From Vulcanimicrobiota bacterium (GTDB lineage Bacteria; Vulcanimicrobiota; Vulcanimicrobiia; Vulcanimicrobiales; Vulcanimicrobiaceae): DNA of 64,000 nucleotides. Below are positions 1-64,000 of this stretch, in pieces (positions within the stretch are counted from its first letter, which is position 1; each line of letters starts with the position of its first letter). The stretch covers positions 320,001 to 384,000 of the forward strand of contig CAVZQC010000004.1 in NCBI GenBank assembly GCA_963777315.1, given 5' to 3'. Under the pieces are notes generated by a model that was not told where the DNA came from, searched no databases, and was given only the letters and a program-made list of their open reading frames with translations. The translations under genes were made by a program, and so were the position numbers.

Positions 1-1354
1 GACGCGAAGCGAGATCGTAAATGCCGAGCTGCCCGTTGAGTTCGTTGATTCCGACGTTCCAAACCGCACCGGGATCATCGGGCTGCGGCCACACCCAAAC
101 GCCGTCGGAATCGTTGGCTACGTCGCGCCAGTCGCTCTGCGTTATCCCCAGTGGGCTGAGCGAGTTCGAAGGGCCGCAGAACGAATCGTTGTCTTGAAAT
201 GCGCCGCACACGTCGTACGGCGTGCGGTTATCGTATCCGATGTGGTACGTCTGCGCCAAAACGACGTTGAAGCGCCAGTCCCACGTCGTTCCGCCGTCGA
301 CCGAAATCGGAGCGCCCCCATCGTCGGCTTCGATGACGCGCCGGCCGTTGGACGACATCCAAAAGTCGTGATGGTCCTGATGCACCGCCTGTGAGAGATC
401 GGCAAACGTCTTTCCGCCGTCGCGCGTTTGTAGCAGGTTCTCCGAAGCGAAGAGCACACGGTCCGGATCGCGCGGGTCCACGACCAAACGACTCATATAG
501 AACGGGCGCTGATCGATCAGCGTGTCGCGCGACATCAATCGCCAATGCGTTCCCGAATCGTCCGAACGCCACAATAATCCGGCGCGGCTTTGAATCAGGG
601 CGTAGACGCGGCCGTGCGAACCCGCTGCGACGCCGATTCGGCCCAGCAGGCCGCCGGGCAATCCCGAGCCGCTCAGCCGGCGCCACGTACGTCCTGCGTC
701 GCGCGATTGGTACAGGCCATCCTGCCGTCCGCCGCTGCTGAACGTCCACGGCAGCCGGCGGAATTGCCAAACGCCCGCGTACACGATCCGGCCGTCGTCC
801 GGGTCTCGCGCCATGTCGGAGATGCCGCTCTGCGGACCGGCATACAGCGTGCGCTGCCAGGTGCGCCCGCCGTTCGTCGTACGATACACTCCGCGCTGCG
901 CGCTGTCCGCAAACGGATTGCCCAGCACGCCGGCGAGCGCGCTGTTGGGATCGCGCGCATCGATGAGAATTCGCGAGACGGCGTACGACTGCGGCAGGCC
1001 CAGCCAATTCCAGTGCACGCCGCCGTCGGTGCTGCGCCAAACGCCGTCACCGTAGGAAGCGTCGTTGCGCGGTGCCGATTCGCCGGTTCCGACCCACACG
1101 ACGTTTCTGTTGCTTGGAGCGACGGCGACCGCACCGATGGCGCCAACCGAATTCGACGGCCACACGTCCGTCCAAGTCAAGCCGCCGTCGATCGTTTTGA
1201 ATACGCCTCCGCCCGCGGCGCCGAAATAGTAGAGCATTGGATCCGCGTTGGTTCCGGCGACGGCCGCAACGCGTCCGCCCGCGGCAGCCGGCCCCAGCTG
1301 CCGCCACCGCATGGCGGGAGCCAGCGAAGCGGCCAATGCGAGCAGATGCAGCAC
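1..1354 (-). CDS. Secreted BNR/VPS10-like beta-propeller (glycosyl hydrolase-like) protein, runs off window start
   Basis: Hand translation from GTG 1354: MLHLLALAASLAPAMRWRQLGPAAAGGRVAAVAG...GGVFKTIDGGLTW...GDGVWRSTDGGVHW...RTTNGGRTW; repeated S/T-x-D-G-G-x-T/H-W Asp-box motifs; absent from ORF track because no stop in window. Confidence 0.85.
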   Translation of the reverse strand, partial: MLHLLALAASLAPAMRWRQLGPAAAGGRVAAVAGTNADPMLYYFGAAGGGVFKTIDGGLTWTDVWPSNSVGAIGAVAVAPSNRNVVWVGTGESAPRNDASYGDGVWRSTDGGVHWNWLGLPQSYAVSRILIDARDPNSALAGVLGNPFADSAQRGVYRTTNGGRTWQRTLYAGPQSGISDMARDPDDGRIVYAGVWQFRRLPWTFSSGGRQDGLYQSRDAGRTWRRLSGSGLPGGLLGRIGVAAGSHGRVYALIQSRAGLLWRSDDSGTHWRLMSRDTLIDQRPFYMSRLVVDPRDPDRVLFASENLLQTRDGGKTFADLSQAVHQDHHDFWMSSNGRRVIEADDGGAPISVDGGTTWDWRFNVVLAQTYHIGYDNRTPYDVCGAFQDNDSFCGPSNSLSPLGITQSDWRDVANDSDGVWVWPQPDDPGAVWNVGINELNGQLGIYDLASR

Positions 1355-1360
1355 GCTGCG

Positions 1361-2473
1361 CTACGGCGCCATCACGTGCATGTAGTGCGTGTCGAACGCG
1401 CTCAGCAGCCCTTCGGCGTTGGAATACGGTCCGCTGGCGTACGCGCGCGAACTCATCCCGAGCTGGGTCAGCTCGTTGACGCGCCAGTCTTGCCGGTTAG
1501 TGACGTCCCAAAACTCCACGGCGTCAGCGGGATCGAATCCGGGCTGAGCCATCGTGTTTGGCTGGAAGAGCCACGCGCACACGATTTGCGTGCGATCCGC
1601 TGCCACCGGGCGAACGTAATGGACCATGACGTAATCCGGATGCAGACTCAAAAGCATCGAGGGAAAGATCGTGTAGTAGTACACGCGGTGCAAATTATCG
1701 CCGCGTACGCTGCCCACGGGCGGCCGCGTGGTGCTTCCCGTGGTCGTCAAACTGCTGCCGCGTTCGCGCAGTTCCGAATATCCGCCCAAGAACGGTCCTT
1801 CGGAGAGATCGTTGCGGCCGCTGTCGGAAGGCGAGAGCTTGTCGAGCTGGGGGTGCACGAGCGGGCAGTGATAACATTCGGAGTAGTTCAGAAACGCCAG
1901 CTTCCAATTGCAAGCCAAGTCGTAGGCGATCGTGCTTGCAGTGCGAAGCGTCCCGATGTCCCAATCGGCAAAGCGGCCGGCGAGCGGAGCGAACGCCGAT
2001 TCGAACGGTTCGGCGCGCTCGTCCAGATTGAGGAACACGAAGCCTTCGAACGTGGCGACGCGCGCTTGCTTGAGCGGATACTGCGCGCGATCGAAGCCCG
2101 CGACCTCGTGCATGTTTCGCGCGGCGATCAGCGTGCCGTCCAGTCCGTAGGTCCATGCGTGATACGGACATTGGATCGATCCGGTAAAATGACCTGAATC
2201 CTGCGTGCACATGCGAGAGCCGCGGTGGCGGCAGACGTTGTAGAACGCGCGAACGCTTCCGGTTTTATCTTTGGTGACGATCAAACTCTCGCCGGCGACC
2301 TCGGCGAGAAAAAAGTCTCCGCCGTTCGCCAGCTGCTCCAGACGGCCGACGCAGATCCAGTGCGAAGCGAAGATCCGCTGGAATTCCAGCGCAAAGACTT
2401 CGGGCGAAGTGAACCAGCGCGCCGCCGGCGTCATTGCGTTCTCGAGTACTCGCGGCTTAGCGAACGTCTTCAT
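1361..2473 (-). CDS. Rieske non-heme iron oxygenase alpha subunit (choline monooxygenase/GbcA-like)
   Basis: CRHRG...CPYHAW Rieske motif; NWK...ECYHCPLVHP iron site. Confidence 0.9.
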   Translation of the reverse strand: MKTFAKPRVLENAMTPAARWFTSPEVFALEFQRIFASHWICVGRLEQLANGGDFFLAEVAGESLIVTKDKTGSVRAFYNVCRHRGSRMCTQDSGHFTGSIQCPYHAWTYGLDGTLIAARNMHEVAGFDRAQYPLKQARVATFEGFVFLNLDERAEPFESAFAPLAGRFADWDIGTLRTASTIAYDLACNWKLAFLNYSECYHCPLVHPQLDKLSPSDSGRNDLSEGPFLGGYSELRERGSSLTTTGSTTRPPVGSVRGDNLHRVYYYTIFPSMLLSLHPDYVMVHYVRPVAADRTQIVCAWLFQPNTMAQPGFDPADAVEFWDVTNRQDWRVNELTQLGMSSRAYASGPYSNAEGLLSAFDTHYMHVMAP

Positions 2474-2626
2474 GCCTGTCCCCTACTTTTGTCGCAACGC
2501 CCGAGGATTCGCTCGCAGGCCGCGCGAACCTTCACGGCTACCCTTCCTTTATTCGGGCATTGACTCATACGATCGGTGGTTCGTCGGTGATGCAGCCAAT
2601 TCGGCCGAAAGATACGGGGTTTGCCG

Positions 2627-3712
2627 ATGGAATTGCAGCGTTCTCTGCCGAAAGATGCCTACCTGACGGCTGCATTCTATGAGCGTGAGTGCCGTTCGAT
2701 ATTCCGCGACCAATGGGTCTGCGCCGGTCGAGCGCAACAGTGGCGCGATCCCGGAGCGTACCGCGTCCTCGATATAGCCGGCGAAAGCGTGGTGATCGTG
2801 CGCGGGCGCGAAGGCGGTTTGCACGCGCACCTAAACCTCTGCCGTCATCGCGGCAGCCGTCTGCTGTGCGGAGACGGCACGTTGCGCGGCGCCATTCGGT
2901 GTCCGTATCACGGTTGGACGTATGCGGCCGACGGCGAACTGATCGCTGCGCCGTTCGTGCCGTTCGACGCCATTCCCGAAGATGCAAAGCGATTGCACGC
3001 CGTGGCGGTCGACCAATGGGGCGGCTTCGTGTTCGTGCATCTGACGCCGGCGCACGCGCAAACCGCCCCGCTTTTGGCCCAGCTGGGCGCGGTGCCCGAA
3101 CGCTTGGAGCGCTATCCGCTCGCCCATTTGGCGATCGGCAAAACGATCGAGTACGACGTCCGCGCGAATTGGAAAGTTCTGCTGGAGAACTACAACGAGT
3201 GCTACCATTGCGCGGGCGTGCATCCCGAACTCTGCCGGATCGTGCCCGCGTTCAAGCAGCGCGGAGGTGCCGATCTCGATTGGGAGCACGGCATTCCTCA
3301 CCGTGCCGGCGCGTACACGTTTTCCTTCTCCGGAACGACTGCGCGATGTGCGTTCGCCGCCCTCGATGAAAACGAGCGCGTTCGCCACAACGGCGAACTG
3401 ATCTATCCGAACTTGCTGTTGAGCTTGAGCGCCGACCACGTCGCCGCGTTCCGTCTTTTTCCGGACGGTCCGCACCGCACCGTGGTGCTGTGCGACTTTC
3501 TTTTCCATCCCCAAGAGATGGCCAAGGCCGGCTTCGATCCGTCCGACGCCGTCGAATTCTGGGACGTGGTGAATCGCCAAGACTGGCACGTCTGCGAAGG
3601 GGTTCAAGACGGAATGACCAGCAGCGCTTTCCAGTTCGGTTACTATGCGCCCATGGAAGACGCGAGTTTGGACATTCGGCGTTACATTGCCGCTCGGGTC
3701 GGTGAGGTATGA
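2627..3712 (+). CDS. Rieske non-heme iron oxygenase alpha subunit (paralog 2)
   Basis: CRHRG...CPYHGW; NWK...ECYHCAGVHP; C-terminal GFDPSDAVEFWD motif shared with paralog. Confidence 0.9.
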   Translation: MELQRSLPKDAYLTAAFYERECRSIFRDQWVCAGRAQQWRDPGAYRVLDIAGESVVIVRGREGGLHAHLNLCRHRGSRLLCGDGTLRGAIRCPYHGWTYAADGELIAAPFVPFDAIPEDAKRLHAVAVDQWGGFVFVHLTPAHAQTAPLLAQLGAVPERLERYPLAHLAIGKTIEYDVRANWKVLLENYNECYHCAGVHPELCRIVPAFKQRGGADLDWEHGIPHRAGAYTFSFSGTTARCAFAALDENERVRHNGELIYPNLLLSLSADHVAAFRLFPDGPHRTVVLCDFLFHPQEMAKAGFDPSDAVEFWDVVNRQDWHVCEGVQDGMTSSAFQFGYYAPMEDASLDIRRYIAARVGEV

Positions 3713-4872
3713 TCCGCTCGTTCGACGTCGTCGTGCTTGGACTGGGCGCGTTGGGCAGCGGCGCTGCGTACTGGCTGGCACGCGCAGGCGCGGACGTCTT
3801 GGGATTGGAGCAATTCGATCTGGGACACGCACGCGGAGAATCGCACGATCACTCGCGGATCATCCGGCTCTCGTATCATGCGCCCCATTACGTGCGTCTG
3901 GCCAAGGAGGCCTATCAAGCCTGGGCGGCGGTAGAAGAGCACGCGCAAGCGCAGCTGGTTTTCACCACGGGCGGATTGGATTTGGGTCCGCGAACGGGTG
4001 CGATTCCGCTGCAAGGCTACGCGAACGCCATGCAGGCGTGCGGGGTGCCGTTCGACTACCTGGATGCGCCCGACATTCGCCGGCAGTTTCCGCAGTTCCA
4101 AGTCGGTGACGACGTCCATGGCCTGTTTCAAGCCGATGCCGGAATCCTTGCCGCCGAACGCGCGTCGCACGAACATCGGCGACTTGCGCGCGAACTGGGC
4201 GCTACGCTGCGCTCGAACGCGCGAGTGCACTCGCTGCGAAACCGCGGATCGCAGATCGATATCGAGACGCAGGACGAACGGTTTACCGCAGGCGCTGCCG
4301 TGATCGCAGCCGGTCCCTGGACCAACGCAGCGCTCGCGCATTTCGAGCTCGCGCTGCCGCTGGAAATCACGAAGGAACAGCCGATGTATTTCCGAGCCGC
4401 GGATCTGCGGCCGTTTGCACCCGAACGGTTTCCCGTGTGGATTTGGATGGACGATCCATCCTTCTACGGGTTGCCCGTCTTCGGCGAACCCGCCGTAAAA
4501 GTGACCCAAGACGCCGGCGGGAAGCCGGTCGATCCCGACACGCGGGATTTCGAGCCCGATCCCGGCATTTCAGCGCGGGTTCGCTCGTTTCTGCGCTCGC
4601 ATCTGCCGTCGGCGCTGGGGCCCGAACATGTAGTCAAAACCTGCTTGTATACGCTCACGCCGGACCGCGACTTCATCGTCGGCACGCTTGTCGAGCAGCC
4701 CAACGTGCACGTCGCCGTAGGCGCGGGCCATGCGTTCAAGTTTGCCTCGGTCATCGGGCGCATTTTGAGCGATCTCGCGCTTACCGGCGCGACCCGGAGC
4801 GACATCGGCGCGTTCGCGATCGACCGGCCGATTTTACGCCTGCAATCGCCGCCAAAAACCTACATGGTATAG
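3709..4872 (+). CDS. solA: N-methyl-L-tryptophan oxidase / monomeric sarcosine oxidase family
   Basis: GLGALG FAD fold, SHDHSRIIR, covalent-FAD motif TCLYTLTPD, GHAFKF. Confidence 0.8.
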   Translation: MIRSFDVVVLGLGALGSGAAYWLARAGADVLGLEQFDLGHARGESHDHSRIIRLSYHAPHYVRLAKEAYQAWAAVEEHAQAQLVFTTGGLDLGPRTGAIPLQGYANAMQACGVPFDYLDAPDIRRQFPQFQVGDDVHGLFQADAGILAAERASHEHRRLARELGATLRSNARVHSLRNRGSQIDIETQDERFTAGAAVIAAGPWTNAALAHFELALPLEITKEQPMYFRAADLRPFAPERFPVWIWMDDPSFYGLPVFGEPAVKVTQDAGGKPVDPDTRDFEPDPGISARVRSFLRSHLPSALGPEHVVKTCLYTLTPDRDFIVGTLVEQPNVHVAVGAGHAFKFASVIGRILSDLALTGATRSDIGAFAIDRPILRLQSPPKTYMV

Positions 4873-4873
4873 C

Positions 4874-6226
4874 GTGGTCGGACTTCGGCGAAGTCTAGGA
4901 CTGCTCGACGTCGTCCTTTTCTTTCTCATTGCGTGCACCAACTTGCAATGGGTTGCAACCGCGGCGGCGGCAGGACCGGGTGCGCTGCCGGTGTGGCTTA
5001 TCGGCTGCGTTGCGATGTTCGTTCCGATTTCCGTGGTTGTCATGCATCTATCCGCGCGCTATCCGGACGAAGGCGGGCTCTACGTTTGGAGCAAACGCGC
5101 ATTCGGACCGTTCGGCGGTTTCATCACCGGGTGGACGTACTGGTGCAGCAATTTACCGTACTTTCCGGCGCTGCTGTATTTCACCGCCGGCAATGCGCTG
5201 TTCATCGGCGGTGCGGGTGCGGCGCATTTAGCCGGTTCGCCGTGGTACTTCATCGGCGTTTCGCTCGCAGGCTTTGCGCTGGCCACGTTGGTCAACGTCG
5301 TCGGTTTGGACGTGGGCAAATGGCTCAACAACGCGGGCGCCGTCAGCCGATGGATCGTAACGATCATGCTGATCGCGCTGGGCGCGACGGCGTGGTGGAA
5401 GTTCGGTTCGGCAACCCCGCTGACGGCTGCGTCGATGCGTCCCAGCTTGCAACTCAAGGATCTGATCTTTTGGTCGGTGATCGCATTTGCTTGGACGGGA
5501 CCCGAAGCCGTGCCGTTCATGTCGGGCGAGATCAAGAACCCGCGCCGGACGATTCCGCGCGGCTTAGCCATTGCCGCGCCGGCGATTGCGGCAGTCTACA
5601 TCTTGGGAACGGCCGGCGTTCTTGCGGCGCTCGCACCGGGTCGCGTGAGCGGTTTGTACGGCGTGATGCAGGCCATCGGCAGCGTATCGGCGCGCATGAG
5701 CTGGAGCGCGCTGACGCCGGCGGCGGCAGTGCTCGTGACGATCAGCTGCCTGGGTAGCGTCGGGTTATGGCTGGCGGCGGTGGCTCGCATTCCGTTCGTC
5801 GCCGGCATCGATCGCTATTTGCCGCCTGCGTTCGGACGAGTCCATCCGCGTTGGGGTTCGCCCATCGTTGCGATCCTCACGCAAGCCGGCATTTCGGCGG
5901 TGTTCATCGTTGCGGGTCAGGGAGGCACCTCGGTAAAGGGCGCTTACGACATACTGGTCAGTTCGACGGTGCTGATCACGATGATTCCATTCGTGTTCCT
6001 TTTTGCGTCGGCGATCAAGCTGCGAGGCACGGCGATAGTGATCTTCGTTGCGTCGATCGGCATCCTCACGACGCTGGGCGCGATCGTGCTCGCGATCGTC
6101 CCCAGCCCGGATGAACCGAACAAGCCGCTGGCGGTGGCGAAGGTTTTGGGATTGACTGCAGTAATGCTCGGCTGCGGAGCCGTCGTCTATTTTCGAAAAC
6201 GGGAGAAACATGCAATCCACGTATGA
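4874..6226 (+). CDS. APC family amino acid permease
   Basis: ~12 TM segments, YPDEGGLYVW, GEIKNPRRTIP motifs. Confidence 0.9.
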   Translation: MVGLRRSLGLLDVVLFFLIACTNLQWVATAAAAGPGALPVWLIGCVAMFVPISVVVMHLSARYPDEGGLYVWSKRAFGPFGGFITGWTYWCSNLPYFPALLYFTAGNALFIGGAGAAHLAGSPWYFIGVSLAGFALATLVNVVGLDVGKWLNNAGAVSRWIVTIMLIALGATAWWKFGSATPLTAASMRPSLQLKDLIFWSVIAFAWTGPEAVPFMSGEIKNPRRTIPRGLAIAAPAIAAVYILGTAGVLAALAPGRVSGLYGVMQAIGSVSARMSWSALTPAAAVLVTISCLGSVGLWLAAVARIPFVAGIDRYLPPAFGRVHPRWGSPIVAILTQAGISAVFIVAGQGGTSVKGAYDILVSSTVLITMIPFVFLFASAIKLRGTAIVIFVASIGILTTLGAIVLAIVPSPDEPNKPLAVAKVLGLTAVMLGCGAVVYFRKREKHAIHV

Positions 6227-7808
6227 CGCCATCATCATCGGTGCGGGCCACAACGGTTTGGTCGCCGCGTGCTATTTGGCGCGCGCTAAGTGGAAGGTGC
6301 TCGTCCTCGAGCGCCGGTACATCGTGGGAGGAGCATGCGTCACCGAAGAGCGCACGTTTCCCGGTTTCAAAGTTTCGACGGCTGCTTACGTGAACAGTTT
6401 GTTTCGGCCGGAGATCGTGCGCGATCTGCACCTGGCGGACTATGGATTCGAACTGATCGAACGCAATCCGGCGTCATTTTCTCCGTTTCCCGACGGGCGC
6501 TACCTCATGCTGGGCAGCTCGAGCTCGCAAGACGTCGCGGAGATTTCAAAGTTCAGCGGGAAAGACGCGGCAAACTATCCCCGGTACGAGCAAATGCTCC
6601 AGCGGGTGGCTTCGGTGATCGAGCCGACGCTCACGAAACGCCCGCCGAATCTGCTGCGCCCCTCGCTCACCGATCTGTTGCAGATGGGCATGCTCGGTTT
6701 GGACCTGAAAAAGCTCGGACCCGCTATGAGCGAGGCCGTCGAGGTGCTCACCGGGGCAGCGCGACCCATTTTGGACCGCTGGTTCGAATCCGAACAGTTA
6801 AAGGCCACGCTCGGCACGGACGCCATCATCGGCGCCTTCGCATCGCCCTCGATGCCCGGCACCGCGTACGTTCTCTTTCATCACGTCATGGGTGAAACCA
6901 ACGGCAAGCGCGGCGTGTGGGCGTACGTCAAGGGCGGCATGGGCGGTCTGACGCAGGCGTTGGCCCGCGCGGCCGCAGATCTGGGCGTGGACGTCCGCAC
7001 CGACGCGCACGTGTCCAAAATTCTGACCAAGGACGGCGCGGTGAGCGGCGTCTGCCTTTCGAACGGCGACGAATTTTCCGCTGCGGCGGTTGCGAGCAAC
7101 GCCGATTGCAACGTTACGTTCAATCAACTCCTCGACGGCGAGCGCTCCGTTTTGCCCGCCGGTTTCATGGACGCGATCGATCGCATCAGTTACGACAGCG
7201 CTTCGGCGAAGATCAACGTCGCGCTGGAGCGCCTACCGAGTTTTACGGCACTGCCCGGCCACGAACCGGGCCCGCAGCATCGCGGCACCGTTCACCTATG
7301 CCCGGATCAGGATTTCATCGAGCGCGCGTACGACCAAGCCAAGTACGGATACGCGTCCGATGAGCCGATCGTGGAGTGCACGATGCCCTCGGCGCTGGAC
7401 GCTTCCGTCGCACCGCCCGGCAAGCACCTCATGTCGATGTTCGTGCAATACGCCCCGTACAAACTCAAAGATCGCCCGTGGGACGATGCCGCCAAAGGAG
7501 CGTTCGCGGACCGCTGTTTCGACATCGTCGAGCGATACGCACCGGGATTCAGCAGCTCGGTCATCGATCGCCAAATTCTCACGCCGGCGGACTTGGAGGC
7601 GACGTTCAATCTTACCGGCGGCAACATCTTTCAAGGCGCGATGAATTTGGACAAGCTCTTCATGTTCCGGCCGGCGCCGGGTTACGCCGGCTACAAAATG
7701 CCGCTCGAGGGCCTCTATCTGTGCGGTTCGGCGGCGCATCCGGGTGGCGGCGTCATGGGCGCTCCCGGGTGGAATGCAGCGCGAGAGATGATCCGCAACG
7801 CCCGCTAG
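6210..7808 (+). CDS. Phytoene desaturase-family FAD/NAD(P) oxidoreductase
   Basis: GAGHNGL N-terminus; LYLCGSAAHPGGGVMGAPG C-terminus. Confidence 0.85.
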   Translation: MQSTYDAIIIGAGHNGLVAACYLARAKWKVLVLERRYIVGGACVTEERTFPGFKVSTAAYVNSLFRPEIVRDLHLADYGFELIERNPASFSPFPDGRYLMLGSSSSQDVAEISKFSGKDAANYPRYEQMLQRVASVIEPTLTKRPPNLLRPSLTDLLQMGMLGLDLKKLGPAMSEAVEVLTGAARPILDRWFESEQLKATLGTDAIIGAFASPSMPGTAYVLFHHVMGETNGKRGVWAYVKGGMGGLTQALARAAADLGVDVRTDAHVSKILTKDGAVSGVCLSNGDEFSAAAVASNADCNVTFNQLLDGERSVLPAGFMDAIDRISYDSASAKINVALERLPSFTALPGHEPGPQHRGTVHLCPDQDFIERAYDQAKYGYASDEPIVECTMPSALDASVAPPGKHLMSMFVQYAPYKLKDRPWDDAAKGAFADRCFDIVERYAPGFSSSVIDRQILTPADLEATFNLTGGNIFQGAMNLDKLFMFRPAPGYAGYKMPLEGLYLCGSAAHPGGGVMGAPGWNAAREMIRNAR

Positions 7809-8179
7809 AGGGATTTATGCTGATGAAGACCGACCTTGTTGCCTTCGGGGTCGTCGAACGAGGCGACACGGCATCCGGGATGATCGGCCGCTTTTTCGTC
7901 CGCGCTGCTCGCGCGTTCGCGGACTCGATCGAGCGCTGCATCGATATCGTCGACTTCGAACACGACGCCGCTGCCCGAGCCCGCGGGTCTTCCCAAAAAT
8001 TCTTCGGGCAGGATCGTGAACCAATGATCGTTGCCCAGGTCGAATTCGACGAATTGCGCCCGGTCTTCGCTGGGATGCGCCCGGTCGACGCGCAGACCTA
8101 ATACGTCTCGGTAAAAGGCGAGCAGATTCGCGACGTTTTTGCCGGGATACGCGGTCCATGCGATGGACTTTACCTGCAT
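7805..8179 (-). CDS. VOC/glyoxalase family protein
   Basis: FYRDVLGL...VVFEVDDID...FDDPEGNKVGLHQ; ATG 8179 with GGAG upstream. Confidence 0.85.
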   Translation of the reverse strand: MQVKSIAWTAYPGKNVANLLAFYRDVLGLRVDRAHPSEDRAQFVEFDLGNDHWFTILPEEFLGRPAGSGSGVVFEVDDIDAALDRVRERASSADEKAADHPGCRVASFDDPEGNKVGLHQHKSL

Positions 8180-8294
8180 AGAGTCTCCGTTTGTTGGCTG
8201 ATGCTGTGGCGGAAAACGCTTGGCCGCAGGCGCTGCGATGGCCTTCAGGAGGCGCCGTGACGGAGATCGGCACTGCCTGCCGTACACCCGGCCC

Positions 8295-8957
8295 ATGGCT
8301 TCCAGATCGCGCTTCCTGCCCGAAGAGATTCAGCAGTACATGATCGCCACGACGCTGCGCGACAGCGGCGTGCTTTCCGATCTGCGGGAAGAGACCGCAA
8401 AGATGCCTCACGCCGGAATGCAGACCGGCGCTGACCAAGTGCAATTTCTGCAGCTGCTCGTGCGCCTCATCGACGCGCGCCGGTGCATCGAGGTCGGCGT
8501 GTTTACCGGATACAGCGCCCTCGGTGTGGCCTTGGCGCTCCCGCAGGACGGCCGCATCGTCGCTTGCGACGTGAGCGAGGAGTACACGTCGGTAGGGCGG
8601 CGGTATTGGCAGCGCGCCGGCGTGGCGGAGAAAATCGATCTACGGCTCGCGCCTGCAGCGCAAACGCTGGAAGGGCTGGTTGCGCAGGGCGAGAGCGGAC
8701 GATACGATTTTGCGTACATCGATGCCGACAAGTCCGGCTACGACGTCTACTACGAGCATTGCCTTGCGTTGGTTCGCAGCAACGGGCTGATTGCGATCGA
8801 CAACGTGCTGTGGGGAGGCGATGTGGCGGATCCGGCAATCGACGACGAGGATACGTCGGCGCTGCGCCGGCTCAACGCTAAGATCGGCCGCGACGAACGC
8901 GTCGACGCGACGCTGCTGCCGCTGGGCGACGGACTCATGGTGGTTCGCAAACGCTGA
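8295..8957 (+). CDS. Class I SAM-dependent O-methyltransferase (CCoAOMT-like)
   Basis: EVGVFTGYSAL, DFAYIDADK, IAIDNVLWGG motifs. Confidence 0.9.
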   Translation: MASRSRFLPEEIQQYMIATTLRDSGVLSDLREETAKMPHAGMQTGADQVQFLQLLVRLIDARRCIEVGVFTGYSALGVALALPQDGRIVACDVSEEYTSVGRRYWQRAGVAEKIDLRLAPAAQTLEGLVAQGESGRYDFAYIDADKSGYDVYYEHCLALVRSNGLIAIDNVLWGGDVADPAIDDEDTSALRRLNAKIGRDERVDATLLPLGDGLMVVRKR

Positions 8958-8963
8958 TTGCAC

Positions 8964-9731
8964 GTGAAAGTCGTCACGCTGAATTGTAACGGTATCCGCT
9001 CTGCAGCCCGCAAGGGGTTTTACGAGTGGATGCAGGCGCAGGACGCAGACTTCGTGTGCCTGCAGGAAACCAAAGCGCAGGAACATCAGCTTCCGCTCGA
9101 AGCGGCCGCGGTAGCGCACTACACCGGCATATTTCTGGACGCCGAGAAAAAGGGATACAGCGGCGTGGCGATTTACGCCAAGCGCGCGCCGGACTCGGTC
9201 GTTCGCGGTTTCGGCTGGCCCGAATACGATCGCGAAGCGCGTTGGCTGCAATTCGACTACGGCAGCCTGAGCATTGTATCGCTTTACGTCCCCTCGGGTG
9301 CGATGGGGCCGCCGCGGCAGGTCGTCAAAGAGGCGTTTTTGGAGCGTTTCCGTACGCGCCTCGCGCAGTTGCGGCAAGACGGCCGTTCGTACCTCATCGC
9401 CGGCGACTTCAACATCGCCCACCAGGAGATCGACGTCTACAACCCTGTCCGCTGCGCGCACATCTCGGGATTCTTCCCGCACGAGCGAGCGTGGTTGGAC
9501 GGCGTGATCTCGCAGCTCGGTTGGGTCGATGCGTACCGCGCGGTCAACACGCAGCCAAAACAGTTCAGCTGGTGGTCGAACTTTCAGAACGCGTTCGAGC
9601 GCAACAACGGCTGGCGCATTGATTACAATCTCATCACCCCCGACTTGCGCCAGAAGGTGCGTTCGGCCAGCATCTATCGGGAGCGGCGCTTCTCGGACCA
9701 CGCTCCGGTGACGATCGAATACGATATGTAG
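8964..9731 (+). CDS. xth: Exodeoxyribonuclease III
   Basis: NCNGIR, LQETKA, GYSGVA, GDFNIAH, GWRIDY, SDHAP. Confidence 0.93.
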   Translation: MKVVTLNCNGIRSAARKGFYEWMQAQDADFVCLQETKAQEHQLPLEAAAVAHYTGIFLDAEKKGYSGVAIYAKRAPDSVVRGFGWPEYDREARWLQFDYGSLSIVSLYVPSGAMGPPRQVVKEAFLERFRTRLAQLRQDGRSYLIAGDFNIAHQEIDVYNPVRCAHISGFFPHERAWLDGVISQLGWVDAYRAVNTQPKQFSWWSNFQNAFERNNGWRIDYNLITPDLRQKVRSASIYRERRFSDHAPVTIEYDM

Positions 9732-9763
9732 GCGCAGTCGCCGGCCGGGGCCAATAGGTCGGT

Positions 9764-12031
9764 GTGGACATCGTTTGCATCGGCGGCGGACCGGCCGGGC
9801 TGTATTTCGGTCTTTTGATGAAAAAGGCGGACCCGCGCCACCGCGTTCGGGTGATCGAACGCAATCGACCTTACGACACGTTTGGATGGGGCGTCGTGTT
9901 TTCGGACGCGACCTTGGAGAATCTTCGCCAAGCCGACGACGTCACCCACGATAAAATCGTCTCCAGCTTCGCGCACTGGGACGACATCGAAATCCATTTC
10001 AAAGGCAGCGTCATGCGTTCGGGAGGGCACGGCTTTTCCGGTATCGCGCGCAAGCGCCTGTTGAACGTGCTGCAGCAGCGCGCTCAAGACCTCGGCGTCG
10101 AGCTGGTGTTCGAGTGTGAAGCGACGGGCCTTTCCGCGTATCGCGATGCCGACCTGATCGTCGCTTCGGACGGAATCAACAGCCGGATCCGCTCGGCGCT
10201 TTCCGATCGATTCCAACCTAATCTCGATACGCGTAAATGCCGCTTCGTGTGGCTGGGCACGACGCTGCCGCTGGATGCATTCACGTTCATTTTCGAGCAG
10301 ACCGAGCACGGCTGGTTTACCGTCCACGCGTATCGGTTCGACGATCGCACCAGCACGTGGATCGTCGAATGCCGTGAGGAGACGTGGCTCGCGCACGGAC
10401 TCGACGGCGCCGATACGCAAGCGACGCTGGCTTTCTGCCAAAAGATGTTCGGGCCGTATCTGCACGGGCACGACCTCATGGCCAATACGGGGCATCTGCG
10501 CGGACGCGACTGGGTCAATTTCACGCGCGTGAGCAACGCGAACTGGACCTGCGGCAACGTGGTCTTGCTGGGCGACGCGGCCCATTCGGCTCATTTCTCG
10601 GTGGGGTCGGGGACCAAGCTGGCGATGGAGGACGCCGTGGCCTTGCAAAGGGCGCTGTGCGACGAACCCTCGCTCGCGGGAGCTCTGGCCCGCTACGAGA
10701 GCGAGCGGCGCATCGAGGTGCTGCGCCTTCAGAACGCGGCCCGCAACAGCACGGAGTGGTTCGAAAACGTCGCGCGGTACGCGGCTTTGCCGCCCGAACA
10801 GTTCGCGTACAGCCTGCTGACCCGCAGCCAGCGCATCAGTCACGAGAACCTGCGCTTGCGCGATAGAGGCTATGTCGAGCGAATCGAACGTTGGCTCGCG
10901 CGGGGGTCCAAACCGGTCCCGCCGATGTTTACGCCGTTTCGTTTGCGCAGCCTCGAATTGCGCAACCGCGTTGTCGTTTCGCCCATGGATATGTACAGCG
11001 CGGTCGACGGTATGCCTAACGAGTTTCATCTGGTTCACCTGGGCAGCCGCGCGCTTGGCGGGGCGGCTCTGGTCTATACCGAGATGGCGTGCGTGAGCGC
11101 GCAAGGGCGCATTACGCCGGGCTGCACCGGCATGTACGAGCCCGGGCACGTTGAGGGCTGGAAACGCGTCGTCGATTTCGTGCACCGCTGGACGCAAGCC
11201 AAGATTTGCCTGCAGCTTGGGCACAGCGGTCCCAAAGGCTCGACCAAACTGATGTGGGAGGGGATGGACGAACCGCTGGCCGCCGGCAACTGGCAGGTCA
11301 TCGGACCGTCCTCCTTGCCGTACGGTCCCGATAATCAGCTGCCCGCCGAAATGGCGCACGCCGACATGGAGCGCGTGCGCGAGGAGTTCGCCCGCGCGAC
11401 CCGCATGGCCGTGGAGTCGGGATTCGATATGCTCGAACTGCACTGCGCGCACGGCTATCTGCTCTCGAGCTTCATCACGCCACTGCAAAACAAGCGTACC
11501 GATGAATACGGCGGCCCGCTTGCGAACCGGCTGCGCTATCCGCTGGAGATTTTCGAGACCATGCGCGCGATCTGGCCCGCGCAGCGGCCGATGTCCGTTC
11601 GCATATCGGCAACGGATTGGGTGCCGGGGGGCATCACTGCAGAAGACGCCGTGGAAATCGCGCGCGCTTTTCAACAAGCAGGTGTCGATCTGATCGACGT
11701 TTCCAGCGGGCAGACTTCACGCGACGCCCAGCCGGTGTACGGCCGGATGTACCAAACGCCGTACGCCGATCGCATTCGCAACGAGATCGGCATCGCGACC
11801 ATGGCCGTCGGAAACATCTACGAGCCGGATCACGTCAACAGCATCGTTGCGGCCGGCCGCGCCGATCTGTGCGCACTGGCGCGTCCCCATCTTTCGGACC
11901 CGCAGTGGACGCTGCACGCGGCAGCGCAGCTGGGTTATGCGGACATGGAGTGGCCGGTGCAGTATCTTCCGGGTAAAGCGCAGCTCGAACGCAATTTGGC
12001 GCGCGCGGTACAAGTGAGCGAGCACGTATGA
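9764..12031 (+). CDS. abmA: Bifunctional 2-aminobenzoyl-CoA monooxygenase/reductase (salicylyl-CoA 5-hydroxylase family)
   Basis: N-terminal FAD monooxygenase ([39 protein letters not shown]) fused to Old Yellow Enzyme domain ([17 protein letters not shown]). Confidence 0.88.
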
Positions 12032-12050
12032 TCGATGCGAAAACGATGAG

Positions 12051-12347
12051 GTGGTCGTGAAACCGTTCCTATTGAAATTGTTTGCGCCCCGGCCCACGTT
12101 CCATCTCGACATGACAGAAGAAGAACGCGCCGTACTGCAGCGCCACTCTGGATATTGGCGCGATTTGCTGGAAAAAGGTACGGCGGTCGCGTTCGGTCCG
12201 GTGCTTCAAAGCAGCGGCTCCTGGGGCGTTGCGCTGCTCTATGCGCAAGATCAACAGGCTGCCGACGCGATTGCGGCGCAGGATCCCGCATCGATTGCCG
12301 GCATGCACATCGAAGTGTATCCGATGGGTGCGCTGGTGCATAAGTGA
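12051..12347 (+). CDS. YciI family protein
   Basis: PRPTF..MTEEE...H..YW...FGPV...DP pattern. Confidence 0.75.
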   Translation: MVVKPFLLKLFAPRPTFHLDMTEEERAVLQRHSGYWRDLLEKGTAVAFGPVLQSSGSWGVALLYAQDQQAADAIAAQDPASIAGMHIEVYPMGALVHK

Positions 12348-13096
12348 TCTCCGGTAAGCACGCTGTCGTTACGGGCGGCGGGCGCGGGATCGGCCTTGCG
12401 ATTGCGCGTGCGCTCAAGGCAGCCGGTGCGAAGGTGAGCATCGTGAGCCGCTTGCCGCCCGATACGGGCGATGATTTTTTTCGTACGGCGGCTGACGTTT
12501 CGGATGAGGCTTCGCTCAATGAAGCGTTCGCGGAATGCCGGAAAGCGAACGGGGCCGTTGCGATACTCGTGAACAATGCCGGAATAGCGGAGTCGGCACC
12601 GTTCAAGCGTACCGACACAGCCTTGTGGAATCGGATTATCGGCACGAATTTGTCGGGCACATTTCTGTGCACGCGTCTGGTTATCGACGAAATGATCGAC
12701 GCGAAATGGGGCCGTATCGTCAACATCGCCAGTATCGCGGGTTTAGCGGGCGCCCCGTACATCAGCGCCTATGCCGCGGCCAAGCACGGCGTCATGGGGC
12801 TGACACGCAGCTTAGCGGCGGAGCTGCGCGAGACCGGCGTGACGGTCAGCGCCGTCTGCCCGGGCTACACGCAAAGCGATATGCTCACGCAGGCTGTAGC
12901 GAATATCGTGAAACGCACCGGCATGTCCGAAAGCGACGCGTTAGCTCAGCTCGCGAACAGCAACCCCGGCGGACGCATCGTTACGCCGCAAGAGGTCGTG
13001 CACGCCGTCGTGGCGCTTTGCGAGGGCTCGCAGAACGGCGCTGAGATCGTCCTGCCGGAACAGGGCCGCCGTGGTGCGGGTTGTCAATCGTTTTAA
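12344..13096 (+). CDS. SDR family oxidoreductase (AbmB-like 3-hydroxyacyl-CoA dehydrogenase)
   Basis: TGGGRGIG, NNAG, YAAAKHG catalytic motif. Confidence 0.88.
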   Translation: MISGKHAVVTGGGRGIGLAIARALKAAGAKVSIVSRLPPDTGDDFFRTAADVSDEASLNEAFAECRKANGAVAILVNNAGIAESAPFKRTDTALWNRIIGTNLSGTFLCTRLVIDEMIDAKWGRIVNIASIAGLAGAPYISAYAAAKHGVMGLTRSLAAELRETGVTVSAVCPGYTQSDMLTQAVANIVKRTGMSESDALAQLANSNPGGRIVTPQEVVHAVVALCEGSQNGAEIVLPEQGRRGAGCQSF

Positions 13097-13141
13097 TATC
13101 CGTAGGCGTTTTCATGGCAAGTCACTGGTAAGGCAAGAGAG

Positions 13142-15010
13142 ATGCAGCACGGTCTATCATTCGAGGAACAAGTAATTCACAACGGTGCGACGCCGGTTGC
13201 TTACGAGGCGTTTGAATCAATGCGTAAGAAAGCGCTCGACGCAAAATCATCACGGTTGTCGACGATCCCGCTCAGCGCAGAAATTAATGAACGGATTCCA
13301 TACGCGTACCACGTTGTGTTAGGGGATGGCAATGACATTGCCCTGAAGTTGCCCGGCTCTCGTGGAGAGTTTTAGATTGGAAATCACGCCGCGGTTTCCC
13401 GCTCATATGCGGCGGGAGAGCGGTAGCCCAGAGCTGAGTGGCGACGATGCCGATTGTACCAGCCCTCGATGAAGTCGAAGATAGCAAGTTCGGCTTCCTT
13501 ATGCGTGCGGAACCGGTTCCGATCGAGTAGTTCGCATTCGAGCGTCGCATTGAAGCTCTCGCACATCGCGTTGTCGTAGCAATCACCAACTGAACCCATC
13601 GACGGACGAACTCCAGCTTCCGGCACCGAGATCCGAAAGCAATCGAGGTGTATTGCGTTCCTTGATCGGAATGATGAATGACGCTTTCGGGCCTACGACG
13701 TTCAATCGCCATGTTGAGCGCATCGAGTACAAGTTGCGTGCGCATGTTCGAGCTCATTGCATAGCCGACGATTCGGCGGCATAAACGCGTCGAGAACGAC
13801 TGCAAGAAACAAGAACCCGGCGTAGGTTGGGATGTACGTGATATCAGCAACCCACAGTTTGTCTGGTGCGTTAGCGATGAATTTTCGATCGACAAGATCC
13901 GGTGCGGGTCGAGCATCTCGATCACGCACGGTCGTCCGAACGCCCTTACGGCGGCTTGCGCCTACGAGATTTCGCTCGTTCATGAGTCGCGCAAGTCGGT
14001 CGTTGCTCAGGGTAATGCCCTCGTCTTTCAACTCGGCCTTGATGCGTGGTCGACCGTACGTGTTGCGAGAGCGTCGATGAATTGCCTCGAGGCGATCACC
14101 AAGTTCAATGTCGCGCCGCGCATGTGCTGACGGTAGGACGATTGAGCCACGCATAGTACCCGCTGGCGGAGACCTCCAGAGCCTGGCACATCGTGGAAAT
14201 GTGGAATTTGGCCTGGTAGCTCTTCACGAGTCGGAAGATTTCTTGGGGATCACGTCGGTCTCCCGAGCAAACCAGGCCGCGGCTTTTGACAAGATTTCAT
14301 TCTCGATCGTGAGTCGCTTGTTTTCACGTCGAAGTTTCGAGAGTTCTGCTCGTTCTTCGCTGGTCAATCCGTCGGTGCGCTTGCCAGTATCGAAATCGAC
14401 CTGCTTTTCCAAATTGCGAATCGTTTGTGGCGCAAACCTCGAATTAGGCGGCAACTCATCTATGCGGCGACCGGTCCGAGCAGTTTAAGCGCAGGCGGAA
14501 GCGTCGTAGGATGCGTACCGCTTGGTTTGCGCAGCGGTGGACCCTTCTCCGCCAAAGCGGAAGTGTCCACGAGAGCCGGGCAACTTCACCCTGATTCGCC
14601 GCTCGTACTGGAACGGGATGATTCGCTTTGATGATCTAATTGGGCGTACCGCGCTAATCCTGCGGCCGAAAAGGAACGACGTCGTTTACCTTTATCTGAC
14701 GACAAAGACCTATCATGTAGAACCTCTTCGGCCTCGTAAACATATTTTAGCGGTTTCCTACGCGGCTAGCCATCGCATCACTAAGATCCAATATCAACAA
14801 ACGACGTGGAGCGAGGGCCCGGGGACTCTCGAAGGGTATGCTGTCGAAAACTTCAGAGTGCAGTCCGAGACGCGATATACTACAGACGGTTCGGAGATGT
14901 ACGATTCCATGCGAACCGAGAGTAAGGTGGTCGTGCTATCCGGCGCTTCGAACATTGAAAATCACTTTCCTATGGACGTTGTGATGCCTCAGCTGGCAGA
15001 ATTTCTTTAG
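13142..15010 (+). pseudogene. Hypothetical ~206-aa gene interrupted by IS3 element (13142-13343 + 14592-15010)
   Basis: Removing the IS and one CCC copy joins ...GNDIA to LIRRSYWNG... in frame. Confidence 0.8.
13344..14588 (-). mobile_element. IS3-family insertion sequence, internally degraded (orfA/orfB frameshifted)
   Basis: 23-bp perfect terminal IR TGAAGTTGCCCGGCTCTCGTGGA, TG...CA ends, 3-bp CCC target duplication; fragments ILSKAAAWFA, WVADITY, HHSDQGTQY, DNAMCESF, YNRHRRHSALGY. Confidence 0.95.
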
Positions 15011-15427
15011 GCCTATCTCGCCAGCCAACGCGACGGCTTCGTATGAAGAACATGGCCCGTCTCTCGCAGATGCGTTGCGACTCTACCAGATTAGCGCCGT
15101 AACATTGTCGGAGAGCTCCGTAGAGAACCGATTCCTTATTTCCATATTGAGAAATCGCGTAGAGAGGCTTGGCCCAAACGCCGAAGAGTCTGTTCGATAT
15201 TCCTGAGAATTTGTCTCAGAATTAAGAGCTAAATTTCAATCCGCTGGAGAAATTCCTGACCCTCCCTTTGGCCGCTAAGGTGGGTATTGCGCGCTATCTC
15301 CCCAGTATCAGCTGGCATAGTCTGCGCGCTTCAAGATACCGCGACGTTCGCGCCGGGGGGAGCAAAGACAAGCGCTAAAGCGGCGTAGTCGTGAATAAGG
15401 CTCGCGAGTAAAAACGAGGATGCAAAC

Positions 15428-15673
15428 TTGCCATCGGACGCTACAAAGGATACGACGCCAACCCACGAGGACCAATGCGGCTTGAGCGCCCAGCGGCTGG
15501 TGCACGATCAAGAGTCTGGAAAGTGGTACTACACTAATGGCGTACCCACTCGCCATATGGTCGAGTATGGTGAACACAATACAGCATCTGACGGTACGTT
15601 ACGCCCTGGAAACCCGAAGGGCGCTCGTCCAGCTACGCCACAGGAGGTCCAAGTTGCCAAGAACAAGCCGTAA
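15428..15673 (+). CDS. Hypothetical protein, possible orphan polymorphic-toxin C-terminal fragment
   Basis: Short ORF without convincing start, directly upstream of an acidic immunity-like gene in an AT-richer island. Confidence 0.35.
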   Translation: MPSDATKDTTPTHEDQCGLSAQRLVHDQESGKWYYTNGVPTRHMVEYGEHNTASDGTLRPGNPKGARPATPQEVQVAKNKP

Positions 15674-15706
15674 CGACGTTCCGGACGCCACCAGACGGGC
15701 TGAAAT

Positions 15707-16165
15707 ATGACGGACATTACGGAAGCATTTCGACGGTTTCGCGAAGCAGCCCGTATTGTCTGGAATCTGTGCATGCGCGATTATCCCGATGGCGAGTTGG
15801 AGTTGTTGGGCGTTAAAAATAGTCTTTTTGACGCGTTGGTATGTTCGCAACTGCACGTCGCGGAACATAGGACCGAGGAAGCATACTTTTGGCAAATCAA
15901 AGTAAAGCCGACATCGAAAGAAATCCTGTTAGCCTCTATTACGCCGGGGGAAATCGTGCTATGGAATCGCTCAGAAATCAGTGATGATGCCGATCTTAGG
16001 TACAGCGGCATCTTTGATTTCGACGAATTGGATTACACCTACAGAGATTTTCGCTACGTTCGAGCACGGCTTTTGACGACATCCGATATCCCAAATTACA
16101 CCGATGTACTAGTGGACGCCGACAAGGTGCAATTGTTCGATGTAAGCGACACCGAAAGCAAATAG
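15707..16165 (+). CDS. Hypothetical acidic protein, immunity-protein-like
   Basis: 152 aa, ATG start, acidic/aromatic composition (FREAARIVWN...IFDFDELDYTYRDFRYVR). Confidence 0.6.
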   Translation: MTDITEAFRRFREAARIVWNLCMRDYPDGELELLGVKNSLFDALVCSQLHVAEHRTEEAYFWQIKVKPTSKEILLASITPGEIVLWNRSEISDDADLRYSGIFDFDELDYTYRDFRYVRARLLTTSDIPNYTDVLVDADKVQLFDVSDTESK

Positions 16166-16218
16166 ATCTCGAAGCTGATCGGGTTTGGTGGACGGTTCCA
16201 GTTTAGGGATGCCCTGAT

Positions 16219-16681
16219 TTATTCAAGTGCGATTTTTATCTTAGACCGCAAGAAGCACAAAGGCGCTCTCCGTCGAGAACAGGACGGGGGCGGTTTTAAT
16301 TGCGTCGAGCGCCCCCTCTGATAGAACTGAAAGCACACGCCCGCCGGTTCGATGAGATGGAACTCGCGCCGTCCCCGCGGCTTCATCTCGAGTGGGCCGA
16401 CTTTCGCCGGTACGTCGCGATACTCAGCATAGAGTGCTTCAAGATCCGTGACGCCGATGCTGAAGCTTAGCGTTGTCGGCCCATTGGCGATTTGTGTTCG
16501 GCACGAGATTAAAGGCAACGTCGTCGCGCGCGATGCCGGCGCCGGTATCGCTTTGCCACGTAACCGAAAAATGCATCGCGTCCCGATAGAAGGCAATCGC
16601 CGCCGCGAGGTCGGCGCCGGCCGGAATCATCGGTGTGACGGAACGGAACGACACCGTCACAGCTTTGCGGGTATTCTCCAT
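16219..16681 (-). pseudogene. VOC/bleomycin-resistance family gene with one frameshift (~16468), inside IS5 element
   Basis: SVTPMIPAGADLAAAIAFYRDAMHF... continues in another frame as SFSIGVTDLEALYAEY...RREFHLIEPAGVCFQFYQ. Confidence 0.75.
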
Positions 16682-16739
16682 ATGCCCGTTCCTTTTCGAG
16701 CCGCAGCCGGGCGATTCCGGTTCATGATAAAATTCATAC

Positions 16740-17707
16740 ATGGCGAACAAACAGATTACGTTCGCAACGGGTAACGGTTTTGAACGCTATGCGAAGAAGA
16801 CGCGACGCGCACAGTTCTTGGATGAAATGAACCAGGTTATCCCATGGAGGCGCATCGGCAAGATCGTCGAGCGATATATCCCGCCGAGGGTGGCGTTGGG
16901 CGACCGCCGGTGGGAGTGGAGCGGATGCTCCGCATGTATTTTTTGCAGCACTGGTTCAATTTGAGCGATCCTGCCGTTGAGGAGGCGCTCTACGAGAGCA
17001 ACTCGATGCGTGCGTTCGTCGGCATCGACCTTGGCCGCGAGCGAGTCCCTGACGAGACGACGGTATGCAAGTTCCGTCACCTTTTGGAGAAGCACCGTCT
17101 TGGCAAGCGCATTTTCAAAGCGATCAACACTCATCTGGCGCAACCGGGAATGACGGTCGGGCGCGGGACCATCGTTGATGCGACGATTATTCATGCGCCG
17201 AGCTCTACGAAGAACAAGGACGAGAAGCGCGACCCGGAGATGCACTCGACCCAGAAGGGGAATCAGTGGTTCTTTGGGATGAAGGCACACATCGGCGTCG
17301 ATAGTAAGACGGGCCTGGTCCATTCGCTCGTCACGACAGCGCCAATATTCACGATAGCCAACCGCTCGCGGACCTGCTGCACGGTTCCGAGACACGTGTT
17401 TGGGGTGATTCGGCATACATGGGTCAGAAGGACGCGATCGAGAAGCGCGCTCCCAGGGCGAAGGACTTTACGAATAAGCGGGCTCGTCGTAACCATCCAC
17501 TCAGCGATGCTGAGAAGGCTGCGAATCGCATGAAATCTTGCGTGCGCGCGAAGGGTGAGCATCCATTTTGCGTTGTCAAGCGTCTTTGGGGATTTAGCAA
17601 AGTGAGGTATCGCGGCATAGCCAAGAATGCGAACGGCTTTTGTTGCATTCGGTCTATCGAATCTTTTCATGACGCGCAACAAACTTTTGCGCTTGCAAGG
17701 GGCGTAG
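16740..17707 (+). pseudogene. IS5-family DDE transposase, several frameshifts
   Basis: [64 protein letters not shown] spread across different frames. Confidence 0.92.
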
Positions 17708-18156
17708 TGTCTCTCGGAGTCGGCCTTGGGGCACTCGCAGGCGCAAAATGGGCACCAATAACTGGCTAATTCGCCAAACTGGATCATAAAATCAACACGG
17801 ATGCGCGGAAAAGTGGTCTATCGCACCATTGTCAGGGCATCCTTAGACATCAGGCGGCTTGACTGAGCCGGCGCTCGTACGCCATCGATGGGGGCTCTTC
17901 TCTTGACGACTTCCCTAATGGATCAGTGCGAGCGCGACAGCGAGGCTTTTTTACGGCGCCTTCTCGTGCGTGAGGCATACGCAGTACTAAGAGCCTGAAG
18001 GCATCCAGCCTGACCTTCGAGCCGCCCACCGGTGTGCGCAGGCCAAAGGTCGCTTGTACTCCAGATTCTAATTTTCAAGCTCATGGCGAGCTGAAGACCG
18101 AGACCACGAAAGGTGCAATATTGACACAAAACCACCGTTGAATGCGTTGCACGCTA

Positions 18157-18310
18157 TGTCGTGGGATAGATCCCGTCATGCGCGCAGTGATTTCTGTGGG
18201 GTCGGGTAGTTGATAGACTGCGAGGAATTCCTCAGGCGTCATGGCGTCGAGAGCGCTATGCGGCAGATCAGCGTTATAGGCCCGTCGACCTGACGCAGCT
18301 CGCGCAAGAT
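18157..18310 (-). mobile_element. IS3-family remnant (integrase C-terminus and probable right end)
   Basis: RRAYNADLPHSALDAMTPEEF resembles the YN..RPHSAL...TP IS3 C-terminal motif. Confidence 0.55.
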
Positions 18311-18356
18311 CGCCCAAAGATGGGTGTAAGCGGCTCCATGTTGCGATTTCACAAAG

Positions 18357-18873
18357 CTAAAGTAACGTCCGCAGATCGTCGAACGCGTACACAACGTCGT
18401 CAAAGTGTCCAGCCTCGATAGAGCAACCCTCCGGAACCAGACGCGCGCCCAACCGCTCGTAAAAACCGCGCGCGGCAGCATTATTCGGCAGCACGGCAGC
18501 GCCATGTTTGATGCTACCGTGGGGTAAGACGCTAGGCCAGTGCAGCGAGCAGTGCGCGCCCACCGCCGCGGCCTTTTGCCGCAGCAATGAAATACAACGC
18601 TTGCAGATACGCATCGAAGCCGTCGCGAGCCGGAAGCAACCTCAGCGCGCTTGCGAAACCGACGATCGTTTCATCTTCGTCGCAGGATACGAGCACGATG
18701 CGCTGCGGTTCGGTGAGGGCCTCGTGCCACATCGCCGTGCGGCTTTCCAGCGTGTGGCGGTCGATGCGCTCGTCCTCTAGAATTCCGCGGTAGTTTTCAC
18801 GCCAGCCGGCGAGGTGCACGCGAGCGATGCCGGCGCCGTCATCCAGGCGTGCGGGACGCACATGCAACGTCAC
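18357..18873 (-). pseudogene. GNAT N-acetyltransferase, disrupted near 18530
   Basis: VRPARLDDGAGIARVH...GRGGGRALLAALA* then VLPNNAAARGFYERLGA in another frame. Confidence 0.75.
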
Positions 18874-20390
18874 GCTCCGTACCAGCGCAACCGCGGCCAC
18901 AATACTGGCAGCGGCGCGATGGGCTGCGTGCACAAATAGATCGGCGTGGGTCCCTCGACGATCCACGTTCGCGGATCGCTCGACGTGGCGACCAGGCGGA
19001 CGTTGTGGTACAGCGTTCGCACGAGATCGATTTGCGTGGCTCCCACCGCGATGAGCGTCGATCCGTCGTATCCGCGCGTACCCCACAAGTAGTAGGTGTT
19101 TTGCGCGCTGATCGCGGGCGGCAATCCGTAGCGCGGACCGAAAAAGTCCAGTGCGCCAGCATCCGCGTAGGTGTCTGCGAATACCGCCGTGCGGGCCCGC
19201 ATCGGAGCCGGCAGCCCGCGATACACGGCGGCCACGTTGCGCGCGAGTGCGTTCCAGCCGAATTCCTCGGCGTACACTGGTTGAATCACGTGTGCCGGCG
19301 AGCCGTTTTGGCCGGTCAAGCGCAAGATCCGGGAATATGCGACGAACGATCCGATCGGCAGCACCGGTAGCGAAAGCGGTACGAATGGGAGCGTAACGAC
19401 AAGAAATACCGCGACCGCGGCCGTTCGTGCAACGGTCGTACGCAGCGTGCGTTCCCACACGACACAGCCGGCGGCAAGCAGTGGCGCATAGATGCCGATG
19501 ATGTAGTAGCCCTTCCCTTGCAGCCAGATCGCGAGCACCAGCAGCACGGCGTACGCAATGGCGATATAGCGAAAAGACCGGTAGGCGGCGGCAAAGCCCA
19601 GCGCGGCCAAACCGGCAAGCCAAATCGGCACGGCGATCGGGTTGGTGTACAGCAGCTGTTCGGCAACGAACGCCGCGGCGTTTTGCGCGACGCCTTTGTA
19701 CTCGAGCGCAAGCCCGTTCGCAAACGCGTGACGATGCGCGAAATCGCCGCGCACGACCTCCAGGAACGGCCAGCCGTGAAGAGCCTGCCACGCAAGGTTG
19801 GGCGCGAGCGCGATAGCCGCGAGGGCCAAACCTGCAGCAAACCACCACGTGCGCATCGCCTTACGCTGAGACGTGAACAGCAGCCCAAGCAGCAGCGCAG
19901 CTGCGAGCAGCAGCATAGAATATTTTCCGTACATCCCGAACGCGAACGCTGCGGCTGCGCCAATCCAGTAACGTGAATCGGCCGTACGCACGAGTCGAAC
20001 CGTGCAGTACACCAGCAGCGTCCACGAGAGCGGTTCGAACGAGGTGGTGGTGAGCGTGTTGCCGAGCAGCAGATACGCCGGCACGAACAGCGTCGCAAGC
20101 GCCGCGCAGCCTTGCGCAAACGCGCCCCCTCCAAGCTCGCGCGCGATGCGCGCCGCAAGCCACACCGTCAGTGCAGCCGCAATTGCGGGGAGAAGGCGCA
20201 GAGCGATCAGATCATAGTGCGCCGGAGATGCGATCCATGCCGCAAGCGCGACCAAAGGCGGCTGATCGACGTAGCCCCAGGCCAAGTGCTTGGCGCAGGC
20301 GATAAAGTACAGTTCGTCCCGGAAATAGCCGTACCGCCGGCTCGTAGCCAAATGGATGGCCAGTGCCGCTGCTGCAATGGCGAAACGCAC
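18870..20390 (-). CDS. GT-C fold glycosyltransferase family 39 (ArnT/PMT-like)
   Basis: YGYFRDELYF...WGYVDQPPL motif, multiple TMs. Confidence 0.88.
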   Translation of the reverse strand: MRFAIAAAALAIHLATSRRYGYFRDELYFIACAKHLAWGYVDQPPLVALAAWIASPAHYDLIALRLLPAIAAALTVWLAARIARELGGGAFAQGCAALATLFVPAYLLLGNTLTTTSFEPLSWTLLVYCTVRLVRTADSRYWIGAAAAFAFGMYGKYSMLLLAAALLLGLLFTSQRKAMRTWWFAAGLALAAIALAPNLAWQALHGWPFLEVVRGDFAHRHAFANGLALEYKGVAQNAAAFVAEQLLYTNPIAVPIWLAGLAALGFAAAYRSFRYIAIAYAVLLVLAIWLQGKGYYIIGIYAPLLAAGCVVWERTLRTTVARTAAVAVFLVVTLPFVPLSLPVLPIGSFVAYSRILRLTGQNGSPAHVIQPVYAEEFGWNALARNVAAVYRGLPAPMRARTAVFADTYADAGALDFFGPRYGLPPAISAQNTYYLWGTRGYDGSTLIAVGATQIDLVRTLYHNVRLVATSSDPRTWIVEGPTPIYLCTQPIAPLPVLWPRLRWYGA

Positions 20391-21379
20391 TAGGCGCGTT
20401 GCATGCGGGGCGCGGCCAGAAGCGTGAGGCCGAATCCGATCGCGCCTGCCCATATCACGGCGCCGAGCAAGACGTTCCAATCCCACCAGACGCGCTCAAC
20501 GGCTGCCGTGACGACGAAGTACGTGGCAAAATACGCCACGGGAACCGCGATGCCCAAGATACGGTAGGCGAAAATGCGTTCCGGTGACGGCCGCAAGCGC
20601 GCAACGATGAGGTCTCCCGTTATTCCGGCAACGACGCTCATTGCCAACGTCGTGCCTAGCAGCGGAGTGTCGTTGGTGAACGCCGCCGCAGCCGCGAAAT
20701 TTCCCAGCACGTACGTCAGCGTGAGCGCGCCGGGCGCGAGCGCAAACCGCGTTCCCGCAAAAAGACCGAAGCCCGCCATCAGCACGCTCTGGAAGATCAC
20801 CACCAGCACGCCGGTGCCGATCTTGTAGTAGCCGATCGTTAGTGCAGTCAGATAATCGGGTGAAAAGGCGCCGCTGCCGGGCGGGGCATTCACGCGGCCT
20901 GCCCCGGGATCGAAAGCATAGGCGGTTCCGAAATGCGCGAGCTCCATCCAGGTGGCCAGCGCAAAGATCAACGGGAGCTGATCGATGAGCGCCGGTCGAT
21001 CCCGGCGCGCGCGCAGCGCCGAGAGAATCGGCGCGGTGGCAACGAAAAAGACGCCCAGGCCTAGCGCCTGATGCGTTGGGCTCAGCAGCGCGTCTACGCC
21101 CTCCTCGACGCCTAAAAAGTGGTGCCAGATCATGTCGGCGATCCCTGCGGCGATGAAAATGGGAATACCGACCAGCGGCACACGATAGCTGCGCGGAAAA
21201 CCGCCGTAACGCGCCGCGTAAACGCACAGCGCGATGATGAGCGCAAGCATGCCGCTATAGAAAACGCCGTGATACGGCGTAAAGAAACTCTCCACGGGAA
21301 CGTGTCCGTGCGCCCAGGCGTCGACGAAAAAGCCGCAGGAAACCCACAGCGTGCAAAAGCCGACCGCCAAATCGAGCAT
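20390..21379 (-). CDS. Polytopic membrane protein with PmoC/AmoC-like D-x3-H-x12-H motif
   Basis: DAWAHGHVPVESFFTPYH and second DMIWH...SPTH; ~9-10 hydrophobic segments; alternative start 21406. Confidence 0.75.
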   Translation of the reverse strand: MLDLAVGFCTLWVSCGFFVDAWAHGHVPVESFFTPYHGVFYSGMLALIIALCVYAARYGGFPRSYRVPLVGIPIFIAAGIADMIWHHFLGVEEGVDALLSPTHQALGLGVFFVATAPILSALRARRDRPALIDQLPLIFALATWMELAHFGTAYAFDPGAGRVNAPPGSGAFSPDYLTALTIGYYKIGTGVLVVIFQSVLMAGFGLFAGTRFALAPGALTLTYVLGNFAAAAAFTNDTPLLGTTLAMSVVAGITGDLIVARLRPSPERIFAYRILGIAVPVAYFATYFVVTAAVERVWWDWNVLLGAVIWAGAIGFGLTLLAAPRMQRA

Positions 21380-21487
21380 TTTGCTCCGGCCGCGCGCAGT
21401 CCGCATGACGAGCCATACGAGTTCGGCGGTGCGCCGGCCTCTGAACGCGCAGGAAAACCCGCATCGGCGGCACCAGTTACTTCGTCG

Positions 21488-21898
21488 ATGACGCTACGCG
21501 CAGGTCTGGCCGCGCTGTTGCTGTCGGGCTGCGCCGCGCATGCCGCTTCGGCTCCGGCGAATGTTTCCTTCGGCACGCGCGCGCGGCTGCCCGCGCCGCC
21601 CATTGCCGCCAATGACGCTGCGCCCCGCATCGTTGCGGCGCACTTTTCCAGCAACGACGTGCGCCGGGGGCAGACCTGGTCCGGCGTCATCGTGACCGCG
21701 ACCAATGTGGCGAGCGTCGAAGTGCGCACGAACCTGTTCTCGATCGACGTGCCTCGCCGGCGCTTCGGACTCTTCGCCTTTTACCTGCACGTATTCGACG
21801 TGCCCCCGATCTTCGTGCGGGCCTATACCGTTCGCATCGTCGCGCGCAACACCGCCGGCGCAGCAGCCGAAGAAGATTTTCCGTTTCGCATACGATAG
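21488..21898 (+). CDS. Hypothetical lipoprotein
   Basis: [15 protein letters not shown] lipobox, beta-rich C-terminus. Confidence 0.7.
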
Positions 21899-21906
21899 AA
21901 GCACCG

Positions 21907-22695
21907 ATGCCATACATTCGATACGCCAAAGAAGGCAAGGTCGTCACGCTCACGCTCGATCGTCCGGAACGCAAAAACCCGCTCACGTTCGAATCGTACC
22001 GGGAGCTGCTCGAGTATTTCCGCGCGTTGCGGGGAGATTCGTCGGTGCGGGCGGTCGTCCTGACGGGAGAAGGCGGCAATTTCTGTTCGGGCGGCGACGT
22101 GCGCGAGATCATCGGGCCATTGACGCAGCGTTCCGATTGGGAATTGCTCGAGTTCACGCAGATGACGGGCGATCTGGTCAAAGCGATGCGCGCGTGCCCA
22201 CAGCCGATCGTGTCCGCAATCGACGGCGCATGCGTGGGGGCGGGAGCCATTTTGGCGATGGCTTCCGATCTGCGCTATGGTACCGCGCGCAGCAAAGTTG
22301 CATTTCTGTTCGTGCGCGTCGGACTGGCGGGCTGCGACATGGGCGCCTGCGCTATGCTGCCGCGGATCGTCGGTCTGGGGCGAGCTGCCGAAATGCTCTA
22401 TACGGGTCGCGCGATCGGAGGGGACGAAGCTTTAGCGTGGGGATTTTATACGGCGTTGCACGAGCCGCACCGGCTGTTAGCGGAAGCGACGGCAATCGCG
22501 CAGGCGCTGGCAACGGGGCCCGCGGTCGCGCACGCGATGACCAAACGCATGCTGCACGAAGAATGGGACATGCCGCTGGACGCCGCAATCGACGCCGAGG
22601 CGCGCGCGCAAGCGCAATGCATGCAAACCGAAGATTTCCGGCGGGCATACCGGGCGTTTATCGAGGGGCGTGCGCCGGTGTTTGCGGGCGACTGA
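21907..22695 (+). CDS. Enoyl-CoA hydratase family (AbmC-like)
   Basis: [31 protein letters not shown]. Confidence 0.9.
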
Positions 22696-22697
22696 CG

Positions 22698-23825
22698 GTG
22701 CCGGACCGATCCTTTCTGAACTGGCCGTTTTTTGAGGGATCGCACCGTGATTTCGCGCAAGCGTTTGGTGCGTGGCTGCGTGCGCAGCCCGTCGGCGACG
22801 AACGCGATGCGGATAACGCGTGTAAAGACTGGGTTCGCCGGCTCGCCGCCGGCCAATGGCTGCAAGCGTGCCTGAAGCTGGACGTGCGCACGCTGTGCTT
22901 GGCGCGCGAGATGCTGGCGTACCATGATTCCCTAGGCGACTTTGCGTTCGCGATGCAAGGCTTAGGCAGCGCTCCGATCAGCTTGTTCGGAACGCCCGAA
23001 CAAAAGCGCGAATTTCTGCCCGGCGTAACCTCGGGCGATGCAATCATGGCGTTCGCGCTTTCGGAACGGGAGGCGGGTTCGGACGTTGCGGCAACCGCCA
23101 CGTCCGCGCGCGTCGAAGGCGACTCCTACGTGCTCGACGGTGAAAAAACGTGGATCAGCAATGCCGGCATCGCAAGCGTATACGTGGTTTTCGCTCGAAC
23201 GGGCGAAGCAGGCACGCGCGGGCTGAGCGCATTCATCGTACCGGCGAAAACACCCGGAATCGCCACGGATCGGCGAATAGAGACGATCTCCCCGCATCCA
23301 CTGGGAGTGGTGCGGCTCGAACGATGCCGTATTTCGACTCGGTATCGCTTGGGCGACGAAGGGCAAGGCTTCAAAATTGCCATGGCGACGCTGGACGTTT
23401 TTCGCTCGACCGTCGGAGCGGCGGCCGTTGGATTCGCGCGGCGCGCGCTGGACGAAGCCACGGCGCACTCCAAAGAGCGCCGCGTATTCGGCGGCCCACT
23501 CTCTGCGCTGCAGATGACGATGGGGCGCCTAGCCGGTATGGCCACCCGCATCGATGCCAGCGCCCTGCTGGTGTACCGGGCTGCCTACGCCAAAGACTCC
23601 GGCGCGCAGCGCGTTACGCGCGAAGCCGCAATGGCAAAATGGTACGCAACCGAAAGTGCGTCGCGCGTCGCCGACGATGCCGTGCAGCTGTTCGGCGGAC
23701 GCGGCGTGAGCCGCGGAGAGATCGTCGAACGGATTTACCGCGACGTGCGTGCGCTGCGAATTTACGAAGGAGCCAGTGAAATCCAGCAGCTCGTCATCGC
23801 CCGGTCCGTTTTGGAGGATCGCTGA
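22698..23825 (+). CDS. Acyl-CoA dehydrogenase (AbmD-like)
   Basis: [37 protein letters not shown]; start GTG 22698. Confidence 0.9.
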
Positions 23826-25468
23826 TGCGCGGGAGCGCCCATGTCGATACGTTCGTTTCGGATAACTTGCCGCCGCGCGAGCGATGGCCCGATTTGGTGT
23901 TTGCACTTCCCGAATTGCAATATCCCGAACGCATCAACTGCGCGGCGCGACTGCTGGACCGGCACGTGCTCGAAGGGTTCGGCAAGCGCCGCTGCATTCT
24001 CGCTCCGGCCGCAAGCGGCTCCGAACAGGCCGTTACGTGGACGTACGAGGATCTCTTCAGGCGAGCCAATCGCATCGCGCGCGTGCTGGCCGAAGATCTG
24101 GGAGTGGTTCCCGGCAATCGGGTGCTGCTGCGCGGGTTTAACTCCCCGATGCTCGCGGCGTGCTGGCTGGCCGTGATGAAAGCCGGCGCGGTCGCCGTGA
24201 CGGCGATGCCGCTGTACCGGGAAACGGAACTGCGCGTCATCGCGAACAAGGCTCGAGTACAGTACGCTTTGTGCGACGTACGGCTGGCCGAAGACTGGAA
24301 TGCGGCAGCCGGGCTGCGCGCCGGTATCCGTACGCTGTGTTTCGGGGATGACGAACTCGAAGAGCGCATGCGGCCCAAAGCCCAGACGTTTCGCAACGTC
24401 GACACGCTGGCGGAGGATCCGGCCATGATCGCGTTCACGTCCGGCACCACCGGAAAACCCAAAGCCGCCGTCCATTTTCATCGCGACGTCATGGCGATCT
24501 GCGATACGTACGCAACGCACGTGCTGCGCGCGCGCGCGGACGATCTCTTCATCGGAAGTCCGCCGCTGGGATTTACGTTCGGACTGGGCGGCATACTGCT
24601 GTTTCCGCTGCATGTGGGCGCCGCAACTCTGCTGCTGGAGAAAGCCCCGGCGGAATCGCTGCTGCAGGCCGTTCAAGCACACGGCGTCAACGTCGTGTTT
24701 ACCGCGCCCATCGCGTATCGCGCGATGTCGGAAATGCTGGGCAAATACGACGTGTCCTCGCTGCGCATCTGCGTTTCGGCGGGCGAAACGCTGCCGTTGC
24801 CGGTTTGGCAGACGTGGTACGATCGCACCGGACTGAAAATATTGGACGGCATCGGAAGCACCGAGATGCTGCACATTTTCATCGGCTCGCCCGAGCCGGA
24901 GGCAATCGGCGGTGCGACCGGCCGCGCCGTTCCCGGCTACCACGCCGAGATTCACGATGCGAACGGTAAACCGTTGCCGCCCAATAGCGTTGGGCGCTTG
25001 GCGGTCAAAGGCCCGACCGGATGCCGGTACCTGGACGACGACCGGCAAACGGCCTACGTGCAAAACGGCTGGAACTATCCCGGCGACGCATACCTCATGG
25101 ATGAAGCCGGGTACTTCCGGTACGTCGCGCGCACCGACGACATGATCGTCTCCGCCGGCTACAACATCTCGGGACCGGAAGTGGAACAGGTGCTGCTCGC
25201 GCACAGTGACGTCAAGGAATGTGCGGTCGTGGCGAAACCGGATCCGGCGCACCACACGAACATCGTCAAAGCGTACGTGGTGCTGGCGTCGGGGATCCAA
25301 AACGATACCGGAAAAGCCGCCGAGTTGCAGGAATTCGTGCGCGCGCGGATCGCTCCGTTCAAGGCTCCGCGCGAAGTCGAATTCCTCAGCGAACTGCCGC
25401 GCACCGAAACCGGCAAAGTCCAACGCTTTCGCTTGCGCGAAAAGGCGGTCGCCGAAGCGTCAGGCTGA
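23825..25468 (+). CDS. 2-aminobenzoate-CoA ligase (AbmG-like AMP-binding enzyme)
   Basis: SAHVDTF N-terminus, FTSGTTGKPK, DGIGSTEMLH, TETGKVQRF. Confidence 0.88.
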   Translation: MRGSAHVDTFVSDNLPPRERWPDLVFALPELQYPERINCAARLLDRHVLEGFGKRRCILAPAASGSEQAVTWTYEDLFRRANRIARVLAEDLGVVPGNRVLLRGFNSPMLAACWLAVMKAGAVAVTAMPLYRETELRVIANKARVQYALCDVRLAEDWNAAAGLRAGIRTLCFGDDELEERMRPKAQTFRNVDTLAEDPAMIAFTSGTTGKPKAAVHFHRDVMAICDTYATHVLRARADDLFIGSPPLGFTFGLGGILLFPLHVGAATLLLEKAPAESLLQAVQAHGVNVVFTAPIAYRAMSEMLGKYDVSSLRICVSAGETLPLPVWQTWYDRTGLKILDGIGSTEMLHIFIGSPEPEAIGGATGRAVPGYHAEIHDANGKPLPPNSVGRLAVKGPTGCRYLDDDRQTAYVQNGWNYPGDAYLMDEAGYFRYVARTDDMIVSAGYNISGPEVEQVLLAHSDVKECAVVAKPDPAHHTNIVKAYVVLASGIQNDTGKAAELQEFVRARIAPFKAPREVEFLSELPRTETGKVQRFRLREKAVAEASG

Positions 25469-25870
25469 TTCGGGATTGACGGCGGTTGCCTCGATCTCGA
25501 CTTTAGCGCGATCTTCGAGCAGCTCGGCGACCTGCACCAACGTCATGGCCGGATAATGCTCGCCGACGATGCGGCGATACGCCTGCCCTATTCGCTCGGC
25601 GGCCGCCAGGTATTCGCGTTTGTCGGTCACGTACCAGGTCATGCGCACGATGTGCTCGGGTTTTGCGCCTGCGGCCTGCAGCACCGAAGCGACGTTGGCA
25701 AGCGCGAGTGCGGCTTGCTCGGCGAGATCGTCCGAAACGATCTCGCCCCGCTCGTTCCAGCCGATTTGCCCGGCGACAAAGACGATTTCACCGCGAGCGA
25801 CGATGCCGTTGCTGTAGCCGCGTGGACGGGCCCATCCCTGCGGCTGCACGACGCGCGGCGCGTTGCTCAT
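25460..25870 (-). CDS. RidA/YjgF family protein (AbmF-like)
   Basis: PRGYSNG, FVAGQIG, YPAMTLVQV..L....KVEIEATA. Confidence 0.9.
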   Translation of the reverse strand: MSNAPRVVQPQGWARPRGYSNGIVARGEIVFVAGQIGWNERGEIVSDDLAEQAALALANVASVLQAAGAKPEHIVRMTWYVTDKREYLAAAERIGQAYRRIVGEHYPAMTLVQVAELLEDRAKVEIEATAVNPESA

Positions 25871-27372
25871 GCGTAGTCCGCGGCGGTGGTCAAATCCGTC
25901 CCGCGATCCGCCTTAGCGGCGTTCAACACGCAAGTAAGAACGATCGTCACCGCGAGGTTGACGATTAGCGAATAGAACACGATGGCTCCCGCGACCGTCC
26001 CCGTGCCTACGGGCACGACGTAGACCGATGAAAAGCCGGTCGTGACCACCATCCATGTCGCTGCGGCCATCCCGCAGATCCATCCGGCAAGCAGCGCCGC
26101 GGGGTGAAACCAGCGCGTGTAGAGGCCCAAGACCGCAGCGGGAAAGATCTGCAGTATCCACGCACCGCCGAGCAGCTGAAAGTCGATGGCAAAAGCCGGC
26201 TTGACGAACACGGCGATGCAAAAGGCACCCGCAAGCACGCCCAGGGAAACGTAGCGCGCCGTAGCGAGTTCCGAAGACGAGCGCTGTTGCCGCGCGCGAA
26301 ACGATTGCAGGATGTTGCTGGCGAATAGGTTGGCCGCGCCTATCGCCATGATCGCCGCCGGCACCAGCGCGCCGATGACGATTGCCGCAAAGGCGATGCC
26401 GGCGAACCAGTCGGGAAAATAACGCGCGAAGAGCTCGGGTACGGCCGCATTGGCGTTCTTGATCGTAAGGTGAGCCGCCAAAGCGCAATATCCCAGCAGC
26501 GCAATGAACGTGAGCAGCACGCTGTACAGCGGCAGCAGCGCGCAATTGCGGCGAATCACGTCCGCGCTCTTGGCGCTCAGCACGCTGGTTACCGAGTGCG
26601 GATAGATGAAGAGCGCGAGCGCCGAGCCGAATGCCAAGCTCGCGTATGCGAAATAGCTCTTCGGCGCTAGAATGATGCCTCCGGCTTTCGGTTTCGACGC
26701 AAGCGCGTGCTGCGCTGCGTCGAAGATGTGATGCCAGCCGCCCAGTTTGGCCGGAACGATCGCCAGCGCCACGGCAACGGTCAGATAGATCAAGCCGTCC
26801 TTGGCAAAGGCGATCATCGCGGGCGCGCGCAATCCGCTCGTGAACGTATAGCCGGCCAGCAAGACGAACGCGGCGACCAGAAAAAGCAGGGCGGATTGAT
26901 GCGTGAAGGCGATGCCGGTGCGTTCCAGCACCGCCTGCATGCCGATGAGCTGCAGGGCGATATACGGCAGCGTCGCGGCGACGCCCGTGAGCGCTACTGC
27001 CGCTTCCAGCGATCGGCTTCCGTAGCGGTCGTGCACGAAATCGGCGGTCGTTACGTACCCACGCCGCTTGGCAACGGTCCAAAAGCGCGCCATGATGAGG
27101 AATACCAGCGGGTACGTAATGGTCGTGTACGGCACGGCGAAGAACGCAATCGCGCCCGCCCCGAACGCTAGCGCAGGCACGGCGATGAACGTGTACGCGG
27201 TGTACAGATCGCCGCCCAGCAAAAACCAGGAAACGACCGTGCCGAAACGCCGTCCGCCCAGCGCCCATTCGTCCAACGTATTCAATCGCGCGCCGCTCCA
27301 GCGCGCCGCCAGGAACCCCATGACCGTAACGCCGAGCACCAGCGCAACGAACAGCGCAGTGCCGCTACTCAT
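25867..27372 (-). CDS. Sodium:solute symporter, MctP monocarboxylate permease type
   Basis: EWALGGRRFG, WFLLGGDLYTAYTF motifs. Confidence 0.88.
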   Translation of the reverse strand: MSSGTALFVALVLGVTVMGFLAARWSGARLNTLDEWALGGRRFGTVVSWFLLGGDLYTAYTFIAVPALAFGAGAIAFFAVPYTTITYPLVFLIMARFWTVAKRRGYVTTADFVHDRYGSRSLEAAVALTGVAATLPYIALQLIGMQAVLERTGIAFTHQSALLFLVAAFVLLAGYTFTSGLRAPAMIAFAKDGLIYLTVAVALAIVPAKLGGWHHIFDAAQHALASKPKAGGIILAPKSYFAYASLAFGSALALFIYPHSVTSVLSAKSADVIRRNCALLPLYSVLLTFIALLGYCALAAHLTIKNANAAVPELFARYFPDWFAGIAFAAIVIGALVPAAIMAIGAANLFASNILQSFRARQQRSSSELATARYVSLGVLAGAFCIAVFVKPAFAIDFQLLGGAWILQIFPAAVLGLYTRWFHPAALLAGWICGMAAATWMVVTTGFSSVYVVPVGTGTVAGAIVFYSLIVNLAVTIVLTCVLNAAKADRGTDLTTAADYA

Positions 27373-27559
27373 GCCGCGGTTCCCGCGTCATCCCATAGAC
27401 GAACCACACGATCAGCGCAGAAATGCCGATCCACACCAGCTGATACCAGTAAAAGAACGGAAACCCGAACAGGTCGGGCGCGCGACGCGCGTAAAACGGC
27501 GGCACCAGCGTGGCGACGAACGGAACGACGAGCAGACCGTAGTACAGACGCTTGCGCAC
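27365..27559 (-). CDS. DUF3311 small membrane protein (symporter partner)
   Basis: P.LFGFPFFYWYQLVW motif upstream of SSS gene. Confidence 0.85.
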   Translation of the reverse strand: MRKRLYYGLLVVPFVATLVPPFYARRAPDLFGFPFFYWYQLVWIGISALIVWFVYGMTREPRHE

Positions 27560-27577
27560 GCGGGCGACGTTCGCCGG

Positions 27578-28513
27578 CTACCGTTCCAGGCCTTGCACGC
27601 GCTGCGCCCACATCGAGGCCAGTGAAACCTTACCCAGGGTCTGCGCGATCGTCATGCCCAGTATGCAGATCGCCGCGCCTGCGATTTGGTGCGGTTCGAT
27701 GCGAGTATGTAGTAGCGCAACGCTCAGCAGTCCGGCAAGCACCGGAACGCCGAACTGAAATAACGACGTTCGGCCCGCTCCCAGCTGCGAGATGCCGTAG
27801 CTCCACACCGGATACGTCAGCACGATCGGAAACACGACGGCATACGCGAATATGCCCCAATCCAGCGGCGTCACGCGCGCCCAATCCTGATGCAGCATCT
27901 CCGGAATCGCACCAGGCAAAATCATCACGGTGCCCAGCGTCAAAGCGATGACGACCAGCGAAACGGGCGTGTAGCGATCCAAGAGGCGCCCGGTAAAAAC
28001 GTTGAAGAGCGCGAAAACCGCCGCGGATGCCAGCGTTAGCGCATCTCCGATGCGAAAAGTCGCGTGCCCGGCGAACGCGCCTTCGAAGACCGCTACGCCC
28101 GTAAGAGCGATCGCCGCGCCAGCCCATCTTCCGCTGCGCACTCGCTCGCGTCCGCCCAATGCAACGAAGGCGAGCGTCAACACCGGGGCAAGCGTGGCGA
28201 GGAGCGCCGAGGCAAACGCCGTCGTATGCGCGAGACCGACTACCCAAAGGTATTGAAACACGCCGTAACCGCACGCTCCGCACGCGAGCAAAAGCGGAAT
28301 ATCGCGCCGCGCCACGACGATCCGTTCGCCCCGCGCCCGAGCCAAAAGAAACGCCAGCGGCGCCATCGCCAAGAACCGCAGTCCGGTAAACGCGAGCGGG
28401 TTCCACGTGGCCAGCGCGTACTTGACGGCAACGGTGTTGAACGCCCAGACCGCAACGACGTAAACCAACCCGAGATAGACGATCCAACGCTGCGATCTCA
28501 CAGGTCCGGTCAT
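27578..28513 (-). CDS. DMT/EamA family transporter
   Basis: 10 TMs, two EamA repeats. Confidence 0.85.
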   Translation of the reverse strand: MTGPVRSQRWIVYLGLVYVVAVWAFNTVAVKYALATWNPLAFTGLRFLAMAPLAFLLARARGERIVVARRDIPLLLACGACGYGVFQYLWVVGLAHTTAFASALLATLAPVLTLAFVALGGRERVRSGRWAGAAIALTGVAVFEGAFAGHATFRIGDALTLASAAVFALFNVFTGRLLDRYTPVSLVVIALTLGTVMILPGAIPEMLHQDWARVTPLDWGIFAYAVVFPIVLTYPVWSYGISQLGAGRTSLFQFGVPVLAGLLSVALLHTRIEPHQIAGAAICILGMTIAQTLGKVSLASMWAQRVQGLER

Positions 28514-28543
28514 ACCCGGCGTACGGGAATCTAGTCTACGGTT

Positions 28544-29296
28544 CTACGGCGACCACCCGGATGCGCCGCCGGCGCTCGATGAGTACGACGACGTGCGCCA
28601 GGAGCTGCCGTCGGTGCACGCGTTCGTATTGCGATTGCGATATGCCGCCCGTACGACGGTGTCGTCGGACACGCCGGCTGCAGGCGCGGCGCACGGATCG
28701 ACGCTTAGCGGCGCGATGCCCGCGTCGTCGCCGGGCGCGCGGCCGGGAAGAACTTGCGCGAACGATCCGTCTCGGGCTCCGGCAAGAACCACGTACGGCG
28801 GCGCGCGCAGCGTGCGTAGGATGACGTCGCCGGACCGCGTGGCCAAAACCGATCCGTCGGAGCCGGTGACCGTTACGGTGATGCGTGCGGTGATTCTGCC
28901 CTCTTGAACGTACGGGTTGGTTTGCTCGTTGGAAGCGCAGTTGCTCTGGGCCGGATCGCAGGTTGGCGAAGGCGCCGGCGTGGACGTTTGCGTGAGAGCG
29001 ATGCTTTCGGCGGTTTCATAGGAGCACGCAGGATCGACGCATGCGGGAGGAATCGGAGTGAACGCGGGCAGCGGGCTGGGAAGCGCACCGCTCTGCAGAT
29101 CGGCTGACAGCGTCTGTTCCAGCGAGCCGGCCGCGCGCTGATATCCCGCGGTGACGTACGTCTGCGCCATCCGGTGAATGGTCGTGCGCGTCATCGCGAG
29201 CCCGGCCGAGACAAACGTTAGCGCGATAGCCGCGATCAGCGCGACGTAAAACAATGCGTTGACGAGCATTACGCTGCGGATGCGATCACGGCGCAC
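28544..29296 (-). CDS. Hypothetical PilX-like exported protein
   Basis: N-terminal hydrophobic helix, paired cysteines, overlaps prepilin-like gene. Confidence 0.6.
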   Translation of the reverse strand: MRRDRIRSVMLVNALFYVALIAAIALTFVSAGLAMTRTTIHRMAQTYVTAGYQRAAGSLEQTLSADLQSGALPSPLPAFTPIPPACVDPACSYETAESIALTQTSTPAPSPTCDPAQSNCASNEQTNPYVQEGRITARITVTVTGSDGSVLATRSGDVILRTLRAPPYVVLAGARDGSFAQVLPGRAPGDDAGIAPLSVDPCAAPAAGVSDDTVVRAAYRNRNTNACTDGSSWRTSSYSSSAGGASGWSP

Positions 29297-29771
29297 CGCC
29301 TGGCTGGGGGACGAGTGATGGATCGACCACGCTCGCGCCGGGCAGCGGCGCTTTGACGCGCACCTGTCCCTGCAGTGATATGCGTCCGGGATCTGCGGCG
29401 TGACCCGGGTCGGGCGTATACTGCACCGTCACCGTTAGCTGCGCACCTTGCGAGTCCGACTCGGAAATCGACGTCGTGACGCTCACGGGCGCCGAGGTCG
29501 CCGCAGCGCCCGGAACGTCGAGCGGCACGGTGGTTTGCCAATTACCCGACGGCGCCGCGCCGGGCGACCCATACTTCCAAACGTCTTGAGCAACGCGCAA
29601 CGTTTGTTCGGCCAGCAGTAACGATGCGGCGCGAACGGGGCCGGCCTGATGCGTAGAAAAACGTGAGAAAACGCCCATCGCCGAGATTAGCCCGCCGACG
29701 GCGACGCAGACGACCGCTGCGGTGATCAGCGTCTCGAGCAGAGTGAACGCAGCTTGGGCAGATTTGCTCAC
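29286..29771 (-). CDS. Type IV prepilin-like protein
   Basis: QAA|FTLLETLITAAVV N-methylation/cleavage-like motif. Confidence 0.75.
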   Translation of the reverse strand: MSKSAQAAFTLLETLITAAVVCVAVGGLISAMGVFSRFSTHQAGPVRAASLLLAEQTLRVAQDVWKYGSPGAAPSGNWQTTVPLDVPGAAATSAPVSVTTSISESDSQGAQLTVTVQYTPDPGHAADPGRISLQGQVRVKAPLPGASVVDPSLVPQPGGAP

Positions 29772-30928
29772 ATGCCGGTTAGTGCCCGCGATCCGGGCTT
29801 TCGCGACAATAACCGGCGCACACGCTCTGCGGGAACCCGCAGCAAAGGCCGTTCAAACGCGTACGTCACTACCGTAGCCTGAACGATCGTGACGGCAAAC
29901 GCCACGACGGTGTAGGCAACCTGCCAATGCGGATCGGCATGCGGATCGGTTCCGATGTACGGCGGAATTTTCCAAGCCAGTAATCCGCGCGCGAACACTT
30001 GGTGGTACAAGTAGAGATTGTAGGAAATGACCGCAAAGAACAGCAGCACGGGATTGGCAACCAGACGCTGCCATCCGCGCAGCGCGAGCAGCGAGCCCAG
30101 CGCTATGCACGCGAATACGGCGCCGACTGCCGTGCGGTTGTGGATTTGCCAAACCGTCGACCATTCATCGGCGGTTCGCATCGCCCAAAGATTTTGCAGC
30201 AACAGGATCAGGCAGGCAAAACCGGCGATCGCCAGTGCCGTTGCGGCAATTTGCAGCAGCCGGCTCGAGCGATCGCGCCAGGCGACATACAAGTGCGCGG
30301 AGATCATTCCGAACGCAAACGTGTCCAGGTAGCCGGGCAGGTTGTCGATCAGCATCGGCGCGGTCGTGTGCAGGCAGCACGCCTGTGCGTGCGATCGAAA
30401 TACGAATGCCGCAACGATCATGACGCCGGCGGTCAGCCACGCGCTGCGGGAAAAACACCACCACAAAAGCGGGAAGACGGCGTAAAATTCGACCTCGACC
30501 GCCAGCGTCCAAAGTACCCCGTTGATGGCGCCGAACGTGTCGGGCCACCATGTGTGAACGAACAGCACGTGCGTGATGACGTCACGCGCCGCTTCACCGG
30601 GCGAAGCAAAATGCGCATAGCCCATCGCGATGACGACGACGATCGACAGCACGTACGAAGGGACGATCTTTCGCGCGCGCCGGTAGGCGAAGTGGCCCCA
30701 CGTGGGCGGCCGGTCTGCGTAGGCCAGTGCCTTGACGAAAGGATACGCGATGACGAAGCCGCTGATGTAGAAGAACAGATCGACGCCGACGAATCCGGTC
30801 TCCGGCACGAATTGGACCGCAGCAAACGGTGCGGGAAGCCACGAGATCTCCCAAACGTGATACCAAAGGACGAGCAGTATCGCGATTCCGCGTAGACCAT
30901 CTAAAACGCTCAGCCGCGTTTGCGCCAT
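29768..30928 (-). CDS. Acyltransferase family 3 (OafA-like)
   Basis: LDGLRGIA, GVDLFFYISGF, WTLAVEVEFY, ISYNLYLYH. Confidence 0.92.
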   Translation of the reverse strand: MAQTRLSVLDGLRGIAILLVLWYHVWEISWLPAPFAAVQFVPETGFVGVDLFFYISGFVIAYPFVKALAYADRPPTWGHFAYRRARKIVPSYVLSIVVVIAMGYAHFASPGEAARDVITHVLFVHTWWPDTFGAINGVLWTLAVEVEFYAVFPLLWWCFSRSAWLTAGVMIVAAFVFRSHAQACCLHTTAPMLIDNLPGYLDTFAFGMISAHLYVAWRDRSSRLLQIAATALAIAGFACLILLLQNLWAMRTADEWSTVWQIHNRTAVGAVFACIALGSLLALRGWQRLVANPVLLFFAVISYNLYLYHQVFARGLLAWKIPPYIGTDPHADPHWQVAYTVVAFAVTIVQATVVTYAFERPLLRVPAERVRRLLSRKPGSRALTGM

Positions 30929-30981
30929 GGCGGCCTATTCGCCCGCGCCGAACGTGCGCCCGCTTACCACCTTACGCTCGT

Positions 30982-31010
30982 TTGACGCTGTTCACGCTCC
31001 TTGCTATACT
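30982..31010 (+). promoter_or_regulatory. Sigma70 promoter of str operon
   Basis: TTGACG-17bp-TATACT with extended TG. Confidence 0.8.
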
Positions 31011-31104
31011 CCCAAGGTTCGGTCCCACCAGCCGGTGTGGCCGACTTTGTGTGTGTCCGCAACTTGCATCTCTTTCTCACGTCGCTGCGTTGTAGGAGTT
31101 TGGT

Positions 31105-31545
31105 TTGCCAACGATCAGTCAGCTCGTTCGCACGGGCCGCCGGAAAGCCGAAAAAAAGGTCAAGACTCCGGCTTTTCGCGTGATCCAGACCGGGCCCAAA
31201 CCCGGGCATCCCGACTTGCCCTTGCGCACGTTCGAGGTGGCGGGCAATCCGCAGCGGCGCGGCGTGTGCACCCAAGTCAAGACCGTCACCCCGAAAAAGC
31301 CCAATTCGGCGCTTCGTAAAGTGGCGCGCGTTCGGCTGACCAACGGCGAAGAGGTGACGGCCTACATTCCGGGCATCGGCCACAACCTGCAAGAGCACTC
31401 GGTCGTGCTGGTGCGCGGAGGGCGCGTTAAGGATTTGCCCGGCGTGCGTTATCACATCGTCCGCGGAACGCTGGATACGTCCGGGACGGCGAACCGCAAA
31501 CAAGGCCGGTCGAAATACGGCGCAAAGCGCGCCGCCAAGAAATAG
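31105..31545 (+). CDS. rpsL: 30S ribosomal protein S12
   Basis: [29 protein letters not shown]. Confidence 0.98.
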
Positions 31546-31568
31546 CTCGAAGGAAAGTTTACAAGAAA

Positions 31569-32039
31569 TTGCCACGTAAAGGTCCAGCGCCCAAGCGCCA
31601 AATTCTGCCCGACCCGCGCTTCAACTCCAAAGTGTTGGCGCGCTTCATTAATAAGGTGATGCTGCAAGGCAAGAAATCGCTCGCCGAACAGATTACCTAT
31701 GGAGCGCTCGACATCGTCACCGAGAAAACCGGGCGCGACGCGATGGACGTCTTTTCGCAGGCGCTCAGCAACGCCATGCCGCTGGTCGAAGTGCGCCCTC
31801 GCCGGGTAGGCGGCGCCACGTACCAGGTCCCGATGGAAGTGCGGCCGGACCGGCGCCAGGCAATGGCCATGCGCTGGCTGATCGGTTTCGCGCGCTCGCG
31901 CGCCGGACGTTCGATGGAAGAGAAACTCGCCGCCGAGCTGATGGACGCGTCTAATAACCAGGGCGCAGCGATCAAAAAGCGCGAGGACACGCACAAGATG
32001 GCCGAAGCCAACAAAGCCTTCGCGCATTACCGCTGGTAG
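31569..32039 (+). CDS. rpsG: 30S ribosomal protein S7
   Basis: [24 protein letters not shown]. Confidence 0.98.
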
Positions 32040-32045
32040 ATCCCT

Positions 32046-34148
32046 ATGGCACGAGAATTTCCGCTGGAGCGCACCCGCAACATCGGCATTGCCGCGCACA
32101 TCGACGCCGGCAAGACGACGTGCACGGAGCGCATTCTGTTCTATACCGGCCGCACGCACAAGATCGGCGAAGTGCACGACGGCGCAGCCACGATGGATTG
32201 GATGGTGCAGGAGCAGGAGCGCGGCATCACGATCACCTCGGCCGCCACGGCGTGCACCTGGCGCGACACCCGTATCAACATCATTGATACGCCTGGCCAC
32301 GTGGACTTCACCGTGGAGGTTGAACGCTCGCTCAGAGTGCTCGACGGTTTGGTTGCGCTCTTCGATTCGGTCGCGGCCGTGCAGCCGCAGTCCGAAACGG
32401 TGTGGCGCCAAGCCAATAAATACCGCGTGCCGCGGATCATCTTCGTGAACAAGATGGACCGCATGGGGGCCGACTTCTTTAACGCGGTCGCGAAGATCAA
32501 GGAGCGGCTGGGCGCCAACGCCACGCCGATCCAAGTTCCGATCGGAGCCGAGGACCAGTTCAAAGGCGTCGTCGATCTGTTCACTATGCGTAAGGTCGTG
32601 TACACCGACGACCTTGGTTCGACGACGTCGCAGGATCCGGTCACCGACGCGGACGGCGAGCTCAAATCGCTGTGCGAGCAGTGGCGCCAAAACCTGATCG
32701 AAAACATCGCAGAGCAAGATGAAGAACTGCTCGAGATGTTCTTCGACGGGCAAGAGCTTCCGGTCGATCGCATGAAGGAGGCGCTGCGCAAGGCGACGAT
32801 CACCGGCGCGGTGCTGCCCATGCTCTGCGGCTCGGCGTTCAAGAACAAAGGCGTGCAGCCGCTGCTCGATGCGATCGTCGAGTATTTGCCCTCGCCGCTG
32901 GAAGCCAAGCCCATCGTGGGCATCGATCCGAAAACCGACGCGGAGATTACGCGCAAACCCGACGACAAAGAGCCGTTTGCGGCGCTCGCATTCAAGATCG
33001 CGACCGATCCCTACGGCAACCTCACATACTTTCGGGTCTATTCGGGCACTTTGGACAAAGGATCGTACGTCTACAATTCACGCTCGGGCAAAAAAGAACG
33101 CATCGGGCGCATCCTGCGCATGCACGCCAATCATCGTGAGGACATCGACTCCATCGGCGCGGGCGACATCGCCGCCGCAGTCGGCATGACCGATACGCGC
33201 ACGGGCGATACGCTGTGCGACGAGAAGCATCCCATCATGCTCGAGTCGATCACTTTCCCCGAACCGGTGATCTATCAGGCAATCGAACCCAAGACCAAGG
33301 GCGATCAGGATCAGCTGGGCAAAGGGCTGCAGCGCTTGGCGCAAGAGGATCCGACGTTCCGCATGCGCACCGACGAGGAAACGCAGCAGACGATCATTGC
33401 CGGCATGGGCGAACTGCATTTGGAGATCATTCTGGACCGGCTGCGCCGCGAATTTAAAGTGGAAGCCAACGTCGGCAAACCGCAGGTGGCGTACAAAGAA
33501 GCGATCACCAAGACCGTCGAAAAGCAGGGTAAGTTCATCCGGCAGTCCGGTGGAAAAGGCCAGTACGGCGACGTGTGGCTGCGCGTGATGCCGCAAGAAC
33601 CCGGCACGGGCTTCATCTTCGAATGGAAGATTGTCGGCGGCAGAGTGCCTAAGGAGTATGCCAAGGCGGTGCAGGAAGGCATTCGAGAGGCAGCGCAGAG
33701 CGGCGTGCTCGCCGGCTATCCCGTGCTGGACTTCAAAGCCGAAGCTTTCGAAGGCTCGTACCACGACGTCGATTCCTCGGAAATGGCGTTCAAGATTGCC
33801 GCCTCGATGGGCTTCAAGGATGCCAATCGCGCGGCCGGACCGATTCTGCTCGAACCGATCATGAAGGTCGAGGTCACGACGCCGAAAGACTACATGGGCG
33901 CAATTGCCGGCGATCTCAACCGTCGCCGCGGAATGATTCAAGCCACGGAGGAAGCTCCGGGCGGCGCACAGGTCATCACGGCGAACGTGCCGCTTTCGGA
34001 AATGTTCGGCTACGCCACCGATATGCGGTCGGCCACGCAGGGTCGCGCAACGTACACCATGGAGTTTTCCCACTACGAGAAAGCGCCCAAGTCCGTCGAG
34101 GAAGAGATCGTGGCCAAAGCCGCGGGCAAGAAGAACTCGGCGGCATAA
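32046..34148 (+). CDS. fusA: Elongation factor G
   Basis: [26 protein letters not shown]. Confidence 0.98.
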
Positions 34149-34207
34149 CGCCTGCGGGCAAACGACAAACGTAACCAACAGCTAAAGAAGGGCAAAGACG
34201 AAACGAA

Positions 34208-35410
34208 ATGGCGAAGGCGAAATTCGAACGTAGCAAACCGCACGTAAACATCGGAACGACGGGGCACGTCGACCACGGTAAAACGACTCTTACCGCGGCT
34301 ATCATCAACTGCCTCGCCACGGAAAACGCGAACATCCAAAAGCGCAACGTCGACGACATCGACAACGCGCCCGAGGAAAAAGAGCGCGGCATCACCATCG
34401 CGATCTCGCACCAGGAGTACGAGACCAAAAAGCGCCATTACGCGCACGTCGACTGCCCCGGCCACGCCGACTACATCAAGAACATGATCACCGGCGCGGC
34501 GCAGATGGACGGAGCCATTCTCGTGGTCTCGGCCACCGACGGCCCGATGCCGCAGACGCGCGAGCACATTCTGCTCATGAAGCAAGTCGGCGTGCCGTAC
34601 ATCGTCGTGTTTTTGAACAAATGCGACATGGTCGACGACGAAGAGCTGCTCGAGCTGGTCGAAATGGAAGTACGCGACCTGCTCAACCAGTACGAATTTC
34701 CGGGCGACACCACGCCCATCATCCGCGGCTCGGCGCTCAAGGCGTTGAACAGTTCGGGCAAGCGCGGCGATGCGGATTCCGATCCGATCTTCAAACTGAT
34801 GGACACGGTCGACGACTACATCCCCGATCCGGTCCGCGAGACCGACAAACCGTTCCTCATGCCGGTGGAAGACGTATTCACGATCACCGGACGCGGAACG
34901 GTGGGCACGGGCCGCGTCGAGCGCGGACAGGTCAAAGTCGGTGAGGAAATCGAGATTGTGGGACTGACCGAACAGACGCGCAAGTCGGTCGTCACCGGCA
35001 TCGAGATGTTTCGCAAGCTGCTCGACGTCGGGATCGCCGGCGACAACATCGGCGTTCTGCTGCGCGGCGTCGATCGCAACGACATCGAACGCGGACAGGT
35101 GCTTGCCAAGCCGGGCTCTATCAAGCCGCACAAAAAATTCAAAGCCGAAGTCTACGTGCTCTCGAAAGAAGAGGGCGGTCGCCATACGCCGTTCTTTGCC
35201 AATTATCGCCCGCAGTTTTACTTCCGCACGACCGACGTGACGGGCACGATCAGACTGCCCGAGGGCGTGGAGATGGTCATGCCGGGCGACAACGTTGCGA
35301 TGGACGTCGAGCTGATCATGCCGGTCGCGTGCGAAGAAGGTTTGCGTTTTGCCATTCGCGAGGGCGGCCGCACCGTGGGCGCCGGCGTCGTAACCGGCGT
35401 TCAGGACTAG
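34208..35410 (+). CDS. tuf: Elongation factor Tu
   Basis: [28 protein letters not shown]. Confidence 0.98.
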
Positions 35411-35424
35411 GCCTTCGATCCGAA

Positions 35425-35790
35425 ATGGCTAAGCAGAAGATTCGCATTCGCCTCAAGGCGTACGATCACAAGGTGCTCGATCAATCGGCCGAGCGAATCG
35501 TCGAAACGGCAAAGCGTACCGGCGCGTTTGTGAGCGGCCCCGTGCCGCTCCCGACGGAGATCAACCGTTTCTGCGTAAACCGTTCGCCGCACGTCGACAA
35601 GAAATCGCGCGAGCACTTCGAAATGCGTACGCATAAACGGCTGATCGACATCCTGCAAGCTTCTCCCAAGACCATGGATGCGCTCATGCACTTGGACTTG
35701 CCGGCAGGCGTGGACATCGAACTGAAGGCCTCAGCTCGGTCTCGTACAGTACCAAGAGCGCAACTCCGGTTGCGCTCTTTTTTCATATAA
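35425..35790 (+). CDS. rpsJ: 30S ribosomal protein S10 (true stop probably at ~35730, masked by a 1-bp insertion)
   Basis: [31 protein letters not shown] where GCC TAG is expected, read-through crosses the terminator. Confidence 0.95.
35754..35783 (+). terminator. Rho-independent terminator after rpsJ
   Basis: AAGAGCGCAAC-TCCG-GTTGCGCTCTT followed by T-run. Confidence 0.85.
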
Positions 35791-35803
35791 AGGAGACCCT
35801 TCT

Positions 35804-36046
35804 ATGGAAGTCAAGCCGACCTATTTGGGCACGATGATCGCGCTCTGCACGGCCGCTTTCGGGCTGATCGCCGCGCTGGCATGGAACACGTTCATCACCG
35901 ATTTGATAGCGCTATTTCTCAAACGTGGTTCCGGCATATGGGCCGAACTGGGCTACGCGGTGATTATCACCATCATCGCCGTGCTCGTCATCCAGCAGCT
36001 GGGCAAGCTCTCGGAAAGAGACACGGGCCCGCGAACGGGCTTATAG
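35804..36046 (+). CDS. DUF5654 small membrane protein
   Basis: TAAFGLIAALAWN...YAVIITIIAV; AAGGAG RBS. Confidence 0.8.
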   Translation: MEVKPTYLGTMIALCTAAFGLIAALAWNTFITDLIALFLKRGSGIWAELGYAVIITIIAVLVIQQLGKLSERDTGPRTGL

Positions 36047-36047
36047 C

Positions 36048-38975
36048 TCAGAGCCGCAGCGTTGCGGTGACGTGGTTGCCGTAGCCGGGAATGCGTTCGA
36101 TCTGCAGGTTGCACGTCAGCTGCCAGATGATGTAGAGTCCGCGGCCCGACTCGCTGAGCGGATCGGCCGGTAGAGCCGGATCGCGGATAAAGCCTTTGCC
36201 GCGGTCGATGACGTGCAGTATCGGCGCGGTGTCCTCCCAGCGCAGCTGCACGTCGATCGGCCCGGGCGCATGGCGGACGACGTTGCCGATCAGCTCGCCG
36301 AAGACCAGCTCGGCTGCGCTCAAGTCCGAGTCCGATGCCGCGTGCCTGCGCAGCGCTGCGACGAACTGCGTTCGGGCGTCTTGCGCCGCTTTCGCGTTTT
36401 CGGCATCGAACGACCAGTGAGTGCGGGTGCCGAACAGCACGCTGAGCACGGCGGTGTCGTCTTGCGCCTGAAACGGCAGGCACGCGTCGCAAAGAAAGCG
36501 CGCAGGATTGCGCACGTTCAAAATAGCCTGCGAGGTAACGACTTGACGCAGGCGTTCTTCGCCGAAGGCGAGATCGCGCGTTCCTTCGACCAGACCATCG
36601 GTGTAGAGCACGAGCAACTGGGCGTCCTGCAGCGATATGGTATGCGTTTCTTCCGTCGCGGCGCGGTCGCGCAAGCCGAGCGGCAAACCGTGCCCGCTCA
36701 ATTCGATCAGTTCCTCACCGCGCCGCAGCAGTGGGGCAGGATGACCCGCGCTCGCGTAGCGCATCGTCGAGTGCGTCGAATCGATGAAGCCCAAGAACGC
36801 GGTGACGAGCGCGGGCGATCCGCGGGAGCGCAACTGGTAGTCGACGCCGTCCAAAATGCGGGCCGGATCGCGTTCGTACATGCACGCCATGTTGATCGCT
36901 TGCCGCGTCTTGCCCATCAATCCGGCAGCCTGCAGGCCGCGTCCCGTAACGTCCCCTACGCTGACCATAATGGCGCCGTCCGGCAGCGTGACCGCGTCGA
37001 ACCAATCGCCGCCGACGTCGGCCTCGTGGGAACTGGGCCGGTAGTCCGCGTTGAAAGCCAGATCCTCGTGTTTGGGCAGCAGCTCGGGCGAAGGCAGCAG
37101 CGCTTGCTGCAGCGCTTCGGCGATGCGGCGTTCGCGTTCGAGTGCATTGACGTGTTCGATGGCGATGGAAAGCCGGCGTCCCATGTCGTTGAAGAGCAGC
37201 AAATCGTTCGCACTGAATTCACGCGGCGTGTCGCACCAGTGTGCGACCAGAGCGCCCAGCGTCTCTCCGCGCGAATGGAGCGGCACGGTGATCGTGGCAT
37301 GGATGTCCAGCGCGCGGACGTCTTGCGCGAGGTAATCCCAAACGTGCGGGATCAGTTCTTCGGGCGTGAGCCCGGAATGAATAACGGTGCGATGCTGCGC
37401 TAGCATGTGGATTGCACGATCCTCGGCTTCAGGGCGAAGCATGCGCTGGCCCCGCAGCCGCGCGGCGATGGGCGCCTTTCTCGCGTCGCGATGCGCGCAC
37501 GAAACGGTCCGAAGTTTGGAGCCGCCTTCAATCTGCATGATGTATGCGAGATCGGCTGCTTCCGACACGATGAACTCGCACAGGTTGTCGAACGTGGCGT
37601 GCAAGTCGAACGATTCGAAAACCAGCTCGCTCGCACGAGCGCTGAACTGAGAACGCTGCGCGCGCCGGCGTTCTTCCTCGAAAGATTTGGCCGTCTGGAT
37701 CGCCGCTGCGGCGCGCCGGGCAACCATTTGAGTAACCTCTAGGTCGTCCTGGCCGAACGAGCGGCCGGATTCCGCGGTTGCAAGCGAAAGCGCTCCGTAC
37801 ACTACGCCGGCGTCCGTGGCCATCGGCACGATCATTGCCGAGCGCATCTGGAGGTTGTCCAAAACGCGCCGGTGCTCTTCGTCCTGCGCCGCTGCGTGGA
37901 GCTGCTCGAGTGAAACGCTCGGCACCAGAAGCGGAGCGTTCGAGCGCACCACGGTGTCCAACGCGCTGCCTTCGCGTACGGGGTACCTATCGCGGAATTG
38001 TTCGACGTACTGCAGACGGGCGGGATCCCGATGGCCGATGGCTTGCGTGGTGTATCCGCCCGCCGGGTCGACCAGCGAGATAAAACACCAGTCCGCAACC
38101 CGGTTCACCGCCAGTTGCGCGAGGTTTGCGCAAATCGCCTTGACGTCGTTGGATGCGGAAAGCTGCGCGGAGGCCTCGACGACGAAGCGCAAATTGGCAT
38201 TCGAGCGTTTTTGCGCGTCGATGTCGGTCGCCGTGCCGATCCACCGCGAAATCTGTCCATCCTCTCCGGTGACGGGCGTTGCGCGCGCAATGAACCAGCG
38301 AAAAACGCCGTCGCTCTTGCGGCGCAGCCGGTATTCGATCTCGTAGGGTTTGCCGGTAGCCACTGCGCGGTGCCAGAGTTCGAGCGTAGCATCGCGCTCG
38401 TCGGGATGCACCACGCCCTTTACGCCGGATGCATTCATTCGCTGGACGGTGAGTCCGGTGTATTCCAGCCACGGAGTGTTGAAATATTCGATGGTGCCGT
38501 CGCCGGCAGCGATCCATGCCAGTTGCGGCATGGCTTCCACGATGGCGCGCAGCTGCGCGCCCGTTTTCTCCAGGCGCCGGGCGGCCGTGACGAATTCCGT
38601 CACGTCCGTGGCCGCTCCGGCAAATCCCGCCGGCGCATCGCCACCGCCCAGCGGAGCGAGCAGCAGTCGCACGTGCACCTTGCGATCGGTGCGAACGAAC
38701 CGGATCCGCAGCTCGGCCGCGCCGTTGCCGGCGATGGCGTTGTCCCAAGCGCGCTCGACCTGCGCTCGATCGCGCCGGTCGACCGCTTCGAGCCATCCTC
38801 TTCCCAGGAGGTCCCGCTGCGTACCGCCGATCAGCTCGCGGAATGCCGGTGTCGCCCAAGTTATATTGCCTCGCGCGTCCGTTTCGAAAAATCCGATGGG
38901 CACGGTTTCGGCTACGTCGCAAAGCCGCTCGCGATCAAGCGAGATCGGAGATTCGGCCGGCTCACCTAGGGCCAT
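36048..38975 (-). CDS. PAS-PAS-GAF-GAF SpoIIE (PP2C) phosphatase with C-terminal HATPase domain
   Basis: VHPDE PAS, VGGDWFD, GDVTGRG, LYTDGLVE, QDDTAVL, ELIGNVVRHA, SGRGL; real start ATG 38975. Confidence 0.9.
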   Translation of the reverse strand: MALGEPAESPISLDRERLCDVAETVPIGFFETDARGNITWATPAFRELIGGTQRDLLGRGWLEAVDRRDRAQVERAWDNAIAGNGAAELRIRFVRTDRKVHVRLLLAPLGGGDAPAGFAGAATDVTEFVTAARRLEKTGAQLRAIVEAMPQLAWIAAGDGTIEYFNTPWLEYTGLTVQRMNASGVKGVVHPDERDATLELWHRAVATGKPYEIEYRLRRKSDGVFRWFIARATPVTGEDGQISRWIGTATDIDAQKRSNANLRFVVEASAQLSASNDVKAICANLAQLAVNRVADWCFISLVDPAGGYTTQAIGHRDPARLQYVEQFRDRYPVREGSALDTVVRSNAPLLVPSVSLEQLHAAAQDEEHRRVLDNLQMRSAMIVPMATDAGVVYGALSLATAESGRSFGQDDLEVTQMVARRAAAAIQTAKSFEEERRRAQRSQFSARASELVFESFDLHATFDNLCEFIVSEAADLAYIMQIEGGSKLRTVSCAHRDARKAPIAARLRGQRMLRPEAEDRAIHMLAQHRTVIHSGLTPEELIPHVWDYLAQDVRALDIHATITVPLHSRGETLGALVAHWCDTPREFSANDLLLFNDMGRRLSIAIEHVNALERERRIAEALQQALLPSPELLPKHEDLAFNADYRPSSHEADVGGDWFDAVTLPDGAIMVSVGDVTGRGLQAAGLMGKTRQAINMACMYERDPARILDGVDYQLRSRGSPALVTAFLGFIDSTHSTMRYASAGHPAPLLRRGEELIELSGHGLPLGLRDRAATEETHTISLQDAQLLVLYTDGLVEGTRDLAFGEERLRQVVTSQAILNVRNPARFLCDACLPFQAQDDTAVLSVLFGTRTHWSFDAENAKAAQDARTQFVAALRRHAASDSDLSAAELVFGELIGNVVRHAPGPIDVQLRWEDTAPILHVIDRGKGFIRDPALPADPLSESGRGLYIIWQLTCNLQIERIPGYGNHVTATLRL

Positions 38976-39038
38976 AAATGTTTCTCTACCCACATCGCTG
39001 CATGGATACGCCTGGCAGCCCGGCGAAGGATGCACGCC

Positions 39039-39464
39039 ATGCCGATACCGCTGCACGAAGTCCGCGAACGAACTTTTTCCGGCACGCGCCGCCGAATCTT
39101 TCAGCTGTTGGTGGACATGGGAACGTCCAACGACATCGTCTGGCCGTTCGCGGCGCAACCCTTCATGCGGTCGCCCGGCCCATTGCTTCCGGGCAAGACC
39201 GAAGAGTGGCACAACGGCTTTCACGCCGTGCTGGAAGAAGTCGTGCCGGAAGACCGGATCGTTTGGCGCATACAAAACGAGGGCTTTGAAGGCACGCATG
39301 GTTACTATTTGAGCGGCGACGGCAAGAAGACCACGCTGGCGCACCGGATCGATGCCACGCTGGACGACACGCAAGGGCGCATGCTCTGGCGGCGCCTGGA
39401 AGACTCCAACGAACGTTCGGTCGAGGCGCTCTTCGATAAAATCGCACGCATATTGAAACGATGA
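39039..39464 (+). CDS. Hypothetical protein, SRPBCC/START-like
   Basis: 141-aa ORF with helix-grip-like pattern, 3 nt upstream of acyl-CoA dehydrogenase. Confidence 0.6.
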   Translation: MPIPLHEVRERTFSGTRRRIFQLLVDMGTSNDIVWPFAAQPFMRSPGPLLPGKTEEWHNGFHAVLEEVVPEDRIVWRIQNEGFEGTHGYYLSGDGKKTTLAHRIDATLDDTQGRMLWRRLEDSNERSVEALFDKIARILKR

Positions 39465-39467
39465 ACC

Positions 39468-40658
39468 ATGACTGCCGCGCATCCGCGCCTTAGCGCACCC
39501 GATTCGCTCGACTTTTTGGATATCGATGCGCTGCTGAGCCAAGAAGAGCGCATGATTCGCGATACGGTGCGCGCCTTCGTTCGCGATCGCATCGTTCCCA
39601 ATATCGCGCAGTGGTTTGAAGAAGGCCGGCTTCCGGCGCAGCTCGGCAGGCAGTTGGGCGATCTGGGTCTGCTGGGGATGCATTTGCACGGCTACGGCTG
39701 TCCCGGCGCAAGCGCGGTAGCCTATGGTATTGCCTGCATGGAGTTCGAGGCCGGCGATTCGGGGGTGCGCAGTTTTGCATCGGTGCAAGGCTCGCTGGCG
39801 ATGTACGCGATTCATCGCTGGGCGAGCGAAGAACAAAAGGAGCTTTGGCTGCCCCGCATGGCCAAGGGCGAGGCGCTGGGCTGTTTTGGGCTGAGCGAGC
39901 CGGATTTCGGCAGCAACCCGGCCGGGATGCGCACTCATGCGCGCCGTGACGGCAGCGATTGGATCATCGACGGCACGAAGATGTGGATCACCAACGGCAA
40001 CATCGCCGATGTCGCCGTCATCTGGGCGCAGACCGACGAAGGTATCCGCGGATTCGCAGTTCCCACCGCAGTCAAAGGTTTTTCCGCGCACGCCATCGAG
40101 CGCAAGCTGTCGCTGCGCGCGTCGGTCACGTCCGAGCTCGTTTTGCAAAGCTGCCGCGTTCCATGCGAAGCTGCGTTTCCGGAAGTGCGCGGCCTGCGCG
40201 GTCCGCTGGCATGTTTGAACGAAGCGCGGTACGGCATCGTCTGGGGCTCGATGGGCGCGGCCCGCGCCTGTTACGAAACTGCGCTCTCGTATGCCAAGAC
40301 GCGCGTGCAGTTCGGGCGCCCCATCGCCGCGTACCAGATTACGCAAGAAAAGCTCGTGAATATGATGCTCGAGCTCAACAAAGGTATGCTGCTCGCGCTG
40401 CACATCGGCCGGATGAAGGATCTGCACCGCGCGCACCCATCGCACGTGAGCTTCGGCAAACTCAACAACGTGCGCGAAGCGTTGACGATCGCTCGCGAAG
40501 CCCGCACGATCCTGGGGGCGAACGGCGTCACGTTGGAATATCCGGTCATTCGGCATATGAACAACCTGGAGTCGGTGCTCACGTACGAGGGCACCAGTGA
40601 AATCCACACGCTCATTCTGGGCCAGGAGCTAACCGGGCAAAGCGCGTTCGACGCCTAG
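39468..40658 (+). CDS. Glutaryl-CoA dehydrogenase-like acyl-CoA dehydrogenase
   Basis: DSGVRSFASVQGSL, CFGLSEPDFGSNP, NLESVLTYEGT. Confidence 0.9.
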   Translation: MTAAHPRLSAPDSLDFLDIDALLSQEERMIRDTVRAFVRDRIVPNIAQWFEEGRLPAQLGRQLGDLGLLGMHLHGYGCPGASAVAYGIACMEFEAGDSGVRSFASVQGSLAMYAIHRWASEEQKELWLPRMAKGEALGCFGLSEPDFGSNPAGMRTHARRDGSDWIIDGTKMWITNGNIADVAVIWAQTDEGIRGFAVPTAVKGFSAHAIERKLSLRASVTSELVLQSCRVPCEAAFPEVRGLRGPLACLNEARYGIVWGSMGAARACYETALSYAKTRVQFGRPIAAYQITQEKLVNMMLELNKGMLLALHIGRMKDLHRAHPSHVSFGKLNNVREALTIAREARTILGANGVTLEYPVIRHMNNLESVLTYEGTSEIHTLILGQELTGQSAFDA

Positions 40659-40719
40659 AAAACGCGCTCGTCGGGTGATAAGATGGGTGTGGAGCAAGCT
40701 CCGAAAGAGGCGTTCGACG

Positions 40720-41289
40720 ATGAGGCAACTCGCCGCGACACTGACCGCATTTGCCGCGCTGACCGCAACCGCAGCGGCACAGACCGCGTGTCCTCCGGCC
40801 GTCGTCCACGCCGTGTATGCCGTCGTCACCGGTCCATCGGCCATGCAGCCCTGCAACGCGTTCGCGGGATACGAGCAGCCCAGCCAAGCCGACTTCGGCT
40901 GCGGCGCTCAATGCGCGTTCGACGCCGCGTTCCTGAGCGTACCCGGTGCACTGCCCCTGACCTGTAGGGTGCCGTACCTGTCCCAATATTTCGGTTGGTA
41001 CGGGACGATTCCGCGACACCGCAACGCGCGGGGAGAGTGCGTCACGTTCGATCAACTGTTGCGCAAGCGCACGGCTGCTTCAACCGCCGTTATGCCGTAT
41101 GGGAGCCGCGGCCCGGTGCAAGTGCGGCCTCCGGTCGAGCCGGTGCACGCCGTAACATCGCGTGGTGCCGATCTGGCCCCGCGCGCGCCGTTGCTGCAGG
41201 GCGTTCCTTTTGCTCCAATGCGCGCGGCGAACGCCGCACCGCATGCGAGCGCTTCCCAAGGCGGCAATCACATTCACAACCGGATGTAG
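40720..41289 (+). CDS. Hypothetical secreted Cys-rich protein
   Basis: Signal peptide MRQLAATLTAFAALTATAAA; six Cys; low-complexity tail. Confidence 0.65.
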   Translation: MRQLAATLTAFAALTATAAAQTACPPAVVHAVYAVVTGPSAMQPCNAFAGYEQPSQADFGCGAQCAFDAAFLSVPGALPLTCRVPYLSQYFGWYGTIPRHRNARGECVTFDQLLRKRTAASTAVMPYGSRGPVQVRPPVEPVHAVTSRGADLAPRAPLLQGVPFAPMRAANAAPHASASQGGNHIHNRM

Positions 41290-41307
41290 TCGCGGCGATA
41301 CGGCCGC

Positions 41308-41337
41308 TTGACGAGTCCAAGGCGTTCCTGATAGTAT
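41308..41337 (+). promoter_or_regulatory. Sigma70 promoter upstream of rplC
   Basis: TTGACG-18bp-TAGTAT with extended TG. Confidence 0.65.
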
Positions 41338-41485
41338 CCGTTGGTTGTGGTCGGCCGGCCGCGATAGTTTGCGCGTGCCGGCGGAAACGCTAGCAAGTAC
41401 GCCTGGATCCGTGTACTTGCGGCCCCACGCATTGGAGGCCCGAGAGCAAGTTTGCGGGCCGTTCGGATTGAGGACGAGGATAGGA

Positions 41486-42109
41486 ATGAAAAACATCCTT
41501 GGCCGCAAGGTTGGGATGACGAGCGTATTCACCGACGACGGACGATACGTCCCCGTAACGGTGATACAGGCCGGTCCCTGCACGGTGGTCGAGCGCAGAA
41601 CGAAGGACAAGCACGGCTACGAGGCCGTTGCGCTGGCTTTCGGCGACGTTAAAAAGTCGCGCGTTTCGCGTGCCCTTGCCGGACATTATAAAAAGAACGA
41701 TGCCGAACCGCGGCGCTGGATTCGCGAGTTCCGCGACGACATCGACGGCGTCGAGCCGGGGGCGACGGTGACGGTCGCGCAGTTCGAGCCCGGCGATCGC
41801 GTCGACGTGGTCGGCGTTTCGAAAGGGCACGGCTTCTCCGGGGGCATCAAGCGGCACAACTTCAGCGGCGGCGGCGCAAGCCACGGTTCCATGATTCACC
41901 GTCAGCCCGCGTCCAACGGCGATACCAACGCGGGCCGAACGGTCAAAGGAAGCCGGCGTCCGGGCCACTTCGGCGTCGATCGCACAACGCATCAAAACCT
42001 CGAAGTCGTGCGCGCCGACGCCGAGCGTAATCTGCTGCTGCTGCGCGGTCCGGTTCCGGGCTCCGAGAACGCGCTCATCGTCGTTCGCAAGTCGGTCAAG
42101 CATGCCTAA
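41486..42109 (+). CDS. rplC: 50S ribosomal protein L3
   Basis: [22 protein letters not shown]. Confidence 0.97.
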
Positions 42110-42749
42110 CGTCATCGATTCGACCGGTTCGGTGCTCCGCGAAGAACCTACGCCGGAAGTTTTTGCTCGCGATTACGGCGAGAAGTCGAACGCGATCTTT
42201 CGCGCGGTCCATAGAGAATTCGCGAGCCCGCGCGCGGGAACGGCGTCGACGAAGAAACGCGATGAAGTCAGCGGCGGCGGACGCAAGCCGTGGCGCCAAA
42301 AGGGCACCGGCCGTGCTCGCCAAGGCTCCATTCGCTCTCCGCAGTGGACGCACGGCGGTGTCGTGTTCGGACCGCAGCCGCGCAAGTACACGAGCGATCT
42401 CAACAAGAAGGAACGCCGCGCGGCGTTCCTCGCTGCGCTGTCCGACCGTTTTCGCGGCGATGCGGTAACGGTGCTCGACGCGGCGGATTTCGCTCTGGAA
42501 AAGACCGCCGATTTCGCAGCGCTGCTTTTCGGCAATGCGGCAGCTGCCAAGAAAGGTCCGACCACGCTGGTGGTTTTCGGAATGGACGAGCGCGCCGGCG
42601 AAAAACTGCACCGCGTCGGGCGCAACCTCAAGCGAACCGGCATTACGAATATCGGCGCCCTCGACGTCAAGGACGTGCTGCGCTACAGCCGCATCGTCTT
42701 CACCAAAGAGGCGTACGCACAACTCGTGACTCTGGCGGAGCGGAGCTGA
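42102..42749 (+). CDS. rplD: 50S ribosomal protein L4
   Basis: [19 protein letters not shown]. Confidence 0.97.
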
Positions 42750-42750
42750 C

Positions 42751-43059
42751 ATGGACGCACGCGACGTCATCGTTTCTCCCCGCATCACCGAGAAGTCCAT
42801 GGCGAACGCGCTGGGCCATCAATACGGCTTCGTCGTGCATCCGGACGCGACCAAAACCCAAATTCGCCACGCGATCGAAGAAATTTTTAAAGTGAACGTG
42901 CTCAAGGTCAACACGGTCAACGTAGGCGGCAAGACCAAAACGTTCGCTCGCCGCGGCGCGCGCACGCAAGGCCGCACCAAAGACTATAAAAAGGCTACCG
43001 TCACTCTACGTCCGGGCCAGAAGATCGAACTGGGCGGCGTCAACTATTTCGAGCAATAA
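42751..43059 (+). CDS. rplW: 50S ribosomal protein L23
   Basis: PRITEKS, KKATVTL. Confidence 0.97.
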
Positions 43060-43061
43060 AC

Positions 43062-43889
43062 GTGCCCGTAAAAAAATATAAGCCGACCAGCGCCGGCAAA
43101 CGCTTCATGACGACGATGGACTTCTCCGAACTGAGCAAGGTTCCGGCAGAAAAGTCGCTCGTCGAAGTGCGCAAGAAACATTCCGGACGCAATTCCAACG
43201 GACACATCACCGTTCGCCACAAGGGTGGCGGCACGCGTAAGATGTACCGCATCATCGACTTCAAGCGAACCAAGGATGCAATTCCCGCGAAAGTCGCGAG
43301 TTTGGAGTACGATCCGAACCGTTCGGCGCGCATTGCGCTGCTGAACTACCGCGACGGAGAAAAGCGTTATATCCTCGCTCCAGCCGGCCTGAAAATAGGC
43401 GATCGTTTGGAATCCGGTCCGGCGGCCGATATCAAGACCGGCAACTGCCTGCCGATTCGGAACATTCCGGTCGGCACCGTCATTCACAATATCGAACTGC
43501 GGCCCGGACAAGGCGCCAAACTCGTGCGCAGTGCGGGCGGTGCGGCGCAGCTGATGGCCAAAGAGGGCGATTACGCTCAGGTGCGCATGCCCTCGGGAGA
43601 GGTGCGTAAAGTGCTCGTGGTGTGCCGCGCGACCATCGGTCAGCTCGGCAACGTAGAGCACGAGAACGAAATCGTGGGCAAAGCCGGCCGCCAGCGGCAT
43701 CGCGGCAAGCGCCCGAGCGTGCGCGGCATCGCGATGAATCCCGTGGATCATCCGCACGGCGGCGGCGAAGCGCGCTCGACGTCGGGCCGTCCGCCAACAA
43801 CGCCGTGGGGTCAAATGACGATGGGCAAAAAAACCCGGCGCAACAAGCGCACGCAAAACATGATCGTCCGCAAACGTGGGTCCAAATAG
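43062..43889 (+). CDS. rplB: 50S ribosomal protein L2
   Basis: [23 protein letters not shown]. Confidence 0.98.
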
Positions 43890-43937
43890 ATGAACGACGG
43901 TACATTCGTGCGCGGTTCGCAGCGGAGCGCCTGGTAA
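43890..43937 (+). other. 15-aa bridge mini-ORF MNDGTFVRGSQRSAW exactly filling the rplB-rpsS spacer
   Basis: TAG|ATG ... TAA|ATG. Confidence 0.55.
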
Positions 43938-44213
43938 ATGGGACGCAGCTTAAAGAAAGGCCCGTTCGTGGCCGAACACCTCATCGCCAAAATCGATTCC
44001 CTGAACGAACGGCGTGAGAAGCGCGTCATCAAGACGTGGAGCCGCGCGTCGGTGATCGTTCCCGCGATGGTCGGCCACACGATCGGCGTGCACAACGGTA
44101 AAGCGCACGTGCCCGTTTTCGTCACCGAGAACATGGTGGGACACAAGTTGGGCGAGTTCGCGCCGACTCGCACGTTTCGCGGTCACGGCGGCGACAAGGC
44201 TGCAGTAAAGTGA
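43938..44213 (+). CDS. rpsS: 30S ribosomal protein S19
   Basis: [19 protein letters not shown]. Confidence 0.98.
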
Positions 44214-44465
44214 TGCAACGTAATTTCGGCGCGCCCACGGGGAGCGCTCATATTAGCAGTGCGTTTATGCGCGCCATGGCTTGGGGGCCCCACGCTTTGG
44301 CGTGGGGGGCGCGGAGTTTGGAACGGAGCGCCTTGTACGATGCAACGTAATTTTGGCGCGCCCACGGGGAGCGCTCATATTAGCAGTGCGTTTATGCGCG
44401 CCATGGCCGGGGGGCCCCACGCTTTAGCGTGGGGGGCGCGGAGTTTGGAACGGAGCGCCTTGTAA
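44212..44465 (+). repeat. Tandem duplication of a structured 127-bp unit (2 copies)
   Basis: 44212-44338 and 44339-44465, 5 mismatches; CCCCACGC-TTTR-GCGTGGGG hairpin; ends in CGGAGCGCC RBS. Confidence 0.95.
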
Positions 44466-45014
44466 ATGGAAGCCGTCGCGCATCTCAAGTTCGCCCGCAT
44501 GGGGCCGCGCAAACTGCGCCGCGTCGCCGATGCGATTCGCGGCAGGAGCGTCAAAGAGGCGCTCGTGCTGCTGCAATTCGCCGGAGTGTTCGCCGCAGAG
44601 CCGATGGAGAAATTACTGCGCAGCGCCGTCGCCAACGCAGGCAACAACCACGACATGAATACGGACGAGTTATTCGTCACCCGCGTTACGGTCGACGGCG
44701 GCCCGGGCGGACGTTTCACCAAACGATTGGATCCCCGTGCGCAAGGGCGTGCCAACTTCAAGCGCAAGCGGATGGCTCACGTAACGGTTGTCGTCGGCGA
44801 GCAGCCGCCGGTGAAAAAGCGGCGCAGCTCGGGCGGCGCGTCGATCGGCGTGAAACGCGCAACGACGCGTAAGGGCGCCGCGGCCGGAGCCGCCGGCGCA
44901 AAAGCGCCTGCCAAGCGTAAAGCTTCAGCCCGCAAAACTGCACCGCGCAAAACTTCAACGCGCAAAGCGCGTCCCTCCAAGGCTGGATCAGCCGCAGGCG
45001 AAAAGGCGATTTAA
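44466..45014 (+). CDS. rplV: 50S ribosomal protein L22 with Lys/Ala-rich C-terminal tail
   Basis: [20 protein letters not shown]. Confidence 0.97.
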
Positions 45015-45985
45015 TGGGACAGAAAATTCATCCGGTCGGCCTGCGTCTGGGCATTACGCGTACCTGGGACAGCCGTTGGTTCGAGAAAAAGCACTACAAA
45101 GAGTGGCTGCACGAAGACGTAAAAATCCGCAAGTACTTTGCTCGGCTCGTTCGTCCGGCTGCCATCTCCAAGATCGAGATCGAGCGCAGGGCCAATCAAG
45201 CCCGCGTCATCGTCAATACAGGCAAGCCCGGCATCATCATCGGCAAGCGCGGCGTGGGGATTGAAGAGATCCGCAAAAACATCGAGCAGCTGACCGGCAA
45301 AAACGTCCAAGTCAACGTGATGGAGATTAAGCATCCGGAACTCGACGCGCGGCTGGTCGCGCAAAACATCGTCGATCAGCTCGAAAAGCGCATAGCGTTT
45401 CGGCGTGCGATGAAACAGGCGATCATGCGCACGATGAAAGCGGGTGCGCGCGGTATCAAAGTTCAAGTTTCCGGACGCCTGGGCGGCGCCGAGATCGCGC
45501 GTACCGAGCGCAATGCCGACGGGAAAGTGCCGTTGCACACGCTTCGTGCCGACATCGATTATGCGCAAGTCGAGGCGTTCACAACGTTCGGGCGGATCGG
45601 CGTGAAGGTGTGGATTTACCGCGGTGAAGTGCTTCCGGATCACACGCGCGGACCCGAACGCGAATCGCGCTCGGACCGCCCCCAATTCCGCGACCGCCGC
45701 GAGCGGGGCGGCCGTGGTCGCGGCCGCACCGGCACCGGCCAGCGTCCGGCGCAGTCCGCCGGTGAAACGCCTTCAGGTGAAACGCTTTCAACGGAAGAAG
45801 CGCCGGTTTCCGACGTATCGGAGGCGCAGCAGATCGTTCCCGCGGCGCAGCCGATCGTTCCCGAGGCGCAGCCGATCGTTCCCGGGGCCGAGCAGATCGT
45901 GCCTGAGGCGCAGCAGAACGTTCCCGAGACGCCGGCCGGCGTCACGTCCGATGCAGCGGAGGATGGCAGCGATGCTAACCCCTAA
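45014..45985 (+). CDS. rpsC: 30S ribosomal protein S3 with long C-terminal extension
   Basis: [35 protein letters not shown]. Confidence 0.98.
45821..45925 (+). repeat. 5 x 21-bp coding tandem repeat (EAQQIVP-like) in rpsC tail
   Basis: GAGGCGCAGCAGATCGTTCCC variants. Confidence 0.9.
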
Positions 45986-46406
45986 ACGAGTCAAATGGCG
46001 CCGGGTTCATCGCGGCCGCATGCGCGGCAAAGCGGTGCGCGGCAGCTCGCTCACGTTCGGCGAGTACGGGCTGCAGGCGCTTGAGCCGTGCTGGATGACC
46101 AATCGGCAGATTGAAGCCGCACGTATCGCGATGACCCGCCACATCAAGCGCGGCGGCAAAGTATGGATCAAAGTGTTTCCGGACAAGTCGGTTACGAAAA
46201 AACCGGCTGAAGTGCGCATGGGCGCGGGCAAGGGCAATCCCGAATTTTGGGTCGCCGTGGTGCGGCCCGGGCGCGTGCTGTTCGAGCTTTCCGGCGTTGC
46301 ACCGGACGTTGCGCGGCGAGCGCTGCAGCTTGCCGCCTCGAAGCTTCCTATCGGAACGAAGATTCTTTCGCGTGAGGAGATTCCCCAGGAGCGTGGCGCA
46401 GAATGA
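45972..46406 (+). CDS. rplP: 50S ribosomal protein L16
   Basis: [18 protein letters not shown]. Confidence 0.98.
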
Positions 46407-46624
46407 AGATTCACGAATTCAAAGAACTGCGCAATCTGACCATCGGCGAGCTGCAGCAAAAAGCTCGCGAAACGAAGGAAGAGCTGTTCAACCTTCGCTT
46501 TGCGCTGCGCACCGGTCACTTGTCTGATTTTTCCAAAGTGCGCGCCATTCGCCGCACGTACGCGCAGATCCAAACCGTTATCTCGGAAAAGCGGATCGCG
46601 GAGGCCAGAAATGGAGCAGCATAG
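46403..46624 (+). CDS. rpmC: 50S ribosomal protein L29
   Basis: KEELFNLRF. Confidence 0.95.
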
Positions 46625-46880
46625 CCAAGCGCGGCATAAGCGCCGCACCAAGCAAGGCCGCGTCGTTTCGGACAAAATGGACAAAACGATCGTCGTGCGC
46701 TCGGAAATGCGCGTGCCGCATCCCATTTACGGCAAGATCGTGCGCAAATCAGTGAAATTCAAAGCGCACGACGAACGCAATGAGGCCAAGGCCGGCGATA
46801 CGGTGCGCATCATGGAGTGCCGCCCGCTGTCCAAGGACAAGCGCTGGCGGCTGCTCGAGATTCTGGAGCGCGCCAAGTGA
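46611..46880 (+). CDS. rpsQ: 30S ribosomal protein S17
   Basis: [22 protein letters not shown]. Confidence 0.97.
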
Positions 46881-46897
46881 CGAACTCTCGGACCGAC

Positions 46898-47296
46898 CGG
46901 ACGGAGCGCCTTTTCAAAGCCGTCAGCCCTTTGCAAGCAAAGAATTGCTGCGTCGTAACGCAGCAATTCGATACCGCCTACCGGGCCCAACGGGGGCCCC
47001 TCGCAGTGGGGGGCGCGGAGTCTCGGACGGAGCGCCTTTTCAAAGCCGTCAGCCCTTTGCAAGCAAAGAATTGCTGCGTCGTAACGCAGCAATTCGATAC
47101 TGCCTACCGGGCCCAACGGGGGCCCCACGCAGTGGGGGGCGCGGAGTCTCGGACGGAGCGCCTTTTCAAAGCCGTCAGCCCTTTGCAAGCAAAGAATTGC
47201 TGCGTCGTAACGCAGCAATTCGATACCGCCTACCGGGCCCAACGGGGGCCCCACGCAGTGGGGGGCGCGGAGTCTCGGACGGAGCGCCTTTTCAAA
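46898..47296 (+). repeat. Tandem array of a structured 126-bp unit (3 copies plus 21-bp leading partial)
   Basis: Units start 46919, 47045, 47171; only two variable positions; perfect 12-bp hairpin GAATTGCTGCGT-CGTA-ACGCAGCAATTC; each ends CGGACGGAGCGCCTTTTCAAA. Confidence 0.97.
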
Positions 47297-47673
47297 TGAT
47301 CCAGCAAGAAACCCGCCTCAAAGTCGCCGACAACTCCGGCGCACGCGAGCTGCTGTGCATCCACGTGAGCGGCGGCAGCCGGCATCCGTACGCGCACGTC
47401 GGGGACATCGTGGTCGGCACGGTCAAGAGCGCCATTCCGGGCGCGGCGGTCAAAAAAGGACAAGTCGTCAAGGCCGTCATCGTGCGCACGTCGGCACCGA
47501 TTCGCCGCAGCGACGGTTCCGTCGTCAAGTGCGACGACAACGCCTGCGTGATCATCAAAGGCGACAAGGACAACCTGGACCCGCGCGGCACGCGCGTGTT
47601 CGGCCCGGTCATGCGGGAACTGCGCGACCGCGGCTTTCTGAAGATCGCTTCCCTCGCTCCGGAGGTGCTGTGA
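47296..47673 (+). CDS. rplN: 50S ribosomal protein L14
   Basis: [23 protein letters not shown]. Confidence 0.98.
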
Positions 47674-48023
47674 TGGCAGATATCATCAAGGGCGACACCG
47701 TTGCGATCCGCCGCGGCAAGGAAAAGGGAAAGCGCGGCGTGGTCAAAGCCGTTTTTCCAAAGTCCGGAATGGCGACGGTTGAAGGTTTGAACGTCGTCAA
47801 GCGCCACACCAAACAGGGTTCGCAGCAGCAGAACATGGGTGGTTCCGCGCAGACCGGCGGCATCATCGAAAAGGAAGCCCCCGTTCCCATTTCGGCCCTG
47901 CAGTACGTGTGCGAGAAATGCAGGACGCCCACGCGCATCCGCCGCCATGAAACCGCCGAAGGCACCAAACGCGTTTGCGCCAAGTGCGGCGAGCCCGCGC
48001 GCCTGTCGGTAAAAGGAGCCTAA
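47673..48023 (+). CDS. rplX: 50S ribosomal protein L24
   Basis: KGDTV...GKEKGK KOW motif, GGIIEKEAP. Confidence 0.96.
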   Translation: MADIIKGDTVAIRRGKEKGKRGVVKAVFPKSGMATVEGLNVVKRHTKQGSQQQNMGGSAQTGGIIEKEAPVPISALQYVCEKCRTPTRIRRHETAEGTKRVCAKCGEPARLSVKGA

Positions 48024-48047
48024 TGACACGTTCATTTACGCAGCGAG

Positions 48048-48599
48048 ATGAATAGATTAAAAGAAAAATACGATAAGGAAGTTCGCAGCCGCCTGCGCGA
48101 GCGCTTCGGATATCACAACGTTCATCAAATTCCACGCTTGGAAAAAGTCGTGGTCAACATGAGCGTTGGCGACGCCATCACCAATTCCAAAGTGCTCGAC
48201 ACCGCGGTTGCCGAGCTGCAGGCGATTAGCGGGCAAAAGCCGATCGTGACCAAGGCCAAAAAATCGATCGCCGCCTTCAAACTGCGCGAAGGCATGAACA
48301 TCGGCGCCAAAGTAACGCTCCGGGGCGACCGGATGTACGTGTTTTTGGACAAACTGTTCAACGTGGTGCTGCCGCGCATTCGCGACTTTCGCGGGCTGCC
48401 GCGCAAGTCGTTCGACGGACGCGGAAACTACAACATGGGGCTGCGCGAGCAAATCGTCTTTCCCGAGATCAACTTCGACAAAGTCGAAAAGATGCGCGGC
48501 ATGGACATCGTGATCGTAACGACGGCTAAGAACGACGAGGAAGCCACCGAATTTCTTACCGCGATGGGCTTGCCGCTGCAGAAAGCGGGTGCACGGTAA
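48048..48599 (+). CDS. rplE: 50S ribosomal protein L5
   Basis: [16 protein letters not shown]. Confidence 0.98.
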
Positions 48600-48784
48600 T
48601 GGCAAAAACCGCGCTCATCGAGAAATCGAAGCGGACGCCCAAGTTCAAAGTGCGCGCCCACAACCGTTGCGAGCTTTGCGGCCGGCCCCGCGGCGTTTAC
48701 CGCCGCTTCGGCCTGTGCCGGATTTGCTTTCGCGAGAACGCGCATAAAGGCAACGTTCCCGGCATTACCAAGGCGTCGTGGTGA
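48599..48784 (+). CDS. rpsN: 30S ribosomal protein S14, Zn-binding type Z
   Basis: 61 aa, CELC...CRIC, KASW. Confidence 0.97.
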
Positions 48785-48802
48785 ACCGGAGGATAGTGTA
48801 AA

Positions 48803-49204
48803 GTGGCTGTCATCACCGACCCCATCGCCGACATGCTTACGCGCATTCGCAATGCCAATACGGCAAACCACGACGTGGTCAACGTGCCGGCTTCGCGCAT
48901 GAAGCGGGCGGTCGCGCAAATCCTCAAGGAAGAGGGCTTTATCGTGGACTTCGAGCGTGTGGATGAAGGCCCGCAAGGCACCATCCGCATCAAGCTCAAG
49001 TACGGCCCGAACAAGGAAAAAGTCATCACGGGCCTGCGGCGCATTTCTCGCCCAGGCTTGCGCGTGTATACCAACAAAACCGAAATACCGCGCGTTCTGG
49101 GCGGCTTGGGCGTCGTCATCATGTCCACGTCCAGAGGCATCATGTCCGGCAAGCGCGCCAAAAAAGAAGGCTGCGGGGGCGAAGTCCTCGCTTACGTGTG
49201 GTAA
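48803..49204 (+). CDS. rpsH: 30S ribosomal protein S8
   Basis: [22 protein letters not shown]. Confidence 0.98.
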
Positions 49205-49206
49205 TT

Positions 49207-49755
49207 ATGAGCAGAATAGGAAAATTGCCCGTCGCAGTCCCCAGCGGCGTGAACGTGGAGATTGCCGACGGCGAAGTGCGCGTCAAAGGGCCTAAAGGCG
49301 AACTGCGCGAGCGCGTGCTCGAGCTCGTTGCCGTCAAGCTCCACGACGGCAAGGTCGTGGTCGAACGCCGAGGCGACGCCAAAGAGCACCGCGCGGCGCA
49401 CGGCCTGACGCGCACGCTGGTCAACAACATGATCCAGGGAGTAAGCAAAGGGTTTCGCCGCAGCCTGGAGATCCAAGGCGTCGGCTATCGCGCAGCCAAG
49501 GCGGGAGAGAATCTGAATCTGACGTTAGGATACTCGCATCCCGTGAGCTACGCGCCGCCCAGCGGCATCACGCTCTCGGTCGAAGGCACCAATAGAGTTC
49601 ACGTGGAGGGCATCGACAAGCAGCAAGTCGGCCAAGTGGCCGCCGAAATTCGCGATCTGCGTGCGCCCGAGCCGTACAAAGGCAAAGGCATCCGCTACGC
49701 AGGCGAGATCGTGCGCAAGAAACTCGGTAAAGCCGGAAAGGCCGGTAAGAAGTAA
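49207..49755 (+). CDS. rplF: 50S ribosomal protein L6
   Basis: MSRIGKLP, PEPYKGKGIRY. Confidence 0.98.
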   Translation: MSRIGKLPVAVPSGVNVEIADGEVRVKGPKGELRERVLELVAVKLHDGKVVVERRGDAKEHRAAHGLTRTLVNNMIQGVSKGFRRSLEIQGVGYRAAKAGENLNLTLGYSHPVSYAPPSGITLSVEGTNRVHVEGIDKQQVGQVAAEIRDLRAPEPYKGKGIRYAGEIVRKKLGKAGKAGKK

Positions 49756-50120
49756 TGGCGCGCATTTCACGCGACGACTCCCGCCGCAAGCGGCACACTC
49801 GCCTGCGCCGCAAGGTCGCAGGTTCGAGCGAACGTCCGCGTTTGCTGATCCGGCGCACTCTGCATCACATCTATGCAACCGTCGTCGACGATGCCGCAGG
49901 GCACACGCTCGTCGCCGCATCGACGCGCGAAAAGGGTCTAGCGGGGGCATTGGATTCAACCGCCAATCTGGCTGCCGCCGAGAAGATCGGTCAGGTCATC
50001 GCCGCCAAAGCCAAAGAGGCCGGCATCACGCAGGTCGTGTTCGATCGCAGCGGTTTGAAGTATCACGGCCGCGTGAAGGCGCTGGCCGACGCAGCTCGTC
50101 AAGCGGGACTGGAGTTCTAA
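49755..50120 (+). CDS. rplR: 50S ribosomal protein L18
   Basis: VVFDRSGLKYHGRV. Confidence 0.97.
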   Translation: MARISRDDSRRKRHTRLRRKVAGSSERPRLLIRRTLHHIYATVVDDAAGHTLVAASTREKGLAGALDSTANLAAAEKIGQVIAAKAKEAGITQVVFDRSGLKYHGRVKALADAARQAGLEF

Positions 50121-50627
50121 ATGCAATATCGTGGCCGCGACCGGGACAATTCCGGATTCGAAGAAACGGTCGTTCGCGTCAATCGCGTAGCAAAGGTCGT
50201 CAAGGGCGGTAAGCGCTTCAGCTTCAGCGCCTTGGTCGTGGTCGGCGATCGCAAGGGCAAAGTCGGTTACGCGATCGGCAAGGCCGGCGAAGTTCCCGAA
50301 GCGATCCGCAAGGGCGTCGAACAGGCAAAGAAAAGTTTGGTGTCAGTCCCAATGGTCGAGAAAACGATTCCGCACATCGTGAATCATCAAATCGGTTCGG
50401 CCCACGTGCTGCTCAAGCCCGCCGCTCCGGGTACGGGCGTCATCGCCGGCGGTGCGATGCGCGCAGTGCTCGAGCTGGCCGGCATCCACGACATTCTGAC
50501 AAAGTCGCTGGGAACGAACAATCCGATCAACGTCGTGTACGCGACCGTCGAAGCGCTGCGTTCGCTCACGACCGCCGAGCGGGTCGCTGCGCTGCGCGGA
50601 AAAAGCGTCGCGGATATTTTTGCTTGA
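50121..50627 (+). CDS. rpsE: 30S ribosomal protein S5
   Basis: [21 protein letters not shown]. Confidence 0.98.
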
Positions 50628-50651
50628 AGCGTAACGTGAGATTCGGACAAT

Positions 50652-51249
50652 ATGGCACAATCCAAGCGTAAAAAGACCCCGGCCAAAGCGGCCGCGCCCA
50701 AAACCCGGGCAGTGGAGAAGCCGGCTGTTATTGCGGGCGGCGGCGGTTCGACGCTTACGCTCGCTCAGCTGAAACCCGCGCCGGGCAGCCGGCCCAAGCG
50801 CACGCGCGTCGGGCGCGGGCATGGCTCCGGCATGGTCAAGACCGGCGGCGAGGGCGGCAAAGGCCAAACGGTGCGTTCGGGCGGCGGGAAAGGCCCCGCG
50901 TTCGAGGGCGGCCAGACGCCCTGGGCGCGCCGTCTGCCGCATCGGCGGGGATACTCGCAAAAAGCGCGCGACATCGGTCATTTTCGCACCCGTTTGGCCG
51001 TCGTCAATTTGAACGAGCTGATTCGATTGGGATCCTTCGGTCGAAGTGACGCCGCAAACGCTCAAAGTCGCACGCAAGATCAAGTCCATGCGTGACGGCG
51101 TAAAGATTCTGGGCGGCAATGCGAGCCGGTCCAAGGACGGCAAGACGCTTCCCACGGGACTGCGGTTCCGCGACGTGCTGTTTTCGAACAGCGCGCGCGA
51201 GGCGCTGACCGCCGCGGGGGCAACGATCGAGCCGGTCAGCGCACCCTAG
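50652..51249 (+). CDS. rplO: 50S ribosomal protein L15 (apparent +1 frameshift ~51023, likely sequence error)
   Basis: RVGRGHGSG, FEGGQTP; C-half VKILGG...AREALTAAG in next frame. Confidence 0.92.
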
Positions 51250-52545
51250 TGCTGAACAATCTGCGCGCTGCGCTGCTCGTCCCGGACATCCGTGCACGGG
51301 TCATGTTCGTGTTTTTCTCGTTCGCGGTGTTCGTTTTCATGATTCACGTGCAGTTGCCCAACGTGAACGACAAGGTTTGGCAGCAGCTGCTGTCCCAGGG
51401 AGTGTTTTACAACCTGCTGGGCTTTTTGTCCGGCGGCGCACTGCAGAAGTCTGTCTATCATCGCGATGGGCATCACACCCTACATCAACGCCTCGATCAT
51501 CATGCAGCTGATGACCGTCGTGCTGCCGCAGCTCGAGGAGATGGCCAAAAAAGGCGGCGAGGAAGGGCGCAAGAAAATCGGCCAGTACACGCGCTGGCTG
51601 ACGATCGTGCTGGCCACCCTGCAGGCGTTCTTCATGGCGAACATGATGCGCTCGGCGGGCGTGTTTTACGACAACAGCATTTGGTTCGAGCTGTTCGCGG
51701 TCACCGCGATGGTGGGCGGAACGCTGTTTCTCATGTGGCTGGGCGAGCAGATCACCGACAAAGGGATCGGCAACGGCGTGTCGTTGATCATCTTCATCGG
51801 CATCGTCCTGCGCTACCCGCAGTACGTCGCCCAGACCTACACGTCGACGACCAAAGGCGGCGAGTCCATCGCCAACATCGTCATCTACATCCTGATCGCG
51901 ATCGCCGTCGTCATCTCGATCGTGTTTCTCTACCAAGGGCAGCGCCGCGTTCCGGTGCAGCAGGCGCGCCGCGTCGTGGGCCGCAAGATGTTCGCCGGCC
52001 GGTCGACGTACATTCCGCTGCGTCTGAACAACGCCGGCGTCATCTCGATCATCTTCGCCATTTCGCTGCTGCTGCTGCCGCAGCAGGCGCTTTCGTGGTT
52101 CAATCGCGGCGGGGTTCACGCGGGAATCTGGGGCGGCGTTTCGGACTGGGTCAGCGTGTATTTCAGTCCCAACTCCTGGCTGTACAACCTGGTGTACTTC
52201 GTTTTGGTCGTCGTCTTCACGTTCTTCTATAGCGCCATCGTGATCAACACCAAAGATATCGCCGACAACCTCAAGAAAAGCGGCTCGTTCATTCCCGGCA
52301 TTCGGCCCGGCCAGCCGACGGTCGACTACATCAATCGAATCCTCATGCGCATCACCACCGCTGCCGCAATCTATCTCGGTTTGCTCGCGGTGCTGCCTGG
52401 AGCGCTTCAGCGCGGGCTCTCCGTCACGACGTTCTATTTGGGATCGACGTCGCTGCTGATCGTGGTCGGCGTTGCGCTCGACACGATCACGCAGATCGAA
52501 GCTCGCTTGGCGATGCGCGATTACCGGGGCTTCATCAAACGCTAA
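51249..52545 (+). CDS. secY: Preprotein translocase SecY (apparent +1 frameshift ~51450)
   Basis: MGITPYINASII, GIGNGVSLII, FIPGIRPG; AAG T CTG TCT ATC extra base. Confidence 0.95.
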
Positions 52546-52564
52546 TGCGAACGTGCGCGAGCCC

Positions 52565-53215
52565 ATGCGTCTGATTTTTCTGGGACCGCCCGGAGCCGGA
52601 AAAGGCACGCAGGCCCAGCTGCTGCAGGGGCGGCTAGGCTCGCGCCAGATCTCCACGGGCGACATCCTGCGTGAAAATCGCAGCCTTCGGACGGAACTGG
52701 GCAAAGCGGCCGAAAGTTTCATGCTCAAGGGCGCGCTGGTGCCCGATGAACTGGTCGTGAAGATGATCGAGCGCGAGCTCGACAAGACGCCGGGCGGGTT
52801 CATTCTGGATGGATTCCCGCGCACCGTTGCGCAAGCGGAAACCCTAGACGCACTGCTGGCCGCCAAGAGCATGTCGATCGATGCGGCTCTTTTGTTCAAA
52901 GCAGACCGCGCAGCGCTGCTGGAACGCCTGACGGCGCGCTGGACCAATCCGCATACGGGAAGAACGTACAACACGATCAGCAATCCTCCGCGCGTTGCCG
53001 GAATCGACGACGAAGACGGCACGCCGCTGGTTCAGCGCGAGGACGACAAACCTGCGACGGTCGCGAAGCGGCTCGAGGTTTACGATCGCCAAACGGCGCC
53101 GCTGATAGAGTATTACCGTCGAGTCGGCAAGCTCGTCGAAATCGACGCCATGGATTCGATGCAGGGCGTTACCGATCAGATCGTGGCCAAGCTCGCGGCC
53201 AAGGCGGCATCGTGA
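52565..53215 (+). CDS. adk: Adenylate kinase
   Basis: GPPGAGKGTQA, LDGFPRT. Confidence 0.97.
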   Translation: MRLIFLGPPGAGKGTQAQLLQGRLGSRQISTGDILRENRSLRTELGKAAESFMLKGALVPDELVVKMIERELDKTPGGFILDGFPRTVAQAETLDALLAAKSMSIDAALLFKADRAALLERLTARWTNPHTGRTYNTISNPPRVAGIDDEDGTPLVQREDDKPATVAKRLEVYDRQTAPLIEYYRRVGKLVEIDAMDSMQGVTDQIVAKLAAKAAS

Positions 53216-54016
53216 TTTCGATAAAGTCCGCTCGCGAGATAGAAACGATGCGCCGCAGCGGCAAGATCACCGCCAAGGTCTTGGGCGATCTGATGCGCGC
53301 AGCCAAGCCCGGAATGACGACCGGCGAACTCGACCGCATGGCCGAGCAAGGGATCCGCTCGATGGGCGCAATCCCGACGTTCAAAGGCTATCACGGCTTT
53401 CCGTGCTCGATTTGCACGTCGGTGAACCAGCAAGTCGTACACGGCATTCCGGGGCGGTACGTGCTGGCCGAAGGAGACCTGCTCTCGATCGACATCGGCG
53501 CCACCTTGGATGGTTACGTGAGCGACAGTGCCGTGACGGTTCCAATCGGCAACGTCAGCGCGGCCGCGGCGCGGCTCATGAGCGTTACTCAGGAGTGTCT
53601 CATGATCGGCATCGCGCAGATGCGCGCAGGCGGCCGGCTCGGAGATATCGGCCATGCCGTACAGCAGCATGCCGAATCCCATGGATACGGTGTTGTACGC
53701 GAGCTGAGTCGGCCACGGCGTTGGAACGAAGATGCACGAAGAGCCTCAGGTCCCCAACTACGGGCGCGCGGGCTCGGGCATCGAACTTCGGCCCGGGCTG
53801 GTTCTGGCGATAGAGCCCATGATCACCCAGGGCCATTACGCGGTGCAGACGCTCGAAGACGGCTGGACAGTGGTCGCGGCAGATGGTAAACTCGCAGCGC
53901 ACTTCGAGCACACGATCGCCGTGACGGACGACGGCCCGAAAGTTTTGACCCTGCGCGACATCGGCGAACATCCCGACGCGGAAAAGTACCGCCCCAAAGC
54001 CGAGATCGCGGCCTAA
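53212..54016 (+). CDS. map: Methionine aminopeptidase (apparent +1 frameshift ~53707)
   Basis: VVHGIP, DIG...SDSA; GHGVG..MHEEP, AIEPM, AHFEHT in next frame. Confidence 0.95.
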
Positions 54017-54043
54017 CCGCATGCCATCCAGGAAACGCCAACA

Positions 54044-54160
54044 ATGAAAGTCAGACCCTCGGTAAAGCGCATTTGCGAAAAATGCAAAATCATTCGTCGC
54101 GACGGCAAAGTTCGCGTCATTTGCGAGGCCAATCCCAAGCACAAACAGGTGCAGGGGTAG
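54044..54160 (+). CDS. rpmJ: 50S ribosomal protein L36
   Basis: Hand translation [38 protein letters not shown]. Confidence 0.97.
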
Positions 54161-54189
54161 AGCGGTCTTTGATGAGAGAAGAGGAATAA

Positions 54190-54576
54190 ATGGCCCGTAT
54201 TGCCGGCATCGACCTGCCCCGCGATAAACGCATCGAGGTTGCGCTGACGTATATCTTCGGCATCGGCTTGCCCACGGCGCAAAAGCTGCTGGCAGGCGCG
54301 GGCATCAGCCCGGACCTTCGCGTGAAAGAACTGTCCGAGGACCACGAGAAGAAGCTGCGCGACGCCATCGATCAAGCCGCCATCAAGGTCGAGGGCGATC
54401 TGCGTCGCGAGGTGGGCTCGCACATCAAGCGCTTAATGGACATCGGCTGCTACCGCGGCGTGCGGCACCGGCGCGGTCTGCCGGCGCGAGGCCAGCGTAC
54501 GAAAACCAACGCGCGCACTCGCAAAGGGCCCAAAAAAACCGTCGGAAACAAAAAGAAAACCGCCGCCAAGAAGTAA
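54190..54576 (+). CDS. rpsM: 30S ribosomal protein S13
   Basis: [24 protein letters not shown]. Confidence 0.98.
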
Positions 54577-54597
54577 CGCCGTCACACCGCAGCGCCA

Positions 54598-55452
54598 GTG
54601 ATCTACGTCGGCACCTGCGGCTACGCGTACAAAGATTGGGCGGGGCCGTTTTATCCGCGCACCGTCCGGCCGCGGGAAATGCTGGCGTACTACGCGAGCT
54701 GCTTCGGGGCCGTGGAAATCGACGCTTCATATTACGGCGCGCTGCGGCCGGAGCAGGTCGCACGCATGGTCGCCGGCACGCCGCCGGCATTTCGCTTCTG
54801 CTTCAAGGTTCCCCAGACCGTGACCCATCCGGCGGATCCGGCCGCCGCTGGCATTCACCCCGATGCCCAAACGTTCGTTGAAAGTCTTGGGCCGGCGATC
54901 GATTCGGGCAAGTTCGGGTGCGCGCTCGCGCAGTTCCCCAATTCGTTCAAACCGACGCCCACTGCGCAAACCTATTTCGAGCGCGTGGTGGAAGCGCTCA
55001 AGCCGCTGCGTTTGATCGCCGAGTTCCGCCATCGGGAATGGCAAAACGCGCGCACGTTCGAATTGCTTTGCCGTCTGGACGTCGGGTGGTGCAACGTCGA
55101 CATGCCCGGCTATGAGACGTTGATGCATCCGAGCTCGGACGTTACCGGAGAGATTGGCTACGTGCGCTTTCACGGCCGAAACGCCGCGCGCTGGTGGACG
55201 GGAAATAACACCACGCGATACGACTACGAGTACGAAGCCGGCGAGTTGCAGCCTTGGACGAACCGGGTTGCCGATATCGACGAGCACGCGCAGACGACGT
55301 ATGCGTTCTTCAACAATCACGCTCGCGGCAACGCGCCGAGAAATGCCGAGCTGTTCGTCGAGATGCTGCGCGAGCGATACGGTGCTGCTGCAGACGGCGT
55401 TCTCCCCAAACTGAAGGGAGCTCCGGCGCAAGCCTCACTGTTCGAGCAGTAA
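54598..55452 (+). CDS. DUF72 (YecE-like TIM-barrel) protein
   Basis: YVGTCGYAYKDW.G.FYP, VEIDASYY, EFRH, YVRFHGRN, FFNNH. Confidence 0.9.
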   Translation: MIYVGTCGYAYKDWAGPFYPRTVRPREMLAYYASCFGAVEIDASYYGALRPEQVARMVAGTPPAFRFCFKVPQTVTHPADPAAAGIHPDAQTFVESLGPAIDSGKFGCALAQFPNSFKPTPTAQTYFERVVEALKPLRLIAEFRHREWQNARTFELLCRLDVGWCNVDMPGYETLMHPSSDVTGEIGYVRFHGRNAARWWTGNNTTRYDYEYEAGELQPWTNRVADIDEHAQTTYAFFNNHARGNAPRNAELFVEMLRERYGAAADGVLPKLKGAPAQASLFEQ

Positions 55453-57652
55453 CTTCGCACGAGCGGCGCGAGCCACGGCACGGTCCGAAAACGGCAGCGG
55501 CTGCAGTTCGCCGCGTACCCACGCGGCGCTCGCGTCGTTGTAATGAGGCGAACCGATCTCGCCGGACTCGCCGCTGGGTAAACTCAAACCTCCGCGATCC
55601 CAGGCGCCGACTTCCCAAACGGCGCGAAAGCTCTGCGACAGAGCGGGGGTTTGGACTCGAATCGTGTACTCGTCGCCGTCGCCGGGCAGCGTCGCCCCGT
55701 TCAAAAACGGAAAGCCGATCGGACCGAACGGATGCAGTATGCGCAGAGCTCCGGCTTGACTCCACGGCGCGGCTCGTTCGATGAAAGGATCGCGCAGCGC
55801 GTCGATCAGTTCGGGCGGCGGATCCCGGCGGCGAAGGGCCTCGAAGGGCGCGTACGGCGAAACGGAAGCGTCTTCGGCCGCAACGCGTAAGGCGTGCTCG
55901 AGCGTAGCGGTGCGCGACGGCGGGGAGAATGTACCGTCCCAGGCCGCCAAACGTCCGGCAACGGCGCTCGGTAGAAAACCGGGATGCGCTCGGGCGTAGT
56001 GCGCCAAACGGTGTGCGAACTCGGCGTCTGCAGGTGAGAGCGCATCGGTCTGCATCCGCGCGAAATACTGCGCGTCGAAATCCCGCCGGGCGTGCAGCAG
56101 AGTGGCAATCCGGTAAGCGCGATACGGCGGAGCAAACATCGGACTGAGGCGGTAAGGGTATCCGTTTGCGTACATTTTGTTGTTGGCGCTCACGAGCACG
56201 GCAGAGTGCGAAGGAGCAACCGACGGCAGGCGCGTGTAGGGAACCGCAGCAAAACGGGTGCGCAGTTCCGCCGCACCGTGCACGTACCGTCCCCAGGCGG
56301 GATCGTCGGGGATGGGACCCGCGAGATGATAGGCGACTTGCCCGCTGCTCCCCGCAAGCAAGAAATTTTGCGCAGGGCCGGAGTACTGCGACAATATCGA
56401 AAGCGCCGGCCGCAGACCGTGCGCGCGATCCAGCGCAAGGATCGTGCTGACGGCCGATCGCGTGTCGGAATACGGCGTCCACCGTACGAGGACCAAACCC
56501 TGCGCGGTTTGCGCGGCCTCGCCGTATTCACGAGACGTGCGGTAATACCGTTTGATCGCGTCGCGCGCGAACCGCACGTGGAAAATTTCCGTCTGCCAAT
56601 TTGCGGCGGAGAGCTTTCCCGCGCGAAAAACGCTCAGCGTGGCAACCATGGCGTTCGTTGTGGCCCAAGCGATGCGCTCGTTGTGGCCCAGCAGGACGCC
56701 CGGTATCCCGGCGATGGTCACACCGGCCACGTGCAGACCGGGGGCGCGCATTTCGACCGCGTACCAGATGCCCGGAATGCCCGCGCGCAAGTGCGGATCG
56801 TTGGCGAGCAGAGCGCGGCCGCTGCGCGAGCGTGCGCCTCCGGCGGCCCACGCGTTGCTGCCGATACCGGAGATTCGAACGTTCGGACCGGTACGCCAGG
56901 CAGCTCTGCAACAGCGGCGCCGAACGGCGCAATCGAACGGCAGTGTCGGAAACGTCGTAGTCGGGATCCGATAGCGGGAGTAATTGGCTGTATTCGCGAC
57001 GCGTGAACGATCGCCACAGGCGGTCTCGTTCCAGAACGTTGCCCGCAGTATCGCCCAGCGATGCCGAAATGGCCAGCGTGACGGCAAGACAATCCTGCGG
57101 CGCCCACGGTCGGGGATGGTAGAGCAGCAAACGAAATTCGACCGGCAACGGCTGCGTGCGCATTGCGGCATTCACCCCGTCGCTGAACGCCGACAGCGCG
57201 ATTCTGTCGTCGCCGGCAAGATGCCGCCACTGCCTGTGCACGACGTCGCGAACATCCAGAGCGCGCATCGTTTCGTCGCTCGGAAGTTGAATGGGTCCTA
57301 AAACTTCCGCAAGCCGGCCGTAGACGTACCGCCGGAAGAGATCCATTTGGAACAGCCGATCCGATCCTTGAGCGAAGCCCTCGGCAAAATACGCGTCGTG
57401 CGCGTTGCGGGCCCGAATGTGCGGTATGCCGCGGCTATCGCGATAGATCGCCGCCGGCGCGCGAACGCTCATGCCGGTCAGCGTGCCGTCCGTCACGGCG
57501 CCGGTCCGGATGCCGGCTAAGACGTATGCGGTGTACAGGAGGGCGCATGCAACCGCTACGGCGGCCCAAGCTTTGAGGTCGCGAAGGAGCCGGCCCGGCA
57601 CTCCGGCGTGAAATGCCCGAACGGCGCGTTCTTTTTCGATGAGGTCGGCCAT
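55435..57652 (-). CDS. Penicillin acylase family (Ntn-hydrolase), apparent +1 frameshift ~56871
   Basis: RDSRGIPHI, DRLFQMDL; GSNAWA nucleophile and LLANDPHL in the second frame; start uncertain. Confidence 0.88.
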
Positions 57653-57714
57653 GCTGCTGCTCGTACTGCATTGTACACCGAAGGAAAGCCGGGCGAGTCA
57701 AAAAAACCGCCGGA

Positions 57715-58458
57715 ATGCAGCTTGCCGCCGTCATCACCGCCGGAGGCCGGGTCGGCGGTGACTTCGCGCGCGCCATCGGTACGCAGGTCAAAGCGCTGGC
57801 GCCTTTTGGCGGCTCGACGATGTTAGAGCGCACGGTCGCGGCCGTGCGTGAAGCGGGGATCGACCGCGTTGCCGTCGTCGGCGGCAGTGAAGTACGGCGC
57901 GCCTGCGGCGGCATGGTCGATCGCATGCTGGACGAAAGCGCCGGCGGTGCGGAGAACTTGCGGATCGCGCTGCACGCGTGGGAGGATCGCACCCGGCTGC
58001 TCTATCTGACCAGCGATATGCCCTTCGTCTGCGCCGATGCGCTGCGGGCCTTCGTGCGAGCGGCGCCGCCGAACGCGCTGGGACTTGCATTAGCGCAGTG
58101 GAGTGAGTTTATTGCACGCTTTCCGGGTGCGCCCGAATTCGGGATCGTCCTGGCCGGCGAGCACGTGGTGAACGGGGGCGCGTTCATGATTCCTGCGGGC
58201 GCGGCGCGGCGCATCGAACGCGTCGCGGCTCCGTTCTTCAACGCGCGTAAGAATGTGTGGAGCATGGCGCGGCTTGCAGGTCCCGCGCTGCTGGCGCGCT
58301 TTGCCGTCGGCAGGCTCGGCGTCGCGCAGCTCGAGTCGCGCGCGCACCGTCTGCTCGGAATACCCGCAAAAGCCGTGCACGGCGCAGCGCCCGAGCTCGC
58401 GTACGACGTCGACGTTTTGGAAGAATACCGGTATGCGGTCCAGCACGAGAGCGCCTAA
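57715..58458 (+). CDS. MobA-like NTP transferase domain protein
   Basis: ITAGGR...KALAPFGG, TSDMPF, DVD. Confidence 0.8.
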   Translation: MQLAAVITAGGRVGGDFARAIGTQVKALAPFGGSTMLERTVAAVREAGIDRVAVVGGSEVRRACGGMVDRMLDESAGGAENLRIALHAWEDRTRLLYLTSDMPFVCADALRAFVRAAPPNALGLALAQWSEFIARFPGAPEFGIVLAGEHVVNGGAFMIPAGAARRIERVAAPFFNARKNVWSMARLAGPALLARFAVGRLGVAQLESRAHRLLGIPAKAVHGAAPELAYDVDVLEEYRYAVQHESA

Positions 58459-59620
58459 CACCGCCGCGCTGGGTGTATTTTGGTTGGGCATTCAAATGGT
58501 GTGGGGAGCTCTGCTGGGCGTGTCGCTTCAGGCTCGCGCGTCGCAGCTGGCACCGCAGCATGCGCTGTCGGCATACGCAACGTTGGCGGCCGTAGGCGCG
58601 GCAACGGCGGCAGTTACGCAGATCGCCGCGGGGGTCGCCTCGGATCGCCGCCGCGCGATGGGCAGCCGGCGCATCGAATTTTACGCGGTAGGGGCGATTG
58701 CAGCCGTAGGCGCGCTGTTTTGGTTTTATTCCGCGGCGACGTTTTCGCAGCTGCTTGGCGCGACCGCAGCCGTGCAATGCGCGCTGAACGTTGCAATCGG
58801 TCCTTATCAGGCGATCATCCCGGATTTTGTCAAAGACGAGCACACGGGAACGGCGTCTTCCTGGATGGCGGCACTTCAAAGCGCCGGAAATGCGGCAGGA
58901 GCGGTCGCAGCCGGCGTCATTTCGAATTCACGATTGGTCGCGCTTGCGATCGCGGCGGTTCTTTTGTCGACGTGCGCTGCAACCGTCGCGCAAGTACGCC
59001 GCCTCCCCATGCTTCCCGCAGCGCCGAAACCGCTGCAGATCGGCCGCTCGTTCGTCGATCTCTTCGTTTCACGCGCGCTCGTGTACTTGGGGTTTTACAC
59101 GCTCGTCGGATACCTGTATTTCTATGTTGCAAGCACGTTGAGCGGTAATGCGAAAATGATGACGGCCGCCGTGCTGCTCGTCTTCACGATGGCCGGCGTA
59201 CTCGGCGCTGCTGCAATTGCCGCGCCGGCGAACCGCGCGGATCGCCGCAGCGTGGCGACGCTCGGAGGCGCCGGTTTCATCCTTGCCGTGGCGGCCTTTC
59301 TCGTTTCGCACTCAGTCGCCGCAGTCGGCACAAGTGCGCTCATCGCAGGGATCGCCTGGGGTATTTTCTTAACGGCGGATTGGGCGCTGGGGTGCCGCTT
59401 GCTGCCGCGACATGCCTTGGCAACCGCGATGGGCGTTTGGAATCTTGCGCTGCTGGTGCCGCAAATCGCTGCACCCCTGATCGCAACCGGCGTTCTGAGC
59501 GCAGCACATGCGCTCGGCGGCGGGTCTGCTGCGCGCATTGCTTTCGAAATCGCCGCCGTGGAAGTCGCCGCAGGGATCGCGTGGATCTGGCGCCTGCCCG
59601 CTTCTACCCAGATCGGTTGA
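58433..59620 (+). CDS. MFS transporter
   Basis: 12 hydrophobic segments, GVASDR motif A. Confidence 0.82.
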   Translation: MRSSTRAPNTAALGVFWLGIQMVWGALLGVSLQARASQLAPQHALSAYATLAAVGAATAAVTQIAAGVASDRRRAMGSRRIEFYAVGAIAAVGALFWFYSAATFSQLLGATAAVQCALNVAIGPYQAIIPDFVKDEHTGTASSWMAALQSAGNAAGAVAAGVISNSRLVALAIAAVLLSTCAATVAQVRRLPMLPAAPKPLQIGRSFVDLFVSRALVYLGFYTLVGYLYFYVASTLSGNAKMMTAAVLLVFTMAGVLGAAAIAAPANRADRRSVATLGGAGFILAVAAFLVSHSVAAVGTSALIAGIAWGIFLTADWALGCRLLPRHALATAMGVWNLALLVPQIAAPLIATGVLSAAHALGGGSAARIAFEIAAVEVAAGIAWIWRLPASTQIG

Positions 59621-59784
59621 GAGTTGAACGGCGGGGAATACTCCCTAAGGCTCTAGGGTAGGGGGAACCTTGAGTTCGCCCTCCCACGTTAGGGGGAATG
59701 GAGACCGAGCCTGCCTTTGCATAGGTACGCAAGCCGAACGGCCGCGTTGGTCTCAACCCAACATTCAGTTTTAGGGAGGCTACA

Positions 59785-61314
59785 TTGAAACGACTGAGCA
59801 CCGGAGTCCTGGCTTCGCTTATTGTGGCAAGTCTAGGACTCACTGCGGTCGCCGCTCCGTCGGGCCACGCGTCACGGGGAAACATTGGACATAACGTGAT
59901 CGCACAAGCCACGCCGAGTGCATCGCCCGCAGCGTCGGCGACGCCGATGTCGTCCGCTGCACCCGCTGCAACGCCGATGTCGTCGGCTGCACCCGCTGCA
60001 ACGCCGATGTCGTCCGCTGCACCCGCTGCGACGCCGATGGCATCGCCGGGCAGCACGACGGCGCCGGCTGCAACGCCGATGTCATCCGCCGCGCCCGCGG
60101 CGCCAACCACCACTACTCCGCCCGCGACGACGAACATGCCGCCGATGCAGTTCGGATCGCCGCCGTCGGGGGAAATCCCGATCCTTTTCAATGACCACCA
60201 CGTGTATTCCAAACCGGACGTTCTCAAACAAGGGCGCGTCCTTGCCGCGTTGGTTCGCGGCGGCACTATTCTCGTTCCGCTGCGCTCGATGTTCGAGCAG
60301 ATGGGCGCAACGGTTTCGTACAATTCGGGCAGCAAGACGGTCGACGTGACCAAACCCGGATCGGACGTACGCGTTACGGTGGGCAAACCGGAAGTCACAA
60401 TCAACGGTGAAACTCGGCCGCTGGACGTTCCGCCCATGATGTATCACGGGCAGATCCTCGTGCCGGTGCGCGTCATTTCCGAAGGCATGGGCGCGTACGT
60501 ACAATGGGTACCCGATCGCCGAATCGTCGTCGTTCGGTACGTAACTGCCACCCCGCCGCCTGCGCCTGCTCCGCCTCCGGCCGCAGCGCCGACCCCGTCA
60601 GCGACGCCTTCACCGCGGGCGGCAGTGCCGTACCAAGATCACTTCATTGCGGGCGACTACATCATCAGCCCCAAGGTATACAACGAGTTCAGCCCGGGCA
60701 ACACCGGTAAGAGCGGTTCGTATGCCGTGCGCGGCGCACTGGAGTTTAATCTCTTCAGCCTGCCGTGGATGATCGCCGGCGATTTCCGGCAATACCAGTA
60801 TCCGCACAACTGTCCGGACGTGCTGCCTGCACCTGCCGGTTCGGAGTGCAACGTCAACGTGATCGGCGGTTTGGGATCGACGTACGTTCCCGCGTTCACC
60901 GCTAAGGACACCGACGTCGACGCGCGTTTGGGACTCAAGATTGCCGATCCGCGCATCTACATCGGCGTGGGCTACTTGTTCCGCACCACCAACTACGGAT
61001 ACCCGCGCCAGAACGGCGTCGGGTTTGGGCTGGAAAAACTGCCCGATCTCGATCATGCGTTCTCGCTCTACGGCAGCGCGTACTATTATCCGAGCGTCAA
61101 AGGAACGTGCGGCACCGACGTATGTCCTACCGGCCCGTACGATCTGCAGTATCGCATCCTCAAGTACCAAATCGGCGGAACGCTCAACTTCGGGAATCCG
61201 ACGGGCGTGTTCCTCGACTTCGGTTGGCTGGGCGACCAAGGGCGCAACAAACAGAATGCGCCTGCGGACTTCACCCACAACGGCCCGTACGTGGGTCTCG
61301 GCATCCACTTCTAA
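59785..61314 (+). CDS. Exported protein with copper amine oxidase N-terminal domain and aromatic beta-strand C-terminus
   Basis: Signal peptide; ILVPLRSMFEQMGATV and ILVPVRVISEGMGAYV repeats; ends YVGLGIHF. Confidence 0.82.
   Translation: MKRLSTGVLASLIVASLGLTAVAAPSGHASRGNIGHNVIAQATPSASPAASATPMSSAAPAATPMSSAAPAATPMSSAAPAATPMASPGSTTAPAATPMSSAAPAAPTTTTPPATTNMPPMQFGSPPSGEIPILFNDHHVYSKPDVLKQGRVLAALVRGGTILVPLRSMFEQMGATVSYNSGSKTVDVTKPGSDVRVTVGKPEVTINGETRPLDVPPMMYHGQILVPVRVISEGMGAYVQWVPDRRIVVVRYVTATPPPAPAPPPAAAPTPSATPSPRAAVPYQDHFIAGDYIISPKVYNEFSPGNTGKSGSYAVRGALEFNLFSLPWMIAGDFRQYQYPHNCPDVLPAPAGSECNVNVIGGLGSTYVPAFTAKDTDVDARLGLKIADPRIYIGVGYLFRTTNYGYPRQNGVGFGLEKLPDLDHAFSLYGSAYYYPSVKGTCGTDVCPTGPYDLQYRILKYQIGGTLNFGNPTGVFLDFGWLGDQGRNKQNAPADFTHNGPYVGLGIHF
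59938..60097 (+). repeat. ~5 x 30-bp coding tandem repeat (ATPMSSAAPA)
   Basis: ACGCCGATGTCGTCCGCTGCACCCGCTGCA units. Confidence 0.9.
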
Positions 61315-61331
61315 CCGGTCATTCGAGCAAG

Positions 61332-61362
61332 AAAATGGCTCCGTGCGAACGGAGCCATTTTT
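61332..61362 (+). terminator. Rho-independent terminator
   Basis: AAAATGGCTCCGT-GCGA-ACGGAGCCATTTT. Confidence 0.85.
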
Positions 61363-61406
61363 ATTGCCTGCCGCTTGCCTGCCGATCGGGGATGCCGCTA
61401 TGCTCC

Positions 61407-61435
61407 TTGACCGCGCCGGTATGCTCTAGTAGAAT
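61407..61435 (+). promoter_or_regulatory. Sigma70 promoter upstream of rpsK
   Basis: TTGACC-17bp-TAGAAT. Confidence 0.8.
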
Positions 61436-61643
61436 AACCTCTTGGCGCCGGCCTCTCTTCCGGCGCGCTCCGCGTGCTGTAGCCGCACCCCGGAGCCGGG
61501 CTCATTCGCCGGGAGTTCGAGATCAGATGGAACGCGTTCCAACCGCGTGAAGTCCAGGCGACGACACCGCTCTCGTTGAGCGGACAGGATAAAATTCGCA
61601 TCGCCATCCCGACCTCGCGCAACGGATGTCGCTGGAGCTGACT

Positions 61644-62039
61644 TTGGCAGCCAAGAAACAAGTCAAAACGCGCAAGAAGCGCGAGTTCAAAAACATTCAG
61701 TCCGGCGTGGCCCACGTTCACGCATCGTTCAACAACACGGTCGTAACGATTTCGGACAATCTGGGCAACGTCATCGCGTGGGCTTCGGCGGGAAATCTCG
61801 GCTTCAAAGGCTCGAAGAAGTCGACTCCGTTCGCCGCGCAAATGGCTGCCGAAGCGGTGGCGCGCAAGGCGATGGAGCACGGCATGAAGGCCACCGAAGT
61901 TCTGGTAAAAGGACCCGGCGCCGGTCGCGAAGCGGCAATCCGTTCGCTGCAGGCCACCGGTTTGGAGATCACGCTCATCAAAGACGTCACGCCGATCCCG
62001 CACAACGGCTGCCGGCCTCCAAAGCGCCGGCGCGTATAG
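61644..62039 (+). CDS. rpsK: 30S ribosomal protein S11
   Basis: [31 protein letters not shown] start after GGAG. Confidence 0.98.
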
Positions 62040-62048
62040 AGAGAACGC

Positions 62049-62705
62049 ATGTCACGCTATACTGGACCCGTATGCCGTTTATGCCGTCGCGAAACCGCGG
62101 CGAGCAAAACGGGCGAAAAAATCAAACTGTTTCTCAAAGGCGACCGCTGTTTGAGCAAAAAGTGCGCCGTCGAGCGCCGCGGCACGGCGCCGGGCCAGAA
62201 GACGCAAGGCAAACAGCGTCAAAAGGTTTCCGAATACGGCCGTCAGCTGCGAGAGAAGCAGAAGATGCGCCGGTATTACGGCGTGCACGAAACGCAGTTC
62301 GAGAATTACTTTCGCGAAGCCGCACGCGTTCCGGGTCAGACGGGCCGCACCTTCCTGCAGCTGCTCGAGCGCCGTCTTGACAACGTCGTCTATCGTTTGA
62401 ATTTGGCGAACAGCCGCGCGCAGGCGCGCCAACTCGTTACCCACCGCCATTTCCGCGTGAACGACCGGCTGGTCAATATTCCTTCGTACATCCTCAAAAC
62501 CGGCGACGTGATCAGCGTCGGCGAACGCAGCAAGAAATCGCCGGTGTTCGAATCGAATTTCGAGGTTGCGCGAAACCGCCGAGCTCCCGAGTGGCTCGAG
62601 TACAACGACGCGGATCAGTCCGCGCGCGTGGTGCAGCTGCCCAGCCGCGAGCAGATCGACACGCCGGTCGACGAGCAGCTGATCGTCGAATATTATTCTC
62701 GTTAG
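62049..62705 (+). CDS. rpsD: 30S ribosomal protein S4
   Basis: [24 protein letters not shown]. Confidence 0.98.
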
Positions 62706-62820
62706 CCTTTTTTACGCGAGAAACCAGTAACCAAAGCCGCTCCTAGGCGTGCGATCGCAGGCGACCCCGTGGTCTGCTGCGGATAACGTAAGGAGCAATA
62801 AAGGAACCCGAACACCGACC

Positions 62821-63747
62821 ATGACCGTATTGGATATGCCGCAAGGCGCAAGCATCGAAGTACGCGAGCGCCGCGATAACTACGCCAAGTTCGTGATCGA
62901 GCCGCTGGAACGCGGCTTCGGCATCACGCTCGGCAACGCGCTGCGGCGGATACTGCTCAGTTCCATCCCCGGAGCCGCCGTCACGTACATGAAGATCGAC
63001 GGTGTGCTGCACGAATTTTCGACCATCCCGGGAATCGTCGAAGACACCATCGCCCTGATGCTCAATCTCAAGGGCCTGCCCGTCAAGCTCAACACCGACG
63101 AACCCAAAGTGCTCACGCTCAGCGCGGGCGGCGAAAAGGAAGTGACCGCAGCCGATATCGCACCCGACGCCGACGTCGAGGTGCTGGATCCCGGCTATCA
63201 CATCGCTACGCTGTCTTCCAAGTCCGCCAAGCTCTCGATGGAGATCGGCATAGAAACCGGGCGCGGTTACGTTACGGCCGATCGCCAGCGCAACGTCGAG
63301 CACATGATCGGGCTCATCCCGCTGGACTCGATCTTCTCGCCCATCCGCAAAGTCAACTTCACGGTAGACGATACGCGCGTGGGTCAGAACGTGGACTTCG
63401 ACCGCCTTACCATCGAAATGGAAACCAACGGCTCGGTGACGCCCGACGAGGCGCTGGCCACAGCAGCCCAGATCATGCAAGAGCAGCTGGACTTGTTCGT
63501 CGACTTCACCAACGAAGAGAAGCCGTTGCCTCAGGCGCCGACCAGCGAATGGGACATTCCGGTCGAAACGCTCAACCTTTCCGTGCGCTCCTTCAATTGC
63601 CTCAAACGAGCGGGAATCTCCAAGGTTTCCGAATTGCTCGACATGAGTGAGGACGAGATCATCAAAATGCGCAACTTCGGCAAGAAGTCGCTGGACGAGA
63701 TCAAGCAAGTTCTCGAAGAACGCGGCCTCTCGCTGCGCCCGTCATGA
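62821..63747 (+). CDS. rpoA: RNA polymerase alpha subunit
   Basis: EPLERGFGITLGNALRR, SVRSFNCLKRAG, NFGKKSLDEI. Confidence 0.98.
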   Translation: MTVLDMPQGASIEVRERRDNYAKFVIEPLERGFGITLGNALRRILLSSIPGAAVTYMKIDGVLHEFSTIPGIVEDTIALMLNLKGLPVKLNTDEPKVLTLSAGGEKEVTAADIAPDADVEVLDPGYHIATLSSKSAKLSMEIGIETGRGYVTADRQRNVEHMIGLIPLDSIFSPIRKVNFTVDDTRVGQNVDFDRLTIEMETNGSVTPDEALATAAQIMQEQLDLFVDFTNEEKPLPQAPTSEWDIPVETLNLSVRSFNCLKRAGISKVSELLDMSEDEIIKMRNFGKKSLDEIKQVLEERGLSLRPS

Positions 63748-63784
63748 GAATCACTGGACGATTTTACTAATGGAAGCACTGTAG

Positions 63785-64000
63785 ATGCCGCACCAAATCG
63801 CGTACAAACGACTTTCGCGCACGGACGCGCACCGCAAAGCCCTGCTGCGCAATCTGGCGACGTCGTTTTTCAAACACGAGAAAATCGAAACGACCTCGGC
63901 CAAAGCCAAAGAAGTCGGTAAAGTCGTCGAGCGCCTCATCACCACGGCGGCCCGGGGCGATCTGCACTCGCGCCGCTTGATCGCGCAATACATTACGGAA
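63785..64000 (+). CDS. rplQ: 50S ribosomal protein L17 (partial, runs off window)
   Basis: MPHQIAYKRLSRTDAHRKALLRNLATSFFKHEKIETTSAKAKE. Confidence 0.95.
   Translation, partial: MPHQIAYKRLSRTDAHRKALLRNLATSFFKHEKIETTSAKAKEVGKVVERLITTAARGDLHSRRLIAQYITE

What the first reader, a model, noticed from the sequence alone, without database searches (positions are those of the whole stretch)
43890..63787. Systematic 'bridge' mini-ORFs fill the spacers of the ribosomal superoperon: a possible translational-relay system
Seen: nine spacers hold a short ORF starting at or near the upstream stop and ending at or near the downstream start. rplB-rpsS 43890-43937 (TAG|ATG..TAA|ATG, 15 aa). rpsS-rplV 44213-44350 then 44340-44465 (TGATG..TAA|ATG). 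rpsQ-rplN 46877-47299 (GTGA..ATGA). rplX-rplE 48023-48055 ([15 protein letters not shown]). rpsN-rpsH 48781-48801 (GTGA, MNRRIV). secY-adk 52545-52574 (TAATG, MRTCASPCV). map-rpmJ 54021-54047 ([12 protein letters not shown]). rpmJ-rpsM 54172-54189 (MREEE, TAA|ATG). rpoA-rplQ carries two in series. Established: stop/start overlaps drive termination-reinitiation coupling and stoichiometry in r-protein operons. Inference: the peptides are unrelated, so the act of translation, carrying ribosomes across spacers, would be what is selected; some downstream genes (rplE, adk) have no clear SD. I do not know of this being described as an operon-wide architecture.
Basis: partly seen in the sequence, partly recalled or inferred. 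Interest (0 to 1): 0.85.

Follow-up and report, generated by a model that had tools for sequence, protein, structure and literature searches.

The report
Repeat inserts bridging ribosomal gene junctions
Short hairpin repeats have landed on normally overlapping stop/start signals in this bacterium's ribosomal-protein operon, and each leaves a throw-away reading frame that could pass ribosomes on to the next gene, much as MIRU repeats are thought to do in mycobacteria.

Summary
All listed ORFs are present and exceed chance: 8 of 15 spacers are bridged against about 1 expected. They are not a conserved operon-wide relay. In 120 same-family loci the orthologous junctions are mostly direct overlaps (rplB-rpsS 78 of 103, rpsQ-rplN 98 of 120), and long spacers are scattered gains on a tree. 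The two long bridges are tandem copies of a dispersed ~120-nt hairpin repeat that ends in an SD-like GGAGCGCC and an A/T tail before the ATG; rplB-rpsS looks like an eroded copy. Where a start sits at the upstream stop of a normally direct junction, 89 of 98 inserts close at the next start, against 12 and 14 after a +1/+2 shift. The same holds at element sites genome-wide (35 of 39) but not for spacers in general. rpsN-rpsH and rpmJ-rpsM are probably chance. This is MIRU-like: an apparently undescribed sequence family with a known principle. Translation of the bridges is inferred, not shown.

The parts
43890..43937 (+). rplB-rpsS bridge ORF (15 aa); probable eroded element copy, ends GGAGCGCC (43924-43931) TGGTAA|ATG
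   Evidence: only a weak profile match to the element's 3' end (E 0.07); full-length elements sit at this junction in L009, L016, L017, L028, L064, L074 and short tail-bearing relics in L008, L024
44212..44464 (+). rpsS-rplV: two tandem copies (period 127) of the A1 hairpin element
   Evidence: profile E 1e-22 for each copy
44213..44350 (+). bridge ORF in copy 1 (TGATG overlap with the rpsS stop), ends 11 nt into the next ORF
44340..44465 (+). bridge ORF in copy 2; preceded by copy 1's tail SD; ends TAA|ATG at rplV
46898..47296 (+). rpsQ-rplN: 3.2 tandem copies of a 126-nt unit carrying the element's 3' core (GGGGGCCCC hairpin, terminal hairpin, GGAGCGCC)
46877..47299 (+). 140-codon bridge ORF, GTGA overlap with rpsQ and ATGA overlap with rplN
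48023..48055 (+). rplX-rplE bridge ORF (10 aa); its ATG sits at the TAATG overlap with a strong SD inside rplX, probably the old rplE start; the present rplE start has no SD
   Evidence: 105 of 117 relatives have a direct junction; no profile match to the element
48781..48801 (+). rpsN-rpsH short ORF (6 aa); probably chance: GTGA follows from Trp-TGA, and rpsH has a strong own SD
   Evidence: 8 bridged and 40 not among relatives with a spacer of 15 nt or more
52545..52574 (+). secY-adk bridge ORF (9 aa), TAATG overlap; stop 10 nt inside adk (start 52565); adk lacks an SD
   Evidence: 71 of 95 relatives direct, 9 bridged, 4 not
54021..54047 (+). map-rpmJ short ORF (8 aa) at a junction where many relatives hold an infA-sized gene; origin unclear
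   Evidence: 49 of 94 relatives have more than 180 nt here, 14 bridged, 22 not; one long spacer checked holds an infA-like frame
54172..54189 (+). rpmJ-rpsM MREEE ORF; starts 11 nt after the stop and is the translated SD; probably chance
   Evidence: 3 bridged and 22 not in relatives
63744..63770 (+). rpoA-rplQ first short ORF (MRITGRFY*), ATGA overlap with rpoA
   Evidence: sequence; chain of two found; 0 of 12 relatives carry a single-ORF bridge
63770..63784 (+). rpoA-rplQ second short ORF (MEAL*), TAATG overlap, ends TAG|ATG at rplQ

Best explanation
The r-protein operon of this family is ancestrally built from direct stop/start junctions. A family of ~120-nt GC-rich hairpin repeats (MIRU-like) inserts at start codons. 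The old start codon, with its SD inside the upstream gene, stays at the upstream stop and now opens a junk ORF. The insert's 3' end supplies a new SD-like GGAG in a hairpin and an A/T tail with a stop beside a new start. Copies whose junk frame runs open from the old start to the new one keep the chain of coupled translation and are tolerated in essential operons; they then expand in tandem or erode to 15-50-nt relics that stay in frame. Shown: geometry, repeat identity, sporadic gain, frame constraint. Inferred: that ribosomes translate the bridge and reinitiate; that the short bridges without a recognisable repeat (rplX-rplE, secY-adk, perhaps rpoA-rplQ and map-rpmJ) are relics. rpsN-rpsH and rpmJ-rpsM are most likely chance.
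For: Tandem repeats with a shared core in the two long spacers. Core pattern in 87 of 215 same-family genomes, 0 of 85 genomes of other families of the phylum, none in the reversed control. In 69 of 121 pattern loci a start codon opening a long frame lies 5-9 nt after GGAGCGCC. Orthologous junctions are mostly direct; a midpoint-rooted tree of 113 loci gives the short state at the root for all 9 junctions tested, with 18 changes for 22 long rplB-rpsS spacers and 6 for 6 at rplX-rplE. Dereplicated spacers of 30 nt or more: 97 of 190 bridged against 22 expected; of 121 with a start at the stop, 97 close, against 18 and 18 after +1/+2 shifts; 99 against 22 and 28 with the in-frame extensions put back. 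At mostly-direct junctions 89 of 125 are bridged, at the others 30 of 169. Element sites elsewhere: 35 of 51 bridged; of 39 with a start, 7 and 4 after shifts. The core is read in all three frames (18/16/13), so no peptide is kept. 12 of 56 short spacers at direct junctions still carry an element-type tail. Arms of both hairpins covary (149 of 154 and 149 of 153 paired; swapped-arm maxima 126 and 124). Coupling falls by 80-90% or is lost at a 38-nt gap in E. coli (PMC10666635 section 6), which gives a reason for the constraint.
Against: No translation or expression data. Part of the frame is built into the element: in subfamily A2 the internal frame is open in 9 of 11 copies not coupled to an upstream stop, against 18 of 18 coupled copies, so host-level selection is not cleanly separated from inheritance. 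No target duplication beyond the start codon is detectable. No Y1 transposase was found in this 90% complete genome and no mobilising enzyme was identified. Five short bridges have no profile match to the element. One four-copy array in this genome is not bridged (C2 near 511 kb). The whole units do not fold better than shuffles (z 0.06 and -1.70). Genomes are related, so the P values overstate.
Confidence: 0.75

Rival explanations
1. By-product of element design: the repeat carries its own open frame, SD and stop-rich tail, inherited from source copies. Bridges need no host selection and need not be translated in a way that matters; the downstream gene initiates on the element's SD.
For: The A2 frame is open in 9 of 11 uncoupled copies and in 9 of 15 copies with no downstream gene called. 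rpsS, rplV and rplN get a usable SD from the tail (-5.8 kcal/mol). An NTGA start comes almost free when the upstream stop is TGA.
Against: Insert lengths vary freely (mod 3: 23/25/15) and all three frames of the core are used. 45 bridged long spacers match none of the motif families, and eroded relics stay bridged. Bridging is concentrated at ancestrally direct junctions (89 of 125 against 30 of 169).
Confidence: 0.2
2. The open frame is selected, but to avoid harm rather than to deliver ribosomes: it keeps a structured insert covered by ribosomes (against Rho polarity or decay) and stops ribosomes from the old start running out of frame over the new start. This can hold together with the best explanation.
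For: The old start keeps its SD (rplX-rplE bridge start -7.7 kcal/mol), so it would load ribosomes regardless. Untranslated stretches destabilise transcripts in E. coli (PMC10666635 section 6).
Against: Closure falls within a few bases of the new start (commonest pairs -4/-4, -4/+1, -4/-1), and rplE and adk have no SD of their own, which fits reinitiation.
Confidence: 0.25
3. One reading: an operon-wide, evolved relay system of dedicated mini-ORFs in the r-protein superoperon.
For: 8-9 of 12 operon spacers are bridged, with no such excess in spacers of 30-450 nt genome-wide (28 of 578 against 12 and 28 shifted).
Against: No bridge is conserved: relatives mostly have direct junctions; the same-genus locus L001 has different spacers or none; long spacers are repeated independent gains; the element lies mainly outside these operons.
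Confidence: 0.06
4. All bridges are chance ORFs in GC-rich spacers.
For: Single short spacers reach a bridge in 15-25% of shuffles (rplX-rplE, rpsN-rpsH, rpoA-rplQ), and the cut-offs were set after seeing the data.
Against: 8 of 15 against 1.0 expected, 4 of 15 against 0.26 under the tight rule; family-wide frame-shift controls. Chance remains the likely reading only for rpsN-rpsH and rpmJ-rpsM.
Confidence: 0.02

Closest known systems
MIRUs, mycobacterial interspersed repetitive units (Supply et al. 1997; not read, seen only as summarised in passages of PMC12548453, and PMC3184786)
   Same: Short dispersed GC-rich repeats with internal inverted repeats, in operon spacers, inserted at start codons, carrying an ORF whose ends meet the flanking genes; also found as tandem arrays.
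   Different: Other phylum and, as far as seen, another sequence (homology to MIRUs not tested). Units about 110-130 nt rather than 40-100. Coupling geometry varies (-11 to +4) rather than -4. No tetranucleotide duplication detectable as a rule. The 3' end carries an SD-like motif in a covarying hairpin. Several unrelated insert families do the same at these junctions.
Integron ORF-11/ORF-17 and short ORFs across attC sites (passages of PMC8876359)
   Same: A short ORF whose translation, not its peptide, raises downstream translation; an ORF across a hairpin element relieves the barrier by termination-reinitiation.
   Different: No integrase, att sites or cassettes here; the flanking genes are core operon genes.
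Translational coupling by termination-reinitiation at ATGA/TGATG/TAATG overlaps (PMC10666635: abstract and section 6)
   Same: Same junction geometry at both ends of each bridge; 14 of 26 junctions in the window are already direct.
   Different: Coupling runs through an intervening junk ORF; some bridge ends (-8, -10, -11, +4) lie outside the commonest spacings.
Neisseria REP2 and Borrelia IR repeats (passages of PMC3184786)
   Same: Repeats with internal hairpins that carry a ribosome-binding site and sit immediately upstream of genes.
   Different: Those carry a promoter and lie in 5' regions; a promoter was not tested here, and these copies sit between coupled genes.

Membership tests
MIRU-type repeat | Dispersed in many copies in the genome | tested here: met
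   7 core matches in this genome and up to 34 in a same-family genome; profile hits at 5 loci here, one weak, none in the reversed genome. Fewer than the 40-50 quoted for MIRUs.
MIRU-type repeat | Located between co-oriented genes, at the start codon | tested here: met
   69 of 121 pattern loci have a start 5-9 nt after the motif; inserts occupy junctions that are direct in relatives.
MIRU-type repeat | Internal ORF coupled to the flanking genes | tested here: met
   35 of 51 analysable sites bridged; 7 and 4 after frame shifts.
MIRU-type repeat | GC-rich internal inverted repeats | tested here: met
   Hairpins in the folds; arm covariation across 77 and 51 distinct variants.
MIRU-type repeat | Tandem arrays of variable copy number | tested here: met
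   2 and 3.2 copies in the window; arrays on contig C2; single copies at the same junctions in relatives. Variation within a species not tested.
MIRU-type repeat | Tetranucleotide direct repeats flanking filled sites | tested here: inconclusive
   -4/-4 (NTGA at both ends) is the commonest geometry, 15 of 97, but no identity above shuffled pairs beyond the start codon in 154 bridges.
MIRU-type repeat | Unit size about 40-100 bp | tested here: not met
   Units of 126-127 nt in the window and mostly 110-140 nt elsewhere; a 66-nt unit on C2 and shorter relics exist.
MIRU-type repeat | Sequence homology to mycobacterial MIRUs | not tested
Filed as MIRU-like, not as a MIRU.
MIRU-type repeat | Co-transcribed and translated within the operon mRNA | not testable with these tools
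   No RNA holder listed.
REP with RAYT (Y1) transposase | Y1 transposase gene in the genome | tested here: inconclusive
   PF01797 not found in G000, which is 90% complete; relatives not searched.
Described structured RNA family (Rfam) | Match at the gathering threshold | tested here: not met
   0 matches in window 41200-64000.

The most novel reading that the evidence does not exclude
A start-codon-targeting mobile hairpin family whose conserved terminal hairpin (3x3 GNA/GGA internal loop) partly hides the SD that it donates, so that the invaded gene comes to depend on ribosomes arriving through the element's own junk ORF. Essential junctions then cycle from overlap to insert to eroded relay, and an unknown enzyme recognises translation start sites or their DNA signature. 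The r-protein operon of this one family would be a natural series of about a hundred independent experiments on how far and in which frames coupling can work.
Probability: 0.3. Interest if true: 0.7.

Novelty: new member of a known kind. Interest (0 to 1): 0.4.

Why it matters
It explains odd spacers and spurious small ORFs in an uncultured soil lineage, and puts numbers on an idea that for MIRUs rests on few loci: inserts at coupled junctions survive mostly when a frame runs from the old start to the new one. The filled and empty states of the same essential junction across many genomes give ready-made constructs for testing reinitiation against RNA unfolding or new initiation. It is not a new regulatory system of the ribosomal operon.

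Tried and rejected
Operon-wide conserved relay: rejected on non-conservation. General property of spacers in this genome: no excess for 30-450 nt (28 of 578 against 12 and 28); a small one for 15-29 nt (23 of 142 against 8 and 14) (own gene caller with 23 of 26 known starts right). Target-site duplication beyond the start codon: not detected. Enrichment of ATG at the upstream stop at element sites was modest (24 of 51 against 16.1), so the signal lies in closure, not in the start. Y1 transposase not found. Rfam: no match. Whole-unit folding no better than shuffles. One search covered only about half the loci through an orientation fault and was replaced. Earlier notes by place and by sequence gave nothing. 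Paper searches listed no paper on this repeat or on bridge ORFs in this phylum; the library lacks most subscription papers, including Supply et al. 1997, and no supplements were read.
Full report
Observation. Gene starts were set from translations (adk corrected to 52565). Of 26 junctions from rplC to rplQ, 14 are direct and 12 have spacers of 9 nt or more. A bridge was defined as a start codon within -4..+4 of the upstream stop whose frame ends within -11..+4 of the downstream start, allowing two ORFs in series. 8 of 12 qualify, against 2.1 expected from the more conservative of two shuffles. With three str-operon spacers added, none bridged, the count is 8 of 15 against 1.0; a tight rule gives 4 of 15 against 0.26; shifting each spacer by one or two bases leaves 2 and 2. 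The cut-offs were chosen after seeing the window. rpmJ-rpsM qualifies only under a loose rule; rpsE-rplO, rpsK-rpsD and rpsD-rpoA do not qualify.

The long spacers are repeats. rpsS-rplV is two copies of a 127-nt unit and rpsQ-rplN is 3.2 copies of a 126-nt unit. Both end in a GGGGGCCCC hairpin, a second hairpin and GGAGCGCC a few bases before the ATG. The same end precedes ATGs at two loci on contig C2. One of these arrays is bridged (+4/-4); the other has stops in all frames and is not. Profiles built from 28 + 28 copies hit five loci in this genome, one weakly, and none in the reversed genome. Among the window's short spacers only rplB-rpsS matches, weakly (E 0.07).

Distribution. The core pattern occurs in 87 of 215 genomes of the same family and in 0 of 85 genomes of other families of the phylum; the reversed pattern never occurs. 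That tally includes three matching genomes marked unpublished there (G141, G021, G028) and four non-matching ones marked unpublished (G099, G019, G108, G051); no other claim rests on them. 66 of the 80 titled records are labelled Vulcanimicrobiota, Eremiobacteraeota, WPS-2 or taxa that I recall as belonging there; 6 are unlabelled bacteria, 6 are one Binatia genome, one is Limnocylindria and one Acidoferrum. From this I infer that the window comes from Vulcanimicrobiaceae (Baltobacteraceae). Only 7 of the 121 loci match one of the window's r-protein or rpoA genes.

Orthologous junctions. rplN was located in 141 of 151 family genomes, and 120 loci were fetched and annotated by tblastn. Counts of direct / bridged / unbridged spacers of 15 nt or more, out of all scored (single-ORF rule; the rest are 7-14 nt or have an uncertain start): rplB-rpsS 78/21/0 of 103; rpsS-rplV 99/1/0 of 105; rpsQ-rplN 98/7/1 of 120; rplX-rplE 105/4/1 of 117; secY-adk 71/9/4 of 95; rpsN-rpsH 42/8/40 of 116; rpmJ-rpsM 58/3/22 of 94; map-rpmJ 5/14/22 of 94, with 49 holding more than 180 nt; rpoA-rplQ 0/0/4 of 12. 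The same-genus locus L001 has other spacers, or none, at these places and a 289-nt element array at rpsH-rplF, which is direct in the window. On a midpoint-rooted tree of 113 loci the short state is at the root for all nine junctions tested, and long spacers need nearly one change each at the mostly-direct junctions. No outgroup was used. So no individual bridge is conserved.

What is conserved is the rule. From 370 candidate spacers of 15-450 nt (left out beforehand: uncertain starts, rpsE-rplO, map-rpmJ above 180 nt), 36 in-frame N-terminal extensions were set aside and 294 remained after dereplication within each junction. For 30 nt or more, 97 of 190 are bridged against 22 expected. Of 121 with a start at the upstream stop, 97 close at the downstream start, against 18 and 18 after adding one or two bases; with the extensions put back the figures are 99, 22 and 28. 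At mostly-direct junctions 89 of 125 spacers are bridged (89 of 98 with a start; 12 and 14 shifted); at the other junctions 30 of 169. At element sites across genomes, 51 of 121 loci could be scored (the others lacked a callable flanking gene; 8 were ambiguous): 35 are bridged, 12 have no start at the stop and 4 do not close; shifts leave 7 and 4. Kinship inflates the significance of all these counts. In this genome's spacers of 30-450 nt at large there is no excess (28 of 578 against 12 and 28).

Peptide versus frame. The GGGGGCCCC core is read in all three frames (18, 16, 13) and spacer lengths fall in all classes mod 3, so no peptide is kept. Short spacers at direct junctions often look like eroded copies: 12 of 56 keep an element-type tail. 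Against a purely host-level reading, subfamily A2 keeps its own frame open in 9 of 11 copies that are not coupled to an upstream stop, as well as in 18 of 18 coupled copies. Part of the constraint therefore belongs to the element.

Anatomy and mechanism. The tail gives rpsS, rplV and rplN an SD of -5.8 kcal/mol against the genome's own 16S end. At rplX-rplE the strong SD (-7.7) lies before the bridge ATG and rplE has none (+1.5), as expected if the bridge start is the old gene start. The GGAG of the tail is predicted partly paired (unpaired probabilities 0.17-0.72 at rplV, 0.10-0.37 at rplN), and the arms of both hairpins covary across copies (G-T counted as a pair; the copies are related). 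Whole units do not fold better than shuffles. In E. coli reporters a 38-nt gap cut reinitiation by 80-90% or abolished it (PMC10666635, section 6), so a 50-400-nt insert would uncouple a junction unless a frame spans it. I infer: insertion at the start codon; termination at the upstream stop and reinitiation at the old start; translation through the hairpins; termination beside the new start and reinitiation there. None of the translation steps is shown. How the element moves is unknown: no duplication beyond the start codon and no Y1 transposase found.

Case by case. Repeat-derived with high confidence: rpsS-rplV, rpsQ-rplN. Probable relic: rplB-rpsS. Consistent with relics but without a recognisable repeat: rplX-rplE and secY-adk. 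Unclear: map-rpmJ and rpoA-rplQ. Probably chance: rpsN-rpsH and rpmJ-rpsM, where relatives keep SD-only spacers that are mostly unbridged.

Comparison with what is known. PMC12548453 (passages) describes MIRUs as apparently mobile repeats that insert at start codons so that an internal ORF is coupled to the gene at -4 spacing, and notes short ORFs whose only role is to deliver ribosomes. PMC3184786 (passages) gives MIRU size, direct repeats and overlap with both neighbours. PMC8876359 (passages) describes short ORFs across integron attI and attC sites. The original MIRU paper was not available. The element works like a MIRU; it is not filed as one, because homology was not tested and the size differs. 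Eight searches listed no description of this repeat family, and Rfam has no match. Earlier notes of this scan report the same arrangement in other lineages; they are unchecked AI notes and count here only as a sign that the pattern recurs.

Verdict. A real, above-chance feature, explained as MIRU-like inserts and their relics at coupled junctions, with one or two chance ORFs. New member of a known kind; interest 0.4.

Noticed in passing
window 50652-51249 (rplO), 51249-52545 (secY), 53212-54016 (map): Three housekeeping genes each show one frame break against intact relatives (near 51020, 51390-51450 and 53707); most likely assembly indel errors.
   Followed up: partly
window 54016-54044: No infA between map and rpmJ, where about half the relatives hold a gene-sized spacer; two infA-like genes of 47-49% identity to the L017 frame lie elsewhere (C4 near 636 kb, C1 near 105 kb).
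   Followed up: partly
window 50627-50652: No rpmD (L30) between rpsE and rplO, and PF00327 was not found in this 90% complete genome.
   Followed up: partly
window 35425-41486 and 54576-61626: The superoperon is split twice: rpsJ follows tuf and lies about 5.7 kb before rplC, and about 7 kb of unrelated genes lie between rpsM and rpsK (0.3-5.8 kb in the relatives scored).
   Followed up: no
L006 rpsS-rplV junction; L066 secY-adk junction: In L006 an element-like hairpin is fused in frame to the N-terminus of rplV; in L066 the element lies in reverse orientation and still forms a -4/-4 bridge.
   Followed up: no
loci L001-L120, long spacers: At least three other insert families occupy these junctions; one with a CTCAGG REP-like hairpin is mostly unbridged (4 bridged, 11 without a start).
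   Followed up: partly
window 44800-45014 and 45650-45985: rplV and rpsC carry long low-complexity C-terminal extensions with 15- and 21-nt tandem repeats.
   Followed up: no
window 62706-62820: The rpsD-rpoA spacer is about 80-115 nt in most relatives and never bridged (0 of 26), which suggests a conserved leader or signal; no Rfam match.
   Followed up: no
window 59785-61314: A 509-aa ORF with Ala/Pro/Thr-rich 30-nt repeats sits in the rpsM-rpsK gap, followed by a terminator-like hairpin near 61335-61365.
   Followed up: no
window 13344-13371 and 14561-14588: A 28-nt inverted repeat pair 1.19 kb apart (93% complementary), as at the ends of an insertion sequence.
   Followed up: no

Follow-up and report, generated by a model that had tools for sequence, protein, structure and literature searches.

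What are the two tandem arrays that interrupt a ribosomal-protein operon, and why do all their units end in the same short hairpin module? The question is raised by the window, the whole 64,000-nt stretch of DNA analysed here, which belongs to genome G000 and contains the S10-spc ribosomal-protein operon. The sequence-only reading of this DNA had proposed either an uncharacterised element family with a constant end and variable cargo, which targets or carries ribosome-binding sites, or a repeated RNA site for protein binding next to the Shine-Dalgarno sequence. We consider it likely that the units are 110-127-nt non-coding repeats at operon start codons, that they are non-autonomous mobile DNA, and that they are tolerated through a ribosome relay on mini-ORFs.

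Array 1, between rpsS and rplV, comprises two 127-nt units (44212-44464; 97% identical), and array 2, between rpsQ and rplN, comprises three 126-nt units and a 21-nt terminal repeat (46898-47296; units 99% identical), confirming the nearly equal unit sizes noticed from the letters. All features of the window given by coordinates here lie on the + strand, and gene starts are those of our own hexamer caller. The first unit of array 1 (44213..44339) consists of an ATG, a 5′ module named A (44228..44275, second copy at 44355-44402) and the 3′ core. The TGA of rpsS (43938..44213) shares one base with this ATG, from which a relay mini-ORF of 45 aa (44213..44350) runs to a stop 11 nt inside unit 2. 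The second unit, together with a relay mini-ORF of 41 aa, occupies 44340..44465, and its TAA abuts the ATG of rplV (44466..45014). The three units of array 2 (46919..47295) each join a third type of 5′ module, with 28-nt palindromes at 46942-46969, 47068-47095 and 47194-47221, to the 3′ core. A 3′ fragment of the element that contains the 21-nt terminal repeat (46881..46918) lies 5′ of the first unit. A relay ORF of 140 aa (46877..47299) spans the whole array with a -4 overlap at both ends, namely GTGA with rpsQ (46611..46880) and ATGA with rplN (47296..47673), and the 126-nt unit preserves its frame whatever the copy number.

The module is present in all five units, at 44283..44332, 44410..44459, 46992..47036, 47118..47162 and 47244..47288. 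The fourth copy has a GCA triloop, and the second and fifth end 6 nt before the rplV ATG and 7 nt before the rplN ATG, respectively. The single substitution reported for one unit is an A-to-T change in the first hairpin arm of the copy at 46992. The copies are read in the same frame 5′ of the loop and in different frames 3′ of it, and CGGAGCGCC-N4/5-AAATG precedes rpsS, rplV and rplN, both as had been described. A 15-mer of the core has five exact matches in the window, where 0.52 would be expected even at up to two mismatches, and none of 100 shuffles reached five. It is thus hard to credit that the arrays represent artefacts of assembly or local duplication, with the module a chance match or an ordinary ribosome-binding site. 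The 97-99% identity of units within an array is what such an artefact would give, but the units differ by substitutions, the motif is far above chance, and both arrays and single copies recur across numerous independent genomes and metagenomes.

Scanning the genome and its relatives with a covariance model built from 17 copies uncovered further dispersed copies. These copies form a dispersed family of repeats, about 110-127 nt per unit, whose conserved 3′ core is the shared module. G000 itself has 13 matches at six loci, four of which hold tandem arrays of two to four units, including four units of 107 nt before alaS and three of 66 nt elsewhere; other arrays were found in relatives, all of them of other species. 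Matches were obtained in 19 of 41 genomes, i.e. G000 and 18 of the 24 other genomes of its family, f1, and in none of the five f2 and eleven f3 genomes (about 131 candidates scored per genome). Carrier genomes have 1 to 43 copies, the highest counts being at least 43, at least 37 and at least 34; these counts are lower bounds because of the number of candidates scored. Copy number is patchy across the ribosomal-protein tree. Three of the 41 genomes (G019, G021 and G036) are unpublished and supply L088, L094 and L107 to the 112 copies aligned below; they are included in the counts for junction gaps, model matches, gene position, coupling and nearest neighbours and in the ribosomal-protein tree, but no conclusion depends on them alone.

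In GTDB, a scan for the exact pattern found 47 loci, of which 42 were labelled Eremiobacterota, Vulcanimicrobiota or members of these and none Mycobacterium. Four GTDB genomes with matches carry other labels. In three of them RplN is 90-96% identical to that of the window, and the fourth (G044) had no RplN match. Spread to other phyla was considered for the carriers labelled Limnocylindria and Acidoferrum, but their RplN is 90-91% identical to that of the window, which is within the range of family f1, and they were therefore not counted as outside the lineage. A literature search, with subscription journals and supplements outside its reach, found no description of such repeats. The repeat family of this one Eremiobacterota family is real and apparently undescribed.

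Comparison of filled and empty alleles showed that the orthologous junctions are mostly empty in relatives. The rpsQ-rplN gap is at most 9 nt in 35 of 41 genomes (-4 in 22 of those), and this junction is filled in G000, G001 and G015, with a different-looking insert in G026, G028 and G029. Between rpsS and rplV, only G000 of 34 genomes is filled. At the rplB-rpsS junction, the gap is at most 4 nt in 26 of 33 genomes, and G015 and G016 have full elements. The rpsS site had been read as an empty site for its lack of a hairpin. However, since G015 and G016 have full elements there and most other genomes at most 4 nt, the 48 nt in the window (43890..43937) are the remnant of an eroded copy, which retains the GGAGCGCC end and its own coupled ORF of 15 aa, starting right after the rplB stop and stopping right before the rpsS ATG. 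The element of G016 matches array 1 at 34 of its first 37 bases, which sets the 5′ end of the element at the ATG. The reverse case is found at rpsH-rplF, empty in G000 and filled in its congener G001, where ATG flanks the element on both sides. As G001 is the only relative in the genus of G000, exact insertion ends rest on few pairs.

Where relatives are filled, 26 of 31 orthologous gaps in G000 are at most 30 nt, vs about 60% genome-wide. Only three of the 31 are at -4 or -1, so a strict tetranucleotide target was not borne out. The nearest neighbour of a copy is in the same genome in 55 of 92 cases, vs 12.7 expected (in a sample mostly from G013, G007 and G001), and among 19 same-site pairs the partner was the closest copy only once. 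This low same-site kinship together with the likeness within genomes would be explained by gene conversion as well as by insertion more than once at favoured junctions. Dispersed copies are mostly divergent, with a mean within-genome similarity score of 0.27, and since the searches below found no mobilising gene either, mobility at the present day is at best putative.

The copies show a strong bias to positions immediately 5′ of start codons. Among 112 copies (114 aligned matches less two duplicates), 93 share their strand with the downstream gene and 79 with the upstream gene, and 53 have a called start no more than 20 nt away. An ATG follows the core by 5-8 nt in 62 of the 112 genome copies and in 38 of 80 metagenome copies; 44 of the 112 have no ATG within 14 nt, and some copies are antisense or intragenic. 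The idea that the element carries or targets ribosome-binding sites stands in one respect, namely that it supplies a GGAG. The genome has an ordinary 16S tail and a spacing peak at 5-8 nt, and the GGAG, which ends 10-11 nt from the ATG, falls in the tail of that peak. Taken together, the dispersed copies, the filled and empty alleles, the length variation and the non-random position with respect to start codons bear out the proposal of an uncharacterised family of elements whose 3′ end is constant.

A further property, which the sequence-only reading did not mention, is that the elements carry mini-ORFs that could relay translation. In the window, the chains run from rplB through 15 aa to rpsS, from rpsS through 45 and 41 aa to rplV, and from rpsQ through 140 aa to rplN. 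We defined a copy as coupled when an ORF runs from the region of the upstream stop to -8..+4 of the downstream start, and evaluated the 37 copies that have a same-strand upstream stop no more than 130 nt away and a called start no more than 12 nt away. A coupled mini-ORF was found in 28 of the 37, vs five and two of 37 after a frameshift of 1 or 2 nt; ordinary G000 gaps of 60-200 nt have one in 13 of 287 cases. The result was replicated in metagenomes (17 of 25 coupled vs three and five frameshifted, from a sample of 80 of at least 125 loci), and coupling was weaker in the GTDB sample (8 of 15 vs three and one). The 28 coupled copies use the three frames 9, 12 and 7 times, their 3′ spacing is -4 in 15 cases, and the mini-ORF peptides are not conserved. 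The statistics thus show that the frame is kept and the peptide is not. For annotation purposes, the ORFs of 40-140 aa are probably not proteins with their own function.

The core is laid out as a G/C hairpin followed by GGCGC-GNA-stem-loop-stem′-GNA-GCGCC. Two-sided changes were found in 25 cells of the seed alignment and 162 times in 111 copies, with few one-sided changes, and none of 500 shuffles scored as high. Of the 111 copies, 94 have a GNA/GNA internal loop. Both the covariation and the GNA counts are biased towards the proposed structure, because the alignment followed that structure and GNA loops were already part of the model's seed. Of 81 hairpin loops, 58 are triloops, including 21 of the type C-GNA-G, while three are GNRA and none UNCG. 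In the passages of PMC3201870 and PMC11014236 that bear on such loops, d(GNA) triloops closed by a C:G pair and zippers flanked by G-A pairs are described as stable DNA motifs. These DNA-stable loop types point to folding of the core as single-stranded DNA. Computed folding energies gave z-scores of -1.2 to -2.2 that do not clearly separate DNA from RNA, and RNA folding of single units gave indecisive z-scores of -0.8 to -2.5.

Upstream of the core, the element is modular. In the commonest 5′ module, A, a closing stem encloses a small CCC-NNN-GGG hairpin and a variable loop. Module A was found in 101 of 237 distinct copies, with an arm of at least 5 bp in 86 of the 101 vs 22 in shuffled controls; a second module was found in 39 and neither in 97. 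The 5′ parts of the two window loci had been called unrelated, and indeed they align poorly (score 9 vs 75 for the 3′ modules), but each recurs in other genomes directly 5′ of the same core. That of array 2 does so in G007, G055 and L307, where its palindrome shows compensatory changes. The constant end is therefore real and the 5′ part varies, but as a few reusable structured modules, not free cargo. A sister form also exists, in which a second G/C hairpin follows; it occurs on either strand and in frame inside genes. It was found in dxr of six genomes, adding 23-34 residues in the five aligned, and in a NuoE/F fusion, mnmE, gcvPB and dnaE2. These gene names are our reading of the translations, except that NuoE/F comes from a domain scan of neighbours. 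Essential operons, and even the essential gene dxr, thus accept such inserts.

Could the repeats instead be host regulatory RNA, a protein-binding hairpin beside the Shine-Dalgarno sequence that tunes translation of selected genes, including those for ribosomal proteins? In agreement with this view, GGA is found in loops near starts and is slightly more frequent among copies with an ATG (50 of 55) than among those lacking one (57 of 73), eroded remnants retain a Shine-Dalgarno-like end, and the junctions of rpmJ (in five genomes), rpsS, rplF, atpA, alaS and nuoD recur across genera. However, presence at each junction is sporadic, and the neighbours are varied housekeeping genes with no common function, including valS, atpA, nuoD, dnaJ, mreB and nusA, most of those annotated not being ribosomal-protein genes. 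This also speaks against an autogenous ribosomal-protein site. Moreover, the middle base of the left GNA varies freely (GCA in 50 and GGA in 49 of 111 copies), and copies are also antisense and intragenic. No curated covariance model of Rfam matched 40000-52000 apart from one chance match (E 2.4) outside the arrays. We therefore regard a regulatory RNA as quite improbable for the family, and single sites may have been secondarily domesticated as regulatory elements.

If the family is mobile DNA, an enzyme should move it, and the earlier suggestion was mobilisation by an HUH enzyme or a reverse transcriptase. The 41 genomes, which are 70-99% complete, were searched for Y1_Tnp, GIY-YIG, RVT_1, IS110, DUF559 and Y2_Tnp, with DDE transposases, integrases, TnpB and relaxases outside the search. 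Y1_Tnp (PF01797), Y2_Tnp and RVT_1 were found in none of the 19 carriers. IS110 was found in five of them and is absent from G000, G007, G011, G013 and G015, and DUF559 was found in two, one marginally. GIY-YIG is present in all 41 genomes and is therefore not discriminating. None of the searched families tracks the element among the 41 genomes, and no RAYT, IS200, IS110 or RT gene flanked by the motif was found at the loci fetched: 39 Y1/GIY-YIG loci (nine of them Y1) gave no model match, and 30 RT/IS110/DUF559 loci gave two weak ones (E 0.14 and 0.6), with no copy beside IS110. Pfam revealed no mobile-element domain among 76 of 90 downstream proteins, 50 hand-picked neighbours (some repeated), or 49 of the 59 neighbours without a G000 homologue. 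Autonomous elements were considered for two inverted pairs with a spacing of about 2 kb and rejected: at L108, one copy is inside dnaE2 and the other intergenic, and at L109 the copies precede ordinary genes. A tie of CGTC REPs to GIY-YIG nucleases has no backing in PMC3733652.

These results bear on another explanation, i.e. that the family is a repeat of the REP/REPIN type and that the enzyme moving it, a canonical HUH (RAYT/IS200), IS91, IS110 or RT enzyme, is only a transient visitor of these genomes. The DNA-type hairpin loops, the GC-rich palindromes and the tandem and in-frame intragenic copies agree with it, the latter features being described for REPs in the part of PMC3733652 consulted, where some REP families also lack a dedicated transposase. 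However, the enzyme counts in the carriers, several of which are incomplete genomes, and the nearly empty enzyme loci argue against it, as do viral contigs, none of which has an exact pattern match. We consider this explanation unlikely.

Under the mobile-repeat reading that we prefer, a copy would enter just after an ATG, and its AT-rich tail plus ATG would rebuild the start; this entry and rebuilding would leave the ATG on both sides of the element. On the transcript, the GGAG would be masked by the last stem, which a ribosome translating the mini-ORF would open before re-initiating. Local unequal recombination or slippage would create tandem arrays, and deletion would wear old copies down to the GGAGCGCC end, so that eroded copies persist as ribosome-binding sites. 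The folded core is likely the movement signal, which a trans-acting enzyme would probably recognise as single-stranded DNA. A bolder version, which we offer tentatively and doubt more than we believe, is that the core, with its GNA triloops and GNA/GNA zipper, is a folded single-stranded DNA signal for an enzyme other than RAYT/IS200, IS91, IS110 or RT, and that it acquires various 5′ modules, which it inserts into start codons. If so, the ribosome-binding sites and the coupling of core operons would be rewritten over time, and the covarying copies and the range of 0 to 43 copies would give a handle on MIRU-like movement; with sister genomes spanning that range, a search for the enzyme is possible.

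Among known repeats, MITEs are likewise short, non-autonomous, foldable elements with filled and empty sites, as described in the part of PMC3184786 that treats them. Inspection of the element ends showed no MITE-type terminal inverted repeats, and no copy lies beside the searched enzymes (DDE being outside the search). REPs, REPINs and RPEs share GC-rich intergenic palindromes, grouped copies and in-frame intragenic copies with the family, as far as the consulted part of PMC3733652 goes. The family differs from REPs and REPINs in its larger multi-hairpin unit, its fixed orientation to starts, its relay ORF, its carriers without RAYT and the absence of GTAG/CGTC tags from the core alignment. 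Neisserial REP2 carries a promoter and heads transcripts (PMC3184786, in part), whereas the present family lies mostly inside operons with a bridging ORF.

The closest counterpart is the MIRU, whose layout is summarised in passages of PMC12548453, PMC3184786 and PMC2734929; these passages name no mobilising enzyme, and in that of PMC2734929 longer arrays are linked with higher mRNA levels of the downstream gene. Like the MIRUs of these passages, the repeats of the family are short and dispersed within operons at tens per genome, insert at start codons, and have an internal ORF coupled to its neighbours, often at -4, a short direct repeat at both ends, tandem arrays and internal GC-rich inverted repeats. 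Indeed, we found dispersed operon repeats, an ORF overlapping or abutting its neighbours, and start-codon insertion with empty orthologous sites, and the relay mini-ORFs thus make the family MIRU-like. On the other hand, MIRUs are described there as mycobacterial, from another phylum, and 40-100 bp long vs 110-127 nt here, and the present family also couples at 0 and +1, combines a single core with three or more exchangeable 5′ modules, and has a sister form on either strand and in frame inside genes. By analogy, then, the family would work like a MIRU; it is not filed as one, being likened by layout and not by sequence kinship. The principle is known from MIRUs; what is new is the DNA-type structure, the modular build and the missing enzyme. 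To a MIRU-like lifestyle the family adds a structural definition, with covarying stems and DNA-type loops, and exchangeable 5′ modules.

The second genome family, f2, also carries an insert at the junction occupied by the element, rpsQ-rplN, in three genomes (L047 in G028, L048 in G029 and L053 in G026). The sequence of this insert is unlike that of the element and is rich in GNA motifs, and R1, the covariance model of the element core, did not detect it. As read from its sequence, the G028 insert contains a 35-codon frame with a -4 overlap at each end. Unrelated palindromic inserts of 114-274 nt were found at rplW-rplB (L049 in G014, L058 in G002 and L067 in G011) and at rplD-rplW (L046 in G027). 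The rpsS-rplV junction of L056 (G005) holds a tandem duplication of another kind, of ~95 nt, with an ATG at its start.

The sister form of the element, which has a second G/C hairpin after the core, was observed in frame within coding genes. In dxr, it occupies one site in six genomes (L191, L203, L219, L220, L224 and L232), where it is antisense and variable in length. Other in-frame copies lie in a NuoE/F fusion (L225), mnmE (L197), gcvPB (L195) and dnaE2 (L108:3129-3193); apart from NuoE/F, gene names were read from translations.

Elsewhere in G000, the genome of the window, GNAGCGCC lies 7 nt ahead of three starts (C1:212703(-), C5:92154(+) and C1:448098(+)); these sites are probably eroded element copies, the last of which retains a coupled mini-ORF. 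Within the window, the C-terminus of rpsC is lengthened in frame by about six 21-nt repeats (45793-45953). The secY and map genes are seemingly broken across frames (51249-51500 and 53212-54016), possibly through sequencing frameshifts.

Additional tandem or paired repeats in G000 (117, 106, 68-69 and ~81 nt) are located at C2:265713-266458, C5:5438-5826 and C4:792250-792450, the last sharing part of the element's hairpin motif. At C4:609807-610121 and C4:683878-684195 lie tandem repeats, 135 and 111 nt long, that resemble duplicated tRNA 3′ ends.
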